64,000 nucleotides of DNA from an uncultured virus (IMG/VR IMGVR_UViG_3300022879_000001). Taxonomy: Duplodnaviria; Heunggongvirae; Uroviricota; Caudoviricetes. The notes under the pieces are model-generated. The model was not told the DNA's origin. It saw only the letters and a list, made by a program, of their open reading frames with translations, and did not search any database. The number at the start of each line of letters is the position of its first letter. Position 1 is the first letter of the stretch. The DNA is taken from IMG/VR virus record IMGVR_UViG_3300022879_000001. One strand, written 5' to 3'. Positions 1 to 64,000 of this stretch are shown one piece after another. Both the position numbers and the translations under genes were made by a program.

Positions 1-133
1 CACGAAAATGACATTGTACATTTACTTGACTTCAATTTTAATCTCAAAGAAGAGACTAGACCTTTGTCAGAAGAAGATAAAAATAGATACATAAAACGAG
101 CATAATAAAAGTCATAAAGATTGGAGGATGTAA

Positions 134-376
134 ATGTTCAAAGACAGGTTAAAAATAACTTTTCGATGAATTTTTGAGAACATTATAGCGCCTATATTAG
201 CGGTCATTGTGGTTGGTGGAGTCTTTTTATTCGTATCAATTAAAGTACCAATTTTAATTAATATCTCGATTTGGACATTGGGTGTATTTTTGGCTTTGGT
301 ATTACTGATAGGATTGATTATTTTTGTATATTGGTTATTTATTGAACCATTTAAGAAGCAAAAAGAGATTAAATAA
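134..376 (+). pseudogene. Small two-TM membrane protein with in-frame TGA
   Basis: GGAGG RBS, ATG 134, MFKDRLKITFR*IFENIIAPILAVIVVGG...; TGA at 167-169, frame continues to TAA 374-376. Confidence 0.6.
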
Positions 377-396
377 GAATCTTATTTGAAAAGGAG

Positions 397-600
397 ATGA
401 TGATCATGTACGGAAAAGCTAGTGGTTTGAAGGTTAAATTATTTACAGATTATACCGATGGGTATGTTGAAGATAAACTAAATAAATTCTTTGAAGATAA
501 TCCAGAAATAGAGGTCTTAGATATTAAATACTCAAAATCATATCACGTAGATGATGAAATGTACGGTACTGAGCGTGGAATGTTAATTTATAAAGCTTAA
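397..600 (+). CDS. Small protein, Cse60/DUF2758-like
   Basis: KVKLF...VEDKLNKF...VLDIKYS pattern recalled from the Cse60 family. Confidence 0.45.
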   Translation: MMIMYGKASGLKVKLFTDYTDGYVEDKLNKFFEDNPEIEVLDIKYSKSYHVDDEMYGTERGMLIYKA

Positions 601-637
601 ATAAAAGCCGTCTATTATAAAAAACAGAATAGGAGAG

Positions 638-799
638 ATCAATATTAAAAAGTGTCCACATTGCAATAAAGACTACTGTCAAGGTGATATGGTTGATATA
701 GGTATAGGTTTTGTTCAAGTATCAGAAGATACGCCTTCATGCGATTGTGAATATATTGAATGGATGAAAGAACAAGAGGTGATGGACAATGAATTTTAA
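638..799 (+). CDS. Small Cys-rich (zinc-finger-like) protein with non-canonical start
   Basis: AGGAG RBS at 631 followed by ATC/ATT; KKCPHCNKDYC...SCDCEY; open to TAA 797-799. Confidence 0.5.
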   Translation: MNIKKCPHCNKDYCQGDMVDIGIGFVQVSEDTPSCDCEYIEWMKEQEVMDNEF

Positions 800-1199
800 T
801 CAATTTTTATTAGAGAATGAAACGGTTATTGGTAAGCAAATATGGATCGTAGATTACCGTAGAGGTAAATCAGGAGGTTACGTAAGACACGTACCGCCTA
901 CATTAGTAAAGGTAACATGCAATTCAGAATTACCTAAGAATAAACGTGTTTATTATTCGGATTATCATTTTAGAAAAGTTAAGAATGGAAAAGTAAGTAA
1001 AGAAATACTTGCTCCTTATGACAATACAGGATACAGAAGTTATACAGGTGTTAGTGTAAATATCTTTTATACATACGAAGAAGCTGCTAAAAAGTATAAT
1101 GAACAGATTGAAGAGATTATTTACTTATACAATAATGAAATTAAAAATATAAGAAATGAAATGGATGAAGTAAATGATAGGAAAATAAAAATTACATAA
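789..1199 (+). CDS. Hypothetical phage protein
   Basis: 136-aa ORF with GAGGTG RBS. Confidence 0.7.
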   Translation: MNFNQFLLENETVIGKQIWIVDYRRGKSGGYVRHVPPTLVKVTCNSELPKNKRVYYSDYHFRKVKNGKVSKEILAPYDNTGYRSYTGVSVNIFYTYEEAAKKYNEQIEEIIYLYNNEIKNIRNEMDEVNDRKIKIT

Positions 1200-1448
1200 T
1201 ACAGATGTATTATTGAAAGGAGAAATGTAATGAATGATTATATTGTAAAAGTGTTTGATAGACATCCAATGACACATAATGAATGGTTTCTTGTAAAGTC
1301 AGGCAATAAAAAAGAAGCAATAAATAAAGTGCATCATAGGCTTGGTGGTGAATATTTTAAAAAAGATTTGAAGGCATTTACGCTTCAAGAGTTTTACGAC
1401 AATGAAGACATTGTGGTTATACATTAATCATTAACAGATAAAGGAGAG

Positions 1449-1790
1449 ATTACTATTCAATTACATAGAGCGTATGATGGTGGAGATTGGATTTATGGAA
1501 CGACATTCGCACAAGATCAAGGAGACTCCTCAATTTGGTGGCATATATATGAACATGATGAAGCTGCTATGGTAGGTAAGCCAGAACCATCAATTGGAGA
1601 AACAGATAAGAATGGGAAAGAAGTATTTTTAAATGACATTATCAAACATAGACTAGGGACAGGTGTTATCCAGTATGCAAATGGAGAGTATTATGTAGAT
1701 TGGCGAAATGGAATGTATTATGTTAGTAGGATGTGTATGTTAAAAAATACATATGAAGTAATTGGTAATTTAACTGAAGAGAAATTGTAA
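1449..1790 (+). CDS. YopX-family protein
   Basis: TDKNGKEVFLNDII...YEVIGNL motif; frame open upstream to an ATT at 1449 just after an AAGGAG RBS. Confidence 0.7.
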   Translation: MTIQLHRAYDGGDWIYGTTFAQDQGDSSIWWHIYEHDEAAMVGKPEPSIGETDKNGKEVFLNDIIKHRLGTGVIQYANGEYYVDWRNGMYYVSRMCMLKNTYEVIGNLTEEKL

Positions 1791-1809
1791 GATTGAGGAG
1801 TTGATAGAT

Positions 1810-3450
1810 TGATAAAAATAAAACACTGGTCATTTACAATGGATTATGAAACAAATGAAATTGTTATGAAATCTGTAGTAGATGGTGAAGAAATACAGTT
1901 GAGAGTATGTGAAAAAGATATTAAAAGTATGCAAAGTTGGTTTGATTTAGCTAGACATATGAAGAAAAATTCAAATAGCTGAAAGGTGGGAAAAATGGTT
2001 GAATTTTATAGAGAGAATACTGTTTAAGTTAATTGATAGAAGATATGAAAAAGGGAAAGTGTTGTTTTTAGACGATGTAACCGATCTAATAGACGAATTA
2101 AAAGATAATGATAAACTATGGAATATTATAAATAAACAAGAAAAAGAAATCGACAGACTAAATAAGGAGATAATGAAGTTACAATATGAAATTGACTCAC
2201 CTATGGTAATGTTGAATGAAATTAGAAAAGAGCGATTAGCTAGGGGCTTTAGATAGAAGTTATTAATTACATAAAAGAGATATATTATGAGAAGGGAGAG
2301 TATTTTGATGGTTAAAATATATATTGATGAAAGAAGAGATTGTATGGCTTCTGGAGGAATGAGTGAATGCGATATTGATAACTTGAAAATCGTATGTGAT
2401 ACTTCTAAAGGAAAGAAGGAAGTACTAGTTTATATTAATAATGAAATTGTTTTTGGTAGAGATTTTTCTAGAGATGCAAGATTAATCAGTAATCATGTTC
2501 AAATTTATGATGAGAATTAAATAATAGGAATCTATTAAAGAAAGGACAGGTATTTATGAGCAATCACAGTAGAGTTGAGAAAACAATAGCCGAAAACATC
2601 AAGTTGAATTTAGGTGGTGGCGCAGATGCTACTGTAAATCTACATTTGAATGAGGAAGGGTTCTTACTTATCGAAGGACTAGGACTAGACTATGTAGAGT
2701 ATTCATTTGCACAACATGAAAATGATTTATTAGAAATTCAAATCTTATATCCCCATGATTATGGTGAGGAGTGATTGAATGTTTAAAATCATTCCTGTAA
2801 TGCAGTATCAAGACACTTTCTCTGCAAATTTATATTTTCAAAGTAAGAATATCGGTGGTGTCGGTAAGGATGACGAGGGGATATACGTAAACTTAAATAA
2901 AAGACTTACTGTTTCTCAAATGGCTGAATTATTAAAAACGATCAATATTATTGGTAAGGATTTCGGTAAAGAAGAAGTAAAATTTCAGTATGCTGAGGAC
3001 TTTAAATAAAAACTAAATATTATTTAATACATAAAACTAGGAGGATGATGTTATGTCTGAAGAGTACGTTGGATCTTTTATGGAGGTAATTAATACATTG
3101 GATGAGTGTTCGAAGAAGGATTTGCCACAAGAGTACAAACAATACTGCGAAGCAATGAAGAAGATATTTATGGGTATTGAACAGATAAATATCGAACTTA
3201 ATAAAAACTTTAATAATATTTTAGGAAATAGAAACATTTTAAATTAATTGGAGGAAGAACAATGGAATACTTAAACCAAATTCAAGTACTTGAAGAAGAG
3301 AATAAGTTATTACGTAAAGCACTTGAGTATTACGCAGACACAAAACACTACGAACCATATTGTATTCAAATGGGAGATTACGCTTCTGACGTTACTGAAG
3401 ACAATGGTGAGATAGCACGTCAAGTATTAAATAAAAGGAACATATTATAA
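1810..3450 (+). other. Array of about 7 small hypothetical ORFs (e.g. 1999-2256, 2287-2520, 2556-2774, 2779-3009, 3053-3247, 3262-3450)
   Basis: Co-oriented 60-85 aa ORFs, each with an RBS. Confidence 0.7.
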
Positions 3451-3493
3451 GAACATTGGGAGTCGATTTAAAAGTCGGCTCTCGAATATTAAA

Positions 3494-3542
3494 TAATAAA
3501 ATACATAAAATACTTTACATTCAACAAAATAATGGATATACT
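3494..3542 (+). promoter_or_regulatory. SigA promoter with conserved upstream element (copy 1)
   Basis: TAATAAAATACATAAAATAC-TTTACA-17bp-TATACT. Confidence 0.7.
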
Positions 3543-3578
3543 ATAACTAACAAGAAAATCACAAAGGGGTTGCGAATA

Positions 3579-4649
3579 ATGGTTATGGCTAATTATAGAA
3601 CATCTTATATTAATGAGTATATTGGTGAAAGTATTGAAGAATTTCTACGATTTAAAGGTAAAAAATCAACTAATACAGAAAAAACGTACAGATCAGCATT
3701 AAACATGGTGTTCAAAGATATTTTATCTAAAAGAGAATATAAGTATATTACAGTAAGCGATATTGAAGATGGATTGAATTCAGATGTACTATTTGAATAC
3801 TTTGATGATTTATTTTATTGTGAAAAAGAAGATGGTAAAAGAAAGTATTCAAACCAAACAATAAATAATAGACAGTCAGCAATTAAATCACTTATTAAAC
3901 ATTTAAGAAATAGAAAGGTAATTAAATATGATTTAAATGATTTAACAGTCATAGAATCACTACCTGACACGGGTGAAGAAATAGAAATGATACCTTTTGA
4001 TTTGGCTATGGAGTATGCCGAATACTTTGCTAAGGAAGATCAAGGGTTGGAAAAATCGTTAATAATTAATTTAGCTGCTGAAACAGGTATGAGAGCAAGC
4101 GAACTATTATCTGTAGAATGGTCAAATTTCATCGAAGCTGATGATGGTGTTATTTTGAAATCTTATGGTTATAAAAAAGGTAAAGGAAATCAAGAATGGA
4201 TTGATAAAATCAGTAAGGACTTGTATAATGAGCTTTTACAATTGAAATCAATTGGAAATAATATTAAATTATTCACTCTTACTTATAAGCAATTAGTAGG
4301 TCTAATGGAAAGAGGAAATAATCTTTTAAATAAAACAGGTATCAACTACTCCTTCCACTCATTTAAAAAGCTTGCGGTAACTATGTGTTATTTAAATAAT
4401 AACAACTGTATTGACACAGCTATGAAAAAAGCAAGACATAGTAATGTAAATACCACTATGAGATATTTGAGATTAACTAATTTAAATGTTACAGGTATTA
4501 TATCTGCAAAAATGAATACTTCTGAAGAGATGTATAAAACAGTTTCTCATGAGTTATTGTTAGAATGTTTAGAAGAAATGCGTCCAGAAATGTTATTATT
4601 ACTAAATAATAAGATAAAAAATAAAGTGTCTAAGAGTGATTACCTATGA
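3579..4649 (+). CDS. Tyrosine recombinase, YopP/SroD-like
   Basis: ETGMRASELL, FHSFKK, ARHSN..TTMRY motifs; RBS AAAGGGG before ATG 3579; first gene of a YopPQR-like triad. Confidence 0.8.
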   Translation: MVMANYRTSYINEYIGESIEEFLRFKGKKSTNTEKTYRSALNMVFKDILSKREYKYITVSDIEDGLNSDVLFEYFDDLFYCEKEDGKRKYSNQTINNRQSAIKSLIKHLRNRKVIKYDLNDLTVIESLPDTGEEIEMIPFDLAMEYAEYFAKEDQGLEKSLIINLAAETGMRASELLSVEWSNFIEADDGVILKSYGYKKGKGNQEWIDKISKDLYNELLQLKSIGNNIKLFTLTYKQLVGLMERGNNLLNKTGINYSFHSFKKLAVTMCYLNNNNCIDTAMKKARHSNVNTTMRYLRLTNLNVTGIISAKMNTSEEMYKTVSHELLLECLEEMRPEMLLLLNNKIKNKVSKSDYL

Positions 4650-4702
4650 CAAGACAGAGAAAAAGTGGTAAAATAACTCTAGTGCGAAAGGGGCATTAGT
4701 AT

Positions 4703-6037
4703 ATGCAAATTAATAAAACTAGAGAACAGTTAGAAATAGAAATTAAAAGCTTAATACAGTTATTTGCTTCAACAATTAGTAAAAAAGAGGTAGAATTAAT
4801 TGTTGAGCATTTACATGGTAAACATGGAATTAAAAAAACTAGTATTTATTCACTATTCAATAATTCAAACAATGTTGGAAGGCTTACTCAAGAAGAGATT
4901 GCTTTATTTGGTGAACAACTAGTCATTAAATTAGGTATTGATCAAAACGAATGGATGAACGTCTGGTTTACAGAACGTGAGAGAAAAGAGTTTGGAAGTT
5001 ATCAATTTGTAGATGTTCAATCAATGGATGAGATTGATTTCCCAATGGTAAAACAAAATGTAGTCGATCTGGGTGATGGATATTATCTAACGTCTTTTAC
5101 AAAACAGGAACTAGGTAGACTTTATAAATATGGCAAATTAGATTATAACCCTAATGTACAAAGAGGTATGCGAAAGGTCGTAAGATATGGATTAGTATCA
5201 GAAGAGCCTATAGTATTAAAAAAGAAAGTAAATGAAATTAGAAACTTAACTTTAAAAAATAAACTAAGACCATCTACTGTTATTTTTAACGCTAAACAAT
5301 ACAGTTCTGAAGAAGAGTCAGAATTAATTTATGATAATGATAAGAATACATTAACCATAACTGAGGGTACAGTGTTAGACATAGTTGATGGTATGCATAG
5401 AACTTTAGGTACTTATAGTGCTTATATTAGAGATAAAAATATACAAGGGTCTTTTCCTGTAATTATATCCAACAAATCAGATGAGGAAATTAAGAGATAC
5501 CAATTAGATTTAAATAAACACACTCCTCTTACTAAAGGTAGAGCCAATGAATTAAAAGAAGAAAACTATGCAAGTGATGTAATAAGTATTTTAAAATCTA
5601 AAGGTGAACTTAAAGATAGAATTACAACAAGTACGGATATTAAACATTCTTTAAAGGGTAATGAATTTATTCCATATAACATTTTATATAATGCAATAAG
5701 TAATGTTTATAAAATCAGTAGTCGATTAGAAGCTAGAAAAATTGCTGAGGAAATAAATGAATATTTAGTTTATTTATTTGGAGTTTTTGGTAAGCATGAG
5801 AATGATGAATACAAGGTTCTATTTGATGCTGATATCTTTGAAGGTCATTTAGCATTAATGAAGAAGATGAATGAAAATGAAATGAAGTATGATGAATTAG
5901 AAAAAATTATTGATATTAATGAATTCCATATAGAAAATGAACGTTGGAATGAATACAAATTATTAAATAAGAATATAGGTAAACTGTCTAAAAAAGACAG
6001 AAATAATATAGTTAAGTACTTTGAGAGTCTGATCTAG
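4703..6037 (+). CDS. DGQHR/DndB-like (ParB-fold) protein, YopQ/SroE-like
   Basis: YNPNVQRG and IVDGMHR motifs; lies between two recombinase-fold genes. Confidence 0.75.
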   Translation: MQINKTREQLEIEIKSLIQLFASTISKKEVELIVEHLHGKHGIKKTSIYSLFNNSNNVGRLTQEEIALFGEQLVIKLGIDQNEWMNVWFTERERKEFGSYQFVDVQSMDEIDFPMVKQNVVDLGDGYYLTSFTKQELGRLYKYGKLDYNPNVQRGMRKVVRYGLVSEEPIVLKKKVNEIRNLTLKNKLRPSTVIFNAKQYSSEEESELIYDNDKNTLTITEGTVLDIVDGMHRTLGTYSAYIRDKNIQGSFPVIISNKSDEEIKRYQLDLNKHTPLTKGRANELKEENYASDVISILKSKGELKDRITTSTDIKHSLKGNEFIPYNILYNAISNVYKISSRLEARKIAEEINEYLVYLFGVFGKHENDEYKVLFDADIFEGHLALMKKMNENEMKYDELEKIIDINEFHIENERWNEYKLLNKNIGKLSKKDRNNIVKYFESLI

Positions 6038-6049
6038 GGGGAATAACGG

Positions 6050-7024
6050 ATGTATAATGTTGAATACAAGGAAGCCTTTTTAGAAGCGTCTGAACATGCT
6101 GAAGAAACTAAGAATCAATATAGGTTGTATTTTAAAAAAACCGAACCTTTCGAAAATCAAAAAGGTAAAGATTTATTTGATATGGATTTTGATATGCTGG
6201 AAGAGCTGTTTTATTGGGTACAAAGAAAAACAGAACGTTCTGCTGTAAACTTCTTTAATACAATTAAGAATTATATTACATGGGCAAAAGACAATGGTTA
6301 TGGAGAAAGTCCACTTAATCCAATTATCGATACAATTAATACGGAATTTGTTTCAAAATATTTATATAAAGAAGGAATAAAATATTATACTAGAAAAGAT
6401 TTATTTAAGTATTTTGAGAACATGAATAATGTAAGAGACAAAGCTTTGGTCTTAGCTTTATTTGAAGGTATCAGTGGAAATAAGTTTTCAGAAATTATTA
6501 ATTTAAGAAGAGAAGATCTCTCAGAAAAAGAAGACAGATACTATGCTTCTCTACTAAGTGATGAAGTTGATTTAACTAATAGACAATTAGAAATATCAAA
6601 AGAGCTATATGATATGTTGATCGAAACTTACAATACACAAGAATACAAAAGTGTAAACGGAAGAGTAAACCGAGTTGTTGATGGAGAATATATCTTCAGA
6701 AAGAGTCGTCTCGGTAAATCTGATGTAAGAATAACAATACCTATGCTACAGAGTATTATTATTAATGTAGTAAAAGTTGCATTTGACGATGTGCAGATAA
6801 CAACGACATCTATTAACAACTCTGGGGTAATGTATTATGCAAATGAATTTATGAGCAGCGATAGAGTTCTCACAAAAGAAATAGCAACTAAAGTGACAGA
6901 AAAATTTGATTTATATAGTTTGGAAGTTAAAGGTAAGAAATATCCTTCGTTTATGAGATTTAAAGAAATTATAGATATAGATTATATGGAAGAAGAGTAT
7001 GGGAATTTTAAATTAGACTTCTAG
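6050..7024 (+). CDS. Integrase-fold master repressor, YopR (MrpR/SroF)-like
   Basis: MYNVEYKEAFL...FENQKGKDLFD N-terminus; LFEGISG.KFSEI lacks the catalytic Arg; synteny. Confidence 0.75.
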   Translation: MYNVEYKEAFLEASEHAEETKNQYRLYFKKTEPFENQKGKDLFDMDFDMLEELFYWVQRKTERSAVNFFNTIKNYITWAKDNGYGESPLNPIIDTINTEFVSKYLYKEGIKYYTRKDLFKYFENMNNVRDKALVLALFEGISGNKFSEIINLRREDLSEKEDRYYASLLSDEVDLTNRQLEISKELYDMLIETYNTQEYKSVNGRVNRVVDGEYIFRKSRLGKSDVRITIPMLQSIIINVVKVAFDDVQITTTSINNSGVMYYANEFMSSDRVLTKEIATKVTEKFDLYSLEVKGKKYPSFMRFKEIIDIDYMEEEYGNFKLDF

Positions 7025-7028
7025 GATA

Positions 7029-7062
7029 AAAAGGACTGAATGTAAAGCATTCGGCTTCCTTT
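7029..7062 (+). terminator. Probable intrinsic terminator after the repressor operon
   Basis: AAAGGA-CTGAATG...CATTCGG-TTCCTTT imperfect hairpin. Confidence 0.5.
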
Positions 7063-7170
7063 ATACATAAAATAAAGAAATACACAAGATGTGTTTAATT
7101 TTTGTTAATAATATTTAAATAATGATTTACATATACATTAAATATTATTAAGAAGTATCGAACATAAACA

Positions 7171-7223
7171 AGAACAAGTGTTTGTATTTTAGTATTGACA
7201 TAATTTTGGATGATTGGTAAAAT
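7171..7223 (+). promoter_or_regulatory. LexA (SOS) box plus strong SigA promoter
   Basis: AGAACAAGTGTTTG (7171-7184) vs the Bacillus CGAACRNRYGTTYG consensus; TTGACA 7195-7200, 17 bp, TGnTAAAAT. Confidence 0.7.
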
Positions 7224-7285
7224 TGAATTATAGCAATGATGAATAACACTATAGTTATAGTAAATTACTTTTTAAAAGGGGGAAT

Positions 7286-7732
7286 ATGAGCATGAGATTA
7301 GCAAAAATTGAGGCAGAGCTAGCTATTTATGACCAAACACCAGAGGAGCTGCTTTCTCTATATGATGGATTAATACCTTCCGATGGTCTTTCTATAACGA
7401 ACATTAAAGGTAAAAAAATACTGAATGAGTGTCTTGGTTTGAAGTTTACAGAAATAATTGAAATTAGAGATGATGAGGAGATAGTTTTCTTGCAAGAAAA
7501 AGCAGAATTAAAGTACTATCCTTCTAGCAACAAAACATTTAATGTGAACGACATGATCAGAATTGAGGAAAGAGGGGATTACAATATCATCTTAACTAAT
7601 ATGCTAGCATTCTTGTACAACAGCGAGTCACAGACTACTATCGAGATGGAGAATGTAAAAAATATTAAAGAGGTGAAGATGTATCTAGAGAAGAATTATT
7701 CGCAATACATAGTACTACGTAAAATTACCTGA
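7286..7732 (+). CDS. Hypothetical protein, likely SOS-regulated
   Basis: 148-aa ORF with AAGGGG RBS directly downstream of the LexA-box promoter. Confidence 0.7.
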   Translation: MSMRLAKIEAELAIYDQTPEELLSLYDGLIPSDGLSITNIKGKKILNECLGLKFTEIIEIRDDEEIVFLQEKAELKYYPSSNKTFNVNDMIRIEERGDYNIILTNMLAFLYNSESQTTIEMENVKNIKEVKMYLEKNYSQYIVLRKIT

Positions 7733-8072
7733 TTATATTAAGAATTAATAAAATTTAATATTAGGGTGTGGTATTGGTTGTGTATCTGATGTCGCACCTT
7801 GAAATTAATATATTGAAAAATACATAAAGGTGGTATATCATGGTTAAAAAGTATACTAAAAAAAGATATGATGATTTTGGATTATTCATTATTCCTAACA
7901 GGTGGAGAGAAGGTTTTAAAATTATAAGAGATGAAGATGAATGGATATTTGATAAAACTTATAAAGATAAAGAATCAGCACAAAGTTGGATAGATGAAAT
8001 GATCAATCTTATAGATAATTCTAAAGCTAATTGGAATGCAAATAAATATAATACATAACAGAGGTAATACAT

Positions 8073-8462
8073 ATGATAAAAATTTATACTGATAGCAGTT
8101 ATAAAGATGGAGTATCAACTCATCATTATTATGTGATGAATGGTAATAAAAGAATTAAAAGAAGAACATTTATAGGATTTGATGAATCATCTAATAAAGC
8201 TGAAGCTACAACTATAATTAAAGCTTTACAGATGGTGTTAAAGAAGGGATGGGAGAATGTAACTGTACACACAGATTCATTAGTTACTGTTTTTGGAGTT
8301 AAACATGGAAAGTTTAGTAATGAAGATTTTAGATACATAGCACATTTACTTAAAATAACAAAATCAAACATACAATGGAAGAACCGAAGACATTACCGAA
8401 TTAAAATAGCTGATACTGAATGTCGTAAGATGATGAAAACTAAATTAAGACGAGTAGTTTAA
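8073..8462 (+). CDS. RNase H-like protein
   Basis: IYTDSS...SNKAE...VHTDS...IAD acidic catalytic pattern. Confidence 0.8.
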   Translation: MIKIYTDSSYKDGVSTHHYYVMNGNKRIKRRTFIGFDESSNKAEATTIIKALQMVLKKGWENVTVHTDSLVTVFGVKHGKFSNEDFRYIAHLLKITKSNIQWKNRRHYRIKIADTECRKMMKTKLRRVV

Positions 8463-8723
8463 AAATACATATACATAAAGGTGAGATAGAATTGAATAAG
8501 GATATTGTAAATTTAAAGAATACTTTCGATGTAATTATTAATGAATACAACGACGGTTCAATGCTTAATGATGAAGACAGTATGATGACTTGGACAGCTA
8601 AATGTGATTGGCTTATTAAGCGAATGGTAGACATTAAAGTAGGTGCAGGATTCAAGTATTTTGAGCTACAAAAAGAGTATAATCCACTTCAGGAAAATAG
8701 CAATGTAGGAGAAGGTGAGGATA

Positions 8724-8894
8724 CTGAATAAGTTTAAGGACATTAATGTAATTGGTCATTGTGCAAATAAGGATTGTTCAAATGAATTAGTTAGAGAAGA
8801 TGAGTATCTGATAGATGATCGTAATTTATATTGTGATTCAATTTGCTACACTAGCTATATGTTAGAGGTAGGAACAGTAAGAGAAATTAAATAA
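8724..8894 (+). CDS. Small Cys-rich protein with CTG start
   Basis: GGTGAGG RBS; HCANKDC...YCDSIC; open to TAA 8892-8894. Confidence 0.5.
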   Translation: MNKFKDINVIGHCANKDCSNELVREDEYLIDDRNLYCDSICYTSYMLEVGTVREIK

Positions 8895-9295
8895 TAAAAT
8901 ACATAATGTATAGATATTATTTAAAATTAGTAATACATAAACGATGTTTAAGGATATTTAAAAACATAATTATCAAAAATATAATACATAAATGGAGAAA
9001 ATACATAATGACCCAATACATAGTTTCGTTAGTTTTAAATGGTGACGAATATAACGTAAATGTAAAGAAAGAAAACAAGGAAGATGCTTTACAGTATGCG
9101 AAGGACAAGCTTAAGTTTGACAAGATAATTGGAGTAGCTGAAAAGTTAGACTTTAAACGTAAACGTTTTGGCTATTTAGGCAATCCAGATCGTACACCAT
9201 ATGGCAGTAGAAGTAAGGATATGAAAGCAGCTAAGAATACTAAGCGTAGTCAAATCAAGTATGTAAAATAACATATACATAAAAGGAGAAATTAA

Positions 9296-10045
9296 ATGTC
9301 GAATGAAATTATTTTTGTACAAAGTGAATTCATGAGAAATGAAAACGTTTATCGTGATGAAGTTTTAGAAAAGGTTAAAATTATTCCAAGTCTAAAGGTA
9401 ACTGATGAAGTAACAGTGGAAATGGCTTCTAATTATTATGAAGTACCAATTGAGACAATAAAAAGCGTAATTAAGCGTCATAGAGATGAGTTTAACGACT
9501 ATCAAGAGGTAAGAGTTTTAAAAGGAAAATCATTGAAAGAATTTTGTGAGGTGCATCCTGAACCTGACAAAATAATATCCAGTAAAACTAGATCATTACA
9601 ATTAATTAATCGCAGAGGGCTGTTACGACTAGGCATGGTGTTAACGGAATCAGAAGTAGCAATTTCAATTCGTAACTATTTATTAAATGTAGAGGAAATA
9701 TCAGATAAGAAGCAAAGAGAATGGGCAGTAGAACGTGAAATTTCAAAGCGTAATCGTAGAATGCTTACTGATGCCATTAAAGAGTTTTGTGCAGGATTGA
9801 TGAAAGGACATGAGTACTCTACATATACAAACTTAGTTTACAGTATTGTATTTGATTGTAAAGCTAGTGATTTGCGTGAATTATACGACTTAGAAAAGAA
9901 GGAACAAATCAGAGATTCTTTGACTACAGAAGATTTAGAGAAGGTTGTAGAGGTTGAAAAAGTTATTACTTCATTATTGAAGATAGGAAAAGATTATGAA
10001 TACATAAAAAGCGAGTTGCAGAAGTATAAACATAATTTTAATTAA
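9296..10045 (+). CDS. Putative phage DNA-binding/antirepressor-like protein
   Basis: N-terminal VTVEMASNYYEV...IKRHRDEF wHTH-like segment; RRGLLRLGMVLTESEVA. Confidence 0.5.
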   Translation: MSNEIIFVQSEFMRNENVYRDEVLEKVKIIPSLKVTDEVTVEMASNYYEVPIETIKSVIKRHRDEFNDYQEVRVLKGKSLKEFCEVHPEPDKIISSKTRSLQLINRRGLLRLGMVLTESEVAISIRNYLLNVEEISDKKQREWAVEREISKRNRRMLTDAIKEFCAGLMKGHEYSTYTNLVYSIVFDCKASDLRELYDLEKKEQIRDSLTTEDLEKVVEVEKVITSLLKIGKDYEYIKSELQKYKHNFN

Positions 10046-10102
10046 TACCACTCTATTATTAAAAAATACATAGTTTAATTATAAAACAGAAAGGAAGAAG
10101 TT

Positions 10103-10540
10103 ATGAACCAAGTTCATGAATTAAAAATTTTAAATGAGTATTTTGAGGGAGTTAATGAAGGGCTAAAAACCTTTGAAATTCGTAAAAATGACCGAAACTT
10201 TCAAGTTGGAGATTTTCTGTTATTAAAAGAATATACTGGAGAGCAATTCACAGGACGAGAAATATTACAACAAGTCACTTACATGACAAATTACGAGCAA
10301 AAAGAAGGTTATGTTGTCATGTCAATTCAAAGTGTACCAATTAGTTTTGGTTTTTATTTGAACATGAGTGAGAAAGAGAAGACTGTTTTTAAGAAGGTCA
10401 TTACTCACATGCATTTGTACGGAACAGGAGTCAGGGATGTAACCAATACTTTTTGGGAAATTATTGACGAACTTATAGAACGACGTGGGTTAACAGAATC
10501 AGACCAACAATGGTATATGGAATTTTGGAATGAAGATTAA
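10103..10540 (+). CDS. ASCH/PUA-like DUF3850 protein
   Basis: HELKI...G.KTFEIRKNDRNFQVGD.L.L.EY motif. Confidence 0.85.
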   Translation: MNQVHELKILNEYFEGVNEGLKTFEIRKNDRNFQVGDFLLLKEYTGEQFTGREILQQVTYMTNYEQKEGYVVMSIQSVPISFGFYLNMSEKEKTVFKKVITHMHLYGTGVRDVTNTFWEIIDELIERRGLTESDQQWYMEFWNED

Positions 10541-10577
10541 TCGAAAAGAAAATGTACAGGAAGGATGATATATGTAG

Positions 10578-10943
10578 ATGGATATTTTAACAGATTATAG
10601 AGATTTAATAGGTAAGAAAATTGTATTTTCACATATGGCTCAGTTTGCAGAGTAAATCACATTAGCAACAGAAGACGGTTGTGTATTAATGGCAACATTT
10701 GATTATGATGAAATGGCAGAAGAATCAAGAGTAAGGGTTATGTATCCTCATTCCGTAATTCGAGTACTAAACGAACAGGAATGGATACGTAATGAATTAG
10801 GCAGATTAGGTATTTTTGATATTGAAAAATATAAAGAAGAACAGCGTATCAAACAAGAAAAAGAAAAAGAGGAATATCGTAAAAAGCAAGAAGTGAAAGA
10901 ACGTGCCGAATACGAACGTTTAAAGGCTAAATTCGAAAAGTAA
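10578..10943 (+). pseudogene. Hypothetical protein interrupted by in-frame TAA
   Basis: ATG 10578 is in frame with ORF 10689-10943; TAA at 10653-10655. Confidence 0.6.
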
Positions 10944-11006
10944 TCACTGAAAATGATATTAAATAATAGTGGAATTTTATCTAAAAAAAAATAAGGAGGT
11001 TTTAGT

Positions 11007-11453
11007 GTGAGCTATGAAATGCAAATTAAATTGGATAAGGAAACAATGGAGAACATTCAGAATGAAATTATAACTAATAATCCTTTTGATTTTGAAGGAT
11101 GCTTCTGTGGCACTGCTAATTTTTCAATTGGTACTATCAATGATACAGAATTATTTCTATATGTTGATACCAGTTGTCGAAAGAGTATGGGGTGCGACAA
11201 TGGTTATTACAGCGTTTCTGGATTCACTTTTTCTAAGAAAGTAAACGCAAAAGAAACCAAGAAGTATTTAGATTGGCAAGAAAGCGATGACGAGTATAGT
11301 GAGAAACTAGAAAATTTTTATTTGTTAGATGATGAAACAGTTCTTAAATGCTGTTTTAGACATTATAAATTAAATGGTAAGCAGGAAAAGAAAATCAAAA
11401 AATGGATTAATGACTTATACATAAAAATGTATGGTTATGATCCATTAAAATAA
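11007..11453 (+). CDS. Hypothetical protein
   Basis: AGGAGG RBS, 148 aa. Confidence 0.7.
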   Translation: MSYEMQIKLDKETMENIQNEIITNNPFDFEGCFCGTANFSIGTINDTELFLYVDTSCRKSMGCDNGYYSVSGFTFSKKVNAKETKKYLDWQESDDEYSEKLENFYLLDDETVLKCCFRHYKLNGKQEKKIKKWINDLYIKMYGYDPLK

Positions 11454-11459
11454 ATTAAT

Positions 11460-11510
11460 TAATAAAATACATAAAAAATACTTGAAATTAGTTGGTTGGT
11501 AGATTAAGAT
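11460..11510 (+). promoter_or_regulatory. SigA promoter with conserved upstream element (copy 2)
   Basis: TAATAAAATACATAAAAAATAC-TTGAAA-17bp-TAAGAT. Confidence 0.65.
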
Positions 11511-11626
11511 ATATTTATCAAAGAAAACAAATAAATGAAAGTTATAACATTCTCATTGTAAATAAATAGTTGTTATGTAGCAAATGTCGGTGATTAGTTA
11601 ATAAAATACATAATAATGAAACGGAG

Positions 11627-11827
11627 ATGTTTATAATGTTTGAAGAGATAAAGCAGATAAGTAACGATTCCATATTAGATGACAAACTAAGACAAGCCAT
11701 GATCAAGCAGATGGAAATAGGTTATCAGCAAATGTATGAAATCAATCTTCAAATAGCAAACGAATGGTACGATGTTGAAAATGAAGCTGAAGCGATAAAC
11801 GATCAGATTGTGAAAGGGGAATGGTGA
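11627..11827 (+). CDS. MazE/NdoAI antitoxin C-terminal mimic (probable anti-MazF)
   Basis: MEIGYQQMYEINLQIANEWYDVENEA aligns with the B. subtilis NdoAI segment MRRGYMEMAKINLNISSEAHFAECEA (recalled); no RHH domain. Confidence 0.7.
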   Translation: MFIMFEEIKQISNDSILDDKLRQAMIKQMEIGYQQMYEINLQIANEWYDVENEAEAINDQIVKGEW

Positions 11828-11829
11828 TC

Positions 11830-12278
11830 TTGATTAAAATTATACAAGGTGACATTTTACAAAGTGATAAAGATGTCATCGGGCATCACGTTTAGGTGTT
11901 ATGGGTGCAGGAGTTGCTAAACAAATCAAGGACAAGTACTATGAGACATTTTTGGAATATAAAAAGATGTGTGATAGTCATAAAGAAAGTAGAGAGGAGT
12001 TAATGGGTCATGTACATATAGCTCATAACTCTGACGGAAAGATAGTTGCTAACATTTTTAGTCAACTGGATGTAGGTAGAAATGAGCGTAAAACAGACTA
12101 TAAAAAACTTAAAATAGGTCTGAAAAAGGTATGTAAGTACGCAAAAGAAAATAATCTTTCAGTTGCTTTACCATACAAAATTGGTTGTGGTTTAGCAGGT
12201 GGTAATTGGAACATTGTTTATAAAATCATTGATTCCGTATTTGAGGATTATGAAGTAACGATGTACGAGTTTAAATAA
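11830..12278 (+). pseudogene. Macrodomain (TARG1/DarG-like ADP-ribose hydrolase), frameshifted
   Basis: TTG 11830 MIKIIQGDIL..DVIGH, then a frame change to LGVMGAGVAKQIK...PYKIGCGLAGGNW; conserved NC residues missing. Confidence 0.75.
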
Positions 12279-12324
12279 TAAATAGGATGTTTTTATATAA
12301 ATAATTAAAGTGAGGTGAACTGAG

Positions 12325-12582
12325 ATGTCGAAACATTGGTTAGAAGAAGTTAATTACAACAAAAATAAATCACAGCAATTCGTCATAACATATAAAGATA
12401 ATGGTACACTTAAATCCTTATCTAAGTTTGGTTCAATTACATACAAATCACCAGTTATAAATGTATTATTCATAGATACTGAATACAGCAAAGAACGATT
12501 GTTGAAAATAGACGGTGTAATGAGTGCAACTGTACCAAAGAAAGGTAGATTGCTAAATAATAAAGAGAAAAGTACATATTAG
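12325..12582 (+). CDS. Hypothetical protein
   Basis: GAGGTG RBS, 85 aa. Confidence 0.65.
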   Translation: MSKHWLEEVNYNKNKSQQFVITYKDNGTLKSLSKFGSITYKSPVINVLFIDTEYSKERLLKIDGVMSATVPKKGRLLNNKEKSTY

Positions 12583-12593
12583 AGGATAATTGA

Positions 12594-13220
12594 ATGGAAA
12601 AATTAACGAATGAGGAATTAGTGGAGTTATATCAAAGCGATAATAACGAATTTGCATTTGAAGAGTTGTATAAGAAGAATAAAGGACTTATATACAATGT
12701 ATGCTTAAGATTTAAGAACACAGCAATTATTACCAAAGAAGATATAAAAAGTGCTTGCGATTTAGGATTTGTAAGAGCAGCTAAGTCTTATAGTAATGAT
12801 AACAATTGTAAATTTTCTTCTTATTGTCATGTTGTAATGGTCAATGAAGTAAATACAAACATTAATACTGCTCGTAGACAAAAGAGAGATAGTTCAAATC
12901 ATTTATTTTATTGCTTAGATGAAAAGGTAAATGAAGAGGAAGGTAGTAAGCTAGTTGACATACTGAATACTTCAGATAATGATGTTTTACATAAGAGCGA
13001 CTATACATACTTACATAATGCGATTGAATACGCAAAAACATCGATAAATGAAAAATACCATCAATACTTATTACCACTAATGTTTAGAGAAACAACTACA
13101 AACGAAGTAGCTCTGATCATTGGAGTAAGTCCAAGGACAGTGCATTATACAACTACTATGTTTAGAGAGCATGTACGAGAATACATATACCATTACTCAG
13201 AAGGCGAAATAGTTTCATAA
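12594..13220 (+). CDS. Phage-encoded sigma-70 family sigma factor
   Basis: LTNEELV..YQ...AFEELYKKN.GLI, EDIKS...LGFVRAAKSY...KFSSY region 2; C-terminal HTH EVALIIGVSPRTV. Confidence 0.85.
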   Translation: MEKLTNEELVELYQSDNNEFAFEELYKKNKGLIYNVCLRFKNTAIITKEDIKSACDLGFVRAAKSYSNDNNCKFSSYCHVVMVNEVNTNINTARRQKRDSSNHLFYCLDEKVNEEEGSKLVDILNTSDNDVLHKSDYTYLHNAIEYAKTSINEKYHQYLLPLMFRETTTNEVALIIGVSPRTVHYTTTMFREHVREYIYHYSEGEIVS

Positions 13221-13485
13221 TAACGGAGATGATTAATTTGAAAGTAAATGTTGTTTATAAAGTACATTTAGATAAGAGAAATAGAATTGGTGAATTTTAT
13301 AAAGAGATAGCAAAGGTGTGCAGCAAGGATGAAAATGAATATTTGCAAGTAGCTTTACATAGAAAGAAAAATACAGAATCACATATTAGCTACATTTTAG
13401 GTCATTTAAAAGAGAGTGAATTAAGTAAGTACATAATCTTATAAAAGAATGATTTTATTAAATGAAAAATAAAAAAAGGATGAAA

Positions 13486-13647
13486 TCATCCTTTAGGTTT
13501 AGTATCAGTATTCTTATTGACTTGTTCTAAAGCTTCTATATACTTTTTAGCAGTTTCAAGCTCATCATGGGAGATACTGTTTATAAGGTTTTTCAAAGCA
13601 ATATGCTCATCTAAATTAACTACTTTGGGATTTTGATTTTCAGACAT
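13486..13647 (-). CDS. 53-aa protein antisense to the surrounding array
   Basis: AAGGA RBS; MSENQNPKVVNLDEHIALKNL...; ends in hairpin AAAGGATGA-AA-TCATCCTTT. Confidence 0.6.
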   Translation of the reverse strand: MSENQNPKVVNLDEHIALKNLINSISHDELETAKKYIEALEQVNKNTDTKPKG

Positions 13648-13736
13648 ATACGATCAATCCTTTACAACTTATATAGTGATTATATTAGCACTTTGTTTTA
13701 GTTTGTTTCAAATAAAATGATTATGGAGGAACAGGG

Positions 13737-15024
13737 ATGGAAGAGTTGCGTTATAAGCCAAGTGAAGTTCAAAAATTAATCTTTAAAGATAAAGAAAATG
13801 TTTCAAACTATATTAATGTATCAATTGAAGAAATGGATTATATGATGGAATTAGCAATCAAATATCAGCAACTACATGAGACATGGTTCAAAGGAATCGA
13901 AAATGAAGAACCGACTATTTTATTCTTACGTAAATGCAAAGAAGTAATTGAAGAAGTAAAGCCTGAGTATAGAAAAACAATGACCTGATATTTAATAAAT
14001 AAGTATTATTGAAGGGATGTTGAGGATGAGTAAATTAGAAATAATCAAGAAGCAATGGACTGAATACGAGACAGAATTTGGCGAGAGTGATTTTATGGAT
14101 ATTGATAAACATACTAGCATGGCATTTAATGTACCAGTATTATTAAACAAATTAGATAAAATTCATAAAGATTTACTTCAGATGAAGAAAGACAGTAATT
14201 GTAAATATGTTGATATTGACTATATGTTAAATGCTATTGAAAATGAAAAATAGTAAGGAGAGATTTTAATGAACGATAAAGAAATAGAAATGACATTACC
14301 AAATGGTTACACTGTTGCAATTTTCGAATATGAAGGAAATATTGTATTAAATTTGATTAATGATAGAGGCTATTCAGTTTCAGATACAAAATTACATAAA
14401 TCAGAAATAGCGAAAATACATGAAATAACTGCTATTAAATAATAATTCACTTTTATGAAAGAGGTGTTAAGTTTGTGAAAAAGGAAGCATTTATTATAGT
14501 AGATGTTAATGAAAAGTATTACTGTGAAGAATTTATAGATGGTAATGGAGATCTCCATTGTAAGACAGATGATATTGATTTAGCTTTACATTTTGAAAGC
14601 CGTGAAGATGTTGAAGAATATTTAAAATATATTGCTTATCATGATTTCTTAAAGGAGCATAATCCTGAAAAAATTATTAAGGTTTTAATCGAATATCAAA
14701 TATCAGAAGAGTACCAGATTTAATAATAGTACGATATCATTTAAAGGATGTGAGATAAATATGGATAACCTAAGCTTAACTAACAAACCCTCAAGACCAG
14801 TCAAACCTAAGAAAGTGCCGAAAGGAACTAAAATTATTGCACTAGATGAAAATAAAATACTTATTAGCGAAGGAGATTGGCATCCAGAAGCAAGTACAAT
14901 AATAGATTTTAGTGCAAGATATGTTGATAGAGCAGGAATTGATCGATGTGGAAATGAACTTTTCGGTAATCGTGGATTTAAATATAAGGATTATGGTGTT
15001 AAATGGAATTTCTACAATGAATGA
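13737..15024 (+). other. Array of small hypothetical ORFs (13737-13988, 14017-14253, 14269-14442, 14475-14723, 14761-15024)
   Basis: Co-oriented short ORFs with RBS. Confidence 0.7.
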
Positions 15025-15090
15025 AGTTAATAAAATACACGTATTATTTAATCAATGATAACAAAAATACATAAAAAGGAATGATGTATA

Positions 15091-16215
15091 GTGCAATTCA
15101 CATTAACTGAAGAACAATACAGTGAAATTAAAAAAGATATCTTAGGAAGTCAATTCGATTTTAAATTTGAAAAGAACAAATTGAAAGCATATTTAGGAGA
15201 AGGCTTATACAACTCATTAAAGAAATCTAAAGCTATTATTGCAGGTGGAATGATCTCAAGTTTATTCACCAATAAGGATATCAATGATGTAGACGTATAT
15301 TTCCGTGATTATAATTCACTTTATTTATTTGCAGAACGAACTCTATCAGGAGATCATGTAGTCTCTCACACAAAGAAAGCTACACAATTTATTAAAAAAT
15401 ACTTAGATCAACAAATTTTAGTGCAAATTATTCATTATCGTACATATGAGAAAGTTGAAGATAAAGGATATAAAATCTCAAAAGCAGAATATTTCCGTGT
15501 TCTAATGACTTGTATGACATTGGATATTAAATCTTATGATGAGCTAAAAGAACAATTAGGTGGAATGTATGGTGAATCTTATGATCGTTTATTTGATGAT
15601 GTGAAAGATGAAGAGTTTGATTTGCAAGTAGCTATAGACCGTATTGCAAATTTCTCCAAATCAGAAGACTATTTTAAAGAATATCGTCCGATTGACTATA
15701 ACATCGATGACATCTTAGACGATTTAGATAAAGGTGAACGATTCGTTGTTAAATTAAAGGATGGTAATGAATACAGGGTTATTAATGGTGAAGTAATTGG
15801 AGAATATGCATCAGAAAAAGAAGCAACTGAACTTGATGTTCAAGAGTTTTATAAAGATAAGAAATTCTATAAGTTTGTTCAAAAATCAGGAGAATCATTA
15901 CAAAGTTTCTTCCGTTCCACATTTAAATATGTAGTTGGAGAAGAAGTAACTGCTGAAAAAGAATACCCTAATAATTCATACGGTGCTCACGGCAAATTAT
16001 TCTTCAATCATAAATACGAATTAAAGAGTTCAACATATTTTAGCAACACTGATAAGGTATTAATTGAAGTTGAAATTGACGGAACAAATGTAATTGAAGA
16101 TAGTTCGAATGAAATCACTGCTAGTAAATGCAAGGTTGTTCGAGAAGTACCAGAAGCAGAATGGAAAGAGTGGATCGGATTTAAGGATGAAGAAGAAAAA
16201 TTTATCTTATTCTAA
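15091..16215 (+). CDS. Nucleotidyltransferase-fold protein
   Basis: IIAGGMISSLF...INDVDVYF (GG...DxD) motif. Confidence 0.65.
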   Translation: MQFTLTEEQYSEIKKDILGSQFDFKFEKNKLKAYLGEGLYNSLKKSKAIIAGGMISSLFTNKDINDVDVYFRDYNSLYLFAERTLSGDHVVSHTKKATQFIKKYLDQQILVQIIHYRTYEKVEDKGYKISKAEYFRVLMTCMTLDIKSYDELKEQLGGMYGESYDRLFDDVKDEEFDLQVAIDRIANFSKSEDYFKEYRPIDYNIDDILDDLDKGERFVVKLKDGNEYRVINGEVIGEYASEKEATELDVQEFYKDKKFYKFVQKSGESLQSFFRSTFKYVVGEEVTAEKEYPNNSYGAHGKLFFNHKYELKSSTYFSNTDKVLIEVEIDGTNVIEDSSNEITASKCKVVREVPEAEWKEWIGFKDEEEKFILF

Positions 16216-16480
16216 TTAGATAATATTTCAGTTTTATTAAAAGATGGAGAAAATGGAGGAATTATGATGAAAGTTAAAAAATTAATTAAACACAGTGCGG
16301 ACAACGAAACGTTTGAGATTTATAAAAACGAAACCCTTATGACTAAAGGATATGGTTTTGAAGAAAATGTTCAAAAATTCAAGAATAGAGAAATTTACTT
16401 CTTTCATTCATCAGATAGACATTCACTAATAGTTAACATTAAGTAAAAATCACATTTTATAAAAATTGGAGGAAAGTATT

Positions 16481-17062
16481 ATGACCACATGGTTTATCGC
16501 AGATACACATTTTCGTCACAAAAATGTATTAGAGTTTGAAAATCGTCCATTTGAATCGTTAGAGGAAATGGAAGAAAAGATGATTAAAGCGTGGAATGAT
16601 GCTGTTGCTAAAACAGATACAGTTTATATTGTAGGAGATTTCTGTTTCGCTAATAACAAAGAATGGATTGAAATTTTAGATCAATTGAAAGGTAACATTA
16701 TCTTAGTTAAAGGTAATCATGATAAGTCTAAAATCATTAAACGAGTACAAAATGAAGGTTATTTAAATGAGATTTATGAGGTAGGAAAGTTAATTCAGCA
16801 TGAGAAATTATTCTTTTATGTAACGCATTTCCCTTTTGAAATCGGGGAGCGTCCACAATACTTTAATATTTCTGGACATATTCATTCTAAAGAAAGTAAT
16901 TTAATTAATCAGTTGAATGTAGGTGTAGATTCTAAATTAATGCATGATTATTATCTCATTTCAGATGTACCATTTGGAACTCCAGTTCCATTTGAATATT
17001 TAATTGGATATGCTGAAACAGTAAATTTAGAGATGCGAGAAAAATATGTTCGAGGTCAATAA
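16481..17062 (+). CDS. Calcineurin-like metallophosphoesterase
   Basis: DTH, GD, GNHD, THFP and GHIH motifs. Confidence 0.9.
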   Translation: MTTWFIADTHFRHKNVLEFENRPFESLEEMEEKMIKAWNDAVAKTDTVYIVGDFCFANNKEWIEILDQLKGNIILVKGNHDKSKIIKRVQNEGYLNEIYEVGKLIQHEKLFFYVTHFPFEIGERPQYFNISGHIHSKESNLINQLNVGVDSKLMHDYYLISDVPFGTPVPFEYLIGYAETVNLEMREKYVRGQ

Positions 17063-17081
17063 ATTATAAAAAGGTGGTAAT

Positions 17082-17996
17082 TTGACAATGCATACTGTAA
17101 GTAAAGAAATAGGATTAGCCTTGGATGCTGCTATTAAAGAATTTACATTACATGGAGTTTTAGATGTTGTACCAAAGAATTTCGATAAATGGAGTAATGA
17201 CTGTGAACCATTAAATGATATCAGCGTATACCAATTAGCATCATTTATCATTGAAGGATATAGTTATCCAAAATCAACAGAAGAAACTTTAGAAATTTTT
17301 GTTAATTGGTTAAATAATTATAGCACTGACATTCCTTTACAAACAAAAAATAGTAGTTATCGTAAAGGACGTAGAGAAGTATTAAATAACATTGAAATAA
17401 AATTAAATGAATTAGGTTTATTAGGAGGAAAATAAATGTATAAATTTTATAACGATTTAAAAGATTTTATTCTTAAACAAGATCAAGAAGTTAAAAATAT
17501 TCTTATCCAGTACTATGAAACGTTATTTCAATTGGAAAGTTTTCAAGAAATAAAAGAGTTGCTAACACAATATGAAAATGGCAGTTATATCATTGATTAT
17601 AATGAACCTGATGATCATGATTACTCTTCTAATGGATGGTTTGAAATTTACAATATGTCTAATTCAACTTCATATAATATTGAATTAGACATCGGTGATA
17701 TGCGAGGAAGTTACTGTCAATGCACACCTGATGACGCTGGTTACAATTCTGATAAAAATTGCTGCGGAGTACAGTGTGATGCTCATTTACCAGGAGTATC
17801 GATTATTAAAACATCAAAGGTTATTAGTTATGAGTTCCAAGGACATGAATGTGATCTGTGGAAATTAGAAAAGAAGTGGTTGACTGACTTTGAGAAAGAA
17901 TCATTACATAAGAAAAAGGCTGAAAAGGTAATTAGTTTAGAAGCACAAATCGAGCAATTACAAAAAGAATTAAACGTAGTAAAATCACAGTTATAA
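17082..17996 (+). other. Two hypothetical ORFs (17082-17435, 17436-17996)
   Basis: ORF track, RBS present. Confidence 0.65.
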
Positions 17997-18004
17997 AAAT
18001 TAAA

Positions 18005-18053
18005 TAATAAAATACATAAAATTACTTGCAATATAAGAATAAGGTGCTATAAT
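18005..18053 (+). promoter_or_regulatory. SigA promoter with conserved upstream element (copy 3)
   Basis: TAATAAAATACATAAAATTAC-TTGCAA-16bp-TATAAT with TG extension. Confidence 0.7.
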
Positions 18054-18685
18054 AAATATATAAGTTAAGAAAGAGGGTGATGACAATGGTCAGTAGATTG
18101 ACTTTTACAGAAGAACAGGAGATAGAAATCTTGAATGAGCTAGATTTTATGAATGATCAAAAAGAATTTACTCGTGATAATGCTGTTTGGTGTAATAAGA
18201 CAATCAAGAAGCTGCTACTAGAATTACATTTTTTAAGAAATGATATTATTAATAAATAAAATACATAAAGGTGGTAATTACTTGAATGAAACACCGTTGC
18301 AAGAAAATGAAATTCAATTAACTTCTGAGTATAGGATTACAGGGGATAAGATGAATATTATCCTCACGGAGCGTTACCAGAAACAGGACGGTAAAGGTCG
18401 AGGTAAGGGGTTGTTAGATGAATATACTTATGGTAGACCTAAGTATTATGGTACATTAAATGCATTAGTTGATTCATTGATTAAAAATGAAGTAATTGAT
18501 TCACTTGGTAAGATAAAAGAATTACAAGAAATAATCCCTCGTATTGAAACAATTAGAAACGAGATTAAAGAATACATAAATGAACAAGTAACAATTGTAC
18601 AAGAAAGTACAAAAAGTAAGAATAATAGAAAAGTAAAAGGTATAGAAATTGCAGAAGATGATGAAGTAAATGATGGTGATGCCGA

Positions 18686-19306
18686 TTGACAATTCGCTAT
18701 GTTGGAATTGACCCATCATCAATGACAGGATTCTTTATACAAGATGAAAAAGGTAAGACTATAGTTGAAACTGATTTATTTTATACATACAGAAAAGATC
18801 CAGAAAGAATGATTTACATTGCTGAAGAAATAATTAAGAAATTAAACTTAGAAACAGACATCATTTGCATTGAAAACTTCAGTTACAATTCAGTTGGACA
18901 AGGGATCGACTATCAATTTGGGGTCGGCTGGATAATCAGAGAACATCTGCATAATGCAGGATTTAAATATTATGATGTCAGTCCGAAAAGTTTAAAGAAG
19001 TTTGCAACTGGTAACGGTAATTCGTCAAAAAAACTTATGGTTGCACCTATAGAAAAACGTTGGGGATTCAAACATCCTAGTGATAATGTTACAGATGCTT
19101 TCGTATTATCAGAAATTGCGAAAGCTATTGATAAGGGTAATGATTATGAAGGAATAAAAGATCATGAGAATCAAGTTGTGAAAATTGTTAAAAGTGGTAT
19201 TTTGAATAAAGAGCAATGGAAAGAAATTAAACCTCCTCCTTGGATGAATCCAAGAAGTAAATACTACTTCAAGCGTGAAGGATTAGACGAAGAAGTACAG
19301 GTATAA
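18686..19306 (+). CDS. RuvC-like Holliday junction resolvase
   Basis: YVGIDPS..TG, ICIE, LKKFATGNGN, DNVTDA. Confidence 0.85.
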   Translation: MTIRYVGIDPSSMTGFFIQDEKGKTIVETDLFYTYRKDPERMIYIAEEIIKKLNLETDIICIENFSYNSVGQGIDYQFGVGWIIREHLHNAGFKYYDVSPKSLKKFATGNGNSSKKLMVAPIEKRWGFKHPSDNVTDAFVLSEIAKAIDKGNDYEGIKDHENQVVKIVKSGILNKEQWKEIKPPPWMNPRSKYYFKREGLDEEVQV

Positions 19307-19551
19307 TAAATAACATTATACATAATTAAAAATAACTATCGAACCTTGAGTGATGTAAATAATTAAAATTTATACATATAAAGGTGAATTTTCTAAACAA
19401 TCGCATGTTCTCAAGTAATAAGTTTCGCCAAAGCTTATTGCATATTCTCAAAATAAAATCCTAATATTATTTAAACTTTAGTTAGGTACATTGTGATTTG
19501 TTCGATAGTTAAATGATAAAATACATAATTGAAATGGAGAGATTTATTAAT

Positions 19552-20907
19552 ATGGCTAAAAAGAACAAAGGCGAAATTAAGATTAACAAAAAACACGAAG
19601 GTAAAGAGTTTTCAAATAGTTTTCACTTTGTAGGTTTAGTTAAACCTGTACAAAAGAAAGATAAAGATACAGATAGTTGGTATGATGTTGAAATCTTTGA
19701 TACTAATAAAACTCAAACTAATAAAGACCGTCGAGTATTACAGTTTGTTGTTGAAACAGCATTTAAAAACGAACTTAAAGTTGAGTTAGCAGGAATGGAA
19801 ATGGGGAGTGCCTACGCTTATAGCTCTACTCATAAAAAAACTGTAAAGCTTGATTGGAATGATCGTTTAGATAAATCTAAATATCCAGATGAAACATATC
19901 ATTTAATTCAAACTGATTGGGACAAAGCAGAGCGTCTTGGTCAAATTGTAGAAAAAGATATGTGGGTAGAAGTAAAGGGTAAATACGAATTTAGCTCATT
20001 TACTAATGACGAAGGCAAAGAAATCAATAATGTTAAACGAATTATTGAACATGTAGTGCCACTTAAAAATGGTGAAGTTATGATTAAAGGTTTAACAGAA
20101 GGAGATACTTTCAAAGCCTACGATTCTGCTGAAGGTGGAAATTACTTAGGAATGGGCAAAGCTGATAAAGAAGGCGTAGCGACTGTTCGTGTAGGATGGT
20201 TAAATCCTGAAGGAGGAAAGTTATACATAACTAAAGTTACTGACGATGTAGAAGGAACACGATCAGAACAATCTTATAGCTCTACGGTAGTAGAAGGTGA
20301 ACGCATTACAATCAAGAATAATGTAGATAGCCAAATTGGATTACCTAAAGTTGATGGAAATCGAGGCTATAACTATGTTCCTTATGTACGAAACTTTAAG
20401 GATGAGAGCTTTACAGAAATTAATTCATTTGAAATGCAACTAGGTATCAAATCTACATATCAAGATGAGACAACACTAGATACTAAGATCAATGGAGTGT
20501 ATTTGGATTATGGTAAAGATAAATCCGTTCCACGAGATGTTGAGTTAGTAGTTTATCATAAGGAAGCTGAAGAAGGTAAGACTCCGTTTGCTACAGCATT
20601 CGGACGACTGAATCATTTAGATTTCTTAGTAGTAGAAGGTATCGACAATAATCGAGCTGAGTTCACAATGGTAGAAGTTGCAGAAAAAGAAGAGGATAAT
20701 CCATTTGAAGATGTGAGTGAGAAGGTCACAAGTTATGAACAAGCATCATCTGGTACGAAAAAAGGGTTAGAGGTATTACGTTATATTCAAGGTACATTCG
20801 CTCGTGAATTACTGACTGAAGATGAAATTACTTTAAATGTAACAAGTAATGAAGATCCGTTTTCTAAAGCACCAATTGAAGTTTCCGAAGACGACTTGCC
20901 TTTCTGA
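19552..20907 (+). CDS. Putative ssDNA-binding/replication protein (YorF-like position)
   Basis: OB-fold-like segments; acidic tail ending DDLPF; GGAG RBS before ATG 19552. Confidence 0.6.
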   Translation: MAKKNKGEIKINKKHEGKEFSNSFHFVGLVKPVQKKDKDTDSWYDVEIFDTNKTQTNKDRRVLQFVVETAFKNELKVELAGMEMGSAYAYSSTHKKTVKLDWNDRLDKSKYPDETYHLIQTDWDKAERLGQIVEKDMWVEVKGKYEFSSFTNDEGKEINNVKRIIEHVVPLKNGEVMIKGLTEGDTFKAYDSAEGGNYLGMGKADKEGVATVRVGWLNPEGGKLYITKVTDDVEGTRSEQSYSSTVVEGERITIKNNVDSQIGLPKVDGNRGYNYVPYVRNFKDESFTEINSFEMQLGIKSTYQDETTLDTKINGVYLDYGKDKSVPRDVELVVYHKEAEEGKTPFATAFGRLNHLDFLVVEGIDNNRAEFTMVEVAEKEEDNPFEDVSEKVTSYEQASSGTKKGLEVLRYIQGTFARELLTEDEITLNVTSNEDPFSKAPIEVSEDDLPF

Positions 20908-20981
20908 TTCAAAAGACCTATATAACTATTCCTTATATTAAAAACAAAAATACATAATTTGAAATGGAGAGATTTATTAAT

Positions 20982-22136
20982 ATGGCAGGATTCCGTAATA
21001 AAGTAAAAAGTAATAAACCAAAGGTACAACTAGAAAGCATTACAACATTAGTAGCAGGCGGATGGAAAACAGGTAAAACTCGATTATGGAAAGAGGTAAC
21101 TGAGCTTCATTACGCTTCACCAGATGACGTATTATTAATGGCATTCGAAGATGGCTATGAAACATGGGAATTAGACAACATTGTCGCTTTACATGAGCAA
21201 GGTACGGACGATACTCTATGGAAAGTTTGGGAGTATTTTAAGAAAACAGTCGTACCAGACTTAGTAAAAGAGGCAAAAGATAACCGTATTACAAAGTTAA
21301 TTGGAACAGATACAGCAGACCGAGCAATTGATGCTTGTACTGCTTGGGTACTGTATGATCGAGGGCGAAAATACGGTAAAGTATTTGCTTCACTTCAAGA
21401 GATATCCGACAACACATCTGAAAATGGATGGACTGTATTAGCCGAAGAGTTAAAGAAACCTTTTGATACATTAAAGAATGCAGGATACGGTTTATTCCAT
21501 ATCGCATGGACTAAGGAAAAGGAAACTACTTTACATGACGGTAAAAAATATAACTCTATTCAATTGATGATGAATAATACTGGGCGTAAAGTATTTGAAT
21601 CTCAGGCTTCACTGATTTGTTGCTTATTCAATGAAACATCGGTATTAGATAAAGCAGGTAATGAATTAGAAGAAAATATTAAAGATAAAAAAGGTAAAGA
21701 AAAGGCTACTAACTTCCACGATACGCAAACAATGATGTATTTCCGACCATCTGAGTATGTTGAAATTGCAGGAGGACGCTACACTAATTTACCTGAGAAA
21801 GTAGAATATAGTGCACCGAATTTCTTAAATGTATTTGAAGAAGCTGTAAAAGGTCAATTGAAGAAGACAACTCAAACAGTAGAAGAACTGAAAGAGGAAG
21901 AGCAAGTGGAACGTGAGGAAAAAGTTAAGGAATTAGTAGAAAAAACGGATAATAATCCTGACGCAGTGCTTTTGCAAATTGACGAAGTTGTAGCCAGTAT
22001 GACACAAGAACAAAAAGTTAAGGCAAGTGTAGAGTTTGAAAAAGCATTTAAAGTGAAGAATTATAAGCAAGAAAAGGGTAACCTTGAGAACCTTAAGAAA
22101 GCATTAAATATTGTAACAAGTATTACAGAAGAATAA
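20982..22136 (+). CDS. AAA/Sak4-like ATPase (YorG-like)
   Basis: Walker A GGWKTGKT, FEDGY, DTAD, AGGRY. Confidence 0.75.
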   Translation: MAGFRNKVKSNKPKVQLESITTLVAGGWKTGKTRLWKEVTELHYASPDDVLLMAFEDGYETWELDNIVALHEQGTDDTLWKVWEYFKKTVVPDLVKEAKDNRITKLIGTDTADRAIDACTAWVLYDRGRKYGKVFASLQEISDNTSENGWTVLAEELKKPFDTLKNAGYGLFHIAWTKEKETTLHDGKKYNSIQLMMNNTGRKVFESQASLICCLFNETSVLDKAGNELEENIKDKKGKEKATNFHDTQTMMYFRPSEYVEIAGGRYTNLPEKVEYSAPNFLNVFEEAVKGQLKKTTQTVEELKEEEQVEREEKVKELVEKTDNNPDAVLLQIDEVVASMTQEQKVKASVEFEKAFKVKNYKQEKGNLENLKKALNIVTSITEE

Positions 22137-22146
22137 ATACATAATT

Positions 22147-22180
22147 AGGGTAGGATAGCTTTATTCTACCCTTTATTTTT
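22147..22180 (+). terminator. Intrinsic terminator-like hairpin
   Basis: AGGGTAGGATA-GCTT-TATTCTACCCT followed by a T-rich run. Confidence 0.6.
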
Positions 22181-22189
22181 AAATAAGAG

Positions 22190-22789
22190 GTGAAAGAAAT
22201 GCCAAAATGCCAATGGTGTAAGGAAAATGGAGAAAAAGAATTCATGCATTGTGATGAGAAACCTACTGGACAATTTAATAAAAATGGATCACCGAAAATG
22301 TTTAGGAAGTATTTTCATACATCATGTCACGGATTGTTTTTAGATGATAAAGAATGTAAGCGAATTGAAGCTGATAAGCTAAATGACTTGTATCAGTATT
22401 TATTAAAATTACATAACCTAATTGCTTTAGACGAGAGAATGATGGAGAAAATACAAGATTTACGAAATGGAACAATAAAGATTAATAATAAAAAGGTTAA
22501 AAAATATAAGTCAGGCGTACCTTATGAATTGATGCTTCAGGCGTATCATTACAATACAAATACGATTGATGATGTGATGCGTAAAATGCATTTCAAAGAA
22601 AAATGGAATGAATTCTCATATGTGTTTGGAATTATAACTAAAAGCGTCAACGATATTCATGCCTTGAACGAACGAAAAGAAATGGCAGAAACGTTTAAAA
22701 GTAAGGTGTCAGTAGAATCAATCGAAATCAATGTCAAAAAGAAAGAGGTAAAGAAAGTAGACGAATTGGATATTTCAGAATTATTGTAG
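22190..22789 (+). CDS. Zn-binding replication protein (YorH-like position)
   Basis: CQWC...FH.SC; directly upstream of the helicase. Confidence 0.5.
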   Translation: MKEMPKCQWCKENGEKEFMHCDEKPTGQFNKNGSPKMFRKYFHTSCHGLFLDDKECKRIEADKLNDLYQYLLKLHNLIALDERMMEKIQDLRNGTIKINNKKVKKYKSGVPYELMLQAYHYNTNTIDDVMRKMHFKEKWNEFSYVFGIITKSVNDIHALNERKEMAETFKSKVSVESIEINVKKKEVKKVDELDISELL

Positions 22790-22802
22790 GAGTTGAAAGC
22801 TA

Positions 22803-24293
22803 TTGAATTATGCTAAAGAATTTGTAGAGCCTTCATTTTTGCATGAGTCTTTACTTAACGGATATTTATGGAATAACCCTAATTTGTATCAAAAGTATAA
22901 AACACATAAGATTACAAAAGAAACATTCACTGAAAACGTATGGTACTTTTATTTTACTTTAGGATTTGAGATGTATAATAACGGAATTCGAGATTTTGAT
23001 GATAAGACAGTTTATACATATATTGTTTCTCAGCCAAAAGAAGTAGGTAAGAAGAGTTACATTGATTCGTATAATCTCTTTGGTGGTTATGATACTATCT
23101 CAGAACTTATGGATGCATGTAAGACTGATTCACAAAATGATGAGTATCATTTTAGTGAGATACAGAAATATGAAAGTTTTAGGAAGTTACAAGATGAGGC
23201 ATTGATCAACGTCAATGATAAAGACCTAATAAATAAACTGTGTAAGGTAACATTAAAACAAGCGCAATTATACATACAAGTTAAAGCTAAAGAAGCTTTT
23301 GCACAAGTTAATTCAGGAGATGTAATTGAGCACGACTTAGTAGATAACTTAAAGGAAACTATTGAAGAACTTAATCTAGGAGAATCGATGGGAATTCCTT
23401 TACATGATGCACCACGTTTGAATAGAAAAATTAAGGGTTGGAAAAACGGTTCGCTCTATTACTTAATACTATCGTCTGGTGTTGGTAAGAGTTCTATTGC
23501 GATGGAGAAGTTCATTCTTAGCTTATTTGAAAATAAGGAAAAAGCTATTTTAGCTATTAATGAAGAAAGCGTTAAGAAATGGAGACAGTTATTACTCTCG
23601 ACAATCTCAACTAAGATACTAAAGAAACCTATTAATCGTGAAAAAATGTATGAAGGAAATTTTACTCCCGAAACATTTAAGAAGTTAGAAGATGCATCTA
23701 GTTGGGCTAGAGAAAACGGTCAAGGTTTAATTAAAACATTGGAGCTTAAAAAATTCCGTATGCAAGATATACATAATCGAGTAGAACTGTATCGACCTAA
23801 AGGTTACTCTAAATTAATAATAGATACTTTTAAGCCAGATAGATCACAAAGCGATATGGCACGATGGGAAGCTTTCTCTAATTCAGCACAAGAACTACAT
23901 GATTTAATTAAAGAAGATAATTACAATGTAGGAACTTTAGCAACTGTACAGTTGAAGCTAGGTAAAGAAACAAGATTCCTCGACTTAGATAGTACAGGTA
24001 AAAGTATGGAGATTAATGAAGTTGCGGCTGTTGTTATGATGGGAAGGTTAATGTTCGCTGATGAGTATGAAGGTAAGTATGCGCTTAAACCTTATAATTA
24101 CAAAAAAGATGAATTCACTGGAGAATGGTATCCAAAAGACTACAAATTAGATCCTCAGAAACTGTATCTTGTATTATTTCTTGCAAAGAACAGATTCGGT
24201 AGTGAGGAAGAGCAAATACTTTTTGAAGTCAATTATGAAATCAACTCATTCAAAGAAGTAGCTTTAGTAAAAGTTCCTCGTTACGGAAATTAA
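22803..24293 (+). CDS. DnaB-like replicative helicase
   Basis: SSGVGKSS Walker A, IIDT, TVQL, KNRFG. Confidence 0.9.
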   Translation: MNYAKEFVEPSFLHESLLNGYLWNNPNLYQKYKTHKITKETFTENVWYFYFTLGFEMYNNGIRDFDDKTVYTYIVSQPKEVGKKSYIDSYNLFGGYDTISELMDACKTDSQNDEYHFSEIQKYESFRKLQDEALINVNDKDLINKLCKVTLKQAQLYIQVKAKEAFAQVNSGDVIEHDLVDNLKETIEELNLGESMGIPLHDAPRLNRKIKGWKNGSLYYLILSSGVGKSSIAMEKFILSLFENKEKAILAINEESVKKWRQLLLSTISTKILKKPINREKMYEGNFTPETFKKLEDASSWARENGQGLIKTLELKKFRMQDIHNRVELYRPKGYSKLIIDTFKPDRSQSDMARWEAFSNSAQELHDLIKEDNYNVGTLATVQLKLGKETRFLDLDSTGKSMEINEVAAVVMMGRLMFADEYEGKYALKPYNYKKDEFTGEWYPKDYKLDPQKLYLVLFLAKNRFGSEEEQILFEVNYEINSFKEVALVKVPRYGN

Positions 24294-24316
24294 TAAAGAT
24301 ATAAGTAGGTGGAGGG

Positions 24317-25375
24317 ATGTCTGAATTACGGCAAATAGAATCTAAGATATATAACGAAGACCGTATAGAAGAATTGTTAGAGTACTTAGATTGTTGGGAT
24401 ATAATGACTGAACAATACGGTATATTATATGTAGCAGGACTTCCTGACGGAGATAATAGCAGAAGTGTTCAGATTAAGAATACTGAGTCATTGTCAGTAA
24501 ATATAAGATCAAAAGGTATAACAGGAAGTATATTCGACTTAGTAAGTTACATTATTTTTGGTTCTGAAACCGAACAAGAAATGAAGGATACTCTTTCAAA
24601 AAGTAAATTTTGGATTTGTAATAAATTAAATTATCCAGAATTTATAGATGAATTCTATAGAGTTACTTCTGATACACAAGAACCTGTTAAAAATTATAAT
24701 GAATGGCTTAAAAAAGCTTCAACAAAAATTAATAAGAGTAACACTTTGAATGTAGTGTTGTCAGATAAATACATAAATGAGTACGAAATAATTCCGTATT
24801 ACAAATGGTTTAAAGAAGGGTTAAGTATAACTACACAAAAGTATTTTCAAATAGGTATTGATGTAAATACAGAACGTATTACATTTCCAGTACATAACAA
24901 GAACGGAGAACTAATTGGTATTAAGGGTAGGTATTGTGGAAAAAACAAAGAAATAGAAGATAAGTACAAGTACCTTTATCTGATACCTTGTAATAAATCA
25001 CTAGAGCTATTTAATTTACATAGGGCTTTACCTCATATACAACGATTAAAAGAAGTGATCGTAGTAGAAGGTGGAAAAACAACGATGTTCCTAAAGCAAT
25101 GGAATTATCCTAATGCAGTATCGATTGAAGGAGATTCTCTTTCTCCCCCACAAATAAAGTTGTTGAAAGAATTAGGTTTAGATATAAAATACATATTTGC
25201 TTTTGACAAAGACAAAGATGCTGAGTATGTGAAAAAAGAGGCATCAAAACTAACAGGTAGAATGAAATACGGAATTATTGATATTGAAAACAATTTAGAA
25301 CATAAGGATTCTCCTACAGATAAAGGTAAGGAAGTATGGGACAGCTTATATAAAAATAACATATACAAAATATAG
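24317..25375 (+). CDS. DNA primase (TOPRIM)
   Basis: RITFPVHN..G.LIGIKGR, VVEG, AFDKD. Confidence 0.9.
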   Translation: MSELRQIESKIYNEDRIEELLEYLDCWDIMTEQYGILYVAGLPDGDNSRSVQIKNTESLSVNIRSKGITGSIFDLVSYIIFGSETEQEMKDTLSKSKFWICNKLNYPEFIDEFYRVTSDTQEPVKNYNEWLKKASTKINKSNTLNVVLSDKYINEYEIIPYYKWFKEGLSITTQKYFQIGIDVNTERITFPVHNKNGELIGIKGRYCGKNKEIEDKYKYLYLIPCNKSLELFNLHRALPHIQRLKEVIVVEGGKTTMFLKQWNYPNAVSIEGDSLSPPQIKLLKELGLDIKYIFAFDKDKDAEYVKKEASKLTGRMKYGIIDIENNLEHKDSPTDKGKEVWDSLYKNNIYKI

Positions 25376-25389
25376 ATAGGAGAGGTAAC

Positions 25390-26304
25390 TTGAGTAATTT
25401 ACCAAAATTCAGTTACAGTAAGTTGGCTACATTCGTACAATGTCCAATGAAATACAAGTACAAATACGTAGACGGTAACTATGTACAGTCCGATGCGATT
25501 CACTTGGATTTAGGAAACTTATTACATAAAGTATTGGAAATAAAATATAGAAACATAATTGAAGGTATACCCAATGATTACGCTTATTTAAAAGAAGTGT
25601 ATTTAAAAGGAATTGCAGAAGATACAGATAAGGATAAAGGAAACTTTATCATAGGTGTAAATGCTATCAAAGAAAAATTCGGAGAAGATACATTTATTGA
25701 AGTAAATACAAAAAGTAATTTAAGTTATGAAGATAAATTAGAAACCTTCTTACACTATCTTGAACAAGATTCTATTGGTGACTGGAAACCGTTGGCGGTC
25801 GAAATAAACTTTAACTTTGAATATGAAGGTAAAGTAATCCTTAATGGATTCATTGATCGAATTGACATTAACGATAAAGGAGAGTTACGTGTAGTCGATT
25901 ATAAATCATCAAATAAGGTATATGAAGATAAAGATCTAACTACTCCTTTACAAATGTTTATTTACGCTTTAGCTTGTGAAAACATTTTCGGTAAAACCCC
26001 CATAGAATTTATGTACGATATGATTTTACTAGGTGAGAAACAGTTAGCTTGTACAAAAGGTTATTATAAACGAGGGTTGAAGAAGTTAAACAAAATTCTA
26101 GATTCAATATTTGAAGTAGAAAAGTCAGGTTTATACGCTCCTAAAGCAACTCCGTTGTGTCATTGGTGTGATTATTCTATTACAAATCCTAATGCACCAT
26201 TTTATTCACAAGACTTATGTAATTACTACAGTTTATGGACACCTGACAATAAGACATTTAAAGTGAATCGAAAATTTGAGGAAAAAGATGAATTTGAATT
26301 TTGA
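25390..26304 (+). CDS. PD-(D/E)XK RecB/Cas4-like exonuclease
   Basis: FSYSKL..F.QCP, GFIDRID, VVDYKS, Q..IY, C..C Fe-S cysteines. Confidence 0.85.
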   Translation: MSNLPKFSYSKLATFVQCPMKYKYKYVDGNYVQSDAIHLDLGNLLHKVLEIKYRNIIEGIPNDYAYLKEVYLKGIAEDTDKDKGNFIIGVNAIKEKFGEDTFIEVNTKSNLSYEDKLETFLHYLEQDSIGDWKPLAVEINFNFEYEGKVILNGFIDRIDINDKGELRVVDYKSSNKVYEDKDLTTPLQMFIYALACENIFGKTPIEFMYDMILLGEKQLACTKGYYKRGLKKLNKILDSIFEVEKSGLYAPKATPLCHWCDYSITNPNAPFYSQDLCNYYSLWTPDNKTFKVNRKFEEKDEFEF

Positions 26305-26333
26305 AAGTGGGAGGCTAAGGGAGGAGTAATTAA

Positions 26334-28235
26334 TTGAGTAAATTACTAGAAGGTAAGAAATTAATATTTATGGACTTCGAAGTATTCTCTAATAGTATTC
26401 ATCCAGAAACAGGTCAACCTTATTGGATGGTTGTATTTATAGAATTAAGTTCTATGAAGAAGTTTACAATAAAAAACGATTACGATAAGTTACGATGGTT
26501 TTATAGTGTATATAAAGATGATGTATTCATTGGTTATAATATAAGAGGTTACGACCAATGGATTATGAAAGGTTTACTATTAGGACAGGATGCAGGATAT
26601 ATAACTAAACAAATTATCGAAGAAGATAAAAAGGGTAGCTATGTTGTTAGAAATCACAAGTCTATACCTATGAATATTTTTGATGTTGCAACTGGATTTC
26701 ATGGTTTGAAACAATTAGAAGCCTTTATGGGTAGTCGAATTAAAGAATCAGATGTACCTTTTGATATAGATAGACCTTTAACTCAAGATGAAGAAGATGA
26801 AGTAGAAGAATACTGTACTCATGATGTAATGGAAACAATCAAAGTTTATCATAAACGTATATCAGCTTTTAACGCTCATGTAGGGTTATTAGATATGTTC
26901 AATGTACCAATAGAACATATTTCTAAGACATCTGCACAATTAACAGCTCTTATATTAGAAGCTGAGAAACAAGAATATAAAAATGATGAATATGATTTCA
27001 TTTATCCTGATACATATCGATTAGAAAAATATCCACAAGTAAAAGAGTTCTTTGATTCAATAAAGAATGGGACATTTGTTCCGACAAAGTTTGAAAAAGG
27101 AAAACCTAAAATTGAGATTGAATTCGATATAGCAGGTGTACCTACAGTTTATGCACTAGGCGGACTTCACGGTGCGATTAAAAACTACATGTATGAAGGT
27201 AGAATTTATTCGCTCGATGTTGCGTCACTTTACCCTGCACTAATATTAGAATATGGATTAATGAGTAGAGCTTGTGAATCTGATGCTAAATTTAGATATA
27301 TTCGTGACGAACGTATTGTATTAAAGAAAGCTAAAAACCCTTTACAAGAAGCTTTAAAACTGGCGATCAACACAGTTTATGGTACGTTCGGAGATCAATA
27401 CAACAATCTATACGACAAACGTATGATGCGTTCGGTATGTGTAGCAGGGCAAATTCTATTAACTGATTTCATTGAACGCATCGAACCTTACTGTACATTG
27501 TTCAATTTAAATACAGATGGTGTATTCTTTGTATGCGAATCTGATGATAATTTAGCTAAGATTATTGAAGCACAAAAAGAATGGGAGCAACGTACTAGAC
27601 TTATCTTAGAGTTAGAAGATTATGTGAGAGTAGTACAGAAGGATGTAAACAATTACATCGTAGTACCAGAAGGTGAATTATATACTGAAGAAGGTAAACC
27701 TAGATGGAAAGCTAAAGGTGCTTATGTAAAACAATTATCTGAAATTGACTACGATTTACCAATTGTTAATTTTGCAGTAACTAATTATTTCTTAAAAAAT
27801 AAACCAGTTGAAGAAACAATCAATGAATGTAATAAATTACATGACTTCCAACGAGTAGTTAAGATGACTAACGCTTATGACTATGCAAAGAAGAATTGTA
27901 AGTTTGAAGCAGTCAAAGTATTAAATGAAGTTACAGGTAAAATGAATAAGAAAGTAATGTTAGTAGACGAAGGGTATTTACTGCAAGATAAAACTTTCCG
28001 AGTATTCGCTTCATTAAGAGAAGAGGATGGAGGGTTATTTAAACAGAAAAAAGGAGAAAATCCTGCTAAATTCCCTAACACTTCTGAAAAATGCTTCATT
28101 GATAACGAATCTATGGAAGGTAAAACAGTTCCAGATTATTTAGATCGTCAATTCTACATCGATTTGGCACAGAAACGAGTGAATCATTTCTTAGGAGTTA
28201 GTAACCGTAAGAAGAAGGCGGATACTAGTGATTGA
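26334..28235 (+). CDS. Family B DNA polymerase
   Basis: ExoI DFE, ExoII YN..GYD, ExoIII YCTHDV; PolB motifs DVASLYP, KLAINTVYG, NTDG. Confidence 0.9.
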   Translation: MSKLLEGKKLIFMDFEVFSNSIHPETGQPYWMVVFIELSSMKKFTIKNDYDKLRWFYSVYKDDVFIGYNIRGYDQWIMKGLLLGQDAGYITKQIIEEDKKGSYVVRNHKSIPMNIFDVATGFHGLKQLEAFMGSRIKESDVPFDIDRPLTQDEEDEVEEYCTHDVMETIKVYHKRISAFNAHVGLLDMFNVPIEHISKTSAQLTALILEAEKQEYKNDEYDFIYPDTYRLEKYPQVKEFFDSIKNGTFVPTKFEKGKPKIEIEFDIAGVPTVYALGGLHGAIKNYMYEGRIYSLDVASLYPALILEYGLMSRACESDAKFRYIRDERIVLKKAKNPLQEALKLAINTVYGTFGDQYNNLYDKRMMRSVCVAGQILLTDFIERIEPYCTLFNLNTDGVFFVCESDDNLAKIIEAQKEWEQRTRLILELEDYVRVVQKDVNNYIVVPEGELYTEEGKPRWKAKGAYVKQLSEIDYDLPIVNFAVTNYFLKNKPVEETINECNKLHDFQRVVKMTNAYDYAKKNCKFEAVKVLNEVTGKMNKKVMLVDEGYLLQDKTFRVFASLREEDGGLFKQKKGENPAKFPNTSEKCFIDNESMEGKTVPDYLDRQFYIDLAQKRVNHFLGVSNRKKKADTSD

Positions 28236-28303
28236 TATTAATAAATAAATTACATAAAAATTAAATATTATTGAAAATACATAAAAGAAAGAGGTAATTT
28301 TTA

Positions 28304-29344
28304 GTGCAGAAAAAACACGTAGTAATGTTTAGTACAGGTGCAGGAAGTGCATGGTTAGCTAAATATGTAGTAGACAAGTATGGTAAGGAAAATACGATCA
28401 TCTTAATTACAGATACTAAATGGGAAGATGAAGACAATTACCGTTTCATGAAAGAAGTTGCTGATTATATTGGAATAAAGATCACAGAAAAAAATGATGG
28501 ACGTACTCCAGAAGATATTTTCCGTAAGGATTTGTATTTTGGAAACTTTGGAACTGCACCATGTAGCAAAGAGTTAAAGATGAAGCAAACATTTTTATAC
28601 ATACAAGAATTGATTGATCAAGGAATTATGCCAATATTATACTTCGGTATTGATTATAAAGAAGCTAGACGAGCTCCACGACTAGCTTATAATTATAAAC
28701 ACAATGTAGATGTATTCGAAGATGGGGTAGAATTAAGATTTCCTTTGATTGCTGAAATTGATGGAGAACCAGTTAGCGGTAAACAACTAATACATAGTAG
28801 AGATTTCTTGAATTCAGAGAAAATGCCTAAAGTATACAATAAAGAAATTTATGAATCGTTAGATGATCAGAATGCTGTCATTTGCACAGCTAATCCAAAA
28901 GTAGAAATTGAAAATGAGTGGGGAATAAAGTTACCTAGGATGTATACTGCTGTAGAAGAAGCAGCAAAGAATAAAAACAATATCAAAGCAAATGAATTAT
29001 TAGAAAAAGGAGTAAAAGGTTTTTCACATGCAAACTGTGGAGGAATATGTGTAAAAGGTGGTACGGGACATTACTCAGTTTTGTATGCTGTCTGGAAAGA
29101 TAGATATTTAAAAATGGAAAAGTTAGAGCGAGAAATTAACGAGGCACAAATTGCTAAGAATGGACGTAGATACACAATTTTAAGCAAGATGATCGGCACT
29201 GGTGAGTTTGATGAAAAAGGTAAAGAGAAGAAAAAGAAAGCACCATATTCATTAGAGGAATATCGCATTGAGGTACTGGAAGGAGATATTAATAAAGATA
29301 TTGAAATAGTAGAAGACAATGTTTCATGTGAGTGCGTATTCTAA
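28304..29344 (+). CDS. PAPS-reductase-like (PP-loop) protein
   Basis: FSTGAGS, DTKWEDED, PCSKELK, GID..E..R, HANCGG.CVKGG. Confidence 0.7.
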   Translation: MQKKHVVMFSTGAGSAWLAKYVVDKYGKENTIILITDTKWEDEDNYRFMKEVADYIGIKITEKNDGRTPEDIFRKDLYFGNFGTAPCSKELKMKQTFLYIQELIDQGIMPILYFGIDYKEARRAPRLAYNYKHNVDVFEDGVELRFPLIAEIDGEPVSGKQLIHSRDFLNSEKMPKVYNKEIYESLDDQNAVICTANPKVEIENEWGIKLPRMYTAVEEAAKNKNNIKANELLEKGVKGFSHANCGGICVKGGTGHYSVLYAVWKDRYLKMEKLEREINEAQIAKNGRRYTILSKMIGTGEFDEKGKEKKKKAPYSLEEYRIEVLEGDINKDIEIVEDNVSCECVF

Positions 29345-29955
29345 ATAAAAAAATACATAATTGATTTTAAATAAAAGAAACCTATTATAAAAGGAGATTG
29401 ATTACATATGTCTAACAAACGACGAGAAATGTTTTTATCAGGAAATCCAGTATTAAAACGATTTACTAAAAATACTGTTGTTAAGAATTTTGGAATCACT
29501 TCTGAAGAGTTTGATAAGTTGATTGATGATGGATTTATTGAAGAAAATAATAATGACATCTGTGTTAGCTGTTATCGAACTTGGAATCACGACCACGATC
29601 AATGTGTTTATTGTGGAGATGAGGAATTTGACAAGGAAGATAGCTATTACAGTTACAAGTGACATTTAATAAAAGGAATATTTTATAAAAAGTGAATTAA
29701 ATAATTTTACAAATAAATAATAACGAAAGATAGGTGATTAAGATGCTTTGTATTAAATGTAATAAAGAAAATACTAAATGCATTGATGATATGCTACAAC
29801 CACTTTACATAGCCGAGATATATGAGTGTAATGACTGTAAAGGTACAATTGAAGTAATTTACAATGGAGAAATTAAAAAAGATAAAATTAAAGATTATCG
29901 TTATTATAAGATTTTATAAAACACGCATTTTAATAAAAGTATTGGGAGGAAATAA

Positions 29956-30883
29956 ATGAAGAAATACGATATTAAATTATCATTTAATGAACTAGAATTG
30001 ATTGATGGTAAGGTTTCTGAAGATGCTCAAAAAGTAATTCAACTAGCTAGAAAAGAAAACTCATTTGGATTTTCATTAACAGTGATGAATGAAATTCTAA
30101 GAAAATGGACTGTTAAATTGGAGATACAAAGAAATCAGCAATTGCAGTTATTGTGATGACAAACCTCGTGATTACTATACGTATCCAAGAAGCACAAAAT
30201 ATCATAGAAAAGGTGAAAAGAATTATAGTAAACCAAAATACTATTCAGGTATTAAATTCAATGAAGGGTTTGTAACGATCCAAGGACAAGGGGATATGTG
30301 TCGAGAATGTTGTGAAAAACATAATGTAATTAACCAATTAATTGATTATATTCTAGCTAATGACTTGAAGATTCAAATTCAAAAGAATGATTATAAAGAC
30401 AGTAAGTACCTAAAAGATGACATCAGAATATGCTACAACTGCGATAGTGAAATGAAAGAATCGGAAATGGGTAAATCTTCAACTATGATGGGAGATGGTA
30501 ATTATCCATCTACATGCCCTAAATGTGAAGCCAAAGGCTCGGCATTCGGTAAAAGCCATATTACAACAAGTAATTTTACACATAGAATAAATCCATTATA
30601 CTCAGAAGAAGTACAAGAAATTAAAGAATTGATTAAAATACATAATCAAATTAATGAAAAAGATTTGCATATTAGGCTAGGACAATCGAAAAGAAACGAA
30701 AACGCTATTATTGTACAAGAAACTGAATTTAAAAATGGTTATCGTGAAGTGGTTGACTTTGATTTAGAAAAGAAAATCTATTATGTAGGTCATTTTTGGA
30801 AAGACAAAGTTAATGATTTTGTTAAAGTGTTGAAAAATAACGGATATGAAGAAACAGAAAACAGATATTTAATAGTAAGGTAA
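29956..30883 (+). pseudogene. Cys-rich hypothetical protein, frameshifted near 30104
   Basis: Alternate frame NGLLNWRYKEISNCSYC... runs without a stop into ORF 30296-30883. Confidence 0.65.
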
Positions 30884-30910
30884 TTAAATAAAAAACATGG
30901 AGGAATATTT

Positions 30911-33900
30911 ATGACATTAACAAAACAGAATTTAAAAAACACTTTTAAAGGTGCAAGAACAGTCGGTTCACCATTTGTATTTGTGGGTATTGAAGCAGAA
31001 GGGATTAAAGAAGTAATTTCTATCCCATCAGCATCATTTGAAGCAAAGGAACAGTTTTACAATAATGCGTATTCAGATGATCTGGTACATGTAATGAATA
31101 GTAAAGTGAAAATTACAGGGTTGGCTCACGGCTACCCAGAAGCACTTACCGATTTAGTTTAAGAAATGTTAAACATACCAATGAGAGGAGAATTAAAATA
31201 GGAATCTATTCTTATGGAAATCATGATAAAAAGACAAATATTCAAGATGACAAAACATTAATGGAATATCTGGAGATAGTTAATAAAGATCGTACATATC
31301 AACTTGTAGTAAGACAAGAGTTTCATTTTGAGAAAGGTTTACTTAGAACAAGCAAATATAATTGGTATGAGGTTTTTGTAGATATGGGTAATGGTGAACG
31401 ACAACATTTATATAATTGTGTCAACAGAGACATTGTAGAAGCTTATTTATGGGGACGTGTTCATGGTATAGAGGTTAAATAAAATCACACTATTATTAAA
31501 TTAGAAGGGAATAGTTAGTATGGATAATTTATATAAAGTAGTGCATCCAAAAGTAGATATTAGAGACTTTGTAGATTTTAAAGATAAAGATGCGGTAGTT
31601 GTAATGTTTCGGACACTTCAGGATGCAGAATGGTATTTATTGAAAAAACGTTTTAAATTTGACAAGCGTAATGACAGTTATATATTCACTAAAAATAATA
31701 CAACAAGTATAGCATCAATTATTGATATGACAGATGGGACGACTATTAAATAAAAGATTAGTATTATCAAATACATAATTGGAGTTGATCTTATGCAAGA
31801 TGGGAAAACAGTAACCGAACAGAATGTATGGGAGCATTATAAAAAGGTGGAAGCTGAAAACTTTCATCTCAAGAAACAACTCGTCAATAAGAATAGACAA
31901 ATTAAGCAGCTTAAACGTGTGATTAGTACACTGAAAGCTAAGTATGAAAAGCTTACTGAAAATCGTAGACCTAAGTACAAAAATACAATTAGAAGAAAGT
32001 AGGATGAATATTGATGGACAGTGTAAAAGTTAATATCAAATGTGAGACAGGTATTTTTGATCGTGATGAAGTAGAGATGAATCAATATCTAGAATTAGTA
32101 GATGAAGATGTTGTTGGCTTACTTCCAGATAATAAATTCATTGGCGTTAAGGTTTCAGTTGAAAAATAAAATAGGTGGCGACTTACGCTAGAGGAGATTA
32201 ATTTATGAAGAATTTTTTAATGAATGTAATGGACTTAAAAGTTTTCGATGAGAAAGGTAAGCTTATAACAAAGCTAGACTCGGCTACAAAAGGGGTACTA
32301 GTACATAGTGATCAGGCATCATATTTCGCAATTAATATTACAGACTTTAATATTGATATGATTAAAGCTATCGGAGAAGTTGAGAACAACAAAGATTTAT
32401 CAGACTTTGAAAAAGAATTAACACCTAAGTCAACTAAAATTAAATTTAAGCCATTGTATCATAGTGAAAACCAGAAGAAGTTTAAGTTAATTGCTGAAGG
32501 GAATTTACATAATGCCCTAGGTGATCCATCTCATGAATTTAAAGTAGTAATTAATGAATCAGTTTTATCATCTGGATTAGAATTTGAATTTAGCAATGTT
32601 GATATGAGTGAGTATACTCATGTATTTAGTATTTATGTAGATAAAGATGGAAATAGCTTTGAGTTAGAATTAATTGAAAAATAAATAGCAGATATTCTAG
32701 AAATCATGAAAGTGGAAAAATTTGTGAAATTTTTCATCATTAAAAGCCTATAAGCGCTGGATATAGAATTTCATTTCACAAACTTTTTCTCAATAAAATG
32801 ACAATATTATTTAATTATAAAAATACATAAACAGAATGGAGTAAATTAATTATGAAGAATACTTACATTAGCGAATTGTACCAAGAATTATTACTAGGAT
32901 TGAACGGATTAATAAATAAGACAGTTGAGATTCAAAAAACACAAGAAAGTAACACTCATGATTATCGTAAAGCTTTGTCGTTTCAATTAGAGCTAGAGAA
33001 AACTAAATTAAGTATTATGCAATCACTATCTGATTCATTTGATACTAAAATCAAGAGTAAGGAATTAGTAGGGTACGATAATGATGGTCGAGAGGTGTTC
33101 AAGATTAAAGAAAACGGTGATGCTCGTTTCGTTGGAGAAATTTCTACCCAAGATTTAAAGAAATCGAATGAAGATGAAGAAGTTGCAGTCAATGACAACG
33201 CAGTAAGTGATCTACTCGATACTCTTTGGGAAGAAGTGCGGAAGGTTGTGGATGAAAGCTTAAAAGAAGTTGATGAGAAAAATAAACATCATATCAACAT
33301 TACACTTAATGGATGTGAAACTTCTGCGAAACAATTTGCTACAGAAATCATGAATAAGATTAGAAATAATAAAGGTTGTAAGCTCTAAATAATATTTTGA
33401 TTTTATAAAAGGAAATATAAAAATAGAAAAGAGGAATTTAATTATGAAAGGAATTAAAGGAATGACAGGTATGTGCGGATTAGAAGTATTGAACAATAAA
33501 TTACATGAGCTTCAAAATGAGAAGGATATTCTTCTTTGCACATATGGTAATGATGTAATTTATAAACCTGAGCATAGAAGAATAGTTGCTGATATTCAAA
33601 TTCTAAACAAGGCTATTGAAGATTTTAACCTAAAAGAAATTCATTCCAATGTAGAAGGATACGTAAAAGAAACTTCATACGACCAAAATTCAGGTTTGAC
33701 AGTCTAGGTATGGTCGAAGGATGTCTATATTACGATGTAACTGAAGTTAAATAATATTTTGCTTTTATGAAGTTAAATACATAAACTTAAATGAAAAGGA
33801 AGGTAATTATATATGAAGAGTATTTTAGTAATTGTCGAAAATAGAGGTTTAATGAACGCTGTTATTATGGAGATAAAAAAGAATATAGAGGTTAATTCAA

Positions 33901-35076
33901 TAAGCGTTCAACATGCCTCTAATCAAGCAACTCTAACTGGAGAAAATATAAAGATAAAAGTAGCATCTAATGATGTTTCAGAAATTGATAAATTTGGATA
34001 TGATGAAGTTATTGAGTTGACAACCAAGAAACTAGTAGACGACATGTTGTTTAATTTAACAAAAGAGAGTATTTCTAAATTACTATCAGAAAATGAAGGT
34101 AAGAAGATTATTGGTTCTATAGACAATATTGTTGTAACTGGATATCCAGTTAGTATACATAGTAGAGAAAAAGTGTTAAACAAAGAGGAAGTAGAAAAGA
34201 TGCTAAAAAATACAGCTCAAACTGGAAAAGTAATTGGAGAGGCATTATTAGGTGTACGAAGTTCATGCATTAATTGTGCTAAAGACAAACAAGATGCAGG
34301 AAATTTTAATCTTAATTCAATTCCATTACAACTACTTTCCAAAGTAAATAGTGAAACGTCTAGTAAAGAAATTGATTGTATCTTAAATACTGTTAAGAGT
34401 ATTTTTCCATCAGGAGTTATTAAGTATGACAAAGAAGGTATTGAACTAATAAGAATTGAGAGAATCCTAGAGGATAAAATTAAAGAAAATCTAAGTAGTG
34501 ACGAATATAAAGCATTAGAAATCAATGTGAAATTATTACAGAAAATAAAGGAAGGATATAAACCTGCAACATTTGTTGGCTATAAAGCTTAAATAAAAAC
34601 CATATTTTATAAAGAAAAGTACACAGAAGGGAAATGATTATATGACAACAATGACCGTCTTAACTTCGGATGACATGTCAAATGTAAAAGTAGAAATTAA
34701 AAATGTTTCAGTTAAATATTATGAATATGATGAAAATATTCCAGAGCAATTATACTCACGCTTCAAGTCAGATACACCTTCAAAAATCATTTTTGGATCA
34801 GAGAATGAATATACGCAATCATTGATAAAGCAACTTTATGATAATGGATTTTATTTGTCTGAGAATGGTGATGTAATTAAAATTGCAGATAATAAAGTAT
34901 GCTATAACACTCTAGAAAAGACAATTGGAGATAAACTAGGTATCTTTACATTAGAAATTAATGATGAATATGATGCAGAAAATACTCAAAACGTATTGTT
35001 GAAGAGTGGCTATATTATTTCATCTAAAGTTATTGACGGTACTTCGCATATTACAATTCATGACAAGGTAAAGTAA
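30911..35076 (+). other. Array of hypothetical ORFs (30911, 31261, 31520, 31793, 32205, 32852, 33444, 33813, 34642)
   Basis: Co-oriented ORFs, many bounded by ATAAWA-N6-TWTTAT sites. Confidence 0.7.
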
Positions 35077-35194
35077 ATAACTAAATACATAAAAATTGAA
35101 ATGGAGGGAGTTTATTTCTGCAAGAGAAGCGCACAATTTTTAATTGTCATTAGAGCTTCAAATGAGATATGTTTTGTAGAGAATAAGCGAATAA

Positions 35195-35977
35195 ATGAAG
35201 AAATTCACTAAATCATTGACAGTTCCAACTATTGTGGTATGTACTTTAGGATGGGGATGGTTCACATCACAGGCTATTCAAGAAGCTAATAAAACAGAAG
35301 ATAAAAATATTCACTTATACAATATGGATGATATTAAAAAGAGTTTAATTACATATCAAGTTGAATCTTCTGTTAAGTCTATTCATACAGAATATGAACG
35401 GTTGAAAGAGGAAGAAAGGAAAAGGTTAGAAGAGTTAGAACGACAACGTTTAGAGAAAGAACGACAAGCTAAATTTGAACGTGAGAGATTAGCTAAGATT
35501 GAAAAAGAAAGAAAATTGGCAGAAGCTAAGAGAATAGAAGAAGCTAAAAAAGCTGAACAAGTTAGGTTGGCAAAGGTAGAAGAGAGAAAGAAACAGCAAC
35601 AGGTAGAGGCAAAAGATCAACAACAAACTATTAGTGGAGGTAGTAATGAAAATGTGAATGATAATTGGATGACATTTAATGGAAGCTATTATGGTGCAGA
35701 CTGTTATCAATGCTCAGGTATTACTGCAACAGGTATCAACGTGAAAAATACAATATATTATAATGGGTATCGCATCATTGCTTTAGATCCAAATACGATT
35801 CCACTTTGGTCTATTGTTGAAGTAAAAACTCCTAATGAAAGCTTCAAGGCTGTTGTTGGGGATACTGGTGGCAGAATAAAAGGATTTAATGCTGATATTT
35901 TAGTTGAATCAGAAGCTCGCGCATCTCAATTGGGAAGACATAACATTCAAATTAGGGTAGTTGGAAGTCTAAATTAA
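35195..35977 (+). CDS. 3D-domain cell-wall enzyme with N-terminal anchor and coiled-coil stalk
   Basis: GITATG, IIALDP..IPL.S, DTGG.IKG..ADI. Confidence 0.85.
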   Translation: MKKFTKSLTVPTIVVCTLGWGWFTSQAIQEANKTEDKNIHLYNMDDIKKSLITYQVESSVKSIHTEYERLKEEERKRLEELERQRLEKERQAKFERERLAKIEKERKLAEAKRIEEAKKAEQVRLAKVEERKKQQQVEAKDQQQTISGGSNENVNDNWMTFNGSYYGADCYQCSGITATGINVKNTIYYNGYRIIALDPNTIPLWSIVEVKTPNESFKAVVGDTGGRIKGFNADILVESEARASQLGRHNIQIRVVGSLN

Positions 35978-36427
35978 ATACATAATAATTGAGTAGAGAT
36001 TGATTATTCTTTCTCTGCTCAATATAAAGAAGGTGACATATAATGAAATTTAGAAGTAAGATAAAGTGGAATAAAAGAATCAGAGCATTAAAATCAAAAG
36101 TTAGAGATATCATATTTAAAAAGCCATTTTATAAGTATTTGTACTATCACATCAAAGATGAATTTACCTACAATAACAAATCAGCAATTCGATACTATAT
36201 GAACGCTAATACTTTACGAGATGAATCATTTAAATATGAGCTAGAACTTTACCATAAGATATACTGTAGTACATTTGAGATCAAGTATTTGGAATGGTTA
36301 TTCATGTACACGAAAGATTACATATCAAATAAAATTAAGAAGTATCCAGATTTACAATTCATTTATGGTGAAGATAAGTATGGTCTTTACTTTGAAGTAA
36401 GTTATATAGATGGATATTAAAATTAAT

Positions 36428-36477
36428 TAATAAAATACATAAAATATACTTGAAATATGAAATTAAGATGTTATAAT
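36428..36477 (+). promoter_or_regulatory. SigA promoter with conserved upstream element (copy 4)
   Basis: TAATAAAATACATAAAATATAC-TTGAAA-16bp-TATAAT with TG extension. Confidence 0.7.
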
Positions 36478-36617
36478 TAGAATATAAATAAGCAAAGGAG
36501 ATGAGAGTATGAATATCAGCGATTCACTATTAGAGTATTATGGTTATAAATTCGTTAATAACAAGATTAGAGAAAATGAAGGAATTACATTTGAATATTA
36601 CCTTAAACGAGAGTTAG

Positions 36618-37022
36618 GTGATTGAATTGGAAGACATCAAACAATTTGAAAAAGACTTAACGTTTGTAAGGAACTTTTTAGAAAAGCTACCTAGAGAAGT
36701 AGCAAGCCTATCTAAAGTAATTAGTTGTAAGGACAGAGAACAAGAAGATTTGTTGCATCATATCGAATTTGTTAAATTGCCTGCAAATCAAGGATATACA
36801 GCATATCGAAGATTACACATCATTAGAAACGAACGTAGGCAGGCTAAAAATTTATATGAAGTTGTAAAATTGGCAAATGATTTAACTAAAGATAAATTGT
36901 CAGTCTCAACATTAAGTACTGCTCTAGGCGAAATAAGAAAGATAATTAACAATAGCTCAAATAAAAAGTATAGGCCTAGAGAATTAAGCGATTTAAATTA
37001 TGGAAACAATAATACATATTAA
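36618..37022 (+). CDS. Conserved phage hypothetical protein
   Basis: D.LHHIEF...GY..Y..L...R..RR.AK...YRPR.L pattern. Confidence 0.6.
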   Translation: MIELEDIKQFEKDLTFVRNFLEKLPREVASLSKVISCKDREQEDLLHHIEFVKLPANQGYTAYRRLHIIRNERRQAKNLYEVVKLANDLTKDKLSVSTLSTALGEIRKIINNSSNKKYRPRELSDLNYGNNNTY

Positions 37023-37036
37023 AATACATAAAGATT

Positions 37037-37543
37037 GTGGTGGTAATTATAAATTATATTGTGATTGGTACGGATTGTAGTGGAAAGACGAGTTTAGTGG
37101 ATATGCTTTCAGACATTACAGAATTCAAAGTTGTGAAAGGATCAAGTTTTGAGCATTCGCAATGCACTCAAGATGAGCTATTTGAAAAGTTTTTAGAGTT
37201 CACTAAGATGGACAATGTAGTATTTGACAGATTTACTTATTGTAATGAAGTTTACAGTAAAATGTATGATGACTACGCAATGCTATCTGATGGTCAACGT
37301 AGATTTATTGAACGAGAGATGAAAGGTAATGCAATTGTCATTTATTTATATGCAGATGATGAGGTATTAAAGCAACGTTTCAATTATCGTGGAGATGATT
37401 ATGTTTCATTAGAAAAGTTAAAGTACGCTAAAAAGAAGTATGAAGAAGCAATACATAAAATTGAACATTTAGAAGTAATTAAATTTGATACTGGTAAGAT
37501 GACAACAAAGGAAATTGTTAAGCATATTCTACTTAATTATTAA
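37037..37543 (+). CDS. Deoxynucleoside monophosphate kinase (YorR-like)
   Basis: GTDCSGKTS P-loop, FDRF, RGDDY. Confidence 0.85.
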   Translation: MVVIINYIVIGTDCSGKTSLVDMLSDITEFKVVKGSSFEHSQCTQDELFEKFLEFTKMDNVVFDRFTYCNEVYSKMYDDYAMLSDGQRRFIEREMKGNAIVIYLYADDEVLKQRFNYRGDDYVSLEKLKYAKKKYEEAIHKIEHLEVIKFDTGKMTTKEIVKHILLNY

Positions 37544-37591
37544 ATAAGAAAATACATAATTAATACTTATGAATAGAAAGAGGATGGTATT

Positions 37592-37837
37592 TTGAAAAAT
37601 AAGTTAACATTAATTAAGCGTTCAACACCAACATGTCCTGCGTGTGAGACAATGCAGTTTATATTAAAAGAAGAGGGAGTTCCATTCGATACAATAGACA
37701 TTGCTAAAGATGATGATGCAATTGAGAAATATGATTTATCAAGCGTACCAGTAATCCTAATAGACAGTGATGAAGGACAAGTAAAACTAAATGGAATTCA
37801 GCCGATTGAAGTTATCAAAGAACTCCTTGAAGAATAA
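37592..37837 (+). CDS. Thioredoxin/NrdH-like redoxin
   Basis: CPAC and SVPV motifs; upstream of the RNR genes. Confidence 0.85.
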   Translation: MKNKLTLIKRSTPTCPACETMQFILKEEGVPFDTIDIAKDDDAIEKYDLSSVPVILIDSDEGQVKLNGIQPIEVIKELLEE

Positions 37838-37888
37838 AAAATTCATTTAAAGTGATTCAATAAGATGCATAAACAAGGAGGAAATAAT

Positions 37889-39154
37889 TTGACATTATCT
37901 AAAACAATTAGGAAGAGAGATAATTCAATCGTAGAATTTAAACTAGAAAAGGTTTCTAGTGCCATTAGTAAAGCAGGAAGGGAGACTGGAGAGTTTAATG
38001 ATGAAGTATCGACAACTCTTGCTCAAGAAGTATTATATTTATTAAATGGATCAAATGATGATGATTTATCAGTTGAGAAAGTACAAGATACTGTAGAAAT
38101 GGTTCTCCTTAACTCTAAGTACAAGGTAACTGCTAAGGCTTATATTCTTTATCGAGAAAAGCGTTCACAAGAACGAAAGTCTGATATTTTTAAGTCTCGT
38201 ATTAATTTAAAACCCTATGAATATCCAAGTTTGGTTGAATATAAAGAAGCTATTCAACACTCATATTGGTTACATACTGAATTCAACTATACATCAGATA
38301 TTCATGATTATAAGGCTAATATTAGTGACAAAGAACGTAATGCGATTAAAAATGCAATGTTAGCTATTTCACAGGTAGAAGTTGCAGTTAAAAACTTTTG
38401 GGGAGATTTGCATAATCGTATGTCTAAACCTGAAGTAGGGGCAGTAGGAGCTACTTTCTCGGAATCAGAAGTACGACATAGTGATGCTTATTCTCACCTA
38501 TTAGAAATTTTAGGATTAAATAATGAGTTTGATAAAATTCAAGACATTCCTGCATTAGCTAATCGTGTAAATAGTTTAACTAGTGCAGTTAAATATTTGA
38601 AGTCTGAAAGTAATCGAGATTTTACAATGTCACTAATCCTATTCTCATTATTCATTGAACACGTGTCATTATTCTCTCAATTCTTAATCATTATGTCCTT
38701 TAATAAGTATAAGAATTTATTCAAAGGAATGTCTAATGCAATCGAAGCTACTTCTAAAGAGGAACAAATTCATGGACTATTTGGTATAGAACTAGTTGAT
38801 ATCATTCGCAATGAAAATCCAGAATGGTTCGATGAAGATATGGCTAAAAAAGTTCATGAAGCATGTATTAAAACGTACGAAGCCGAGGTAGAAGTAGTTG
38901 ATTGGATTTATGAAAATGGAGACTTGGAATTCCTACCAAAAGAAGTAGTAAAAGAATTCATTAAGAATAGATTAAATAACTCATTGAAAAGCACAGGGTT
39001 TGAACCATTGTTTGAGGTAGATGAAAATTTAGTAGAGCAAACTGATTGGTTTGATGATGAGATTATTACTACGAAACACGTAGACTTCTTTACTAAACGT
39101 TCAGTAAATTATACAAAGAGAACTAAGAGTTATACTGCTGAAGATTTATTCTAA
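37889..39154 (+). CDS. nrdB: Ribonucleotide reductase beta subunit with N-terminal ATP-cone
   Basis: IRKRD..IVEF...K+..AI.KA...VEKVQD.VE ATP-cone; ferritin-like ligands QVE, ESEVRH, FIE, EEQIH. Confidence 0.9.
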   Translation: MTLSKTIRKRDNSIVEFKLEKVSSAISKAGRETGEFNDEVSTTLAQEVLYLLNGSNDDDLSVEKVQDTVEMVLLNSKYKVTAKAYILYREKRSQERKSDIFKSRINLKPYEYPSLVEYKEAIQHSYWLHTEFNYTSDIHDYKANISDKERNAIKNAMLAISQVEVAVKNFWGDLHNRMSKPEVGAVGATFSESEVRHSDAYSHLLEILGLNNEFDKIQDIPALANRVNSLTSAVKYLKSESNRDFTMSLILFSLFIEHVSLFSQFLIIMSFNKYKNLFKGMSNAIEATSKEEQIHGLFGIELVDIIRNENPEWFDEDMAKKVHEACIKTYEAEVEVVDWIYENGDLEFLPKEVVKEFIKNRLNNSLKSTGFEPLFEVDENLVEQTDWFDDEIITTKHVDFFTKRSVNYTKRTKSYTAEDLF

Positions 39155-39218
39155 GAGTATTAACCTTGGTATGTTATAAAAACAACCATAAAAACTTAAT
39201 TAAGGGAGTCTATTATAT

Positions 39219-40895
39219 ATGGCATTTGAATGGTTAAATGAAAATAGTATTAATTTTTTAAAGGGTGGATATTTACAAGAAGGAGTCAGTCCCGAACAAC
39301 GATTAAAAGAAATTTCAGATTATGCTGAGAAAATTTTAGGGATTGATGGTTTTTCTAATAAATTCTATACATATCTAAGTAAAGGTTATTATTCACTATC
39401 CTCTCCAGTTTGGTCTAATTTTGGAACTAATAAAGGATTAAGTATTAGTTGTTTCGGTAGTAATATCGATGATAATATGGCTAATATTCTATATACTCAT
39501 GGCGAAGTTGGGATGATGAGTAAATTTGGTGGAGGTACTTCTGGATATTTCGGAAATTTACGACATCGAGGTGCTCCAATTTCTAACAATGGAAACTCTT
39601 CTGGTGCAGTTCATTTTATGAATATGTTTGAAACCTTAATCGACGTTGCTAGTCAAGGGAATGTGCGTAGAGGAGCATTTTCTCCGTATTTACCTATAGA
39701 TCATCCAGATATTGAGGAATTCTTGCAAATTGGTACAGAAGGTAATACTATTCAAAAGATGACTCATGGAGTAACAGTTACTGATAAATGGATGAAAGAA
39801 ATGATTGATGGGGATGCCAAGAAACGTTCTGTTTGGGCAAAAGTGATCCAGAGTCGAGTAGAAGTTGGTTATCCATATATCTTCTTCACTGATACAGTAA
39901 ATAATAATACTGTAGATGTATATAAAGATAAAAATTTAAAAATCAATCACAGTAATCTTTGTTCTGAAATTACTTTACCTAATAATGATATTTGGTCATT
40001 TGTATGTTGCTTATCTTCTATGAATCTTTTACATTTTGATGAGTGGAAAGATACTGATGCTGTGGAAACTATGGTTTATTTCTTAGATTCTGTGATTTCT
40101 GAATTCATTAGTGATTTAGAGGATATGCGAGATTCCGATAGTGCTGAAAAAAGAAATGCATTCTTATATATGGAAAGAGCATACAACTTCGCTAAAGATC
40201 ATCGAGCTTTAGGATTAGGAGATTTAGGATGGCATTCTTACTTACAGTCTAAAATGATTCCATTTGAAAGTGTAGAAGCTTCTAAATTGAATGTTCGCAT
40301 TACTAGATTTATCCAAAAGAAAGCATTGAAAGCATCTAAAGAATTAGCTAATTTATTTGGAGAACCTGAACTATTAAAAGATTATGGAAGACGTAATAGT
40401 ACATTACTAGCAATAGCTCCTACGACAAGTTCTGCATTTATTCTAGGTCAAGTATCGCAAAGTATAGAGCCTATTTGGAGTAATATTTATGTAAAAGATG
40501 TTGCTAAAGCAAAAGTAACTATTCGTAATCCATATCTTAAAGAAGTATTAAATTCTTATGGTAAGGATGATAGAGAAACTTGGAATAGTATTAGAAGTAA
40601 TGATGGTTCAGTTCAACACTTGAACTTCTTATCAGACCATGAAAAAGATGTATTTAAGACTTTTGCAGAAATTGACCAATATGTAGTTTTAGAACAAGCG
40701 TCAATGCGTCAGCAATTTATTGACCAAAGTCAATCATTAAATATTATGGTTAATCCTACTATGTCGGCAAAAGAAATTAATGAGTTATATATTTTTGCTT
40801 GGAAAAACAAAATTAAAACTCTTTACTATCAACATAGTACAAATGCATCTCAACAATTTAGTAAGGATAAACTCTGCGTTGTTTGTGAAGCATAG
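39219..40895 (+). CDS. nrdA: Ribonucleotide reductase alpha subunit (short, no ATP-cone)
   Basis: SCF, GGG, RRGA, SNLCSEI, APT, TLYY, C-terminal CVVC. Confidence 0.92.
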   Translation: MAFEWLNENSINFLKGGYLQEGVSPEQRLKEISDYAEKILGIDGFSNKFYTYLSKGYYSLSSPVWSNFGTNKGLSISCFGSNIDDNMANILYTHGEVGMMSKFGGGTSGYFGNLRHRGAPISNNGNSSGAVHFMNMFETLIDVASQGNVRRGAFSPYLPIDHPDIEEFLQIGTEGNTIQKMTHGVTVTDKWMKEMIDGDAKKRSVWAKVIQSRVEVGYPYIFFTDTVNNNTVDVYKDKNLKINHSNLCSEITLPNNDIWSFVCCLSSMNLLHFDEWKDTDAVETMVYFLDSVISEFISDLEDMRDSDSAEKRNAFLYMERAYNFAKDHRALGLGDLGWHSYLQSKMIPFESVEASKLNVRITRFIQKKALKASKELANLFGEPELLKDYGRRNSTLLAIAPTTSSAFILGQVSQSIEPIWSNIYVKDVAKAKVTIRNPYLKEVLNSYGKDDRETWNSIRSNDGSVQHLNFLSDHEKDVFKTFAEIDQYVVLEQASMRQQFIDQSQSLNIMVNPTMSAKEINELYIFAWKNKIKTLYYQHSTNASQQFSKDKLCVVCEA

Positions 40896-40951
40896 TTTGA
40901 TAAATTATTACATAAACAAAGATAATACATAAAAAAGGGGAAATATAAATT

Positions 40952-41485
40952 ATGGCAACTTTCACTAACAAATTACAAAATATCGTTGAGGATTTTCAAA
41001 TCACATTTGGACATCCTGCCGAAACAGTTCCAACATTGCCCACATTAGAGCGATTCACTAATCGTAAAGGTTGGGGATCAATTGAGGAAGCTGTTGAGCA
41101 ATTATACTCAATCTCAAATACTCAAGAGGAATTCGTTAAAGCAGTAGATAAGTTACATACTTACCTAGATAAAGCTAAAGAGAAGCAACTACAGAAACCT
41201 TTGGTTACTAATAAGACTGATAAAATTGTAGCGTTAGCTGATGGCTTAGGTGATGAGTTATGGTTCTTACTTGGTGACTGTGTGGAAGCAGGTATTGATA
41301 TTCAACCTGTAATCGAAATCATTAAAGCTAGTAACGATTCTAAGTTGTTCGTAGATGATAGTGGTAATAAGTATGCTAAACAAGATGAGAATGGCAAGAT
41401 CATGAAATCAGAATTCTTCTTTGCTCCAGAGGAACGCATTAAGGAAGAAATTCAGCGTCAAATTAATAACGGCTTAACTAAGTAA
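40952..41485 (+). CDS. MazG-like NTP pyrophosphohydrolase
   Basis: EEAVE, ADGLGD, SNDSK...GKIMK motifs. Confidence 0.75.
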   Translation: MATFTNKLQNIVEDFQITFGHPAETVPTLPTLERFTNRKGWGSIEEAVEQLYSISNTQEEFVKAVDKLHTYLDKAKEKQLQKPLVTNKTDKIVALADGLGDELWFLLGDCVEAGIDIQPVIEIIKASNDSKLFVDDSGNKYAKQDENGKIMKSEFFFAPEERIKEEIQRQINNGLTK

Positions 41486-41625
41486 AATTTGGTTCTATAT
41501 GTAGTGGCTATTTATATAATATTTTAGAATTTAGTACTACATATAGAACGGACTTTCAATAAAACATGGATATTATTGAAAGTATAAAATATTGGGTGAC
41601 GACCACGTCAGAGGAGAAACTATTT

Positions 41626-41991
41626 ATGACAATTAAAAATCAATATAACTTAGAGTTAGATATTAAACGACTATATACTGGAATTGTTCCATCATTCACA
41701 AAAAGCAAGGTTAACGAAATAACTATTAAAGTTCTAGATAATGGTGAGTACTTTGATATTAGCTCGGTAGAAAAGGTGACTGTCGCATATAAAGATGCAT
41801 ACGGAAGAGTATTGCAAAAGACTTGTGACTTTATTAATCTAAACGATCATAAAGTTGTGCTAATTAATGTATCTAAGCTTGATATTGCGATAGGTAATTC
41901 AGATTTAACAGTTACATTAGAAGATAGCTTTGGACGTGCTACTCTACAAAGCTTCAAGGTAGATGTAATAGATGGATTTAATAATAACTAA
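41626..41991 (+). CDS. BppU N-terminal-like domain protein
   Basis: LELDI...F......ITIKVLDNGEYFDIS..V.V.Y pattern. Confidence 0.4.
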   Translation: MTIKNQYNLELDIKRLYTGIVPSFTKSKVNEITIKVLDNGEYFDISSVEKVTVAYKDAYGRVLQKTCDFINLNDHKVVLINVSKLDIAIGNSDLTVTLEDSFGRATLQSFKVDVIDGFNNN

Positions 41992-42448
41992 AATAAAAGA
42001 AGGAGAATGATTATTTATGAAATCACGTAAAGAACGCAAATTAGAAGCAAAACAAAACGGAGTAAAATTTGTACCTCAGTACAATGGTACAGGAGTAGTA
42101 TCATTTGAGGATTATTATGGAGTAGGAAATGAACGATTCAATAATAAGTTTGTACAGTTTCTAAATCCTGTTGAAGATGTAGAGGATATTAGAATGTCTA
42201 AAGAAGAAATTGATGTGACGATTAAGACTCATGGATTAATTAATATTGAAGCTAATGAGACAATTTCAAAAGAACGAAATGGGATCGAAGTTATTGAAGC
42301 AGAGGCGATTGTTGAAGCTCCTAAAAAGAAGAAAAATGGTAAGTTCAAAAAGGCATTGAAGAAGCTTTTTAATAAATAAAATACATAATTTATATGAGAG
42401 TGGATTAATTCTACTCTCATTACTTTTATACATAAAGGAGAGCTTGGA

Positions 42449-43312
42449 TTGACCGAATTAAATAAAGCAGAAAAGTATCTGATTGAAAACTTAACTAGAT
42501 TGGCTAATGAAGGATGTATGGACGATAATCCTAGACCTAAATGGCAAGACGGAACTCCTGCCTATAGCGCATTTATCAGTCCAGTATTTGAAACATATGA
42601 TATTTCAAAAGGTGAGACTCCCATTACAGAATTACGTCCAATTGCAATTAAAAGTGCAATTAGAGAAATTGAATGGATATATAAGGATCAAAGTAACGAT
42701 TTGAAGCTACTACGTGACAATTACAATATTAACTGGTGGAATGAATTTGATATCGGAGACGATTCAATAGGCATTAGATATGGTGCAACTGTAAAGAAAT
42801 ATGACTTAATGAATAATTTATTAGATGGTTTAATGAATAACAAGTTTGGTCGTAGGCATATCTTATCCATGTGGCAGAATGAGGATTTTAAGGAATCAGA
42901 TGGTTTGAACCCATGTTGCTACAGTACTATGTTTACAGTAAGAAAAGTAAAAGAGGATTTTTACTTAGATATGACATTAACATCACGTAGCAGTGATTAC
43001 CTAACAGCAGGACACATAAATAGGATGCAATATTTGGCGTTTCAAATGATGATAGCTAAACACACTTCAATGAAAGTTGGTAAGTTTAATATGCTAACTC
43101 AAAACCTTCATATTTACGACAAGCATTCTGATAACGCTATAGAAATGTTGAAGCGAGTAGATGAATTAAAATCTAGAGAAGTTCAATCCCAACCTAAGTT
43201 AATTCTAAATGTTCCAGATGGTACTAAATTTTATGACATTTCAGAAAAGAATTTTGAGTTGATTGATTATAACCCAATTTTGCCACAACTTAAATTTGAA
43301 TTAGCCGTGTGA
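42449..43312 (+). CDS. thyA: Thymidylate synthase
   Basis: RRHI, LNPCC, RSSD...N, HIYD motifs. Confidence 0.92.
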   Translation: MTELNKAEKYLIENLTRLANEGCMDDNPRPKWQDGTPAYSAFISPVFETYDISKGETPITELRPIAIKSAIREIEWIYKDQSNDLKLLRDNYNINWWNEFDIGDDSIGIRYGATVKKYDLMNNLLDGLMNNKFGRRHILSMWQNEDFKESDGLNPCCYSTMFTVRKVKEDFYLDMTLTSRSSDYLTAGHINRMQYLAFQMMIAKHTSMKVGKFNMLTQNLHIYDKHSDNAIEMLKRVDELKSREVQSQPKLILNVPDGTKFYDISEKNFELIDYNPILPQLKFELAV

Positions 43313-43342
43313 TCATACAAACAAAAAAGGAAGTAGTGTTAA

Positions 43343-43648
43343 TTGATAATTAATGAATGGACAGTTAATCATTACTTATGGACAGTTGTAGTGGCAGTTT
43401 TATTACTAATGATAATAATCCCAACGAGTGTTTACTTTAAAGGTCGTTCTATTTCAAAAATAAATATATGTATAGGCTTAGGAATATTAGTTTTTGCAGT
43501 ATTAGTATCTACATTGTCAACGAAAGAAAAACATATTTACTACAATTACAAAACCTATAATGAGGTAGAACAATTGGAATCTGATGGATGGGATATAGTT
43601 AGAGTATATGATAACAAGAAAATCATTCATGCCAAGAAAGCAAAATAA
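43343..43648 (+). CDS. Small membrane protein
   Basis: Two hydrophobic segments. Confidence 0.6.
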   Translation: MIINEWTVNHYLWTVVVAVLLLMIIIPTSVYFKGRSISKINICIGLGILVFAVLVSTLSTKEKHIYYNYKTYNEVEQLESDGWDIVRVYDNKKIIHAKKAK

Positions 43649-43775
43649 AAGGAGCGAACGTCAATAAGACACTCGCTCATACGTGACTTAGAAGTGAATC
43701 AGGAAAATTCGGTTTAGTCACATCTTGATTTTACTATCAAGTCACGTATGAGTCAATTATGAGTAGGAGGAGTAT

Positions 43776-44309
43776 ATGAGTATCAATATGATAGTTGCAA
43801 TTAATGAAACAAATTCTATAGGTAAGAGTGGACAACTTTTATATAGAATTAAAAAGGATTTACAACGTTTTAAGCAACTTACTCAAAATAATAGTGGACA
43901 TCCTAATATATGTCTAATGGGTAAACGGACATTTGAAGAATTACCAGAACCATTAGACAAGCGTGTAAATGTAGTTTTAACTTCAAATAAGAATTACAAA
44001 GTTCCAAATGGAGTAATTGTTGAGTCATCATTTGATAAGGTATTAAATCATTACTTAAAATCTGGAGATCAAGACAAAGACCTCTTTATTTGCGGTGGAC
44101 AGAAGTTATTTGAACAAGCATTACCTTTTGCTGATAAAGTTTATATTACATACATACATGACAATAAAAAGGGAGATACATTCTTTCCTTATGAAAAAGT
44201 AAAACAGCAATTTAAAATAATACATAAAGAAGAACATGAAGAGAGTGGATTAGAATTTGAATTTATTGATTATGTAAGAAAGGATGATGTATTTGGAGAA
44301 AATGCATGA
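43776..44309 (+). CDS. dfrA: Dihydrofolate reductase
   Basis: MIVA...IG..G.L, DL.RFK.LT, MGKRTFE.LP.PL..R.N.VL, ICGG, GDTFFP. Confidence 0.92.
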   Translation: MSINMIVAINETNSIGKSGQLLYRIKKDLQRFKQLTQNNSGHPNICLMGKRTFEELPEPLDKRVNVVLTSNKNYKVPNGVIVESSFDKVLNHYLKSGDQDKDLFICGGQKLFEQALPFADKVYITYIHDNKKGDTFFPYEKVKQQFKIIHKEEHEESGLEFEFIDYVRKDDVFGENA

Positions 44310-44460
44310 ATTTGAAGGTATAAAGGTGCGAAGTATTCCGACTGTTAAAGATATAGAATTCATATGTAACGATGAAGCTAAAAAAAACAGAGAGCAATTA
44401 GAAGATAATATCATAGATTTATTTGTATCTTATTTTAAAAATAATACATATAAAAATTAA
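44302..44460 (+). CDS. 52-aa protein, candidate recombination directionality factor
   Basis: GGAG RBS; last gene of the operon before the terminator and serine recombinase (position of SPbeta sprB). Confidence 0.45.
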   Translation: MHEFEGIKVRSIPTVKDIEFICNDEAKKNREQLEDNIIDLFVSYFKNNTYKN

Positions 44461-44466
44461 TATAGA

Positions 44467-44503
44467 AAATCAAGAGATACTTCGGTCATTTCTTGATTTT
44501 TTT
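44467..44503 (+). terminator. Intrinsic terminator
   Basis: AAAATCAAGAGAT...ATTTCTTGATTTTTTT. Confidence 0.7.
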
Positions 44504-44564
44504 ACTAGTTATTATAAAATATAATCAATGGTTATAGAAAATATAAATATGGAGCTGTCTTATT

Positions 44565-47033
44565 ATGACTTTGTTTTCAACTAAAAATAAATATAACAAA
44601 ACATTAAAGAATGCTGATGTCATTGAACAAAATACAATCTCAATTGGGGTATTGATACGAGTATCTACTGATATGCAAGTTGAAGACGGTGATTCACTAG
44701 AGATGCAAATGGATCTTGCAAACAACCATGCAAAACAAATTAAGGGTTTAATTTATAAACCATATGTTGAAGAAGGTGTTTCTGCTAGGAAGGTGAGAAT
44801 TGAAAATCGAAATGTTATTCAGGAGTTAATGCAAGATATAAGAGATGGAAAAGTAAATTACGTTATTGCATATAAACGAGATAGAATGTTTCGTAACACA
44901 ATGGAGTATATAGGGTTTCTTCAATTTTTAGCGGACTATAATGTAGATATTCATCTATCTGCTTCAGGTGAACAACAAGTAGATTTAGAAGCGTTTAAAT
45001 TTGCAGGAGCATCTAAAATGATGGAAGTAGTCATGTCTATGGTTGCAGAAATGGAAAGTGCTACGACCGCAACTCGTGTTTCAGATACCATGTTGATGAA
45101 GGCTAAAAAGGGAGAATTTACAGGTGGAAGCGCACCAATAGGATACACGTTTGGAAAAGGACAATACAAGCTAGAGTTACTACCGAGAGCGAAAGAAGTA
45201 ATTGAATTAGTAGAAGATTTATATTTAGAAGGAATAGGTATGCTTTCAATTGCAAAATATCTTAATGGTGGAAAAATTAGAGGTAAAAATCAACTATCTG
45301 AACCAATACCTAAGCCGATACGAATTGAAGAGTCTACTGTAGATGAATGGAATCACAAAAATATTCATACGATACTTTTTAATCCAATTTATACAGGTCA
45401 CTTTTCATATGAAAGCAAAATGAATCCAGATTTAGATCGGGTAATTGAGAAGTCTGAGCTAATTGAAGTCTGTCGTACGGAAGAGAGACAGAAGAAGATT
45501 AATGACGCATATGAAAAAAGAAAATCAGGTACAAAAGAAAGAGTGACATTAAATACACAATTTCTACTGTCAGGATTAGTTTATTGTTCTGAATGTGGAG
45601 AGCGAATGACAGTTATTACATCTCAACCAAAAGGAACTAAAAAACAATTTTCTTATTATACCTGTCGCAATAAACGTTCATCAAGAAAAGAAAATTGCCC
45701 ACATAATACTTTGTATAGAAAAGAAGTTTTAGAGAAAATCATTGTTGATATTGCTAAAGAAAAAATACAACAACTAATTAAGCCAGATATGATAGAAACA
45801 ATAAAACTTAAATTAGAAGCAGATAAGTTTACTTACACTTCTGAAGCAGACAAAGTAAAAAAGGATATAGAAAAACTGCAAACAAAATTGGATAACATTA
45901 CAGAGCTTGTTTCTGAATTAGATGATGACTTAAATTTACAAGTTGTTTATTTAAAAAAGCAAAAAGTCCTTTTACATGAGTTAAATGATATGAAAGAATT
46001 TTATTCGACATTAGAAGAAAAGTCCATTCAAGATCAAGATAAAGTATTTAACATAGAAGAATTTATGGAGTTGGCTATTAAATTTGGACATGTATTTGAT
46101 AATGCTCCAATAGGAGTGAAGAAGCAAATGTTGAATAATCTATTCTCAAATATCTATATCGACAAAGATGGGGAAATCCGTATGATGCTTAAAGTAGGGT
46201 TGACTGACGTTGAGAGCGACAAAGCTAGTGATGATGGTACTTCAGATGACTTAAATGAAGTTATATCTTCTATAATGGGGCGTTCTCCTGTAGTTACGGA
46301 AGATATAAATGATTTAATAAAAGTGAAACAAGAATTTGATATTAAAATTAACTACTTTGAAGAAATCAGTAAGCAGGCAAAAATAGTATCTGAAGCTTTT
46401 GCAGAATTCGCAGAGCAATTTGATAGAATGGCAAATCCTATTAATAGTTCAATGTTATTAAAGTCACTTACTCCAACTCAACTGAAGAGAGTAGACAATA
46501 AAAGTAAAAAAGCAGAAACAATGTTTAAGACATACTTTATAGATTATTATGATAGCTCGTTTTACATTGCAAATATTATTACAACGGTTGGATATAACTA
46601 TTCTGCAATGTGCTCATTTTTGAAAAAACATAATCTACAGTTTGAAGATTTTACAGATTATTTACTAGATAAGCATAAGTTGGATTTTGATGAAGATTTA
46701 ATTGAATACGTTTTGAAGAAAAGAGTTGGAAAGTTAGATAAGAGGGATAAAACAAATACAGAAATGTTATTCAGGGGCAAAATTATATGTTCTAAATGTG
46801 GTAAAAATTATACAAGGAAGGGAGGTAAAAATGTGAGGTATATTTGTACAGGTAGATTGAAGTCAAAAGAATTTTGTGACACTAACGTTATTACTATTCT
46901 TGAAAGTGATCTGCTGAGACAAATTACTAAAGATACTGGAATTACTGATTTTACTGAAAAATCAATGGCAGTACTAATTGATCATGTTGATATTTATGAA
47001 GATACTACTTTTAAGATAATATATAGTAACTAA
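44565..47033 (+). CDS. Large serine recombinase with long C-terminal extension
   Basis: RVST..Q catalytic Ser, DR..RN, G...GG..P.GY, NPIYTG, LLSGLVYCSECG zinc ribbon, coiled coil; second GKIICSKCG zinc ribbon. Confidence 0.92.
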   Translation: MTLFSTKNKYNKTLKNADVIEQNTISIGVLIRVSTDMQVEDGDSLEMQMDLANNHAKQIKGLIYKPYVEEGVSARKVRIENRNVIQELMQDIRDGKVNYVIAYKRDRMFRNTMEYIGFLQFLADYNVDIHLSASGEQQVDLEAFKFAGASKMMEVVMSMVAEMESATTATRVSDTMLMKAKKGEFTGGSAPIGYTFGKGQYKLELLPRAKEVIELVEDLYLEGIGMLSIAKYLNGGKIRGKNQLSEPIPKPIRIEESTVDEWNHKNIHTILFNPIYTGHFSYESKMNPDLDRVIEKSELIEVCRTEERQKKINDAYEKRKSGTKERVTLNTQFLLSGLVYCSECGERMTVITSQPKGTKKQFSYYTCRNKRSSRKENCPHNTLYRKEVLEKIIVDIAKEKIQQLIKPDMIETIKLKLEADKFTYTSEADKVKKDIEKLQTKLDNITELVSELDDDLNLQVVYLKKQKVLLHELNDMKEFYSTLEEKSIQDQDKVFNIEEFMELAIKFGHVFDNAPIGVKKQMLNNLFSNIYIDKDGEIRMMLKVGLTDVESDKASDDGTSDDLNEVISSIMGRSPVVTEDINDLIKVKQEFDIKINYFEEISKQAKIVSEAFAEFAEQFDRMANPINSSMLLKSLTPTQLKRVDNKSKKAETMFKTYFIDYYDSSFYIANIITTVGYNYSAMCSFLKKHNLQFEDFTDYLLDKHKLDFDEDLIEYVLKKRVGKLDKRDKTNTEMLFRGKIICSKCGKNYTRKGGKNVRYICTGRLKSKEFCDTNVITILESDLLRQITKDTGITDFTEKSMAVLIDHVDIYEDTTFKIIYSN

Positions 47034-47092
47034 TCCTTTATATTCTCCTTTAGCTATGCGAAAATGTAGTATAGAAAGGGAGAATTTTATTT

Positions 47093-48196
47093 ATGCAAAC
47101 ACTACAAAAGCCTTATGATGAATGGGAAAGTTACCATGATATTGAGAAGTATGGAAGACTAATCCTATCAAACATTGAATTTACCACTACTAATTTGTGC
47201 AACATGAGATGCGCCCATTGTGCTGTTGGTTATACACTAACAACCAAAGAAGATGAAGCTATCCCTATTTCAGAGATAATTAAGCATTTAGACACTGTAG
47301 AAACTCTTAGAGTAATGAGTTTCACAGGTGGTGAACCTTTACTAACAAAGCGTGGAATTAGAAATAATCTATTACCACTTCTACAATATGCTAAAAGCCG
47401 AGGCATTAAAACTCAGATTAATTCAAACTTAACACTACCAATGGAACATTATGAAATGGTAGCTCCATATTTAGATGTTATGCACATATCACATAACTGG
47501 TGTGATGAAAAAGAATTTGTTGAGACTGGATTCTCAATGATGGAGAAAAAACCAACAGTTCAACAAAGAGCAGGACTATATAGAAACATTTTAGATAATG
47601 CTAGAGAGCTTTCAAAAGGTGGAATGTTTGTATCAGCAGAAACTATGTTGAATCGCAATACAGTTCCATATCTTGAAAAGATTCATAATGAAGTAGCTAA
47701 TGAAATGTTATGTAAACGTCATGAAATTCATCCTATGTATTCTAGTGATTTTGCTAGTGATTTAGAGGTAATAGGTTTAGATGAATACAGAGACGTAGTA
47801 AATAACATTCTTGAATATAGAAATGAAGACATTTGGGTATTATTCGGTACATTACCATTCTACACTTGTAGTTCAGATAAACGTGACTTAGAGTTATTAG
47901 AAAGAATTAATAATACATCAAATACAACAATCAGAAATGATGTTGATGGACGATCAAGAATGAATTTGAACATTTTTACAGGTGATATTTCAGTATCAGA
48001 TTTCACTGACGATGGGGCAGCACTAGGAAATATAAAAGAGGAATCATTAATTAATATCTATGACAAGTGGTTAAGTACTAATATTTCAAATAGCATCAAT
48101 TGTCATTGTCCATCCGTTAAATGTTTAGGCTCTAATATCATTGTTAAAAATATGTATTACCAAGATAGAGTATTTATTAGTGGTTCTGTAAAATAA
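47093..48196 (+). CDS. yfkA: Radical SAM / CxCxxxxC protein, YfkAB family
   Basis: EFTTTNLCNMRCAHCAVG, TGGEP, HISHNW, C-terminal NCHCPSVKCLG. Confidence 0.88.
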   Translation: MQTLQKPYDEWESYHDIEKYGRLILSNIEFTTTNLCNMRCAHCAVGYTLTTKEDEAIPISEIIKHLDTVETLRVMSFTGGEPLLTKRGIRNNLLPLLQYAKSRGIKTQINSNLTLPMEHYEMVAPYLDVMHISHNWCDEKEFVETGFSMMEKKPTVQQRAGLYRNILDNARELSKGGMFVSAETMLNRNTVPYLEKIHNEVANEMLCKRHEIHPMYSSDFASDLEVIGLDEYRDVVNNILEYRNEDIWVLFGTLPFYTCSSDKRDLELLERINNTSNTTIRNDVDGRSRMNLNIFTGDISVSDFTDDGAALGNIKEESLINIYDKWLSTNISNSINCHCPSVKCLGSNIIVKNMYYQDRVFISGSVK

Positions 48197-48213
48197 CTAC
48201 TTGTAATAGGAAT

Positions 48214-48276
48214 AAGAAATCATGTAGTATCTTTAAAATTCTTTATTAAATATTTAAAGATGTTGCATGATTTCTT
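48214..48276. terminator. Bidirectional terminator-like hairpin between convergent genes
   Basis: AAGAAATCATGTAGTATCTTTAAA...TTTAAAGATGTTGCATGATTTCTT. Confidence 0.65.
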
Positions 48277-48321
48277 TAGTTAATAAAAGTTATTTAAATC
48301 ATTTACAAATATTTTAAAACT

Positions 48322-48633
48322 CTATAAAAGGAAATTACCTGTATCTTTCTTTTCAACTACTTCATTAGAATTGCTATTAGTTGTACTGTAATTCTGTTGG
48401 TTATTATTCTTCATTTTATTACTTGACATCTCACTATCAAATTTATCTGCTAATAATTCCTTTCCAAGACCGCTGAATGAAGTAGCGTACATAAGAGCAA
48501 ATTTTAATAACTCCATTTGGCGTTCGCTTTCTTTGTTGAATGTAACCCCCTGAGTAAGATACTTACTCTTCGATTTTTTCTTCATCTCTTCGATCATTAC
48601 CTCAACTTCTTCTTCGGATCTAAGATATCCCAT
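48322..48633 (-). CDS. ParR-like RHH adaptor
   Basis: Overlaps the end of the ParM-like gene; TQGVTFNK.....LL...SFSGLGKELL; low-complexity tail. Confidence 0.55.
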   Translation of the reverse strand: MGYLRSEEEVEVMIEEMKKKSKSKYLTQGVTFNKESERQMELLKFALMYATSFSGLGKELLADKFDSEMSSNKMKNNNQQNYSTTNSNSNEVVEKKDTGNFLL

Positions 48634-49465
48634 ATGCTGACCTCCCAGAGTTATACATCCCAATAGCATTACACATCTTAGGATTTACCATTACTTCTGC
48701 ATTAGGAAAGTATTCTTTAACATGAGTAACTAATTGTATATCTAATGCTCCTCCACCAAGTAAGTAAACCTTATCATCTCTATCCCACATTTTTGATAAC
48801 CTTCCACATACGTAATCTGCTAATCCTTTAGGATTGTAATTTTCTTCTAAAGCTTCAATACCTTTACCAAAGAACGTATCACTTTCGGTATCAATAAATC
48901 TAACTGTACCATCTTCTTTTAATGTTGTAGCTATCCCGACAGTTCTTGAGCCAAAATCGATATATCTAGTTTTCCCTTGCGGTTCATTGATCCAAAAAGC
49001 TGAAGCAGTTTCTGGAGCTACTTTTACATCTACAATTGCGAATGTTTTTGATACTCCATTTACAGTAATAGTATGTGAACCTCTCAACCTATTCAGCCGT
49101 CCGTCTCTTTCTTGTATTGAATAGCTTTTGATAGGGGTAGATACCACAATACTGTTCGATTCATATCCGTATTGATGAATCGCTATTAAGACTGATAAAT
49201 CATAAAAATCATGCTGCTTAGATTTTGTGTGTATTTGGAGTGGCATTGTGCAATCATACTTAGCAATCATTCCAGCAACATAAGAAATACCTTTATATTC
49301 CACTATGAAATCATGCTTATGTCTTACTTCTGTTAAATTCCTCTTACCGTAATATCCTTTAACACTAGGAAAGCTTTCTTTAACATCTTTCGTGACCACA
49401 CACGTTGATGAACCACCGTCATCGATGGCAATTGTACCTGCAACTCCTACGATTCCATCAGTCAA
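48620..49465 (-). CDS. ParM/StbA-family actin-like ATPase
   Basis: IAIDDGGSSTC, PE, IDFGSRT, LLGGGA, NAIG actin motifs. Confidence 0.85.
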   Translation of the reverse strand: MTDGIVGVAGTIAIDDGGSSTCVVTKDVKESFPSVKGYYGKRNLTEVRHKHDFIVEYKGISYVAGMIAKYDCTMPLQIHTKSKQHDFYDLSVLIAIHQYGYESNSIVVSTPIKSYSIQERDGRLNRLRGSHTITVNGVSKTFAIVDVKVAPETASAFWINEPQGKTRYIDFGSRTVGIATTLKEDGTVRFIDTESDTFFGKGIEALEENYNPKGLADYVCGRLSKMWDRDDKVYLLGGGALDIQLVTHVKEYFPNAEVMVNPKMCNAIGMYNSGRSAYGIS

Positions 49466-49696
49466 TAAATATCCCCTTCCGATTGTTGATGTTAATTCAG
49501 TCTATGTTGAACATCTTAGAAAATGAATACAATTTAAATAAATTTTGATGTGTTTTGAAAAGTTTTGAACTAATCCTTCATTTGTTCTATAGATGGTAAA
49601 AATAATTTAAAATTGTTTTGAATAGGTAGATAATAATAAAAACCATCAATAGTCCTTCAGTAAGATTAGAAGATTAACGATGGTTTTGATTTACAT

Positions 49697-49909
49697 TTAT
49701 TTATTTTCAGTATCAAGATATTCAATTAAAGCCTTCCTCGTATATGCACCAAACGAAGTTGACCTCATTAATACATTCTTTAGTATATCTAATTGTTGTG
49801 GGCTATCTTTCTTAAATAAAACACTTTGAGTGATGTACTTTCCTGTACCTTTTTTCAGTAATTCTTCTATTATACGTTCGACTTCTTCTTCTGATCTGAT
49901 TATTGCCAA
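49697..49909 (-). CDS. Paralog of the ParR-like protein
   Basis: RSEEEVE..IEE..KK...KY.TQ.V.F.K shared with 48322-48633. Confidence 0.6.
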   Translation of the reverse strand: MAIIRSEEEVERIIEELLKKGTGKYITQSVLFKKDSPQQLDILKNVLMRSTSFGAYTRKALIEYLDTENK

Positions 49910-50284
49910 GACATACCACTCCCTTCATATATACTACTTATGTTTGAAAGGACAAGATATGTTTGATTTATTTAAAAAAGTTTTAAATTATTTGTAATTA
50001 TTCTATAGTTATCTACATACATTACGATTAAGATTTAAAAAGTTCAAAACAATTTAAAACAAAAAAGCACATTGAAGTATTATCAATGTGGTGTGGTTAG
50101 GGTAACAAGTAAAAACTCAAAACAGTTTTTAAAAGTTAAGGTATATTTTCAATTTATTTTAGATAATATGGCAATAACGATGTAGGAAATCTTGATTCAC
50201 CTAATTATCAAATAATCAAATTATCAGCGATAATTAGCTTTTATCGTGTGAAATTAACTCATCATTTTCGATAATAATAAGAAC

Positions 50285-50461
50285 TCATTCTTCAGAAGTC
50301 GTCTTTTCAAATACTCCAAACTCATGTAGTACTTCTAATATTTCTTCCACCTGTTTTCTCTCCATTTTTAAAACACGAAATACTCTTGTATCACAGTTTT
50401 CTAAATTAACTTTCCAATCTGGTTCAGGTTCATGTAGCCAATCGTAAAACGATCTAATCAT
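50285..50461 (-). CDS. 58-aa hypothetical protein
   Basis: AGGAG RBS; MIRSFYDWLHEPEPDWKV... Confidence 0.45.
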   Translation of the reverse strand: MIRSFYDWLHEPEPDWKVNLENCDTRVFRVLKMERKQVEEILEVLHEFGVFEKTTSEE

Positions 50462-50646
50462 AGAAGCTTATCTCCTGTCTGGTTTTTATTTTTAACCTAC
50501 CCAATCAAAATGTTTTTATACAACTAAATGAGGAGGAATTATTGTGAGTGGGATTGTTATTTTGATAGGTCAAGTCGGAATTGCATTAACGGGATTCGTT
50601 GGAATGGCGAAAGTAATGACTTGGTATCATGGAGGAGGGAAGAAAA

Positions 50647-51183
50647 GTGACAAAAACAATAATAAATTTCAATTATAATAATGGAATTCGCACAATGAGT
50701 ATTAATGGAAAGATAACATCTAAGTATTCTAACAAAGAGGATTCTTCATCTTTTACAGAATCAATAATAAGGGAGGTGAATGCTCGTCCAAAGAAAAATC
50801 AACTAAAAATAATAAAATCATTACAGATGATATCCATTTCATTAATCCCTATACTACATACAGATCAGAGAGCGAGTGCATCAATACTTCAACCTCTTTT
50901 AGATTCATCAAAAACAACAGAAATACTTCCTCCAGAGATAATAGATATTCTGAAGCAATTAATTTTAGCTTGTGGAACGATAGCAGTCGCATTAGCCATG
51001 ATTCTAATGTCTATTGCAGGGATGTATTGGATGCTAGGAAACAAAGCGAAATCGAAACAGTGGACAGAAGACATAATAAAAGGATTCGGTCAAGTGTTGT
51101 TAGCTCCAGTAATAATCCTAATATTAGCAAGTCTTACCGTTCTGTTATTCAAAAACGTCCGTGGATTAGAAGCGTTCTTTTAA
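50647..51183 (+). CDS. Membrane protein, VirB2/TrbC pilin-like C-terminus
   Basis: Two TM helices separated by G...K.K.W...IIKG. Confidence 0.5.
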   Translation: MTKTIINFNYNNGIRTMSINGKITSKYSNKEDSSSFTESIIREVNARPKKNQLKIIKSLQMISISLIPILHTDQRASASILQPLLDSSKTTEILPPEIIDILKQLILACGTIAVALAMILMSIAGMYWMLGNKAKSKQWTEDIIKGFGQVLLAPVIILILASLTVLLFKNVRGLEAFF

Positions 51184-52196
51184 TGTTTGCTGTACCATTT
51201 TCAGTTTTATCAATTAATCAAATGGAAGCATCTGCAAAATGGTACGATAAATTTAATCCAGTATCAGAACAATCTAAACAAGACTTAAATAACATAATAA
51301 AGGATATAACCGATACCATAAGTTGGATTAAGAATATTAAGCAAAATTTAATTGAGATATCATCAGATTTAATTATTTGGGTATTTGAGACGTTATCTAA
51401 AGTTATTCTCCATACTCCTTCATTTTTATTTAATTCAGACTGGTTTAAAAGTAATGTAACTACATTCAGTGGATTAAGTATTCTCATGGTAATTATACTT
51501 TGCATGTATGAAGGACTACAACGAATGTCTGGTGACTTAATTAAAAATAAGGACACTACAGATATGAAACGAATAATTAAACGTTTCCCTTTAGTAGTAA
51601 TTGGTTCAGCGTTAGCTCCTAGTGTATTTTACTATACATTTAAAGGACTAAATAAATTAACTGATATAATAGTAGACTTCGGCAAACACCAAATGGATAA
51701 GGGAATTAGTCAAATTGCATTAAACGATATCACCTTACTTCAAGTTGTTGGGTTGATAGGATTTGACATTGCATTGATTTCTGTGCTAATCCCGATACTC
51801 TTACAGAATTTTAGGCGTTGGTTTGATTTATTAGCATTAGGTGTTATGACTCCATTAGTATTAGCTTGTTGGGTATTTAAGGCTCATGAAAACTTATTCT
51901 ATACTTGGTGGGAGTATATTAAGAAATGTGCATCAACTCAATTGGTATACGCTATATTTCTATTATTAATTGGTACATTGTTATTTGGTACTAAATTACC
52001 TAACAACGGATGGGACATCATGATTCAGATGGGTATTATTATAGGTGGACTATGGAGAATGAATAATCCTCCGAATATTATTTCTAGACATGTCGATAAA
52101 GGAGCTAATATTAAGAGTATGTGGGAAGGGGCATATACCGTTATTAGACCATTGAGAATGATTAATAAGAAGAAACCAAAGGTGATGAAAAAATGA
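51183..52196 (+). CDS. Polytopic membrane protein, VirB6/TrbL-like
   Basis: Multiple TMs; R.FDL..L....PL..ACW.F......F..WW motif. Confidence 0.55.
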   Translation: MFAVPFSVLSINQMEASAKWYDKFNPVSEQSKQDLNNIIKDITDTISWIKNIKQNLIEISSDLIIWVFETLSKVILHTPSFLFNSDWFKSNVTTFSGLSILMVIILCMYEGLQRMSGDLIKNKDTTDMKRIIKRFPLVVIGSALAPSVFYYTFKGLNKLTDIIVDFGKHQMDKGISQIALNDITLLQVVGLIGFDIALISVLIPILLQNFRRWFDLLALGVMTPLVLACWVFKAHENLFYTWWEYIKKCASTQLVYAIFLLLIGTLLFGTKLPNNGWDIMIQMGIIIGGLWRMNNPPNIISRHVDKGANIKSMWEGAYTVIRPLRMINKKKPKVMKK

Positions 52197-54484
52197 TGCT
52201 AAATAGGTTAATTAATCCTAGTGTTATCAAGAATGATAAATACGTTGATTATTTTATAAGCTCATTAACTATTGATCAATCAAAAGAAATCATATCATCA
52301 TTTATAGATGGAGTATTTGGAGTGGAAGTTTTAAGAATATTTAATCAGCAATCAATTACTTTCTTTTCTCAACCTAATTATGAATGTAAATTAACAACAA
52401 TTAACAATAACTCAGCACAATATTTAAACTCAAATTCTGAGAATACTACTTTTGCACAACTTTATTTATCTAAACCTTCAATGTTTCCTATTGAAATGAA
52501 CTCTTCTACAACTTTCTTTGAACTAATTAATTCAATTATACCTTCACACATTAACTATAAATATCAGTTACTTCTTGTATACAGACAAGATAACTGGAGA
52601 GATAAGATCGTAGAACAGTATAATGACTATCTAAATGGAGTCCAAAATCCTTCTGACAATGGCTTATTTAGAAAAATACAAAGAAATGTTACAGAGAAAA
52701 TGGATGCATTATTGAAATGGGAGCAAAATCATTCTGAAATTAAAGAGGTTAGACAGAAATTAGAAGAAAATGGATTTAGATTCAACATTAGATCAGCTCT
52801 AATTGGAGGTAATAAGCTAGAAAGAGAGTATTCTATATTGAAGATTAAAGACGCAGTAAATAACTATTCCTATACAAATGAATGGTTAGTTGATTACAAA
52901 ATTGATTTTAAATATGGATCAGAAATGTTTAATAAACGGATATTGGATTATCAATCTAAAAATCATACATTGTCAGAGTCTGAAATACTTCCATTTTTTG
53001 TTTTTGAAAACAAGATGCAAGTTAACGAAAACATATCTCAAATTGATAAAGAGGTTGAAGCAATCAAGTCAGAATCAAATAATTTAATTAAATTGCTACC
53101 TAAAGGAAGTGGCATCAAACAATTTGATGGTAGTGGATTAGCTGATAAATTTATAACTGCATTGAAGGAATTGAAGCAGTTCAGAGGAAATATGGAAATG
53201 ATAAAATGTCAATCAGGTTCAACCTCAATGAAGATAACATTTAAGATACCTAAACAATTAAAGTTTTCAGAAATAAATAAGTCCAATGTGATAAGTGATA
53301 TTAAAATAAGAATGGGAATTAAGCATTTACAAATCAAACAAGGGGTGGATGTAGGTGAAATTGACATAGTGCTACCTTTAGAAAAAAGACAGAAGGTGTT
53401 CTTGGGAGATTACATTGATAATGAAGAATTTAAAGAGTACGCTAACAATCATCCATTACCTTTCCTTGTTGGAGTAGATGAAGTAAGTAGTCCTATTTAT
53501 AGCTGTATAAGTAAAATCAAACATTTGCTAGTCGCAGGAAGTACTGGATCAGGAAAAAGTGTGTGGCTCAATCAACTAATTTTAACACTTCTTATGATTA
53601 AAAATCAGTCTGAATTACAAATGATTATGATAGATATTAAACAAACTGAATTAGTATTATTTGAAAAATTTCCTCATGTACAATCAGTAATTACTGATGC
53701 AGATAAAGCGATTAGTATACTCAAACAACTTATCAATGAAATGAATAGACGATATGAATTGTTTAAGAATGCAGAGGTTAAAAATATTGGCTTATACAAT
53801 AAGAAATCTAAAAATAAACTTCCGTACATTTTGTGCATTATAGACGAATATGCAGAATTAACTAGTAGAAATAATGATATTCATTCCTATATCCAATCAT
53901 TAACTCAGCTCTCTCGTGCTTGTGGTATTCATCTAATCATCGCAACTCAACGACCAAGTGTTGACTTGATAAACGGAACAATAAAAGCTAATTTACCTAG
54001 TAAGATTGGATTTAGATGTGCTAATAAACGTAGTTATTTAACATTCCTAAATTCTTCACCAAAATTCGAACTATTAGGTAATGGTGATGGAGTAATGGAT
54101 TTTGAAGGTCAATCTGATGAACATGTAAGATTTCAAGGTTGCTTAATTGTAGATGATCCATATGATGAAAATTTAGAGAGTAAGTTAACAAATAGAATAG
54201 CAGAAAGTATTAAAGGTGAAGGTGTTAATATGAAGCTACCTGAAGTAGAGGAATCCGAAGAAGAAAGTGATTTGGGTAGGTTGAAACGAGTAATTACTGC
54301 TACAGGCGAAACAAGAGTATCTCCTTTACGTAATATGATGAAAATAAATATAAATAAATTAAATGACTTGATGAGAGATTTAGTGGAAGAAGGGTGGTTG
54401 GAATCTCCAAAGACTAAACAATCAGGATATAGGCTAGTTGTGAGTGAAGATGAAATTATGAAGTGGAGAGATAATAAAAAATAG
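52193..54484 (+). CDS. FtsK/SpoIIIE-family DNA translocase
   Basis: HLLVAGSTGSGKS, IDIK..EL, IIDEYAEL, RACGIHLIIATQRPS, LLGNGD; C-terminal wHTH. Confidence 0.9.
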   Translation: MMLNRLINPSVIKNDKYVDYFISSLTIDQSKEIISSFIDGVFGVEVLRIFNQQSITFFSQPNYECKLTTINNNSAQYLNSNSENTTFAQLYLSKPSMFPIEMNSSTTFFELINSIIPSHINYKYQLLLVYRQDNWRDKIVEQYNDYLNGVQNPSDNGLFRKIQRNVTEKMDALLKWEQNHSEIKEVRQKLEENGFRFNIRSALIGGNKLEREYSILKIKDAVNNYSYTNEWLVDYKIDFKYGSEMFNKRILDYQSKNHTLSESEILPFFVFENKMQVNENISQIDKEVEAIKSESNNLIKLLPKGSGIKQFDGSGLADKFITALKELKQFRGNMEMIKCQSGSTSMKITFKIPKQLKFSEINKSNVISDIKIRMGIKHLQIKQGVDVGEIDIVLPLEKRQKVFLGDYIDNEEFKEYANNHPLPFLVGVDEVSSPIYSCISKIKHLLVAGSTGSGKSVWLNQLILTLLMIKNQSELQMIMIDIKQTELVLFEKFPHVQSVITDADKAISILKQLINEMNRRYELFKNAEVKNIGLYNKKSKNKLPYILCIIDEYAELTSRNNDIHSYIQSLTQLSRACGIHLIIATQRPSVDLINGTIKANLPSKIGFRCANKRSYLTFLNSSPKFELLGNGDGVMDFEGQSDEHVRFQGCLIVDDPYDENLESKLTNRIAESIKGEGVNMKLPEVEESEEESDLGRLKRVITATGETRVSPLRNMMKININKLNDLMRDLVEEGWLESPKTKQSGYRLVVSEDEIMKWRDNKK

Positions 54485-54714
54485 GTGCAATCAGGGGATT
54501 TAAAGGGGTGGTGATTGCAAGCGTAATATTTTTGTAAAAAATATGTAGCCAGTCTTTTCCACCCCTTTACGGTCTTATGTATTTATGTTTTTAAAGTAAT
54601 GTTGACCAATTTGAACATTCTATTAGTAATTGTATATTCAAACCAAACTTAAAAAATGTCACTTATTCTATGCTAGTACTTGTATATACTATGAAAGATA
54701 ATAGGTGACATTTT

Positions 54715-55752
54715 TTAATGAAATAATGCTTCAATCTCGTCAAATTGATATTGATTTAATTCAGAAGTATGTAGATTTAAGTCTATCATTGGTGTATCAA
54801 TATTCAATAAGGTATCAGCTAATGTTTCCATATGTGGGATGTAATTATTATCAAATCTAATATCCATCATTTTTGATGAATTGAAAAAGTTAGCTTGTCT
54901 TATCTTAGCGTTTTCTAATGAATTATCAATGATCAAGCTATTTAATTCTTTTTTATTTTCATCTCGCATGATTTTACTCAACATTAACGAAACTAAACTT
55001 TCTTTTTCATAGTCAATAAACTTTTTATTAATAATGATTTCATAAGCATTGTAATAGTATTCGATATCTGTTGTTTCAGTTAATTTATCTTTTACTTCTG
55101 TCTTAAACATGTTCCAATGCCTGCTTTTTCTAATGCTATTCATATCTTCGTATCCAAGACTTATTAGTACTTCTTTCTCAATTTCCATAATTTTAACTAT
55201 TTCAAATTCAGTAGCAACTCTGTTATGTATTGAATCAACAGTTTTTAGTTTCTTAATAGTTGTGTAATGAATTACCCTTTTTGATTCTAAGTCATTTAAT
55301 GCTGTTTTAATAATACTCTTAAAATTGCTATTGTTAACATTGTAGAAATCATAAATGAATCTAACGTCCATATTAAGGTAATTGGATAGTTTACTTAGAT
55401 TTGAATTACCTAAGCTATAATTTTCATTTGTTATCCCTAAAGCCTTCATAAGTTTACTTTTACTGATTGTGATTTTACCATTTTTATATCCTAATAAATC
55501 TAAAAGCAATAACTGTATTGCATCACCATAAATAGATTTTCTACCTCTAGTTTCGACTTTTTCAATTTCTAAATCATAAACTTCATCAATTATAAATTTA
55601 TGACCTTGTTTAGAATATCTTATGTATCTTTCCCAATCTTTAATTTGAAGTTGTTTTGATTTTCCACTAACAACTTCTTGTTCTAAAATAGCACACATCT
55701 CTTTGTAATTCTTTACCACTTGTCCTACTTCTAACTGTTTAAATTTATTCAT
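54715..55752 (-). CDS. Hypothetical DNA-binding protein (possible replication initiator)
   Basis: 345 aa; KNYKEMC.IL...GKSK..Q N-terminus; followed by a 17-bp inverted repeat. Confidence 0.45.
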   Translation of the reverse strand: MNKFKQLEVGQVVKNYKEMCAILEQEVVSGKSKQLQIKDWERYIRYSKQGHKFIIDEVYDLEIEKVETRGRKSIYGDAIQLLLLDLLGYKNGKITISKSKLMKALGITNENYSLGNSNLSKLSNYLNMDVRFIYDFYNVNNSNFKSIIKTALNDLESKRVIHYTTIKKLKTVDSIHNRVATEFEIVKIMEIEKEVLISLGYEDMNSIRKSRHWNMFKTEVKDKLTETTDIEYYYNAYEIIINKKFIDYEKESLVSLMLSKIMRDENKKELNSLIIDNSLENAKIRQANFFNSSKMMDIRFDNNYIPHMETLADTLLNIDTPMIDLNLHTSELNQYQFDEIEALFH

Positions 55753-55777
55753 CGTAATGTTTAATTCTCCTTATTCT

Positions 55778-55969
55778 TTATGTATTTCTGTATTTTTTAG
55801 TTGTCTTGTTAATTAGTGATAATACTTCCTGTAACTTTTCACTGTTTTCAAAGCTATACACAATTCCACCGTCATTTTTCTTGTCTGGGAATGTATAATA
55901 CGGAATGCCTGATAAAAAGTGAATTGTCTTAGCATAATTATCAGATTGAACAATGTAATATTTTTTCAT
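55778..55969 (-). CDS. Small hypothetical protein
   Basis: GGAG RBS, 63 aa. Confidence 0.6.
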   Translation of the reverse strand: MKKYYIVQSDNYAKTIHFLSGIPYYTFPDKKNDGGIVYSFENSEKLQEVLSLINKTTKKYRNT

Positions 55970-56174
55970 AATGACTTCTCCATTTCTGTTTATAAATAAT
56001 AAAACCCCTACAACTATTAAGAAGTAGGGGAGGTGAATATTTGTATAAAATTAGTGTTAATTTGATGTTATATAATATGTATTTGATTAAAATGCTAATC
56101 ATGTATCGATGAAACATGTGTAATTATTCCTAAAAAAAAAGACTACCTCAATTAAGAGATAGTCATCTAATTAC

Positions 56175-56657
56175 TTATTTGTTTTTAGGTAGTTTTAACG
56201 TTTTCTTAGGTTTTGGAATTTCGATAATATCTATAGGCTCAAATGCTTTAAGATACCCACCTTTAGCACCATAATTCCTTTTTACTACTAGTATATACTC
56301 TGTATTTATTTTAGGTTTTCCTGTAAATTTGCTTTCCCATAAGCTTACAGGAACTCCTCTATCATGAGTTTTCTTTTCTCCATTTGGATTAACATAATCA
56401 TCCTTAAAATTATAACAATCAACAGTACCATCCATTTTAACTAATTTGTCTATATCATCTTTGTTGATATAAATTTTAGAAAATATCATATTTTCTTCAT
56501 AACCATCAACTAAATACTCTTCAATATACTTGTTGTAAGTTGTATCAGTCTCTGGGTAAATTCTTTCTGCATTAGCAATTTGATTACCTGTGAATAACAA
56601 TCCAGTTGTAAGTCCTACTGTTAATAATACTTTTTTCATAATACCTTCACCCTCCAT
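56175..56657 (-). CDS. Secreted protein
   Basis: Signal peptide MKKVLLTVGLTTGLLF...ANA. Confidence 0.65.
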   Translation of the reverse strand: MEGEGIMKKVLLTVGLTTGLLFTGNQIANAERIYPETDTTYNKYIEEYLVDGYEENMIFSKIYINKDDIDKLVKMDGTVDCYNFKDDYVNPNGEKKTHDRGVPVSLWESKFTGKPKINTEYILVVKRNYGAKGGYLKAFEPIDIIEIPKPKKTLKLPKNK

Positions 56658-56726
56658 TAAACATATCTATATACTTATATTGTATACTGTTTCGAAGATA
56701 AAGTTAACAATTTTATTGAAAATATT

Positions 56727-57428
56727 TTACTCTTTTGTACCTATGATGGAAGCATAACCAATTACTTTATCGTTCAACATCTTCTTACTTGCTAATTCGG
56801 CATCTTTTTGACATGTGTATTTTCCAGATTTCAGACGATAGCCATCTTTATCATTGCCAAATACTTCAGCATATTTCAGATAACCTTGCTTAACAAAATC
56901 CTTTTCAGCCTTATATGCATCTGCTTTACATTTAAATTTATCGGTATGTATTCTGTATGCAGTACTCTGATCTTGAATATTGTAACCTAACTTTTTAGTC
57001 CAATCTTCTTTTGGTTTAGAAGGCGAGATAGGCTTAGCTTTACCAAATGTATCTGTCCCATAACCTTTATATTCATATTGCAAGTGTGGAGCATCCCACC
57101 CCCAATCACGACCACTGACAAATCCAATTGATTTTGCATAATTTATAACTTTGTCTGCATTTGGTGTATGATAAGAGTTCCATAATGCATTTTTTTTAGA
57201 ATCTACTAAAACCCAATCTAATGCCTGACCAACAATGTGATATGATTTCATTGTCTGTGAAGCACCTTTTGCTACATTAGTTTTTTGTTGTTCTACTGAA
57301 CGAATAGTTTCATATATTAAAACTTCAATTCCGTTACTAATACAATATTGATACCATTTGTAAGCTAAGTTTTTAGTATTATCTGCTAACTTGTTAAGAT
57401 TTTCTCTATTACGTTTATCATAAATCAT
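56727..57428 (-). CDS. Endolysin, M15 L-Ala-D-Glu peptidase with two C-terminal binding repeats
   Basis: ETIRS..QQ, SYH..GQALD, WDAPHLQ; repeated YR.....F/Y.C..DA. Confidence 0.88.
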   Translation of the reverse strand: MIYDKRNRENLNKLADNTKNLAYKWYQYCISNGIEVLIYETIRSVEQQKTNVAKGASQTMKSYHIVGQALDWVLVDSKKNALWNSYHTPNADKVINYAKSIGFVSGRDWGWDAPHLQYEYKGYGTDTFGKAKPISPSKPKEDWTKKLGYNIQDQSTAYRIHTDKFKCKADAYKAEKDFVKQGYLKYAEVFGNDKDGYRLKSGKYTCQKDAELASKKMLNDKVIGYASIIGTKE

Positions 57429-57441
57429 AGTTATCTACTCC

Positions 57442-57702
57442 TTATTTACGTTCATTTAATTTCAATACTTGTTCATTATCAGAAATGCCTTTTGATGTAT
57501 TATCAACAACTACACCAAGCAAACCTAAAATTAATAGGACGGTTTCACTGATATTTGTAATTTCTTGAGATATTAAAGTAATGTCATAACCAAATACACC
57601 TGCAATTTGATTTGCAAGTACTAACAATAATGCAATAAATGATGTTACAAATTGTTTTGATTGAAAGCGAATTTTCCAGTTGATTTTATTCATATTTATC
57701 AT
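57442..57702 (-). CDS. Holin (phiLC3-like)
   Basis: INWKIRF.SK.F...LG++.D.T.KG.SD. Confidence 0.88.
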   Translation of the reverse strand: MINMNKINWKIRFQSKQFVTSFIALLLVLANQIAGVFGYDITLISQEITNISETVLLILGLLGVVVDNTSKGISDNEQVLKLNERK

Positions 57703-57722
57703 TTCCTTTCTTATACGTTTAT

Positions 57723-58139
57723 TTACTGTAATCCTATGTAAGCTAATAATGCAGCTAAAATAGCTATTCCAATGTACTTAGGTGCATCTTTTGAGATGAA
57801 TTCAATTACATCAAACTTACCTCTATCACTGTTTTGAATGTTGTTTTCTCTTACATCTTTTAATTCATTTTCTAGACTGTTCAAATCTTCTCTCATTTCA
57901 TCTGAAGATGTATTTAAATTAGTTAGATTCGAGTTAATACTTGTTAGCGTATTGGAGAATTCTTTCATTTGTAATTGGTTATCCTTAACTAAACCTATCA
58001 ATGTATCTTGATTTGCTGTTAGGCGATGAATTGCTACATTATCATCTTTTAATCTATTAATTTCATCCTTGTGATCTTCAATGATGGCTTCTGCCCTAGC
58101 CAATCTTTCTCCGTATATTTCATTACTCAATTTAATCAC
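57723..58139 (-). CDS. Coiled-coil protein with C-terminal TM (XhlA-like lysis accessory)
   Basis: ERLARAE N-terminus, C-terminal TM; upstream of the holin. Confidence 0.55.
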   Translation of the reverse strand: MIKLSNEIYGERLARAEAIIEDHKDEINRLKDDNVAIHRLTANQDTLIGLVKDNQLQMKEFSNTLTSINSNLTNLNTSSDEMREDLNSLENELKDVRENNIQNSDRGKFDVIEFISKDAPKYIGIAILAALLAYIGLQ

Positions 58140-58318
58140 CGACTTTTATTAAAATAATAAAAGAGTAGGAGAGAACTAGCTCACACCTACTCTAAACTGA
58201 ATTTCCTGATTCACTTTTAATTCGTTGTATATTGATACATTAAATATTTATTTATACACATATTATTCAGTGTTTTTGTATGAATATACATGTAATTTTA
58301 AATAATATGTGTATTTTA

Positions 58319-58804
58319 TTAAATTATAATTTCCTCATCTTTACTAAATGTATCTGGTTTAGTACGTAAGTCAGTCATGATTTTTTCAATGCGTTTTTCA
58401 ACAGTATCTGCGTAAGCTTCTGCAATTGTTTGTGTTTTATCACCAAAGTCAACCTCACTAAATGATTTAGAGAATGGAATGTCAATAGGGAAGATTTTAT
58501 ACTTTGACCCTAGACGTAATAATACTTCTTCTTTTTCAGTAGGTACTGTAACATCCTTATAAGTAGGGTTTCCTTCACCGTCTAAAACTGGATTTCCAGA
58601 TTCATCAGTTACAGGAACTTTAGTAACTACATTTTCAATTGTAACTTTAACAATATCTCCTGCGATATCTAATTTTTGAGGTACAGCGTCCTTGATTAAT
58701 TCCTGTTCATTTGTATCTAATGTTACTGACTTCACTTCTACATTAAAAATACCATTCTCTTTATTACGTACAATGTTTAATTTCATAAATATTAGTTCCT
58801 CCAA
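58319..58804 (-). CDS. Hypothetical late-region protein
   Basis: ORF with GGAGG RBS. Confidence 0.65.
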   Translation of the reverse strand: MEELIFMKLNIVRNKENGIFNVEVKSVTLDTNEQELIKDAVPQKLDIAGDIVKVTIENVVTKVPVTDESGNPVLDGEGNPTYKDVTVPTEKEEVLLRLGSKYKIFPIDIPFSKSFSEVDFGDKTQTIAEAYADTVEKRIEKIMTDLRTKPDTFSKDEEIII

Positions 58805-58830
58805 ATACTATGTATTTTATTATTTAATAG

Positions 58831-59133
58831 CTATTTACAATTAGAATTGTCTACAACTTCATCTGACATGACCTCCTTAGTAACTCTCTGAAGGATTCTG
58901 ATAATCTCTAAAATTTCTTTAGTAGTATAACATTTTGTGATTACATTACTTAATCTTTCATCATGTATAGATATTTCTATATAGCGATGAAAGATTGACT
59001 CATTGGAATCTACAACCTCTTTAATAACGGGGGTTATAATTTGATAAATGTCTTTATGAATAGGGATTTTAACAGATTCAATTTGTTGGTCGAAATGAGT
59101 GTATTTTACATTAATGTTAGACAAATTTTTCAC
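58831..59133 (-). CDS. Hypothetical protein
   Basis: N-terminus duplicated in 60703-60978. Confidence 0.6.
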   Translation of the reverse strand: MKNLSNINVKYTHFDQQIESVKIPIHKDIYQIITPVIKEVVDSNESIFHRYIEISIHDERLSNVITKCYTTKEILEIIRILQRVTKEVMSDEVVDNSNCK

Positions 59134-59148
59134 ATCCTTATATTATAA

Positions 59149-60597
59149 TTATACGATTTCACACTTACGTTTTTTGACAACATAATTAGTAAGACCTAAT
59201 TCTGAACCTAATTTTAAGTATTTCCTAACTGTAGTTCTACTTAACTTCACATTTTGAACAATTTCATTAATACTTAATTCAGCGTTCCACATTTCACTAA
59301 TTTCAAATACAATGTTTTTCGATGATTTTTCTGATATTTCTTGCCAATTAATCTTACTCAAATCAAACACATCGTTCAGCTTACTATTTAAAATAGAATT
59401 TTTAATCCAATTTAATTCAGATTTACGTGCATCTATAACTATATAATTTTCAATACCGTTTCCTATAGCCATATCATATTTGTGTTGATCATTTTCCTGT
59501 TCTTCTTCCAACGAACGTCCACCTAAAGTTGCAAAACTTCCATTATAATGCTGTATTCCATGCACTTCAATTATCATACTATAAGAAGGGATGTAAAAAT
59601 CATATCTTTTATTTTCTGACCATTCAAAAGATGTATCGTTGTGGAAATGTGGACATATTTTATTTAAAAAATTAGAAAATACTTTTTCAGGAAGAGACCT
59701 TCCATCGGAACACAACAGACACGACAATCCTTTATTTTTTATTTGAGATATAGTTTTATTTTTTAACATTTCACCACATTGTGAACATATCCAATCAGTA
59801 GAATAGCTACTTCCACTTTCAGTATATCTATATCCATCCTCAGGATTAGCAAGTAACGATGCTAATTCAGGATTAGTAGTCCACATGTCATTGAAACCTT
59901 TTAGTATTCTCTGATTAGTACAATATGGACAGCCATGTTCGTTGTTCCTATTATAAATTGTAGCATCCCATTCATGTCCTTTATCACATATCCACCAAAC
60001 TTTTTTATTGCTCTTATGCAATACGTCATATGGTGTTAAATCTTCATTCTTAGTTGGGTGCCATTCCTTTGCTAATTTAGGATTTTTAACTTTTAAATTA
60101 TTATATTCGCTAGCGTATCTTCCACTACAATATGAGCAACTATCTCCTCTTACCTTTGCATAAACTATTTGATGGTTAAAATTTTTACATTTATCACAAA
60201 TCCAAAATACTTTTTTATGACTTCCACAAGTAACATCATGAGGAGTTAAATCACCATTTAGCGTTGGATGCCATTGTGAAGCTATATCAGGTCGTAATGA
60301 TGCTAGAGAGTTAGTGGAATTTACTTTTTTACCTGCACAGTACGGACAAGAGATACTTGAAATCTTATTATAAACATACATATCATAACTACTTCCGCAA
60401 TCTTCGCAAAGCCACCAAGCTCTCTTAGCCATACCCTTAGTTATTTTCCAAATATCGTAACCTAACTCATCATTCTTATTAAAGTCCCACTCTACCCAAA
60501 GGTGAGGAAAGTGTTTCAACATAGCATTATCTTTCAAAATCTCAACCTTAGACAAATCTAATTCTTCACTTGTTTGATAATTTAAATAGTTTTTCAT
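59149..60597 (-). CDS. Zinc-ribbon repeat (DUF4379-like) PD-(D/E)XK nuclease, putative homing endonuclease
   Basis: Repeated P..A.EWHPTKN..LTP.DV...S.KKVWW.C...CPYC; RYDFYI..IIEVHG.QHY; C-terminal HTH. Confidence 0.8.
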   Translation of the reverse strand: MKNYLNYQTSEELDLSKVEILKDNAMLKHFPHLWVEWDFNKNDELGYDIWKITKGMAKRAWWLCEDCGSSYDMYVYNKISSISCPYCAGKKVNSTNSLASLRPDIASQWHPTLNGDLTPHDVTCGSHKKVFWICDKCKNFNHQIVYAKVRGDSCSYCSGRYASEYNNLKVKNPKLAKEWHPTKNEDLTPYDVLHKSNKKVWWICDKGHEWDATIYNRNNEHGCPYCTNQRILKGFNDMWTTNPELASLLANPEDGYRYTESGSSYSTDWICSQCGEMLKNKTISQIKNKGLSCLLCSDGRSLPEKVFSNFLNKICPHFHNDTSFEWSENKRYDFYIPSYSMIIEVHGIQHYNGSFATLGGRSLEEEQENDQHKYDMAIGNGIENYIVIDARKSELNWIKNSILNSKLNDVFDLSKINWQEISEKSSKNIVFEISEMWNAELSINEIVQNVKLSRTTVRKYLKLGSELGLTNYVVKKRKCEIV

Positions 60598-60702
60598 TTA
60601 ATCAATAGCCTCCATTTGATGTTTGTTAATTTGAATAAAATAAAAAGAGATTCCCAGAAATAATGAGAAATCTCTTTGAACTGATAGGTATTTAATTTGA
60701 TA

Positions 60703-60978
60703 TTATTTGGTATCTGCATATTCTTCACATGCTGTTAATAAATCTTCTGAACTATTGAAGATGAATATATTTCTATTTTCATTTCCTTTACGAGTAGACT
60801 TTTCCATACGCTTGATTACAAACCCACGTTGCATCAAATATCCTGCTAATTTCATTGAAAAGATAATGTGTTCTTTCTTAACGACAGGGGTAATTACTTG
60901 ATAGATATCTTTCTCGATTGGCACTTTTACTGATTGAATATTTTCATCATAGTTAAGATAATCAACTTGTACTGACAT
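60703..60978 (-). CDS. Chimeric protein with DUF5659-like C-terminus
   Basis: IFSMKLAGYLMQRGF...RNIFIF.S pattern. Confidence 0.55.
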   Translation of the reverse strand: MSVQVDYLNYDENIQSVKVPIEKDIYQVITPVVKKEHIIFSMKLAGYLMQRGFVIKRMEKSTRKGNENRNIFIFNSSEDLLTACEEYADTK

Positions 60979-61071
60979 CAGTTCACCTCCTAAAAATAAA
61001 ATAACCCTACCTCAATTAAGAAGTAGGGAAGGGGGATTATGTTAGATAATATTCTTGCTTTATGTAGTTTA

Positions 61072-62061
61072 TTATTGTATATGGTATCTCTTAAATGCAG
61101 TTTGTTTTCGTTTATCACTTACTTGTGCATATCTAGCAGTTGTATCGGCTTTTTCATGACCGAGTAATGCTTGTAAATCAGCAATATCCATGCCTGCGTT
61201 TAATGATAATTGAGCGAAGGTATGTCTCATGATATGTGGATGTAAATGTTTAGATATTCCAGACAATTCTTTTATTTTTCTGATTTGATACTGTATTCCT
61301 ACATTAGTCAATCTTCGAATTGGTGTTCGTTCACTTACTATCAATGCTTCACAATCATCGATTCGTGTATTTAAATATTTCTTAAGATAATATTGTGCTT
61401 TTTCACTTAAATAAACTCTACGCTCCTTATTTCCCTTACCATGTACAATAACACTATCGTTATGCCAATCAATATCACCAATGTTTAACTTCCTTAATTC
61501 ATCCAATCTACATCCAGTTGAGTAAAAAAGTTCAATTAATGCACGTTGTCGTAAAGTTTTACATGCAGTCCTGACTTTTTCTAATTCAATAATTGTCAAT
61601 CCTTCACGAACTTTCTTAGGTAACTTTGGTCGCTTAATTTTCAAACAGGGATTCTTTATTAATTCCTCTTCCTTAACTAACCATCCATACAATGAAGAAA
61701 TAATATCTAATTTAGCCACAATTGTACTTGTTTTTAGGTGACTTTGTGCGGACAAATATTGACGTACATCAGAAGTCGTAGCTTTTAATATCGGTTTATT
61801 CAAATGATTGACAAATCTTTGTAATTCATATTGATAGTTTTTAATGGTAATCAATGAATAATTCTCAACCTTAATAGAATTCAAATACATGTGGATGTAA
61901 TCCTCATTATCATCAACAATTATATCTGAATCTTTAGACTCAATGTTGTAATTTGAAAGTAAATCATCTAAATAGTGAGTCAGTTTAATTGAATCTTGTT
62001 CACTGTTAGATACCATTTTTACTGCTGTTTTAATTTCATTGATTAAATGCAGTTTTGACAT
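61072..62061 (-). CDS. XerD-like tyrosine recombinase
   Basis: STGCRLDEL, GKGNKER, HPHIMRHTFA, LLGH...TTARY: complete R-K-H-R-H-Y set. Confidence 0.92.
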   Translation of the reverse strand: MSKLHLINEIKTAVKMVSNSEQDSIKLTHYLDDLLSNYNIESKDSDIIVDDNEDYIHMYLNSIKVENYSLITIKNYQYELQRFVNHLNKPILKATTSDVRQYLSAQSHLKTSTIVAKLDIISSLYGWLVKEEELIKNPCLKIKRPKLPKKVREGLTIIELEKVRTACKTLRQRALIELFYSTGCRLDELRKLNIGDIDWHNDSVIVHGKGNKERRVYLSEKAQYYLKKYLNTRIDDCEALIVSERTPIRRLTNVGIQYQIRKIKELSGISKHLHPHIMRHTFAQLSLNAGMDIADLQALLGHEKADTTARYAQVSDKRKQTAFKRYHIQ

Positions 62062-62224
62062 AATAAAGCACTCCTTTATTTTATAATATTTTATGTATTT
62101 ATTTATATAATATTTTGACATAAAAGTCAAATTATACATTTTATATTATTTTTAAAAAAGTGAAGTATTATGTCAAAAATCTGCTAATCATAAAGACTGA
62201 AAAATACTGAACAATATGGAACGA

Positions 62225-62392
62225 TTAGTTTGTAGTAGGTGGTTCATAATCTCCTGCTAAATGTTCTTTCTCTTCTGTCTTTAACTTTTCATAGACACCA
62301 GGTTTTAACGATGTTGGTACTTTACTAAACTGTAGTGTATCGTTAGTAACCTTTCTCGTTAAAAACGTTAGGATACTATTTACATTTTCCAT
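62225..62392 (-). CDS. Small tail-associated protein
   Basis: GAGGTG RBS; 55-aa ORF MENVNSILTFL...KVPTSLKPGV. Confidence 0.55.
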   Translation of the reverse strand: MENVNSILTFLTRKVTNDTLQFSKVPTSLKPGVYEKLKTEEKEHLAGDYEPPTTN

Positions 62393-62601
62393 TACATCAC
62401 CTCATTATCTTCACTGAAGACCATTGATACAAGTTCCAATATAGTACTTTCATGCAACAAAATAGCACCTTCAAGAGTAGCATTTTTATTAGCAAGTTCG
62501 GTATTTATTTTAGCTAGTTTTTCATTCTGCTTCTTTAGTAGTTCAAGGTCTTGTTCAGTTTTAGTTGGTGGGGTAGGAACAATCATTGTTCGTCTTTTCA
62601 T
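62392..62601 (-). CDS. Small coiled-coil tail-associated protein
   Basis: Follows the tail protein; GGAGG RBS. Confidence 0.6.
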   Translation of the reverse strand: MKRRTMIVPTPPTKTEQDLELLKKQNEKLAKINTELANKNATLEGAILLHESTILELVSMVFSEDNEVM

Positions 62602-63998
62602 TATGCTCTACCTCCTAGTATTCGAGTTATTGCATCATTTGATCCGCCACTAGTATCTGCTCTACTCAAATGCAACGTGAGAGTAGCAGGTGCTTCAGAT
62701 GTGAGAGTTTTAGAGAGCTCATACTCATTACCTAACAGTTCAGATTTCATAGGGATATTATTTAATGTTGCTGACACTTCTAAATTCCCTATCTTCTCTA
62801 CATAAACCCCTACGAAGATAGTGTTAGGTATGTCATACACTAACTCTCCTGACAGTTTTTGGACATTATCTCCAATAACCCAGTTTCCGAAAAACCTAAA
62901 ATCAGCAGATGTTAAATAAGCTATTGGTGGCAATTCACTATTAGAGAAGTTAGAAGAAGGCGCAACTAATGGTAAGTTTACACCAGACTGTAATATTTGC
63001 TTGGAAGTCCATGCATCATTACCAACTTTTTTATACAAGTACAATGACTTATCAGCGCGTAATACATATGCATACATGTTACCGAATTTATCTTGAGTGT
63101 AAGTAAATATCCAATCAGCAGGAGTACCTTTATTAGCTGTTATATCAAACGCTGATGACCAAGTGACACCACTATCATCTGTTTTTACATACTTCACACT
63201 ACTTGCAGACTCACCCGTGTCTTTACCCATAAACGCCACATACATAGTGAAACTATAATTAGAAGCTATTAAAATAGGAACCATACCATACTTAGAGGAT
63301 ACTCCTTCACCAAACACTTTTATAGTTCCATACTTAGATGGCAAGTTGTTATCTGAACTAAAATCATTCTTGGTAGAACCTTCTAGGAAACAAACTAAGG
63401 TAGACGCACCTGTAGCGCCTCTAACAGCTACAATTACAACTTTTCCTACCGTAATAGATATAGAAGGTAATGTATACGCTGTCGCAGACGTTGATGATTT
63501 AGTAAGTCTCTCAGGAGTGCCCCAATTAACACCATCGTTTGACCTATTCAGACTTATATTTGTAACTGCAGTACCATCGTAAATGCTACACCAAGCTACT
63601 AAGTATCTTTTAGCGTACTCGTCATATGTTATATCAATCGCACTAAACCCTGTCTCATTCTGTCCTGAAATCTTTTTTAACATAGAAGCAAGATTTGCTC
63701 CAGGAGTTACTGTAGATACATCTATAATTGCTGATAGCACTTGATCTGTATACATGTTAACAACCCACAACTTGCCATCTACTGGTAATATTGAATAATC
63801 ATTATGGTATGCACTAGAAGACCCAGTCATAACAAATAGTAATTCGAAAACGCTATTCTCGGGTTTCTTAACATAAAATTCTAAAGTGTTTGTTGAACTT
63901 TTTCTTGCTGCAGTAATAACCCAGCCATTATCCATCACAGCTACCTTTTTTGACGTTTTACTATTACCTGCTGTAAATACACCAGTTGCGATAGCCAT
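62601..63998 (-). CDS. Tail fibre/receptor-binding protein with Asp-box repeats (5' end beyond window)
   Basis: SNDGVNW and TDDSGVTWS Asp-boxes; beta-rich; late-region position. Confidence 0.6.
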   Translation of the reverse strand: MAIATGVFTAGNSKTSKKVAVMDNGWVITAARKSSTNTLEFYVKKPENSVFELLFVMTGSSSAYHNDYSILPVDGKLWVVNMYTDQVLSAIIDVSTVTPGANLASMLKKISGQNETGFSAIDITYDEYAKRYLVAWCSIYDGTAVTNISLNRSNDGVNWGTPERLTKSSTSATAYTLPSISITVGKVVIVAVRGATGASTLVCFLEGSTKNDFSSDNNLPSKYGTIKVFGEGVSSKYGMVPILIASNYSFTMYVAFMGKDTGESASSVKYVKTDDSGVTWSSAFDITANKGTPADWIFTYTQDKFGNMYAYVLRADKSLYLYKKVGNDAWTSKQILQSGVNLPLVAPSSNFSNSELPPIAYLTSADFRFFGNWVIGDNVQKLSGELVYDIPNTIFVGVYVEKIGNLEVSATLNNIPMKSELLGNEYELSKTLTSEAPATLTLHLSRADTSGGSNDAITRILGGRA

Positions 63999-64000
63999 GT

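Follow-up and report, generated by a model that had tools for sequence, protein, structure and literature searches.

The 64,000-nt window analyzed here is a stretch of SPbeta-like phage DNA taken at full length, and the question it raises is why an 18-mer, ATAAWA-N6-TWTTAT, recurs at so many of its gene junctions. The first-pass annotation read these copies as an integron-like system of gene-cassette capture and shuffling. We examined this by comparing the window with three related proviruses of 130-155 kb (G002, G003, and G004) and with Bacillus phages of the SPbeta group.

The repeated 18-mer and its placement

The repeated 18-mer at early-region gene junctions of SPbeta-like phages is confirmed as a real feature. 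It has 22 exact matches in the window, compared with a mean of 0.57 and a maximum of 3 in 100 dinucleotide-preserving shuffles; 20 lie inside 601-34610, and the remaining two are at 41559 and 58302 (Table 1). This is the comparison with shuffled sequence that the first-pass annotation had proposed; all of its listed coordinates are found, and its count of 21 becomes 22. Its near-matches at 2521, 8903, 10042, 13992, 14723, 16443, 29916, and 61046 are each one-mismatch sites; that at 12279 is present, but as a two-mismatch or one-base-indel version. As a class, one-mismatch sites are not enriched (12 versus 10.8 in 30 Markov simulations) and two-mismatch versions are likewise at chance level. 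The degenerate sites at 2521, 8903, 12279, 13992, and 16443 each share their spacer with an exact site that a related genome has at the corresponding, collinear position. Of the two blocks that had been described as free of sites, the replication block is so, with none between 19470 and 28254, whereas the nucleotide-metabolism block contains the site at 41559.

Table 1. Positions of the 18-mer sites, named by their spacers, and of the candidate proteins in the window. Genomes named at 601 to 3006, or as having an exact copy of a degenerate site, share the spacer.
Feature	Coordinates	Strand	Remarks
Site GCCGTC	601..618		Exact; G004, left flank alone homologous
Site CAGATG	1196..1213		Exact; G003, right flank alone homologous
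Site GAGATA	2271..2288		Exact; G004, flanks without homology
Degenerate site GGAATC	2521..2538		One arm mismatch; exact in G004
Site ACTAAA	3006..3023		Exact; G002 and G004, flanks without homology
Site GGAACA	3431..3448		Exact; left edge of conserved yopP-yopR block; G003 and G004, right flank alone homologous
YopP-like tyrosine-recombinase-family protein	3579..4649	+	PF00589 1.7e-10; phrog_1 integrase; putative enzyme
YopQ-like protein	4703..6037	+	phrog_5732 1.3e-72; putative site-binding regulator
MrpR/YopR/SroF-like repressor, recombinase fold	6050..7024	+	PF22822 3.8e-17; PDB 9rd5 5.5e-20, 8bjv 4.1e-10
Degenerate site TATAGA	8903..8920		Right edge of conserved yopP-yopR block; exact copies in both G003 and G004; synteny breaks here
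Site GTGGAA	10963..10980		Exact
Degenerate site GGATGT	12279..12296		Exact in G003
Site GAATGA	13441..13458		Exact
Degenerate site AATAAG	13992..14009		Exact in G002 and G003
Site ATTCAC	14439..14456		Exact; in all four genomes
Site TACACG	15030..15047		Exact
Site TTTCAG	16220..16237		Exact; in all four genomes
Degenerate site ATCACA	16443..16460		Exact in G003 and G004
Site TCCTAA	19453..19470		Exact; precedes replication block; both flanks conserved with G003 and G004
Site ATTAAA	28254..28271		Exact; follows replication block; in all four genomes
Site GAAACC	29371..29388		Exact; homology of contig L021 and G002 stops right after
Site GGAATA	29669..29686		Exact
Site TCACAC	31479..31496		Exact; in all four genomes
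Site GATTAG	31750..31767		Exact; in all four genomes
Site TGACAA	32793..32810		Exact
Site TTTTGA	33389..33406		Exact; in all four genomes
Site TTTTGC	33751..33768		Exact
Site ACCATA	34593..34610		Exact
Site CATGGA	41559..41576		Exact
Site TGTGTA (TACACA on other strand)	58302..58319		Minus-strand late/lysis region
XerD-like tyrosine recombinase, canonical motif set	61072..62139	-	PF00589 5.7e-36; second candidate enzyme

The sites are almost always at gene junctions in the early region and are pseudo-palindromic, intergenic, and close to ribosome-binding sites. By the junction listing, 10 of the 21 sites between 1 and 48 kb run into or touch the stop codon that ends the preceding ORF, with another six no more than 27 nt away from it. 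The 18-mer at 58302 is also present in G003 and G004, in the late region of each, and those at 33389 and 33751, which are near-identical (17/18), bracket a single 87-aa gene. In geometry, each site consists of inverted arms around a fixed 6-bp spacer. The strongly conserved arm is only 6 bp, accompanied by about four weaker positions, which is shorter than most recombinase-binding arms; the four bases preceding the site favor TTAA (18/22, 20/22, 17/22, and 17/22, in that order), and A is favored at the third and fourth bases following it (20/22 each). The earlier observation that pairing fails at the W positions is borne out more strongly than claimed: in 103 of the 124 sites across the four genomes the two arms differ, one being ATAAAA and the other ATAATA (Fisher p = 4e-14), with 60 in one orientation and 43 in the other. 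A second intergenic motif of the window is TTAAATAATAAAATACATAAAA, with 43 ATACATAA on the coding strand versus 6, and the ATACATA element fits an operator of the SPBRE/MrpR type.

Spacers and module boundaries across related phages

The proviruses G002, G003, and G004 carry 36, 39, and 37 copies of the 18-mer, against 0-1 of a reversed control pattern, and the early half of G004 holds 35 of its 37. Of the 62 distinct spacers, 41 occur in two to four genomes, and identical-spacer pairs between genomes number 89 where 4.4 are expected (20x), a pair count that overstates independent events because only a few genomes (3 + 4), themselves related, entered the comparison. The order of shared tags is the same throughout, with a Kendall tau of 1.0 in 6/6 genome pairs (10-21 shared tags each). 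As judged from sequence, these comparisons show that the spacer behaves as a position tag, unique to each position and retained in a constant order among related genomes. In the window lineage the spacer is only modestly more conserved than its flanks (9/132 versus 204/1380, p = 0.004, among non-independent pairs), and in the Bacillus set such extra conservation is absent (22/306 versus 224/4260). The same pattern, in the form ATAAAA-N6-TTTTAW, is found in the Bacillus phages SPbeta, phi3T, Goe11, SPbetaL1, and SPR; SPbeta has 30 distinct sites versus 1-2 for the control, and the five phages share 82 identical-spacer pairs (2.85 expected), collinear in 10/10 genome pairs, 34 of which lack flank homology.

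The DNA around a shared spacer is frequently unrelated. Among the 89 identical-spacer pairs, 57 have no homology in either 150-bp flank, and identity past the 18-mer in these two-sided cases reaches at most 6-7 nt. Homology in at least one flank is seen in 40 site pairs, and in 33 of them it is confined to one side (the left in 13, the right in 20); identity here extends past the 18-mer by 0-1 nt on the right in 9/10 cases and by 0-6 nt on the left in 18/18. In both classes of pair this equals the background between unrelated sites. A crossover inside the 6-bp spacer, as first proposed, is not supported by the one-sided pairs, in which the whole 18-mer usually accompanies the conserved flank (identical spacer in 28/33); a possible chimeric spacer was seen in one case only (GATAGA versus GATTCG).

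Synteny in the window breaks at exact-site junctions in 25/25 informative comparisons (15 junctions), compared with 9/35 at junctions with the ATACATA element only, 28/45 at tight junctions, and 9/18 at other gaps; counted by junction, breaks are 15/0 at exact sites versus 22/25 (Fisher p = 1.4e-4). At 14439 the left flanks of the window and G002 are near-identical as far as the site (0.98 ungapped identity across 60 bp) with no match beyond, contig L021 (83% identical) loses homology directly past 29371, and Goe12, Goe13, and SPbetaL2 are homologous to SPbeta only as far as the right edge of the site at 116414-116431. In a contig-level check of metagenome variants among Logan contigs, one variant has the gene after 34593 replaced, with the joint from 34611 and a loose end at 34613; several loose ends in these contigs lie away from sites, and in the gene Y module homology begins only at the start codon, not at the site edge. 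The breakpoint comparison that the first-pass annotation had called for is thus strongly positive, with identity stopping at the site edges and not at places unrelated to them, and therefore supports the sites as probable junctions of gene-module shuffling.

Candidate proteins and a proposed exchange of modules

The explanation that we favor, and to which we give an even chance of being correct, is that the 18-mers are conserved crossover (linker) sites at which early-region modules are swapped among SPbeta-like phages, probably by a tyrosine-recombinase-family protein. The arms would be bound by such a phage protein, the lead candidate being the orphan YopP-like protein encoded beside YopQ and YopR, and the second the XerD-like protein. 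The six-base middle would be the overlap region and would have to match between partners; a site would therefore recombine with the matching site of a relative present in the same cell, so that modules are exchanged in register, and would seldom do so with any of the ~35 others in its genome, which would cause gene loss. Now and then, recombination of two unlike sites, or with a site brought in on an incoming piece, may add or remove one slot and create new tags.

The YopP-like protein is conserved across all site-carrying genomes with R, K, H, H, and Y retained, and R, KGKGN, HSFK, H, and Y are kept in the four genomes and SPbeta. HSFK stands in place of the usual HxxR, placing Lys at the expected Arg II if so aligned, which leaves its activity in doubt. 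G002-G004 each retain a second PF00589 protein. For the MrpR/YopR/SroF-like protein, the ATACATA element is a more likely partner than the 18-mer, and SPbeta YopQ has been described as containing a ParB_N_Srx domain (PMC8612738). The window also encodes AAA_24/Sak4-like, PD-(D/E)XK, and RuvC-like proteins, and a phage sigma factor gene is located at 12594-13220.

Alternative explanations and known systems

The arms could instead be conserved as the binding site of an early-region regulator or silencer, such as the ParB-like YopQ/SroE or another dimeric binder, with general or phage homologous recombination (Sak4-like, PD-(D/E)XK, RuvC-like) or template switching making use of the 18-bp islands as at T4-type promoter-early stem-loops (PeSLs). 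We consider this somewhat unlikely, though the domain reported for YopQ, the recombination proteins encoded in the window, the confinement of the sites to the early half in the manner of repressor boxes, and their pseudo-palindromic, intergenic form near ribosome-binding sites all agree with it. SroE has been described as a second repressor of unknown mode, and PeSL-mediated shuffling provides a precedent. In the available part of the report on phi3Ts x SPbeta laboratory hybrids, 15/16 recombination sites are at homologous regions, so that ordinary homologous recombination dominates there (10.1101/2020.05.06.055103). Binding alone, however, leaves unexplained both the perfect collinearity of the tags and the unrelated DNA that starts at both motif edges in 57 pairs, and a homodimer would favor symmetric arms over the heterotypic ones that predominate. 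Homologous exchange, for which 18 bp is short, predicts identity islands of variable length and not exactly the motif. The dimeric-regulator operator that had been offered as an alternative may be a reason for arm conservation, but by itself gives no account of position-specific spacers between unrelated flanks.

It is highly improbable that each site is a transcription signal of a small "moron" gene, either a promoter (for host sigma-A, the phage sigma factor, or a phage RNA polymerase) or a terminator, with module boundaries coinciding only for that reason. TATTAT does resemble a -10 hexamer, sites precede ribosome-binding sites, and a TTGCAT near 19453 is spaced roughly as a -35 element would be, but a conserved -35 element is absent at 16-18 bp and 43 of the 124 sites are reversed, presenting TTTTAT without the key A. 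At 1196, 2271, and 29371 no more than 2-4 nt separate the end of TWTTAT from the Shine-Dalgarno sequence, which would therefore be lost from a transcript starting 6-8 nt downstream; the stem of six A-T pairs with a mismatch makes no terminator. Moreover, the site stays whichever neighbor is swapped and is therefore not the property of one gene. A still simpler account, in which AT-rich intergenic sequence and gene ends rich in stop codons would by themselves produce the count, can point to the ~70% A+T of the window and the TAA within the left arm. It has next to no chance of being right, being already contradicted by the shuffles, the rarity of the reversed pattern (0-1 per 130-155 kb), the chance-level mismatch versions, and the excess of identical spacers between genomes.

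Crossover sites of the kind we favor have close parallels. Tyrosine-recombinase core sites such as lox, FRT, and dif have a 6-8 bp overlap, and the 18-mer is like them in its inverted arms around a 6-bp middle, its two unlike arms recalling dif with XerC and XerD. Heterospecific lox/FRT pairs have been engineered for cassette exchange, and differing middles of this kind would block recombination within one molecule while permitting exchange with a matching site elsewhere. The 18-mer differs in its shorter arms and in forming a natural array of ~35-40 different middles, known here from sequence alone. Integron cassettes and Acinetobacter pdif modules also form mostly single-gene, one-orientation arrays separated by recombination sites, with slots that come and go between relatives. 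Unlike attC/attI and pdif, however, the 18-mer does not travel with one neighboring gene, and at 18 bp it was rejected as an attC, these being folded sites of 57-141 bp. The "integron-like" label is not supported, an attI/Pc arrangement and an IntI-type integrase being likewise unsupported; of the original cassette reading, neither this label nor the crossover within the spacer finds support, while the junctions of module shuffling do.

Other short phage motifs share some of these properties. The SPBRE/SroF(MrpR) boxes of SPbeta and the stoperators of mycobacteriophage L5 likewise occur as many intergenic copies in particular regions of a temperate phage; in the parts of the reports available, the SPBRE box is read by a monomer and stoperators are asymmetric and in a single orientation (PMC10516654; 10.1101/2025.11.27.690993; PMC3029335). 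The 18-mer matches neither as described there, and was rejected as an MrpR operator because it does not match SPBRE, derived here as ATACA-N7-TGTAT within a ~24-bp box. PeSLs are also short conserved intergenic motifs that cluster among small non-essential genes, and are described as composite sigma-70-type promoters and terminator stem-loops, any two of which recombine by homology to yield mini-circles (PMC2839356, PMC4122927). The 18-mer was rejected as a PeSL, being by geometry neither promoter nor terminator, and differs from those described in having a position-specific middle and an order kept across genomes. The boundary (linker) sequences of modular phage evolution express the same idea of mosaic junctions at short conserved sequences (PMC3029335); in comparison with such earlier proposals, to the extent presented in that source, the 18-mers occur at every informative exact-site junction and share one protein-like consensus.

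The 18-bp site and the genomes that carry it

The first-pass annotation had reported an excess of ATAAWA-N6-TWTTAT, an 18-mer of two inverted arms around a 6-bp spacer, and this excess holds up against randomized sequence: the window contains 22 exact copies, compared with a mean of 0.57 and a largest count of 3 in 100 shuffles, and an average of 0.6 in 30 Markov simulations. Versions with one mismatch (12 vs 10.8 in the 30 Markov simulations) or two mismatches (94 vs 110) are at chance level, and the enrichment of exact copies alone thus indicates a sharply defined motif; a chance origin of the exact copies is very unlikely. Beyond the arms the consensus takes in TTAA on the left (17-20 of 22 sites per base) and nnAA on the right; these weaker positions add to six bases per arm that are invariant or nearly so. 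The arms bound by recombinases are typically 9-13 bp long. The placement described earlier was also confirmed, with sites that overlap or come after the stop codon of the preceding ORF and stand ahead of the next ribosome-binding site.

A database of isolated phages gave just three matches, all Bacillus phages (74% over 0.8 kb), and IMG/VR contains identical fragments of the window phage and one 83% identical contig (L021), whose homology stops right after site 29371 with the spacer conserved. Three proviruses of 133-155 kb, G002, G003 and G004, which are related to one another, were found by a scan with a 19-base stretch of a second intergenic element, ATACATA, and all carry both motifs. They contain 36, 39 and 37 copies of the 18-mer, respectively, with 0-1 matches to a reversed control pattern, and nearly all copies lie in the early half of the genome (35 of 37 in G004). 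Neither motif is enriched in 18 loci of distant Peptostreptococcaceae prophages (polymerase 36-40% identical), where the 18-mer occurs 0-3 times per locus and in nine loci not at all; a search of these loci for an enriched 6-N6-6 inverted repeat also found none, and they were left out of the breakpoint analysis.

All 124 exact sites in the window and the three proviruses have a 6-bp spacer, and the layout corresponds to that of tyrosine-recombinase core-type sites, with inverted arms and a fixed overlap of 6-8 bp. One arm position is systematically asymmetric: 103 of the 124 sites pair one ATAAAA with one ATAATA arm, where about 62 would be expected (Fisher p = 4e-14). These occur in both orientations (60 and 43, with 21 symmetric sites; 20 forward and 12 reverse in G002 alone). 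At spacer position 6, before the right arm, T is found in five of 124 sites and in none of the 22 in the window; position 1 is A in 31 of 124, with no avoidance mirroring that at position 6, which makes this a further asymmetry of the site.

Position-tagged module-exchange junctions in two branches of the SPbeta family

The 124 exact sites carry 62 distinct spacers, 41 of which are found in two to four genomes and 21 in one genome only. Between genomes, 89 pairs of sites have identical spacers (4.4 expected), and these tags follow one and the same order in each of the six genome pairs, which share 10-21 tags apiece (Kendall tau 1.0). Flank homology was scored by local alignment of 150 bp with a threshold of 30, the random 99th percentile being 13.5-17. 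The evidence for novel joints at the site is comparative: 33 of the 40 orthologous site pairs with at least one homologous flank are one-sided (13 left only, 20 right only, 7 both), the spacer is identical in 28 of these 33, and 57 more identical-spacer pairs share just the site, with neither flank homologous. An integron-type cassette, in which the site belongs to the upstream gene, is not supported, as the spacer is kept equally when only the upstream flank (10 of 13 pairs) or only the downstream flank (18 of 20) is shared. On the non-homologous side, identity continues past the site by 0-1 nt on the right (9 of 10 cases) and by 0-6 nt on the left (all 18 cases), which does not exceed the background of unrelated sites (means 0.8-1.1 nt). 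The conserved unit measures exactly 18 bp, with nothing kept past 0-7 nt, and the island shared between genomes coincides exactly with the motif. Spacers in the window lineage diverge less than the adjacent homologous flank (9/132 vs 204/1380, p = 0.004, with pairs that are not independent), and those of the closely related Bacillus set do not (22/306 vs 224/4260), so that selection on the tags is only suggested.

Gene gain and loss among relatives had been proposed as a check on the sites, and in both the junction and the flank comparisons replacements and indels do end at the motif. For the junction test, 80 window ORFs were compared with the three proviruses by tblastn (E <= 1e-4, coverage of at least 50%). 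Synteny is broken in all 25 informative comparisons at the 15 junctions with an exact site, in 9 of 35 at junctions with ATACATA only (26 of 35 being syntenic), in 28 of 45 at tight junctions (< 30 nt) and in 9 of 18 at other gaps. Counted by junction, all 15 with an exact site are always broken and none is continuous, and the others divide into 22 always broken and 25 continuous (Fisher p = 1.4e-4); a break here includes plain absence of a homologue, and the small-ORF arrays are variable regions anyway. Several of the breaks scored as non-site (2521, 8903, 12279, 13992 and 16443) fall at decayed sites that carry the tag of a relative's exact site. In G003, the homologue of 15091-16215 is followed by tag TTCTGC, 2.7 kb of sequence and tag TTTCAG; in the window TTTCAG follows directly. 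Another gene stands after tag TTTTGA in G002 and after TGACAA in G004, with homology beginning at the start codon and not at the site edge. Tags restricted to a single genome would be expected from inserted pieces that brought their own site. An 87-aa gene of the window is flanked by sites 33389 and 33751, which are alike at 17 of 18 bases; adjacent sites with like spacers occur only this once, and target-site duplication was rejected as an explanation.

Public sequencing runs contain the window phage as short contigs only, in nine runs from soil or unspecified metagenomes, four of which were examined. In one variant contig the gene after site 34593 is replaced, from position 34611, and loose contig ends fall at 34613 and at 16244, the latter 7 nt past site 16220. 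Further loose ends lie away from 18-mers (16288, 18001, 22110/22118, 30227 and 32686), and joints at 31500-31750, 29675-29874 and 18022-33424 have short sides (22-34 letters) that are too weak to use.

Phages of the Bacillus SPbeta group share this architecture. When 6-N6-6 inverted repeats were counted without bias in 50 kb of SPbeta, 17 had ATAAAA arms (2.6 expected), and the whole SPbeta record contains 30 distinct ATAAAA-N6-TTTTAW sites (control, 1-2), most of them at gene junctions within the yoq, yor and yos small-gene arrays. In the early regions of SPbeta, phi3T, Goe11, SPbetaL1 and SPR, 82 pairs of sites have identical spacers where 2.85 would be expected, and their order agrees in each of the ten genome pairs; homology extends to neither flank in 34 of these, to the left only in 10, to the right only in 19 and to both in 19. 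Goe12, Goe13 and SPbetaL2 lose their homology to SPbeta at 116431, where site 116414-116431, a neighbour of yosA, has its right edge. In the accessible portion of a study of phi3Ts x SPbeta laboratory hybrids, 15 of 16 recombination sites are at homologous regions and the sole non-homologous joint follows yosA (10.1101/2020.05.06.055103). The genome comparisons show the sites to be precise, position-tagged module-exchange junctions in two branches of the SPbeta family.

The asymmetric base is outermost in the Bacillus sites and fifth in those of the window lineage. The asymmetric SPbeta form, ATAAAA-N6-TTTTAA, is mostly one-way (13 on the coding strand vs 4 on the other, compared with 60 and 43 in the window lineage); its positions in the SPbeta record include 86073, 86885, 87598, 88399, 92393, 92752, 95128, 115043, 118469, 118866 and 126702.

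Early genes, the ATACATA element and candidate recombinases

Main features of the window, with the matches on which each assignment is based
Feature	Position	Strand	Basis
Early region of SPbeta-like temperate phage	1-47 kb	+	
YopP-like integrase-family protein	3456/3579-4649	+	PF00589
YopQ-like protein	4703-6037	+	phrog_5732
MrpR/YopR-like repressor	6050-7024	+	PF22822; structures 9rd5, 8bjv, 8a0a also match
Phage sigma factor	12594-13220	+	Sigma70_r2 5e-06; phrog_351
Replication block (AAA_24, DnaB-like, primase, PD-(D/E)XK, family-B polymerase)	19.5-28.2 kb	+	domain matches
Large serine recombinase, 822 aa	44565-47033	+	domain match
Mostly minus-strand genes (actin-like, FtsK-like, holin, M15 peptidase, XerD-like recombinase)	48-64 kb	mostly -	
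XerD-like recombinase	61072-62139	-	PF00589

The order of the yopP-like, yopQ-like and yopR-like genes is identical in SPbeta, and downstream of them lie small-ORF arrays and the phage sigma factor, which is 58-61% conserved in G002-G004; the late region falls outside the window. More small ORFs follow the replication block, and then ribonucleotide reductase, thymidylate synthase and DHFR. Accessory slots hold RNase H-like, DUF3850/ASCH and macro-domain proteins (8073-8462, 10103-10540 and 11901-12278), candidates for counter-defence or RNA/ADP-ribose-related functions; by tblastn against G002-G004 at the thresholds given above, the RNase H-like protein has a homologue and the other two have none. 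A YfkB-like radical-SAM gene comes after the serine recombinase, and this stretch (44565-48196) may be a prophage end or attachment region. An ALP_N actin-like segregation protein (48620-49465) and an FtsK/SpoIIIE-family ATPase (52193-54484) adjoin the lysis genes, a pair not usual in an integrated SPbeta-like phage, which hints that this part is maintained like a plasmid or belongs to an adjacent element. Site 58302, within the mostly minus-strand genes beyond the possible prophage end, is nevertheless shared with the late regions of G003 and G004.

The ATACATA element, the stronger of the two intergenic motifs, is oriented in the window, with ATACATAA occurring 43 times on the coding strand and 6 times on the other, and AAATACATAA 25 times against 1.05 expected. 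Within positions 1-48000 of the window the motif is often set in TTAAATAATAAAATACATAAAA (e.g., 3489-3510, 11455-11476, 18000-18021 and 36423-36444), and the element stands directly before ribosome-binding sites or before sigma-A-like -35/-10 pairs (3501, 11467, 18012 and 36435). The SPbeta repeated element (SPBRE), derived here from seven SPbeta upstream regions named in PMC10516654, is AAATACAAAaAATATGTATATA, which shares the ATACATA half and is found in similar settings. A 2025 preprint reports that SroF, a repressor of the YopR type, recognizes its ~24-bp box as a monomer (10.1101/2025.11.27.690993), which fits a long, oriented element of the ATACATA type. Given the shared half, the like placement and the SroF box, we assign the ATACATA element, rather than the 18-mer, to the MrpR-like protein as its likely partner; the element behaves like a stoperator. 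The 18-mer itself was rejected as an SPBRE or MrpR(SroF) operator, a ~24-bp box with ATACA ... TGTAT being unlike it. Near-identical sequences of ~40 bp (97.5%), detected as a self-match of the matched sequences L019 and L022, occur at 19518-19556 and 20947-20986, where they precede and open neighbouring replication-block genes (starts 19513/19552 and 20964/20982) and span an ATACATA element, ribosome-binding site and first codons.

Judging from their presence and motifs, the YopP-like and XerD-like proteins are candidates for the cognate enzyme of the 18-mer, which would bind the site, cleave it through a 3'-phosphotyrosine link and exchange strands. The match to PF00589 is a generic one; an IntI-type integrase would have an extra domain and lie beside attI and the Pc promoter. 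A second PF00589 protein is encoded in each of G002-G004. Conserved in the YopP-like proteins of the window, G002-G004 and SPbeta are an Arg, KGKGN, HSFK, a His and a Tyr; if HSFK corresponds to HxxR, these proteins have Lys in place of the second catalytic Arg. The accessible parts of published descriptions give YopP an XerC-type domain and no function, and one such source gives YopQ a ParB_N_Srx domain (PMC8612738).

Proposed exchange mechanism and comparison with known systems

The most likely mechanism, to which we give about an even chance, is that modules are traded by site-specific exchange through a protein of the tyrosine-recombinase family, the 6-bp tag being an overlap in which both partners have to agree. 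Matching overlaps would lead to in-register swaps between relatives, and unlike overlaps would protect a genome from deletions between its own sites. More tentatively, and somewhat short of an even chance, the SPbeta family may run a natural form of recombinase-mediated cassette exchange with ~35-40 heterospecific sites per genome. One enzyme of the tyrosine-recombinase family, or a pair of them (YopP, possibly with a partner), would recognize their unlike arms, the unique 6-bp overlaps would act as addresses, and rare exchange between unlike addresses would insert or remove single slots. With unique overlaps as addresses, co-resident relatives could trade accessory slots in register while their own genes stay undeleted.

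The main alternative, less likely than not, is that the sites bind a regulator, perhaps the ParB-like YopQ, and serve general or phage recombination as 18 bp of shared sequence, as the PeSLs of T4-type phages do. The presence of heterotypic arms in both orientations argues against a simple homodimer, and against an RNA element or a promoter; a site read by two unlike subunits, or one needing an ordered reaction, would look like this. It is very unlikely that the 18-mer is a promoter or terminator, as it lacks a -35 element, its hexamer abuts the ribosome-binding site, and its stem would consist of A-T pairs only, with a mismatch; a generic promoter scan is uninformative in this AT-rich window (110 and 93 matches vs 127 and 106 in shuffles). 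The first-pass description of the array as integron-like is not supported, the conserved unit being 18 bp, compared with attC sites of ~57-141 bp whose paired R/L boxes fold as single strands.

If site-specific exchange does occur at these sites, it would provide the first candidate function for YopP, a core gene of these phages, and could explain the fast shuffling of accessory genes, those for counter-defence included; should the address idea prove right, the sites of this family would form a ready supply of orthogonal recombination sites. Whether phage mosaic boundaries originate at short conserved linkers or by random illegitimate joining followed by selection is an old question, and a mycobacteriophage paper states, in its accessible text, that linkers cannot be found at most mosaic boundaries (PMC3029335). 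Here, a whole phage family has explicit linkers at accessory-gene boundaries, with a protein-like consensus and position tags. As SPbeta and phi3T, which can be grown in laboratory strains of Bacillus subtilis, share the architecture, the question is directly testable by genetics and long reads.

A literature search, mostly of journals open without subscription, found no array of ~35-40 sites with unique, collinear middles. The site array would be categorically new if the address mechanism were confirmed. Its nearest known counterparts are the PeSLs and the long-proposed linkers of modular phage evolution, and its site geometry is that of recombinase core sites. Like PeSLs, the sites mark where replacements and indels among relatives end; unlike the 18-mer, a PeSL is a strong sigma-70-type promoter with a terminator stem-loop. 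The SPBRE/MrpR(SroF) operator is a different box, which lies either at early promoters or in the stretch from promoter to ribosome-binding site, and stoperators are asymmetric and keep one orientation to transcription, whereas the 18-mer is found in both.

Follow-up and report, generated by a model that had tools for sequence, protein, structure and literature searches.

A candidate MazF site, UACAUA, punctuates the sense strand of an SPbeta-like phage and is missing from its lysogeny genes

Introduction

Why does one short word recur between the genes of a large SPbeta-like phage of a soil bacterium, on the strand that is transcribed? The window, a 64,000-nt stretch of DNA from a phage whose host is not B. 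subtilis and whose protein relatives are named as Lysinibacillus, had received an initial annotation that read the pentamer TACAT as a target of the host toxin MazF or, alternatively, as the core of a directional DNA element. The axis linking MazF, AimX and YosL to lysis-lysogeny is known from papers on phi3T and SPbeta, and a preprint already reported UACAU enrichment at the ORF level in both phages. According to a preprint (bioRxiv 10.64898/2026.08.06.743204), UACAUA is the sole cleavage site of MazF from B. subtilis, L. monocytogenes and S. aureus; a Rend-seq study (PMC11780869) likewise describes U/ACAU as being cut only when A follows. We found no earlier report, in the literature searched, of intergenic punctuation by such sites or of site-free lysogeny genes.

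Results

Gene maps were drawn with a crude ORF caller made for this analysis, which leaves 8,222 nt (12.8% of the window) as intergenic DNA. An unbiased hexamer scan of its sense strand, made without reference to MazF, placed TACATA first by z (41 observed, 4.9 expected, 4 antisense). The conserved unit is this hexamer in an A-rich frame, TAAATAAtAAAA followed by TACATA and A(A/T). AAAATACATAA has 17 exact copies in sense intergenic DNA. Copies with one changed base are absent there for all six core positions, and the five positions of the flank give 6, 2, 0, 2 and 3 of them; over the window AAAATACATAA occurs 19 times on the plus strand and never on the minus strand. AAATACATAA is matched 28 times (25 on the plus strand within 1-48 kb, 3 on the minus strand beyond 54.5 kb), as against 1.46 +/- 1.06 in 100 dinucleotide-preserving shuffles, none of which reached 28. 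The commonest 8-mer of the window is AATACATA, with 46 plus-strand and 9 minus-strand copies. Only about 11 nt of the module are strongly conserved, and the TAAATAAtAAAA flank is conserved in this lineage only. Since this flank lies outside MazF specificity, the module may have a second function or have spread by duplication.

The positions given in the initial annotation proved accurate: all 33 on the plus strand read TACAT, and also TACATA, 19 of them as the longer string AAATACATAA; 31 are intergenic and 23 lie at most 45 nt before the next start codon. The flip described for the minus strand was likewise recovered, the five listed positions being ATGTA within TATGTA (three intergenic on our gene map). 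The proposed excess over anagrams holds in sense intergenic DNA (TACAT 54, best of the 29 other anagrams 24, antisense 25) but not in coding DNA (143 sense, 150 antisense). The pentamer is not the unit; in coding DNA a strand bias is found in the hexamer and not in the pentamer. Many sites do lie in leaders, yet not exclusively: at 22138, 35979 and 42382 the order is stop codon, site, then terminator-like hairpin or inverted repeat, and four other sites lie 5′ of a -35 box (Table 1).

Sites fill the longer gaps. At least one sense site is present in 28 of the 52 gaps of at least 40 nt, in 4/22 gaps of 20-39 nt and in 1/25 gaps shorter than 20 nt; in about half of the gaps of at least 40 nt, the module occupies the space between a stop codon and whatever signal follows it, be it a ribosome-binding site, a promoter or a terminator. 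A start codon follows within 21 nt at 12 of 46 sites, several of which touch the ribosome-binding site. The predicted unpaired probability averages 0.61 for the sites and 0.50 for intergenic positions taken at random (p 0.009); the A-rich module around UACAUA is predicted to be weakly structured.

Table 1. Sense-strand UACAUA sites and related features of the window
Feature	Position	Strand
Intergenic site	88..93	+
Intergenic site	1462..1467	+
Leader site, start of 2308-2520 40 nt downstream	2268..2273	+
Directly 5′ of ribosome-binding site of ORF 3053-3247	3028..3033	+
In conserved module, 6 nt 5′ of sigma-A-like promoter 3514-3542 (repressor operon)	3502..3507	+
YopP/YopQ/MrpR(SroD-F)-like repressor operon, 0 sense UACAUA (3.9 expected)	3579..7024	+
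Directly 3′ of terminator-like hairpin 7036-7054 closing repressor operon	7064..7069	+
Intergenic site, weak flank; absent from G002 and G003	7128..7133	+
AAAAUACAUAA abutting ribosome-binding site; start 19 nt on	7821..7826	+
Overlaps stop codon of 7840-8058	8052..8057	+
Flanked by ribosome-binding site and start of 8073-8462	8068..8073	+
Tandem pair (8466, 8472), leader of 8492-8731	8466..8477	+
Four-site cluster (8900, in loop of A/T-only inverted repeat; 8934, 8985, 9002) 5′ of 9008-9271	8900..9007	+
Leader site, start of 9296-10045 20 nt downstream	9276..9281	+
Leader site, start 36 nt downstream	10067..10072	+
In conserved module 5′ of sigma-A-like -35 (TTGAAA)	11468..11473	+
Leader site of MazE-C/AimX-like gene; kept in G002 and G003	11607..11612	+
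63-aa protein resembling MazF-binding C-terminus of MazE (EndoAI), AimX, YosL; putative MazF inhibitor	11636..11827	+
Leader site, start 23 nt downstream	15068..15073	+
In conserved module 5′ of sigma-A-like promoter 18026-18053	18013..18018	+
AAAAUACAUAA, stop 3 nt before, ribosome-binding site after; start 20 nt on	18262..18267	+
Intergenic pair (19319, 19373)	19319..19378	+
Leader site of 19552-20907	19522..19527	+
In leader of 20982-22136, near-identical to leader of 19552-20907	20951..20956	+
2 nt past stop codon, then terminator-like hairpin 22147-22172	22138..22143	+
Pair (28251, 28278), leader of 28304-29344	28251..28283	+
Pair (29354, 29403) 5′ of 29408-29662	29354..29408	+
Leader site, start 21 nt downstream	31772..31777	+
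Leader site, start 28 nt downstream	32824..32829	+
Leader site, start 35 nt downstream	33778..33783	+
10 nt past stop codon	35086..35091	+
2 nt past stop codon, then inverted repeat (by eye)	35979..35984	+
In conserved module 5′ of sigma-A-like promoter 36450-36477	36436..36441	+
Site pair (37013, 37025)	37013..37030	+
Leader site, start 39 nt downstream	37553..37558	+
Pair (40909, 40926), leader of 40952-41485	40909..40931	+
Intergenic site, weak flank; absent from G003	41538..41543	+
Pair: 42382 (3 nt past stop, then inverted repeat), 42429 (touches ribosome-binding site of 42449-43312)	42382..42434	+
Large serine recombinase and radical-SAM gene, within longest sense-UACAUA-free stretch 44445-48488	44565..48196	+
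FtsK/SpoIIIE-like protein and phrog_3750 protein, both free of sense UACAUA, within site-free stretch 50855-54600	51027..54484	+
Minus-sense pair 3′ of gene 54715-55752	54542..54581	-
Directly 5′ of ribosome-binding site of 54715-55752	55779..55784	-
AAAAUACAUA 5′ of ribosome-binding site of 58319-58786	58809..58814	-
Intergenic site	61061..61066	-
Intergenic site 5′ of 61072-62061	62092..62097	-

The same punctuation is found in two full-length relatives. Intergenic TACATA ranks first in G002 (95 sense, 13.7 expected, 17 antisense) and second, after AGGAGG, in G003 (84, 12.0 and 13), where the early (56 sense, 10 antisense) and late (27 and 7) blocks both follow transcription. Of 46 alignments of orthologous gaps, 40 retain the core, whose identity is 0.93-0.98 vs about 0.85 in its surroundings. 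In contrast, SPbeta, for which the experimental links to MazF exist, lacks intergenic enrichment, with 17 sense sites where 9.1 are expected and another 17 on the antisense strand.

Coding sequence is also affected. Against synonymous-codon shuffles of coding interiors, sense TACATA is in excess in the window (59 vs 33.5 expected, z 5.6, about 1.8-fold), in G003 (85 vs 44.2, z 8.1, rank 1 of 2257 hexamers) and in SPbeta (83 vs 39.3, rank 1 of 2744), while the antisense form stays at z 0.4-0.6 in the latter two. TACATT, TACATG and TACATC mostly remain within about z +/-2, the form with A as sixth base alone being affected. Among genomes with an MrpR homologue, coding TACATA reaches a z of at least 5.3 in 11 of the 12 examined; it ranks 1 in phi3T, Tsamsa and E3, 2 in pW2 and FADO, 14 in phi116 and 18 in a Staph SPbeta-like phage, and its enrichment is absent from Alicyclobacillus KKP_3916, which carries the homologue. 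Virulent Herelleviridae show sense-strand depletion in all five cases: SPO1 4 vs 28.8 expected, K 5 vs 36.9, A511 2 vs 38.5, EF24C 15 vs 34.6 and LP65 1 vs 17. Their intergenic depletion is not clear (SPO1 7 vs 6.2, K 10 vs 10.2).

The repressor operon has no site in the window lineage, E3, phi116 or phi3T, and one each in the Staph SPbeta-like phage and SPbeta. Pooled over five lineages, with phi3T excluded as a close relative of SPbeta, this amounts to 2 sites vs 17.1 expected (Poisson ~6e-6). Similarly, the serine recombinase of four genomes has 0 sites vs 8.6 expected.

Finally, the family profile of the 63-aa protein matches, among 177,635 PDB sequences, only residues 58-93 of MazE/EndoAI (E 4.2e-7) and AimX (E 8.1e-6). 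In its helix, M, G, Y and M do not vary among the 20 aligned sequences and E is present in at least 90% of them; these residues correspond to the key residues of AimX (PMC10769878). We found no PemK/MazF gene in the window, G002 or G003, which implies a host enzyme.

Discussion

We consider it probable that UACAUA, the strict MazF/EndoA site of Bacillota (U^ACAUA), has been selected on the phage's own transcripts as a MazF target, and propose that putative cutting of the sense sites would steer lysis-lysogeny. The proposal that MazF targets were placed in A-rich leaders on the phage sense strand is supported by the identity of the core with the strict hexamer U/ACAUA. It also gains from the sense-only selection for A at the sixth base in coding sequence, of opposite sign in virulent phages of MazF-bearing hosts, and from a site-free repressor operon and integrase in a phage that encodes a peptide resembling AimX and the MazE C-terminus.

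It seems unlikely that the module serves to bind a phage protein, with TACATA coincidental, whether as an operator of the MrpR/SroF-like master repressor (6050-7024), this phage's counterpart of SPBRE in SPbeta or of the phi3T box, or as a site for a phage-encoded nuclease or RNA-binding translational regulator. The conserved stretch, some 19 nt long, is asymmetric and A/T-rich, with a lineage-specific long flank, and SroF is described in a preprint (10.1101/2025.11.27.690993) as binding as a monomer a long asymmetric A/T-rich box at many genome places. Moreover, four copies (3502, 11468, 18013, 36436) abut sigma-A-like -35 boxes located 5-7 nt downstream, in 35-46-nt conserved modules upstream of the local transcription start; the directional operator or promoter core offered as an alternative in the initial annotation fits these four only. 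The module shares the 8-mer ATACATAT with a repeated element that we derived from nine of ten MrpR-bound SPbeta promoters (peak list of PMC10516654), but in SPbeta this 8-mer lies opposite to the transcription strand. Against such a binding site, strong conservation spans only about 11 nt, the relatives have 84-95 sense intergenic sites per genome vs about ten SPBRE in SPbeta, and the majority of copies abut a ribosome-binding site or are followed by a terminator-like hairpin, not by a promoter. Nor would it explain why coding sequence in distant phages is enriched on the sense strand only, why the sixth base matters, why virulent phages are depleted or why the repressor operon is site-free.

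Quite improbable, in our opinion, is a polar DNA motif serving replication, recombination or translocation (for instance by the FtsK/SpoIIIE-like protein that the phage encodes), or an orientation-keeping repeat at cassette junctions, spread by duplication or recombination. Polarity does reverse with block orientation, longer modules made of A and T only, inverted repeats among them, recur in different intergenic gaps, and 8905 is joined to 15027 across two copies in 3 of 4 RNA-run contig sets. Genes running against their block carry 13 sense vs 11 antisense sites, which does not tell transcription from replication polarity. However, the core is better conserved than its flanks and has no variants, it equals the MazF hexamer down to the sixth base, sites cluster beside ribosome-binding sites, and the mRNA strand shows depletion in virulent phages that are unrelated. 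A phage-specific promoter element, read by the phage sigma factor (12594-13220, a sigma-70 region-2 protein) or by a YonO-type RNA polymerase such as the homologues in relatives, would fit an intergenic motif repeated 5′ of many genes and co-oriented with them, but is very improbable because sites touching the ribosome-binding site leave no space for a start site and leader, terminator-like hairpins directly follow three copies, early and late blocks both have the motif, no second conserved element was seen 15-35 nt away, and the coding enrichment and cross-lineage pattern stay unexplained.

Under the MazF reading, free host MazF, presumed to have UACAUA specificity, would cut polycistronic mRNAs of both the early and the late block, at almost all gene junctions and inside many of the cistrons. 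The resulting fragments would lose their protective ends, and lytic expression would collapse. Because neither the YopP/Q/MrpR-like repressor operon nor the serine recombinase has a site, both would stay expressed, and lysogeny would be favoured. On the lytic path, the peptide of gene 11636-11827 would neutralise MazF by mimicking the MazE C-terminus. Cutting directly 5′ of a strong ribosome-binding site could, instead of destroying the downstream cistron, stabilise it. Altogether, these observations suggest that a host toxin helps the phage to choose between killing and hiding.

A distant SPβ-like phage with Lysinibacillus relatives

The window, with a G+C content of 30%, belongs to a distant SPβ-like phage. 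Its genes run on the plus strand from position 1 to ~48.2 kb, and a minus-strand block begins at 54.7 kb with the lysis cassette. The region between them appears to have the arrangement of an excised phage and not that of a prophage end; sense TACATA is absent from nearly all of it. None of 50,697 phage records has an MrpR more than 29% identical to that of the window phage, whereas two nearly complete relatives, G003 (132.6 kb) and the provirus G002 (154.8 kb), have one that is 90-91% identical; both relatives encode YonO homologues. All five named relatives of one window-phage protein are from Lysinibacillus, which suggests this genus as the probable host; the provirus G002 offers no usable host flank. 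Searches by tblastn for AimR, YopM and YopN homologues gave no match at E ≤0.01, and no PemK match indicative of a phage-encoded MazF was found among the 92 window proteins scanned, nor in G002 or G003. The sole nucleotide similarity to known phages within the 10 kb tested lies at 20991-21815, inside an AAA_24 gene (73.7% identity to B. subtilis phages Goe11, Goe12 and Goe14), and may be a horizontally exchanged piece.

Genes and gene groups of the window
Feature	Position	Strand	Remarks
YopP-, YopQ- and MrpR(YopR/SroF)-like genes	3456-7024	+	repressor operon
MrpR/SroF homologue	6050-7024	+	PF22822 MrpR_N_CB, E 3.8e-17
RNase H-like protein	8073-8462		early genes; PF00075/PF13456, weak matches
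63-aa protein	11636-11827	+	putative MazE mimic
Sigma-70 region-2 protein	12594-13220	+	among early genes
Helicase, primase, exonuclease, family-A DNA polymerase	22.8-28.2 kb	+	
Ribonucleotide reductase, thymidylate synthase, DHFR		+	within the plus block
Large serine recombinase	44565-47033	+	followed by a radical-SAM gene (YfkB-like), end of the plus block
phrog_3750 protein and FtsK/SpoIIIE-like ATPase	within 44565-54484		early/late junction region
ParM-like actin	48620-49465	-	
M15 peptidase	56727-57428	-	lysis cassette
Holin	57442-57693	-	lysis cassette

An intergenic TACATA module co-oriented with genes

The initial annotation had placed the pentamer TACAT at 33 positions on the plus strand and five on the minus strand; all 38 were confirmed, and each of the 33 plus-strand sites reads TACATA. 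The anagram comparison that it had proposed counts TACAT 54 times on the intergenic sense strand, and none of the 29 other anagrams more than 24 times. The unit is nevertheless longer than this pentamer. In a hexamer scan carried out without a prior motif, TACATA had the highest z among sense intergenic hexamers, above the Shine-Dalgarno hexamers, with 41 sense copies for 4.9 expected and only 4 in antisense. The commonest 8-mer of the window is AATACATA; AAAATACATAA occurs 19 times on the plus strand and never on the minus strand, and AAATACATAA has 28 matches versus 1.46 ± 1.06 in shuffles. When AAAATACATAA was scanned with a single mismatch allowed, 17 exact sense intergenic copies were recovered, with a few variants in the flanks and none at any of the six TACATA positions. 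The consensus consists of TAAATAAtAAAA, then TACATA, then A(A/T); strong conservation spans ~11 nt, and the 8 upstream positions carry ~0.05-0.33 bit each.

A sense site is present in 28 of the 52 co-directional gaps of at least 40 nt, in 4/22 gaps of 20-39 nt and in 1/25 shorter ones. In most cases a stop codon lies 0-20 nt before it and the next start codon 5-45 nt after it, and contact with the ribosome-binding site is frequent. Altogether, 53 of 80 plus-block cistrons carry a site within their coding sequence or in the gap 5′ of it. Terminator-like hairpins follow three sites (one at 22147-22172, found by scan, and two spotted by eye), and four sites, contained in conserved modules of 35-46 nt, are followed after 5-7 nt by a sigma-A-like -35 box. 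The predicted unpaired probability is 0.61 at the sites and 0.50 at positions chosen at random (p 0.009), but a hexamer this rich in A/T is less paired anyway; one copy sits in the loop of an A/T hairpin.

Longer A/T-only modules are common to many gaps (8886-8926, 28237-28277, 7115-7154, 3002-3036 and 31746-31780, as well as ~15027-15052 and, on the minus strand, ~58280-58305). Some are inverted repeats (TTAAATAATA ... TATTATTTAA) with TACATA in the loop, and there are two copies of a palindromic variant, AAAATACAC(G/A)TATT. Gaps free of the motif often follow the pattern TAAATAAAA-n-CAC-ATTTTATAAAA. The genes at 19552-20907 and 20982-22136 have near-identical leaders (19518-19548 and 20948-20978), in which the motif is found with GAAATGGAGAGATTTATTAATATG. 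Metatranscriptome data were compared as contigs only, from 4 of 18 RNA runs, and in these four the contigs break repeatedly at shared points where strains or repeats branch. In contigs from three of the four, 8905 is joined to 15027, skipping 6121 bases, with only 20 letters on the shorter side; this join reflects either a variant with a deletion between repeats or an assembly that crossed over at the module common to both places.

The core is conserved in the relatives. Across orthologous gap alignments of the window with G002 and G003, it is kept in 40 of 46, and its six positions are 93-98% identical versus ~85% for the surroundings. The long flank of the module is specific to this lineage, other phages sharing only the A before the hexamer (59-85%). 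In G003, 44 of the 46 minus-strand copies of the 9-mer AATACATAA fall within 0-68 kb and 21 of the 23 plus-strand copies within 69-104 kb; the 9-mer thus runs with the genes in the early block as well as in the late one. Genes lying against their block have 13 sense and 11 antisense copies, too few to separate transcription from replication polarity. Relatives of the DNA polymerase in bacterial genomes, used solely as a neutral control, were just 36-40% identical at all 18 loci and devoid of the motif.

The hexamer as a predicted MazF target under selection inside genes

B. subtilis MazF (EndoA) cuts in vivo only the hexamer U/ACAUA, according to the accessible part of PMC11780869. The available portion of a preprint (bioRxiv 10.64898/2026.08.06.743204) extends this to L. 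monocytogenes and S. aureus, where UACAUA is likewise targeted and other sixth bases are not, and describes MazF as prevalent in Bacillota with conserved specificity. The core, derived here without reference to MazF, is letter for letter this MazF/EndoA hexamer. The initial proposal that the sites are targets of host MazF gains support from the presence of the exact UACAUA on the transcribed strand, with its 41-to-4 sense bias between genes and its invariant core.

We also showed that the hexamer is enriched inside genes. All gene maps come from our own ORF caller; because counts close to gene ends depend on it, the first 30 and the last 11 codons of each gene were trimmed off. Expected counts for the interiors came from shuffling synonymous codons, with protein sequence and codon usage preserved. 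By this measure no hexamer exceeds TACATA in over-representation, either among the 2257 of G003 (85 vs 44.2, z 8.1) or among the 2744 of SPβ (83 vs 39.3, z 8.0), its reverse complement being neutral in both; the window has 59 vs 33.5 (z 5.6). The signal is limited to A as the sixth base: in seven genomes TACATT, TACATG and TACATC stay mostly within ~z ±2, with the exception of TACATT in A511 (-3.9). Sense TACATA is enriched in 11 of 12 MrpR-homologue genomes, which represent fewer than 12 independent lineages.

Counts of sense TACATA in phage genomes (expected values after the observed ones; L and W handles denote genome pieces)
Genome	Pieces	Region	Sense	Expected	Antisense	Rank or outcome
G003, whole genome		intergenic	84	12.0	13	
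G002, whole genome		intergenic	95	13.7	17	
G003, early block		intergenic	56		10	
G003, late block		intergenic	27		7	
phi3T			77	34		1 of 3584
Tsamsa			125	54.5		1 of 3396
Geobacillus E3	W05		99	52.4		1 of 2160
pW2						enriched, 2
FADO						enriched, 2
phi116						enriched, 14
Staph SPβ-like						enriched, 18
Alicyclobacillus KKP_3916	L048-L053	coding	22	23.9		not enriched
Alicyclobacillus KKP_3916	L048-L053	intergenic	3	6.4		not enriched
SPO1	L088-L094	genes	4	28.8		3754 of 3760
K	L100-L107	genes	5	36.9		
A511	L108-L114	genes	2	38.5		
EF24C	L145-L151	genes	15	34.6		
LP65, first 80 kb	L152-L155	genes	1	17		last of 3001

Alicyclobacillus KKP_3916 is the sole MrpR-homologue genome examined without a TACATA bias; its host may lack MazF or possess a MazF of other specificity. 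Geobacillus virus E3, the phage with the strongest coding enrichment, encodes two PemK/MazF-family proteins of its own (29723-30037 and 30817-31113), both above the Pfam cut-off.

The bias is reversed in Herelleviridae. In all five (SPO1, K, A511, EF24C and LP65), which we take to be virulent, sense TACATA is among the most depleted hexamers inside genes; the antisense strand shows no such bias, and hexamers with another sixth base mostly show none. This depletion looks like MazF evasion. The small phages SPP1 (3 vs 6.3) and phi105 (4 vs 6.5) are not informative.

Site-free lysogeny genes and a MazE-like peptide

The YopP/Q/MrpR-like operon has no sense site in the window (3.9 expected), G003, G002, E3, phi116 or phi3T, and a single one each in the Staph SPβ-like phage and SPβ. 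Pooled over five lineages, this makes 2 sense sites for 17.1 expected, antisense counts being ordinary. The serine recombinase gene, examined in the window, G002, E3 and SPβ, lacks sense sites in all four, where 8.6 would be expected in total. The longest stretches of the plus block without a sense site are 44445-48488, 50855-54600 and 3502-7064, for a mean spacing of 535 nt.

The 63-aa protein encoded at 11636-11827 aligns to the C-terminal part of SPβ YosL. Searched against 177,635 PDB sequences, its family profile matched 4me7_E, at residues 58-93 of MazE/EndoAI (E 4.2e-7), and 8anv_C, which is AimX (E 8.1e-6), with no other significant match. The residues M, Y, E and M are named as key to the MazF-binding helix in the part of PMC10769878 available to us. 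All 20 aligned sequences have M26, Y30 and M33, and E32 is found in at least 90%, the window's own copy having Q at position 32. The protein is a putative MazE mimic resembling the MazF-binding helix. The leader of its gene has a site of its own, at 11607.

Other readings of the repeated element

As far as the accessible parts of PMC10516654 and 10.1101/2025.11.27.690993 go, the SPBRE, or phi3T repeated element, is an A/T-rich, asymmetric, intergenic operator of MrpR (SroF). The module resembles it in being a repeated A/T-rich asymmetric intergenic element in an SPβ-like phage with an MrpR homologue, and shares ATACATAT with the SPβ element bound by MrpR, where it lies on the opposite strand and overlaps the promoter; we regard this sharing as a probable coincidence. 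SPBRE is described as an operator that is read over 15-26 bp, recurs ~10 times, at promoters, and in SPβ runs antisense to the gene, whereas the window lineage has 41-95 sense copies, mostly at ribosome-binding sites. An operator of this type should appear as a full-length 15-26-bp box in about ten copies at early promoters; we found ~11 strongly conserved nt, and the copies, 41 in the 64 kb of the window and 84-95 in each whole genome, are spread over early and late blocks alike, which makes this reading unlikely. Only 4 of the 41 window copies abut promoter-like sites. The weaker proposal of a phage-specific promoter (single-element or YonO-type) is rejected: 12 of 46 sites lie at most 21 nt before the start codon, which leaves no room for a transcription start and leader, enrichment of both early and late G003 blocks does not fit a single temporal class, and sigma-70-like matches are no commoner than in shuffles (110 vs 127 and 93 vs 106).

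A predicted target of host MazF remains our preferred reading, and two known systems offer partial parallels. In phage T4, the phage-encoded endoribonuclease RegB cuts GGAG in the ribosome-binding sites of early mRNAs. Both cases would involve a short RNase target in the intergenic or initiation regions of many phage genes and genome-wide post-transcriptional control. However, the RegB target is the ribosome-binding site itself, whereas the window site is upstream of it and the nuclease would be a host toxin; the likeness is functional, with no homology. The start-associated sequences of cluster K mycobacteriophages are short conserved motifs just upstream of many starts and co-oriented with genes, as here, but they differ in sequence and include the ribosome-binding site, and to our knowledge they have not been linked to a nuclease.

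A close counterpart is the arbitrium-MazEF axis of phi3T and SPβ. The accessible text of the Guler et al. preprint (10.1101/2023.04.27.537455) already reports UACAU enrichment in the ORFs of both phages relative to the chromosome; our shuffles reproduced the ORF enrichment for both. The window phage is of the same family (YopP/Q/R, YosL-like and YonO homologues), carries the same sense-strand toxin target and also encodes an AimX/YosL/MazE-C-like peptide. Its lineage differs by its probable host genus, by having no AimR homologue detected by BLAST and by the hexamer residing in a conserved A-rich module of about half the longer gaps, SPβ having no intergenic excess. We found no mention of a site-free repressor operon or integrase in the available portions of this preprint or of PMC10769878. 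Literature searches likewise turned up no account of UACAUA modules between genes, of repressor operons lacking sites or of virulent Bacillota phages depleted in the hexamer, although statements that we have not seen may exist.

A proposed MazF code

From sequence comparison, we showed that most cistrons of this phage bear a strand-specific UACAUA load that appears positively selected, that lysogeny genes are exempt and that a putative MazE mimic is aboard. According to the parts of PMC10769878 and the preprint 10.1101/2023.04.27.537455 at hand, AimX and YosL are inhibitors that bind MazF, and active MazF promotes lysogeny of phi3T. We can propose the following scheme. Free MazF would cut polycistronic phage mRNAs within genes as well as at the modules. 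Lying between genes, in A-rich RNA clear of ribosomes, the sites would be accessible, for which the difference in predicted pairing is weak evidence. Upstream fragments would lack 3′ hairpins and downstream fragments would begin with a 5′-OH. Lytic expression would then drop, and the repressor and integrase mRNAs would persist.

On balance, we hold it an even call whether the SPβ family has a genome-wide MazF code, in which UACAUA was positively selected onto lytic transcripts and the master-repressor operon and integrase were kept free, so that differential mRNA survival would be the missing step from MazF activity to lysogeny. The Lysinibacillus lineage would have hard-wired this code as a conserved A-rich module at about every second junction, and the virulent Herelleviridae of the same hosts would be its mirror image, with the hexamer purged.

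The combination of loaded lytic genes with a site-free repressor operon and integrase, found in several distant lineages, points to selective mRNA decay as a specific mechanism that can be tested. The window lineage is the cleanest material for this purpose, with dozens of identical 11-nt leader modules that can be mutated letter by letter. Given the opposite bias of virulent phages, how often the hexamer occurs in a genome would be a simple indicator of the relation between Bacillota phages and MazF, one that would tell MazF as a defence evaded from MazF as a switch used. If true, this would also testify to an influence of MazF on natural phage genomes.

Follow-up and report, generated by a model that had tools for sequence, protein, structure and literature searches.

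A phage-encoded, stand-alone copy of the MazE C-terminal domain as a probable antagonist of host MazF

The 64,000-nucleotide stretch of DNA from an uncultured virus analysed here (the window) encodes a 63-residue protein, termed the mimic, which is homologous to the MazF-binding C-terminal segment of the antitoxin MazE, consists of a helix without a DNA-binding domain and is an orphan, with no toxin gene at its side. The gene and its promoter are conserved together in related prophages, and MazF is nearly invariant in the genomes of the presumed host genus. Sequence comparison, modelling of the complex and analogy with the Bacillus phage proteins AimX and YosL make it probable that the mimic binds and neutralises host MazF as a stand-alone copy of the MazE C-terminal domain. 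Host RNA polymerase would transcribe the mimic from the promoter at 11482-11510 once the phage genome is free of repression, and the mimic helix (M26, G29, Y30 and M33) would sit in the MazF dimer-interface groove, like MazE, AimX and YosL. MazF would thus be kept inactive, allowing UACAUA-rich phage messages to survive and the lytic programme to run. A previous interpretation of the letters alone (the sequence-only reading) had proposed an early anti-MazF factor; all computational tests agree on the orphan MazE C-terminal mimic, while the binding part of the proposal is at the stage of a model.

Gene start and architecture of the mimic

The open reading frame described by the sequence-only reading, extending from 11627 to 11827 on the + strand with the peptide GYQQMYEINLQIANEWYDVENEA, was found in the sequence, although its start had to be moved. 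The in-frame ATG at 11627 abuts the Shine-Dalgarno (SD) sequence GGAG at 11623-11626, and the second ATG, at 11636, is preferred. Judged from the sequence comparison, the latter is most likely, indeed almost certainly, the true start, yielding a protein of 63 residues, because the xEEIKQ N-terminus that begins there is common to all 17 aligned relatives and because it provides an SD spacing of 9 nt. Two of these 17 relatives are called with longer N-termini, in which xEEIKQ is still conserved.

11636..11827, + strand: mimic gene (63-aa solo MazE C-terminal domain protein), from homology, alignment and model
11623..11626, + strand: Shine-Dalgarno GGAG, 9 nt before the ATG at 11636, read from the sequence and the four-prophage alignment

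The AlphaFold2 model of the mimic, computed with the family alignment, displays a single helix extending from residues 12 to 59 and no β-strand (mean pLDDT 86.9). Since Pfam likewise returned no ribbon-helix-helix (RHH) match, the proposed lack of an RHH domain holds. A large protein collection contains 41 relatives of the mimic, which are 60-68 aa long except for one 94-aa call; the named relatives are from Lysinibacillus, and one is labelled "antitoxin" by NCBI. The alignment of 18 family members presents 18 invariant columns, and its N-terminal EEIKQ segment is invariant. The role of this segment is not accounted for by the MazF-binding model described below. In a six-frame translation of the window, the family profile identified a single copy, the mimic itself.

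Homology to MazE and EndoAI

A profile search against EndoAI (NdoAI), named in the sequence-only reading as a check on the proposed homology, was positive. Profile A1, the alignment of 18 mimic-family members, matches EndoAI, the MazE of B. subtilis, over residues 58-92 (PDB code 4ME7, chain E; E-value of 1.8e-7), and the toxin-binding segment of EndoAI quoted in the sequence-only reading was correct, since the HMMER alignment to 4me7_E shows the same letters. Further matches of profile A1 include phi3T AimX (PDB code 8ANV, chain C; E-value of 8.9e-7), the places of aimX and yosL in phi3T (E-values of 5.9e-8 and 1.7e-7, respectively), a Bacillus phage gene annotated "antitoxin" (E-value of 1.9e-7) and, for 40 of 41 Lysinibacillus genomes, the gene immediately preceding mazF (E-values of about 1e-6 to 6e-8). 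The single mimic sequence gave lower scores, with E-values of 0.049 for AimX (8anv_C) and 0.1 for EndoAI (4me7_E) against the PDB and a best E-value of 3e-3 against phage records. Compared directly with the C-terminal part of Lysinibacillus MazE by BLASTP, the mimic has 22 of 63 residues identical (~35%; E-value of 2e-9 for that single comparison).

The precomputed annotation lists PF27083 (MazE_antitoxin_C) for every one of the 41 relatives, among them P0001, the 63-aa protein identical to the mimic, and the Pfam copy searched here, which is without PF27083, gave no MazE family match for the mimic. Among NCBIfam models, the staphylococcal MazE NF041459 matched with an E-value of 2.3e-5 and 24.4 bits, below its cut-off of 108. 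The one match from that Pfam copy, to DegS, was sub-threshold. PADLOC called nothing, megablast of window DNA 10000-14000 against phage records returned no match, and the nearest virus record (G001, 14.7 kb) gave none either.

Alignment A2, which comprises the mimic, its sister-prophage copy, a 61-aa solo ORF, AimX, YosL, the Bacillus phage "antitoxin" and Lysinibacillus MazE, revealed that G29, Y30, M33, I40, E48 and E50 are invariant in all seven proteins. The contact residues described for AimX, M14, Y18, E20 and M21 (PMC10769878), correspond to M, Y, Q and M in the mimic, three of the four being identical. The position occupied by Q in the mimic is E in 16 of the 18 aligned family members and Q in 2. 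AimX and MazE also carry the contact glutamate at this position.

When profile A1 was run against a representative library of 1.84 billion proteins, 89 clusters were retrieved at E-values of 0.001 or below, of which 48 are of at most 76 aa, 29 of 77-101 aa, 11 of 102-170 aa and one is longer. With 48 of 89 clusters in the shortest size range, short MazE-tail proteins thus form a class in their own right. The same profile located 11 further short ORFs (open frames of 58-76 aa) away from mazF, in 11 Lysinibacillus genomes.

Predicted complex with MazF

Structure prediction with host MazF, put forward in the sequence-only reading, gave a score of 0.71, against 0.01 for the best control; the predicted likeness stood, and binding itself is as yet modelled. 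The input consisted of two Lysinibacillus MazF chains plus the mimic with alignment A1, and three controls were run. MazF was folded without an alignment and was taken from a related genome rather than from the window's own host. Of 157 solved complexes, 116 attain the score mark applied, as do 2 of 215 mismatched pairs. The runs share at least 58% of contacts, with a partner pLDDT of at least 58. The confident interface comprises mimic residues 18-19, 22-23, 25-34 and 36-40, which touch both MazF copies, and takes in M26, Y30 and M33. Because MazE-MazF and AimX complexes have already been solved, passing this mark shows likeness rather than binding, and the model may reflect memory of 4ME7-like structures.

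Phage, host and orphan status

The window has ~30% G+C, and its genes include those for a DnaB-like helicase, a primase, a DNA polymerase, a ribonucleotide reductase, a large serine recombinase and an FtsK-like protein; no tRNA genes were found in it. Further upstream of the mimic lie a repressor gene and the module to which it belongs.

6050..7024, + strand: MrpR/YopR-like master repressor (Pfam MrpR_N_CB, E-value of 3.8e-17, above cut-off)
3456-4649, 4703-6037 and 6050-7024, + strand: YopP-YopQ-YopR-like module (tblastn with phi3T YopP, YopQ and YopR, E-values of 1e-10, 6e-40 and 1e-20, respectively)

This gene content fits a large SPbeta-like temperate phage. The identical mimic protein occurs on a contig of 138,851 bases, and the 64-kb window would then represent part of a phage of ~139 kb. 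The host is probably Lysinibacillus-type, the genus being taken from the named relatives of the mimic. Among public runs, 24 listed ones, labelled as soil metagenomes or metatranscriptomes, contain the stretch from 9000 to 18999; 18 of the 24 are recorded as soil metatranscriptomes. In three RNA runs and one DNA run, the contigs are all interrupted at one repeat (11447-11478), and no transcript ends are visible in them; as DNA may be present in RNA libraries, the RNA-run contigs are uninformative on transcription.

The mimic was described from the outset as having no adjacent toxin gene, in agreement with the result of tblastn with Lysinibacillus MazF, for which the best E-value in the 64-kb window was 4.5. 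Upstream of the mimic are an unknown 148-aa ORF, which is its immediate neighbour, an 84-aa ORF and an ASCH gene; its downstream neighbour is a macrodomain gene, or an 85-aa ORF in the related prophage L033. The 148-aa ORF was considered as a toxin partner and rejected, as a promoter lies between both genes and the ORF is not conserved beside the mimic in L033 or in another related prophage, L001.

The presumed target displays little variation. Of 41 Lysinibacillus genomes, 40 encode MazF, with 97-99% identity, and the genome without a match is a 1.1-Mb assembly; this MazF and B. subtilis EndoA are close orthologues (4me7_A; E-value of 2.3e-58). Full-length members of the mimic family occur in three of the 41 genomes (G002, G030 and G022). 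The sole PemK-family match in G002, and likewise in G030, is the chromosomal mazF. G022 carries a second, divergent PemK-family gene ~82 kb from its mimic copy, with a small upstream ORF of its own that is without the MazE motif. This second PemK gene lies beside a long ORF, putatively a tail gene.

Promoter and leader

The region preceding the mimic contains a sigma-A-like promoter flanked by a 15-nt box, TAATAAAATACATAA, a second exact copy of which lies in the leader.

11460..11474, + strand: 15-nt box, exact copy, directly upstream of the -35 hexamer; invariant in four related prophages
11482..11510, + strand: sigma-A-like promoter, TTGAAA - 17 nt - TAAGAT; 9/12 in the consensus scan, near-invariant in four prophages
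11517..11635, + strand: putative 5' leader of ~118 nt, with a deduced start point; with higher conservation than the ORF in four prophages
11599..11613, + strand: second exact 15-nt box, in the leader, holding TACATA at 11607-11612; hexamer 10 nt before the SD

Six exact copies of the box are found in the window, and 28 copies with up to two mismatches compare with 3.18 expected; 23 of these 28 are on the + strand. The composite pattern of box, 4-8 nt and TTGMAA was found three times against none expected, the box copies at 11460, 18005 and 36428 lying 6-7 nt before TTGMAA, while the copy at 3494 precedes TTTACA. These four box-led sites match the "promoter copies" of the sequence-only reading, and the site at 11460 is copy 2, so that the mimic is indeed the first gene after it. 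Sigma-A-like matches alone are not enriched in the stretch (8 found, 11.9 expected), and support for the promoter at 11482-11510 comes from its near-invariance in four prophages, not from scan counts. The segment from box to start codon is almost invariant in the four prophages, more so than the mimic ORF. Mimic, promoter, leader and SD are thus conserved together, and the downstream gene varies. No terminator-like site was found between the promoter and position 12700. A structured leader or riboswitch was rejected, the leader folding no better than shuffled sequences (z of 0.34). The leader also contains an 8-codon ORF (11536-11562) without an SD.

The host-type promoter, the first position of the mimic and a phage sigma-factor gene further along the string would fit an early operon. 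In SPbeta, early promoters carry a 15-bp repeated element, SPBRE, to which the master repressor MrpR binds (PMC10516654), and by analogy the promoter-adjacent box may be the operator of an MrpR-like repressor. The upstream 20-mer of the phi3T aimR promoter had no match with up to three mismatches elsewhere in 50 kb of phi3T, and because this test failed the link between box and SPBRE is one of analogy only.

UACAUA sites in phage leaders

B. subtilis EndoA/MazF cleaves the hexamer U/ACAUA in vivo (PMC11780869), and ORFs of phi3T and SPbeta are described as enriched in UACAU (preprint 10.1101/2023.04.27.537455). The TACAT noted at 11607 in the mimic leader is present (11607-11611) and extends to the full EndoA hexamer TACATA (11607-11612). 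In the + strand gene block 1-48300, TACATA occurs 99 times in sense against 31 expected from base composition, and 28 times in antisense against 38.7 expected. Across the whole window, ATACATA counts are 74 in sense and 7 in antisense. TACAT is the commonest of 30 same-composition five-mers in the intergenic DNA of block 1-48300, with 41 occurrences versus 16 for the next. Based on rough gene calls, 37 of 66 sense ATACATA sites are intergenic, and 22 of these 37 end no more than 40 nt from a start codon, mostly 13-25 nt before it.

The claim of UACAU-rich leaders is borne out by these distributions. TACAT lies within 50 nt before the start of 25 of 81 genes, compared with a median of 5 and a next best of 11 for same-composition five-mers, and the boxes carry the stricter UACAUA. 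The 3' end of a typical leader box, AAUACAUAA, lies 13-25 nt ahead of the start codon, immediately 5' of the SD. In strain G002, TACATA occurs at 0.5-1.25 per kb in the chromosome versus 2.25-3.2 per kb in the sister prophage. In 25 of 28 orthologue pairs compared between the window and this prophage, the two members either both have a box before the start or both lack one, a level of agreement that is inflated because the sequences are related. phi3T also displays a sense-strand excess of ATACATA (35 versus 10.1 expected), with 27 of the 35 sites inside ORFs; leader sites just 5' of the ribosome site seem particular to the present phage group.

Several leader boxes lie only 2-5 nt from the SD, a spacing judged too close for a promoter -10 element. 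Candidate roles for the leader boxes are those of MazF sites, an operator, a promoter element used by the phage sigma factor or the site of an RNA-binding protein, and the TACAT-holding 15-nt box of the mimic leader may act at the DNA level, additionally or instead, as an operator or promoter element. The mimic ORF is without TACAT, and the leader TACATA lies upstream of the SD. As a MazF cut at 11607-11612 would spare the ribosome site and the ORF, harm to the mimic mRNA by MazF is an assumption, and the bistable, double-negative circuit between mimic and MazF that the sequence-only reading had built upon this site is not supported by any test here.

Macrodomain gene and downstream gene string

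Three genes follow the mimic on the same strand.

11824..12278, + strand: DarG/TARG1-type macrodomain gene (Pfam Macro, E-value of 1.7e-7 on the 3' part)
12325..12582, + strand: conserved 85-aa ORF of unknown function, syntenic in L001 and L033, with no family match
12594..13220, + strand: phage sigma-factor-like gene, 208 aa (Sigma70_r2, E-value of 5e-6; phrog_351, E-value of 4.6e-16), syntenic in L001 and L033

The order promoter, mimic, (macrodomain), 85-aa ORF and sigma-like factor is kept in L001 and L033. The macrodomain gene starts at GTG 11824 and overlaps the mimic stop (GTGA). Alignment revealed that in the window it is frameshifted by a 7-nt deletion next to 11888/11889, leading to a stop at 11893-11895; the same deleted form is seen in contigs of three RNA-library runs and one DNA run, for which no insertion is listed. 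The sister prophage L001 encodes an intact macrodomain protein of 154 aa, whose best PDB match is 5m3i_A (E-value of 6.9e-10), with 5m31_A and TARG1 also matched. PDB entries 5M3I and 5M31 are DarG antitoxin macrodomains (PMC5179494). The macrodomain gene is absent in two of the four aligned prophages, and DarT was found in one of the 41 Lysinibacillus genomes searched. A pairing of mimic and macrodomain as orphan antitoxin domains is a lead, not a finding.

Alternative explanations

The properties that the mimic shares with AimX leave some room for a switch peptide whose chief partner would be a phage lysogeny-promoting protein (the role of phi3T_93/YopM), with MazF as a second target. The lysogeny-promoting protein phi3T_93/YopM binds MazE, and AimX binds phi3T_93 and MazF with one and the same helix (PMC10769878). 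The mimic is AimX-sized (63 versus 51 aa) and is without the YosL N-terminal domain that clashes with phi3T_93; the window holds a YopP-YopQ-YopR-like lysogeny module, and the invariant N-terminal EEIKQ is idle in the MazF model. Such a partnership is nevertheless considered unlikely, since tblastn of the window with phi3T_93 found nothing (best E-value of 1.7 over 8 residues), tblastn with AimR found nothing (best E-value of 6.5) with no AimR-size ORF upstream of the mimic, and the mimic follows its own sigma-A-like promoter rather than an aimR-aimP pair. The phi3T_93 and AimR negatives weigh little, because small proteins diverge fast and the search covered 64 kb.

That the mimic instead serves as cognate antitoxin to a MazF-like toxin from another part of the phage genome, making a split pair with no counter-defence involved, appears very improbable. 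The 64-kb window of a ~139-kb phage does leave room for a partner outside it, and G022 has its second PemK-family gene ~82 kb from the mimic. However, this second toxin is preceded by a small ORF that is without the MazE motif, G002 and G030 carry the mimic family with chromosomal mazF only, the window contains no PemK-like frame detectable by tblastn with host MazF, and the profile matches the host's own MazE in 40 of 41 genomes. Least probable of all is a captured, decaying fragment of host mazE without a function of its own. Homology is confined to the C-terminal third of MazE, and the adjoining macrodomain gene is itself broken in the window, as such a fragment might lead one to expect. 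Against decay stand the uniform length of the 41 relatives (60-68 aa bar one), the 18 invariant columns among 18 aligned members, the conservation of SD, promoter and leader in four prophages, and the 48 of 89 clusters made up by short forms (≤76 aa). Nor is the mimic a recent capture, because it is only ~35% identical to host MazE. Neutralisation of host MazF by a stand-alone MazE C-terminal domain is retained as the probable function.

Wider reading and implications

If the mimic neutralises MazF, the strategy of AimX and YosL would extend past B. subtilis phages to SPbeta-like phages of another genus, the phage disarming, and perhaps exploiting, host MazEF through a copy of the antitoxin's toxin-binding helix. 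The minimal MazE-tail form, with its modelled activity, occurs here without an arbitrium system found in the window, and the profile search suggests that such short forms are common. The leader UACAUA boxes are concrete candidate MazF cleavage sites and bear on a question left by both 2024 papers, namely which of the phage transcripts are cut by MazF to block lysis or favour lysogeny.

A more speculative and, on balance, doubtful extension would have phage gene expression wired to the level of free MazF, with the mimic as master switch and, in sister prophages, mimic and macrodomain together as a two-defence cassette. The mimic would be made first from a host-type promoter and leaders would stay whole; without it, MazF would clip most phage messages at a fixed place, leading to lysogeny or arrest. 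In the bolder layer of this proposal, the mimic of sister prophages and the overlapping DarG-type macrodomain would counter two unrelated toxin-antitoxin defences.

Comparison with known systems

phi3T AimX (51 aa) and YosL share the MazE C-terminal MazF-binding region, both bind MazF and inactivate it through that same helix, and the aimX/yosL double mutant is rescued by deletion of mazF (PMC10769878); a companion preprint takes the same view of AimX/YosL and MazF (10.1101/2023.04.27.537455). Like the mimic, AimX is a small, helix-only, phage-encoded protein with the motif M..GY.EM..IN..I..E....E.EAE, and the two are 45% identical over 33 residues (tblastn). In contrast to AimX, the mimic is not located downstream of aimR-aimP and has a sigma-A-like promoter of its own, no AimR-like or AimR-size frame having been found in the window or upstream of the gene, respectively. 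It also presents a conserved 22-residue N-terminal extension (EEIKQ...), a longer C-terminus and a Q at the position of E20. The host genus of the mimic would be Lysinibacillus, whereas AimX derives from the Bacillus phage phi3T.

YosL (117 aa, SPbeta/phi3T) resembles the mimic in being phage-encoded and MazE-like, and both occur in SPbeta-type phages with a YopR/MrpR repressor. The mimic matches phrog_21769 (E-value of 6.4e-8) over the C-terminal part of this 115-position profile, which probably represents the YosL family. Alignment A2 shows that the mimic is without the ~70-residue N-terminal domain of YosL, predicted to be an Arc-type RHH (PMC10516654). YosL, on which the lytic cycle depends and which is required for SPbeta induction (PMC10516654), is encoded directly upstream of nrdI-nrdE in phi3T, while the mimic lies ~26 kb upstream of the ribonucleotide reductase genes.

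Host MazE/EndoAI (YdcD) shares the C-terminal MazF-binding segment with the mimic, yet possesses an N-terminal domain, and its gene immediately precedes mazF; neither holds for the mimic. The staphylococcal short MazE (NF041459, a 54-position model), the sole NCBIfam match, resembles the mimic in comprising little beyond this segment. Its gene and mazF form a chromosomal pair. Phages are known to encode orphan antitoxin-like enzymes that act against DarTG, for example AdfN against DarTG1 (PMC11825919); AdfN is an enzyme that reverses the toxin product, and the mimic would instead bind its toxin stoichiometrically. A literature search, paper supplements aside, brought up no description of such a protein from Lysinibacillus phages. 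As the AimX/YosL mechanism is already published, a solo MazE tail belongs to a known kind; what is new here is a member in a new host genus that is AimX-sized and located outside an arbitrium locus.

Genes flanking the mimic

The features of the window and of related loci considered here are as follows.

3456-7024, + strand: YopP-YopQ-YopR-like lysogeny module
11536-11562, + strand: 8-codon ORF (ATG...TAA) in the conserved leader
11824-12278, + strand: DarG/TARG1-type macrodomain gene, identified by PDB match (counterpart in the sister prophage, L001 6186-6650)
12594-13220, + strand: sigma-factor-like phage gene encoding 208 aa, with a match to Sigma70_r2 (E 5e-6)
3494, 8892, 11460, 11599, 18005 and 36428, among 28 sites, strand-specific: box TAATAAAATACATAA, core AATACATAA
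L036 1447-1632: short solo MazE-tail ORF, an example from 11 such places
L051 2862-3399: gene for a divergent 110-aa PemK-family protein, preceded by a 65-aa ORF of its own

The stop codon of the mimic is overlapped by the macrodomain gene, whose product has 5m3i_A as its top PDB match (E 6.9e-10), and the mimic shares its gene string with the sigma-factor-like gene. The macrodomain gene of the sister prophage is intact and encodes 154 aa; that of the window is frameshifted by a 7-nt deletion adjoining 11888/11889, a form also present in contigs of all four public runs compared. Together with the mimic, the macrodomain could represent a second orphan antitoxin-like counter-defence gene. The 8-codon leader ORF, which is preceded by no evident Shine-Dalgarno sequence, is probably meaningless.

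Almost the whole of window 9000-18999 (68-99% of sampled words) was found in 24 listed runs labelled soil metagenome. Although 18 of these are recorded as metatranscriptomes, they do not demonstrate transcription of this region, because the runs are kept as contigs only.

A strand-specific box containing the MazF hexamer

At four sigma-A-like promoters of the window the box is found upstream of the -35 hexamer, and in many window genes it closely precedes the Shine-Dalgarno sequence. Its core corresponds to UACAUA, the hexamer of MazF (EndoA in B. subtilis), and ATACATA occurs 74 times in the sense orientation of the window versus seven in antisense.

MazE-tail ORFs and a PemK-family gene in Lysinibacillus

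Further short solo MazE-tail ORFs (open frames of 58-76 aa), located away from mazF, were found in 11 of the 41 Lysinibacillus genomes; their surroundings (prophage, arbitrium) were viewed at one 3-kb locus. In G022, a carrier of the mimic family, the PemK-family gene and its 65-aa ORF may constitute a phage-borne toxin-antitoxin pair, situated ~82 kb from the mimic-family gene. The long ORF adjoining the PemK-family gene is a putative tail gene.

Comparison with SPbeta and phi3T

Residues 1-22 form the N-terminal segment of the mimic (window 11636-11700), whose pattern xEEIKQ..D is invariant in all 18 aligned members, and the interface confidently predicted by modelling excludes this segment. 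AimX, the arbitrium output peptide of phi3T, has no counterpart of it. The last gene of the lysogeny module matches Pfam MrpR_N_CB (E 3.8e-17), the type of the SPbeta master repressor. No ORF of AimR size precedes this module in the window, in contrast with phi3T.
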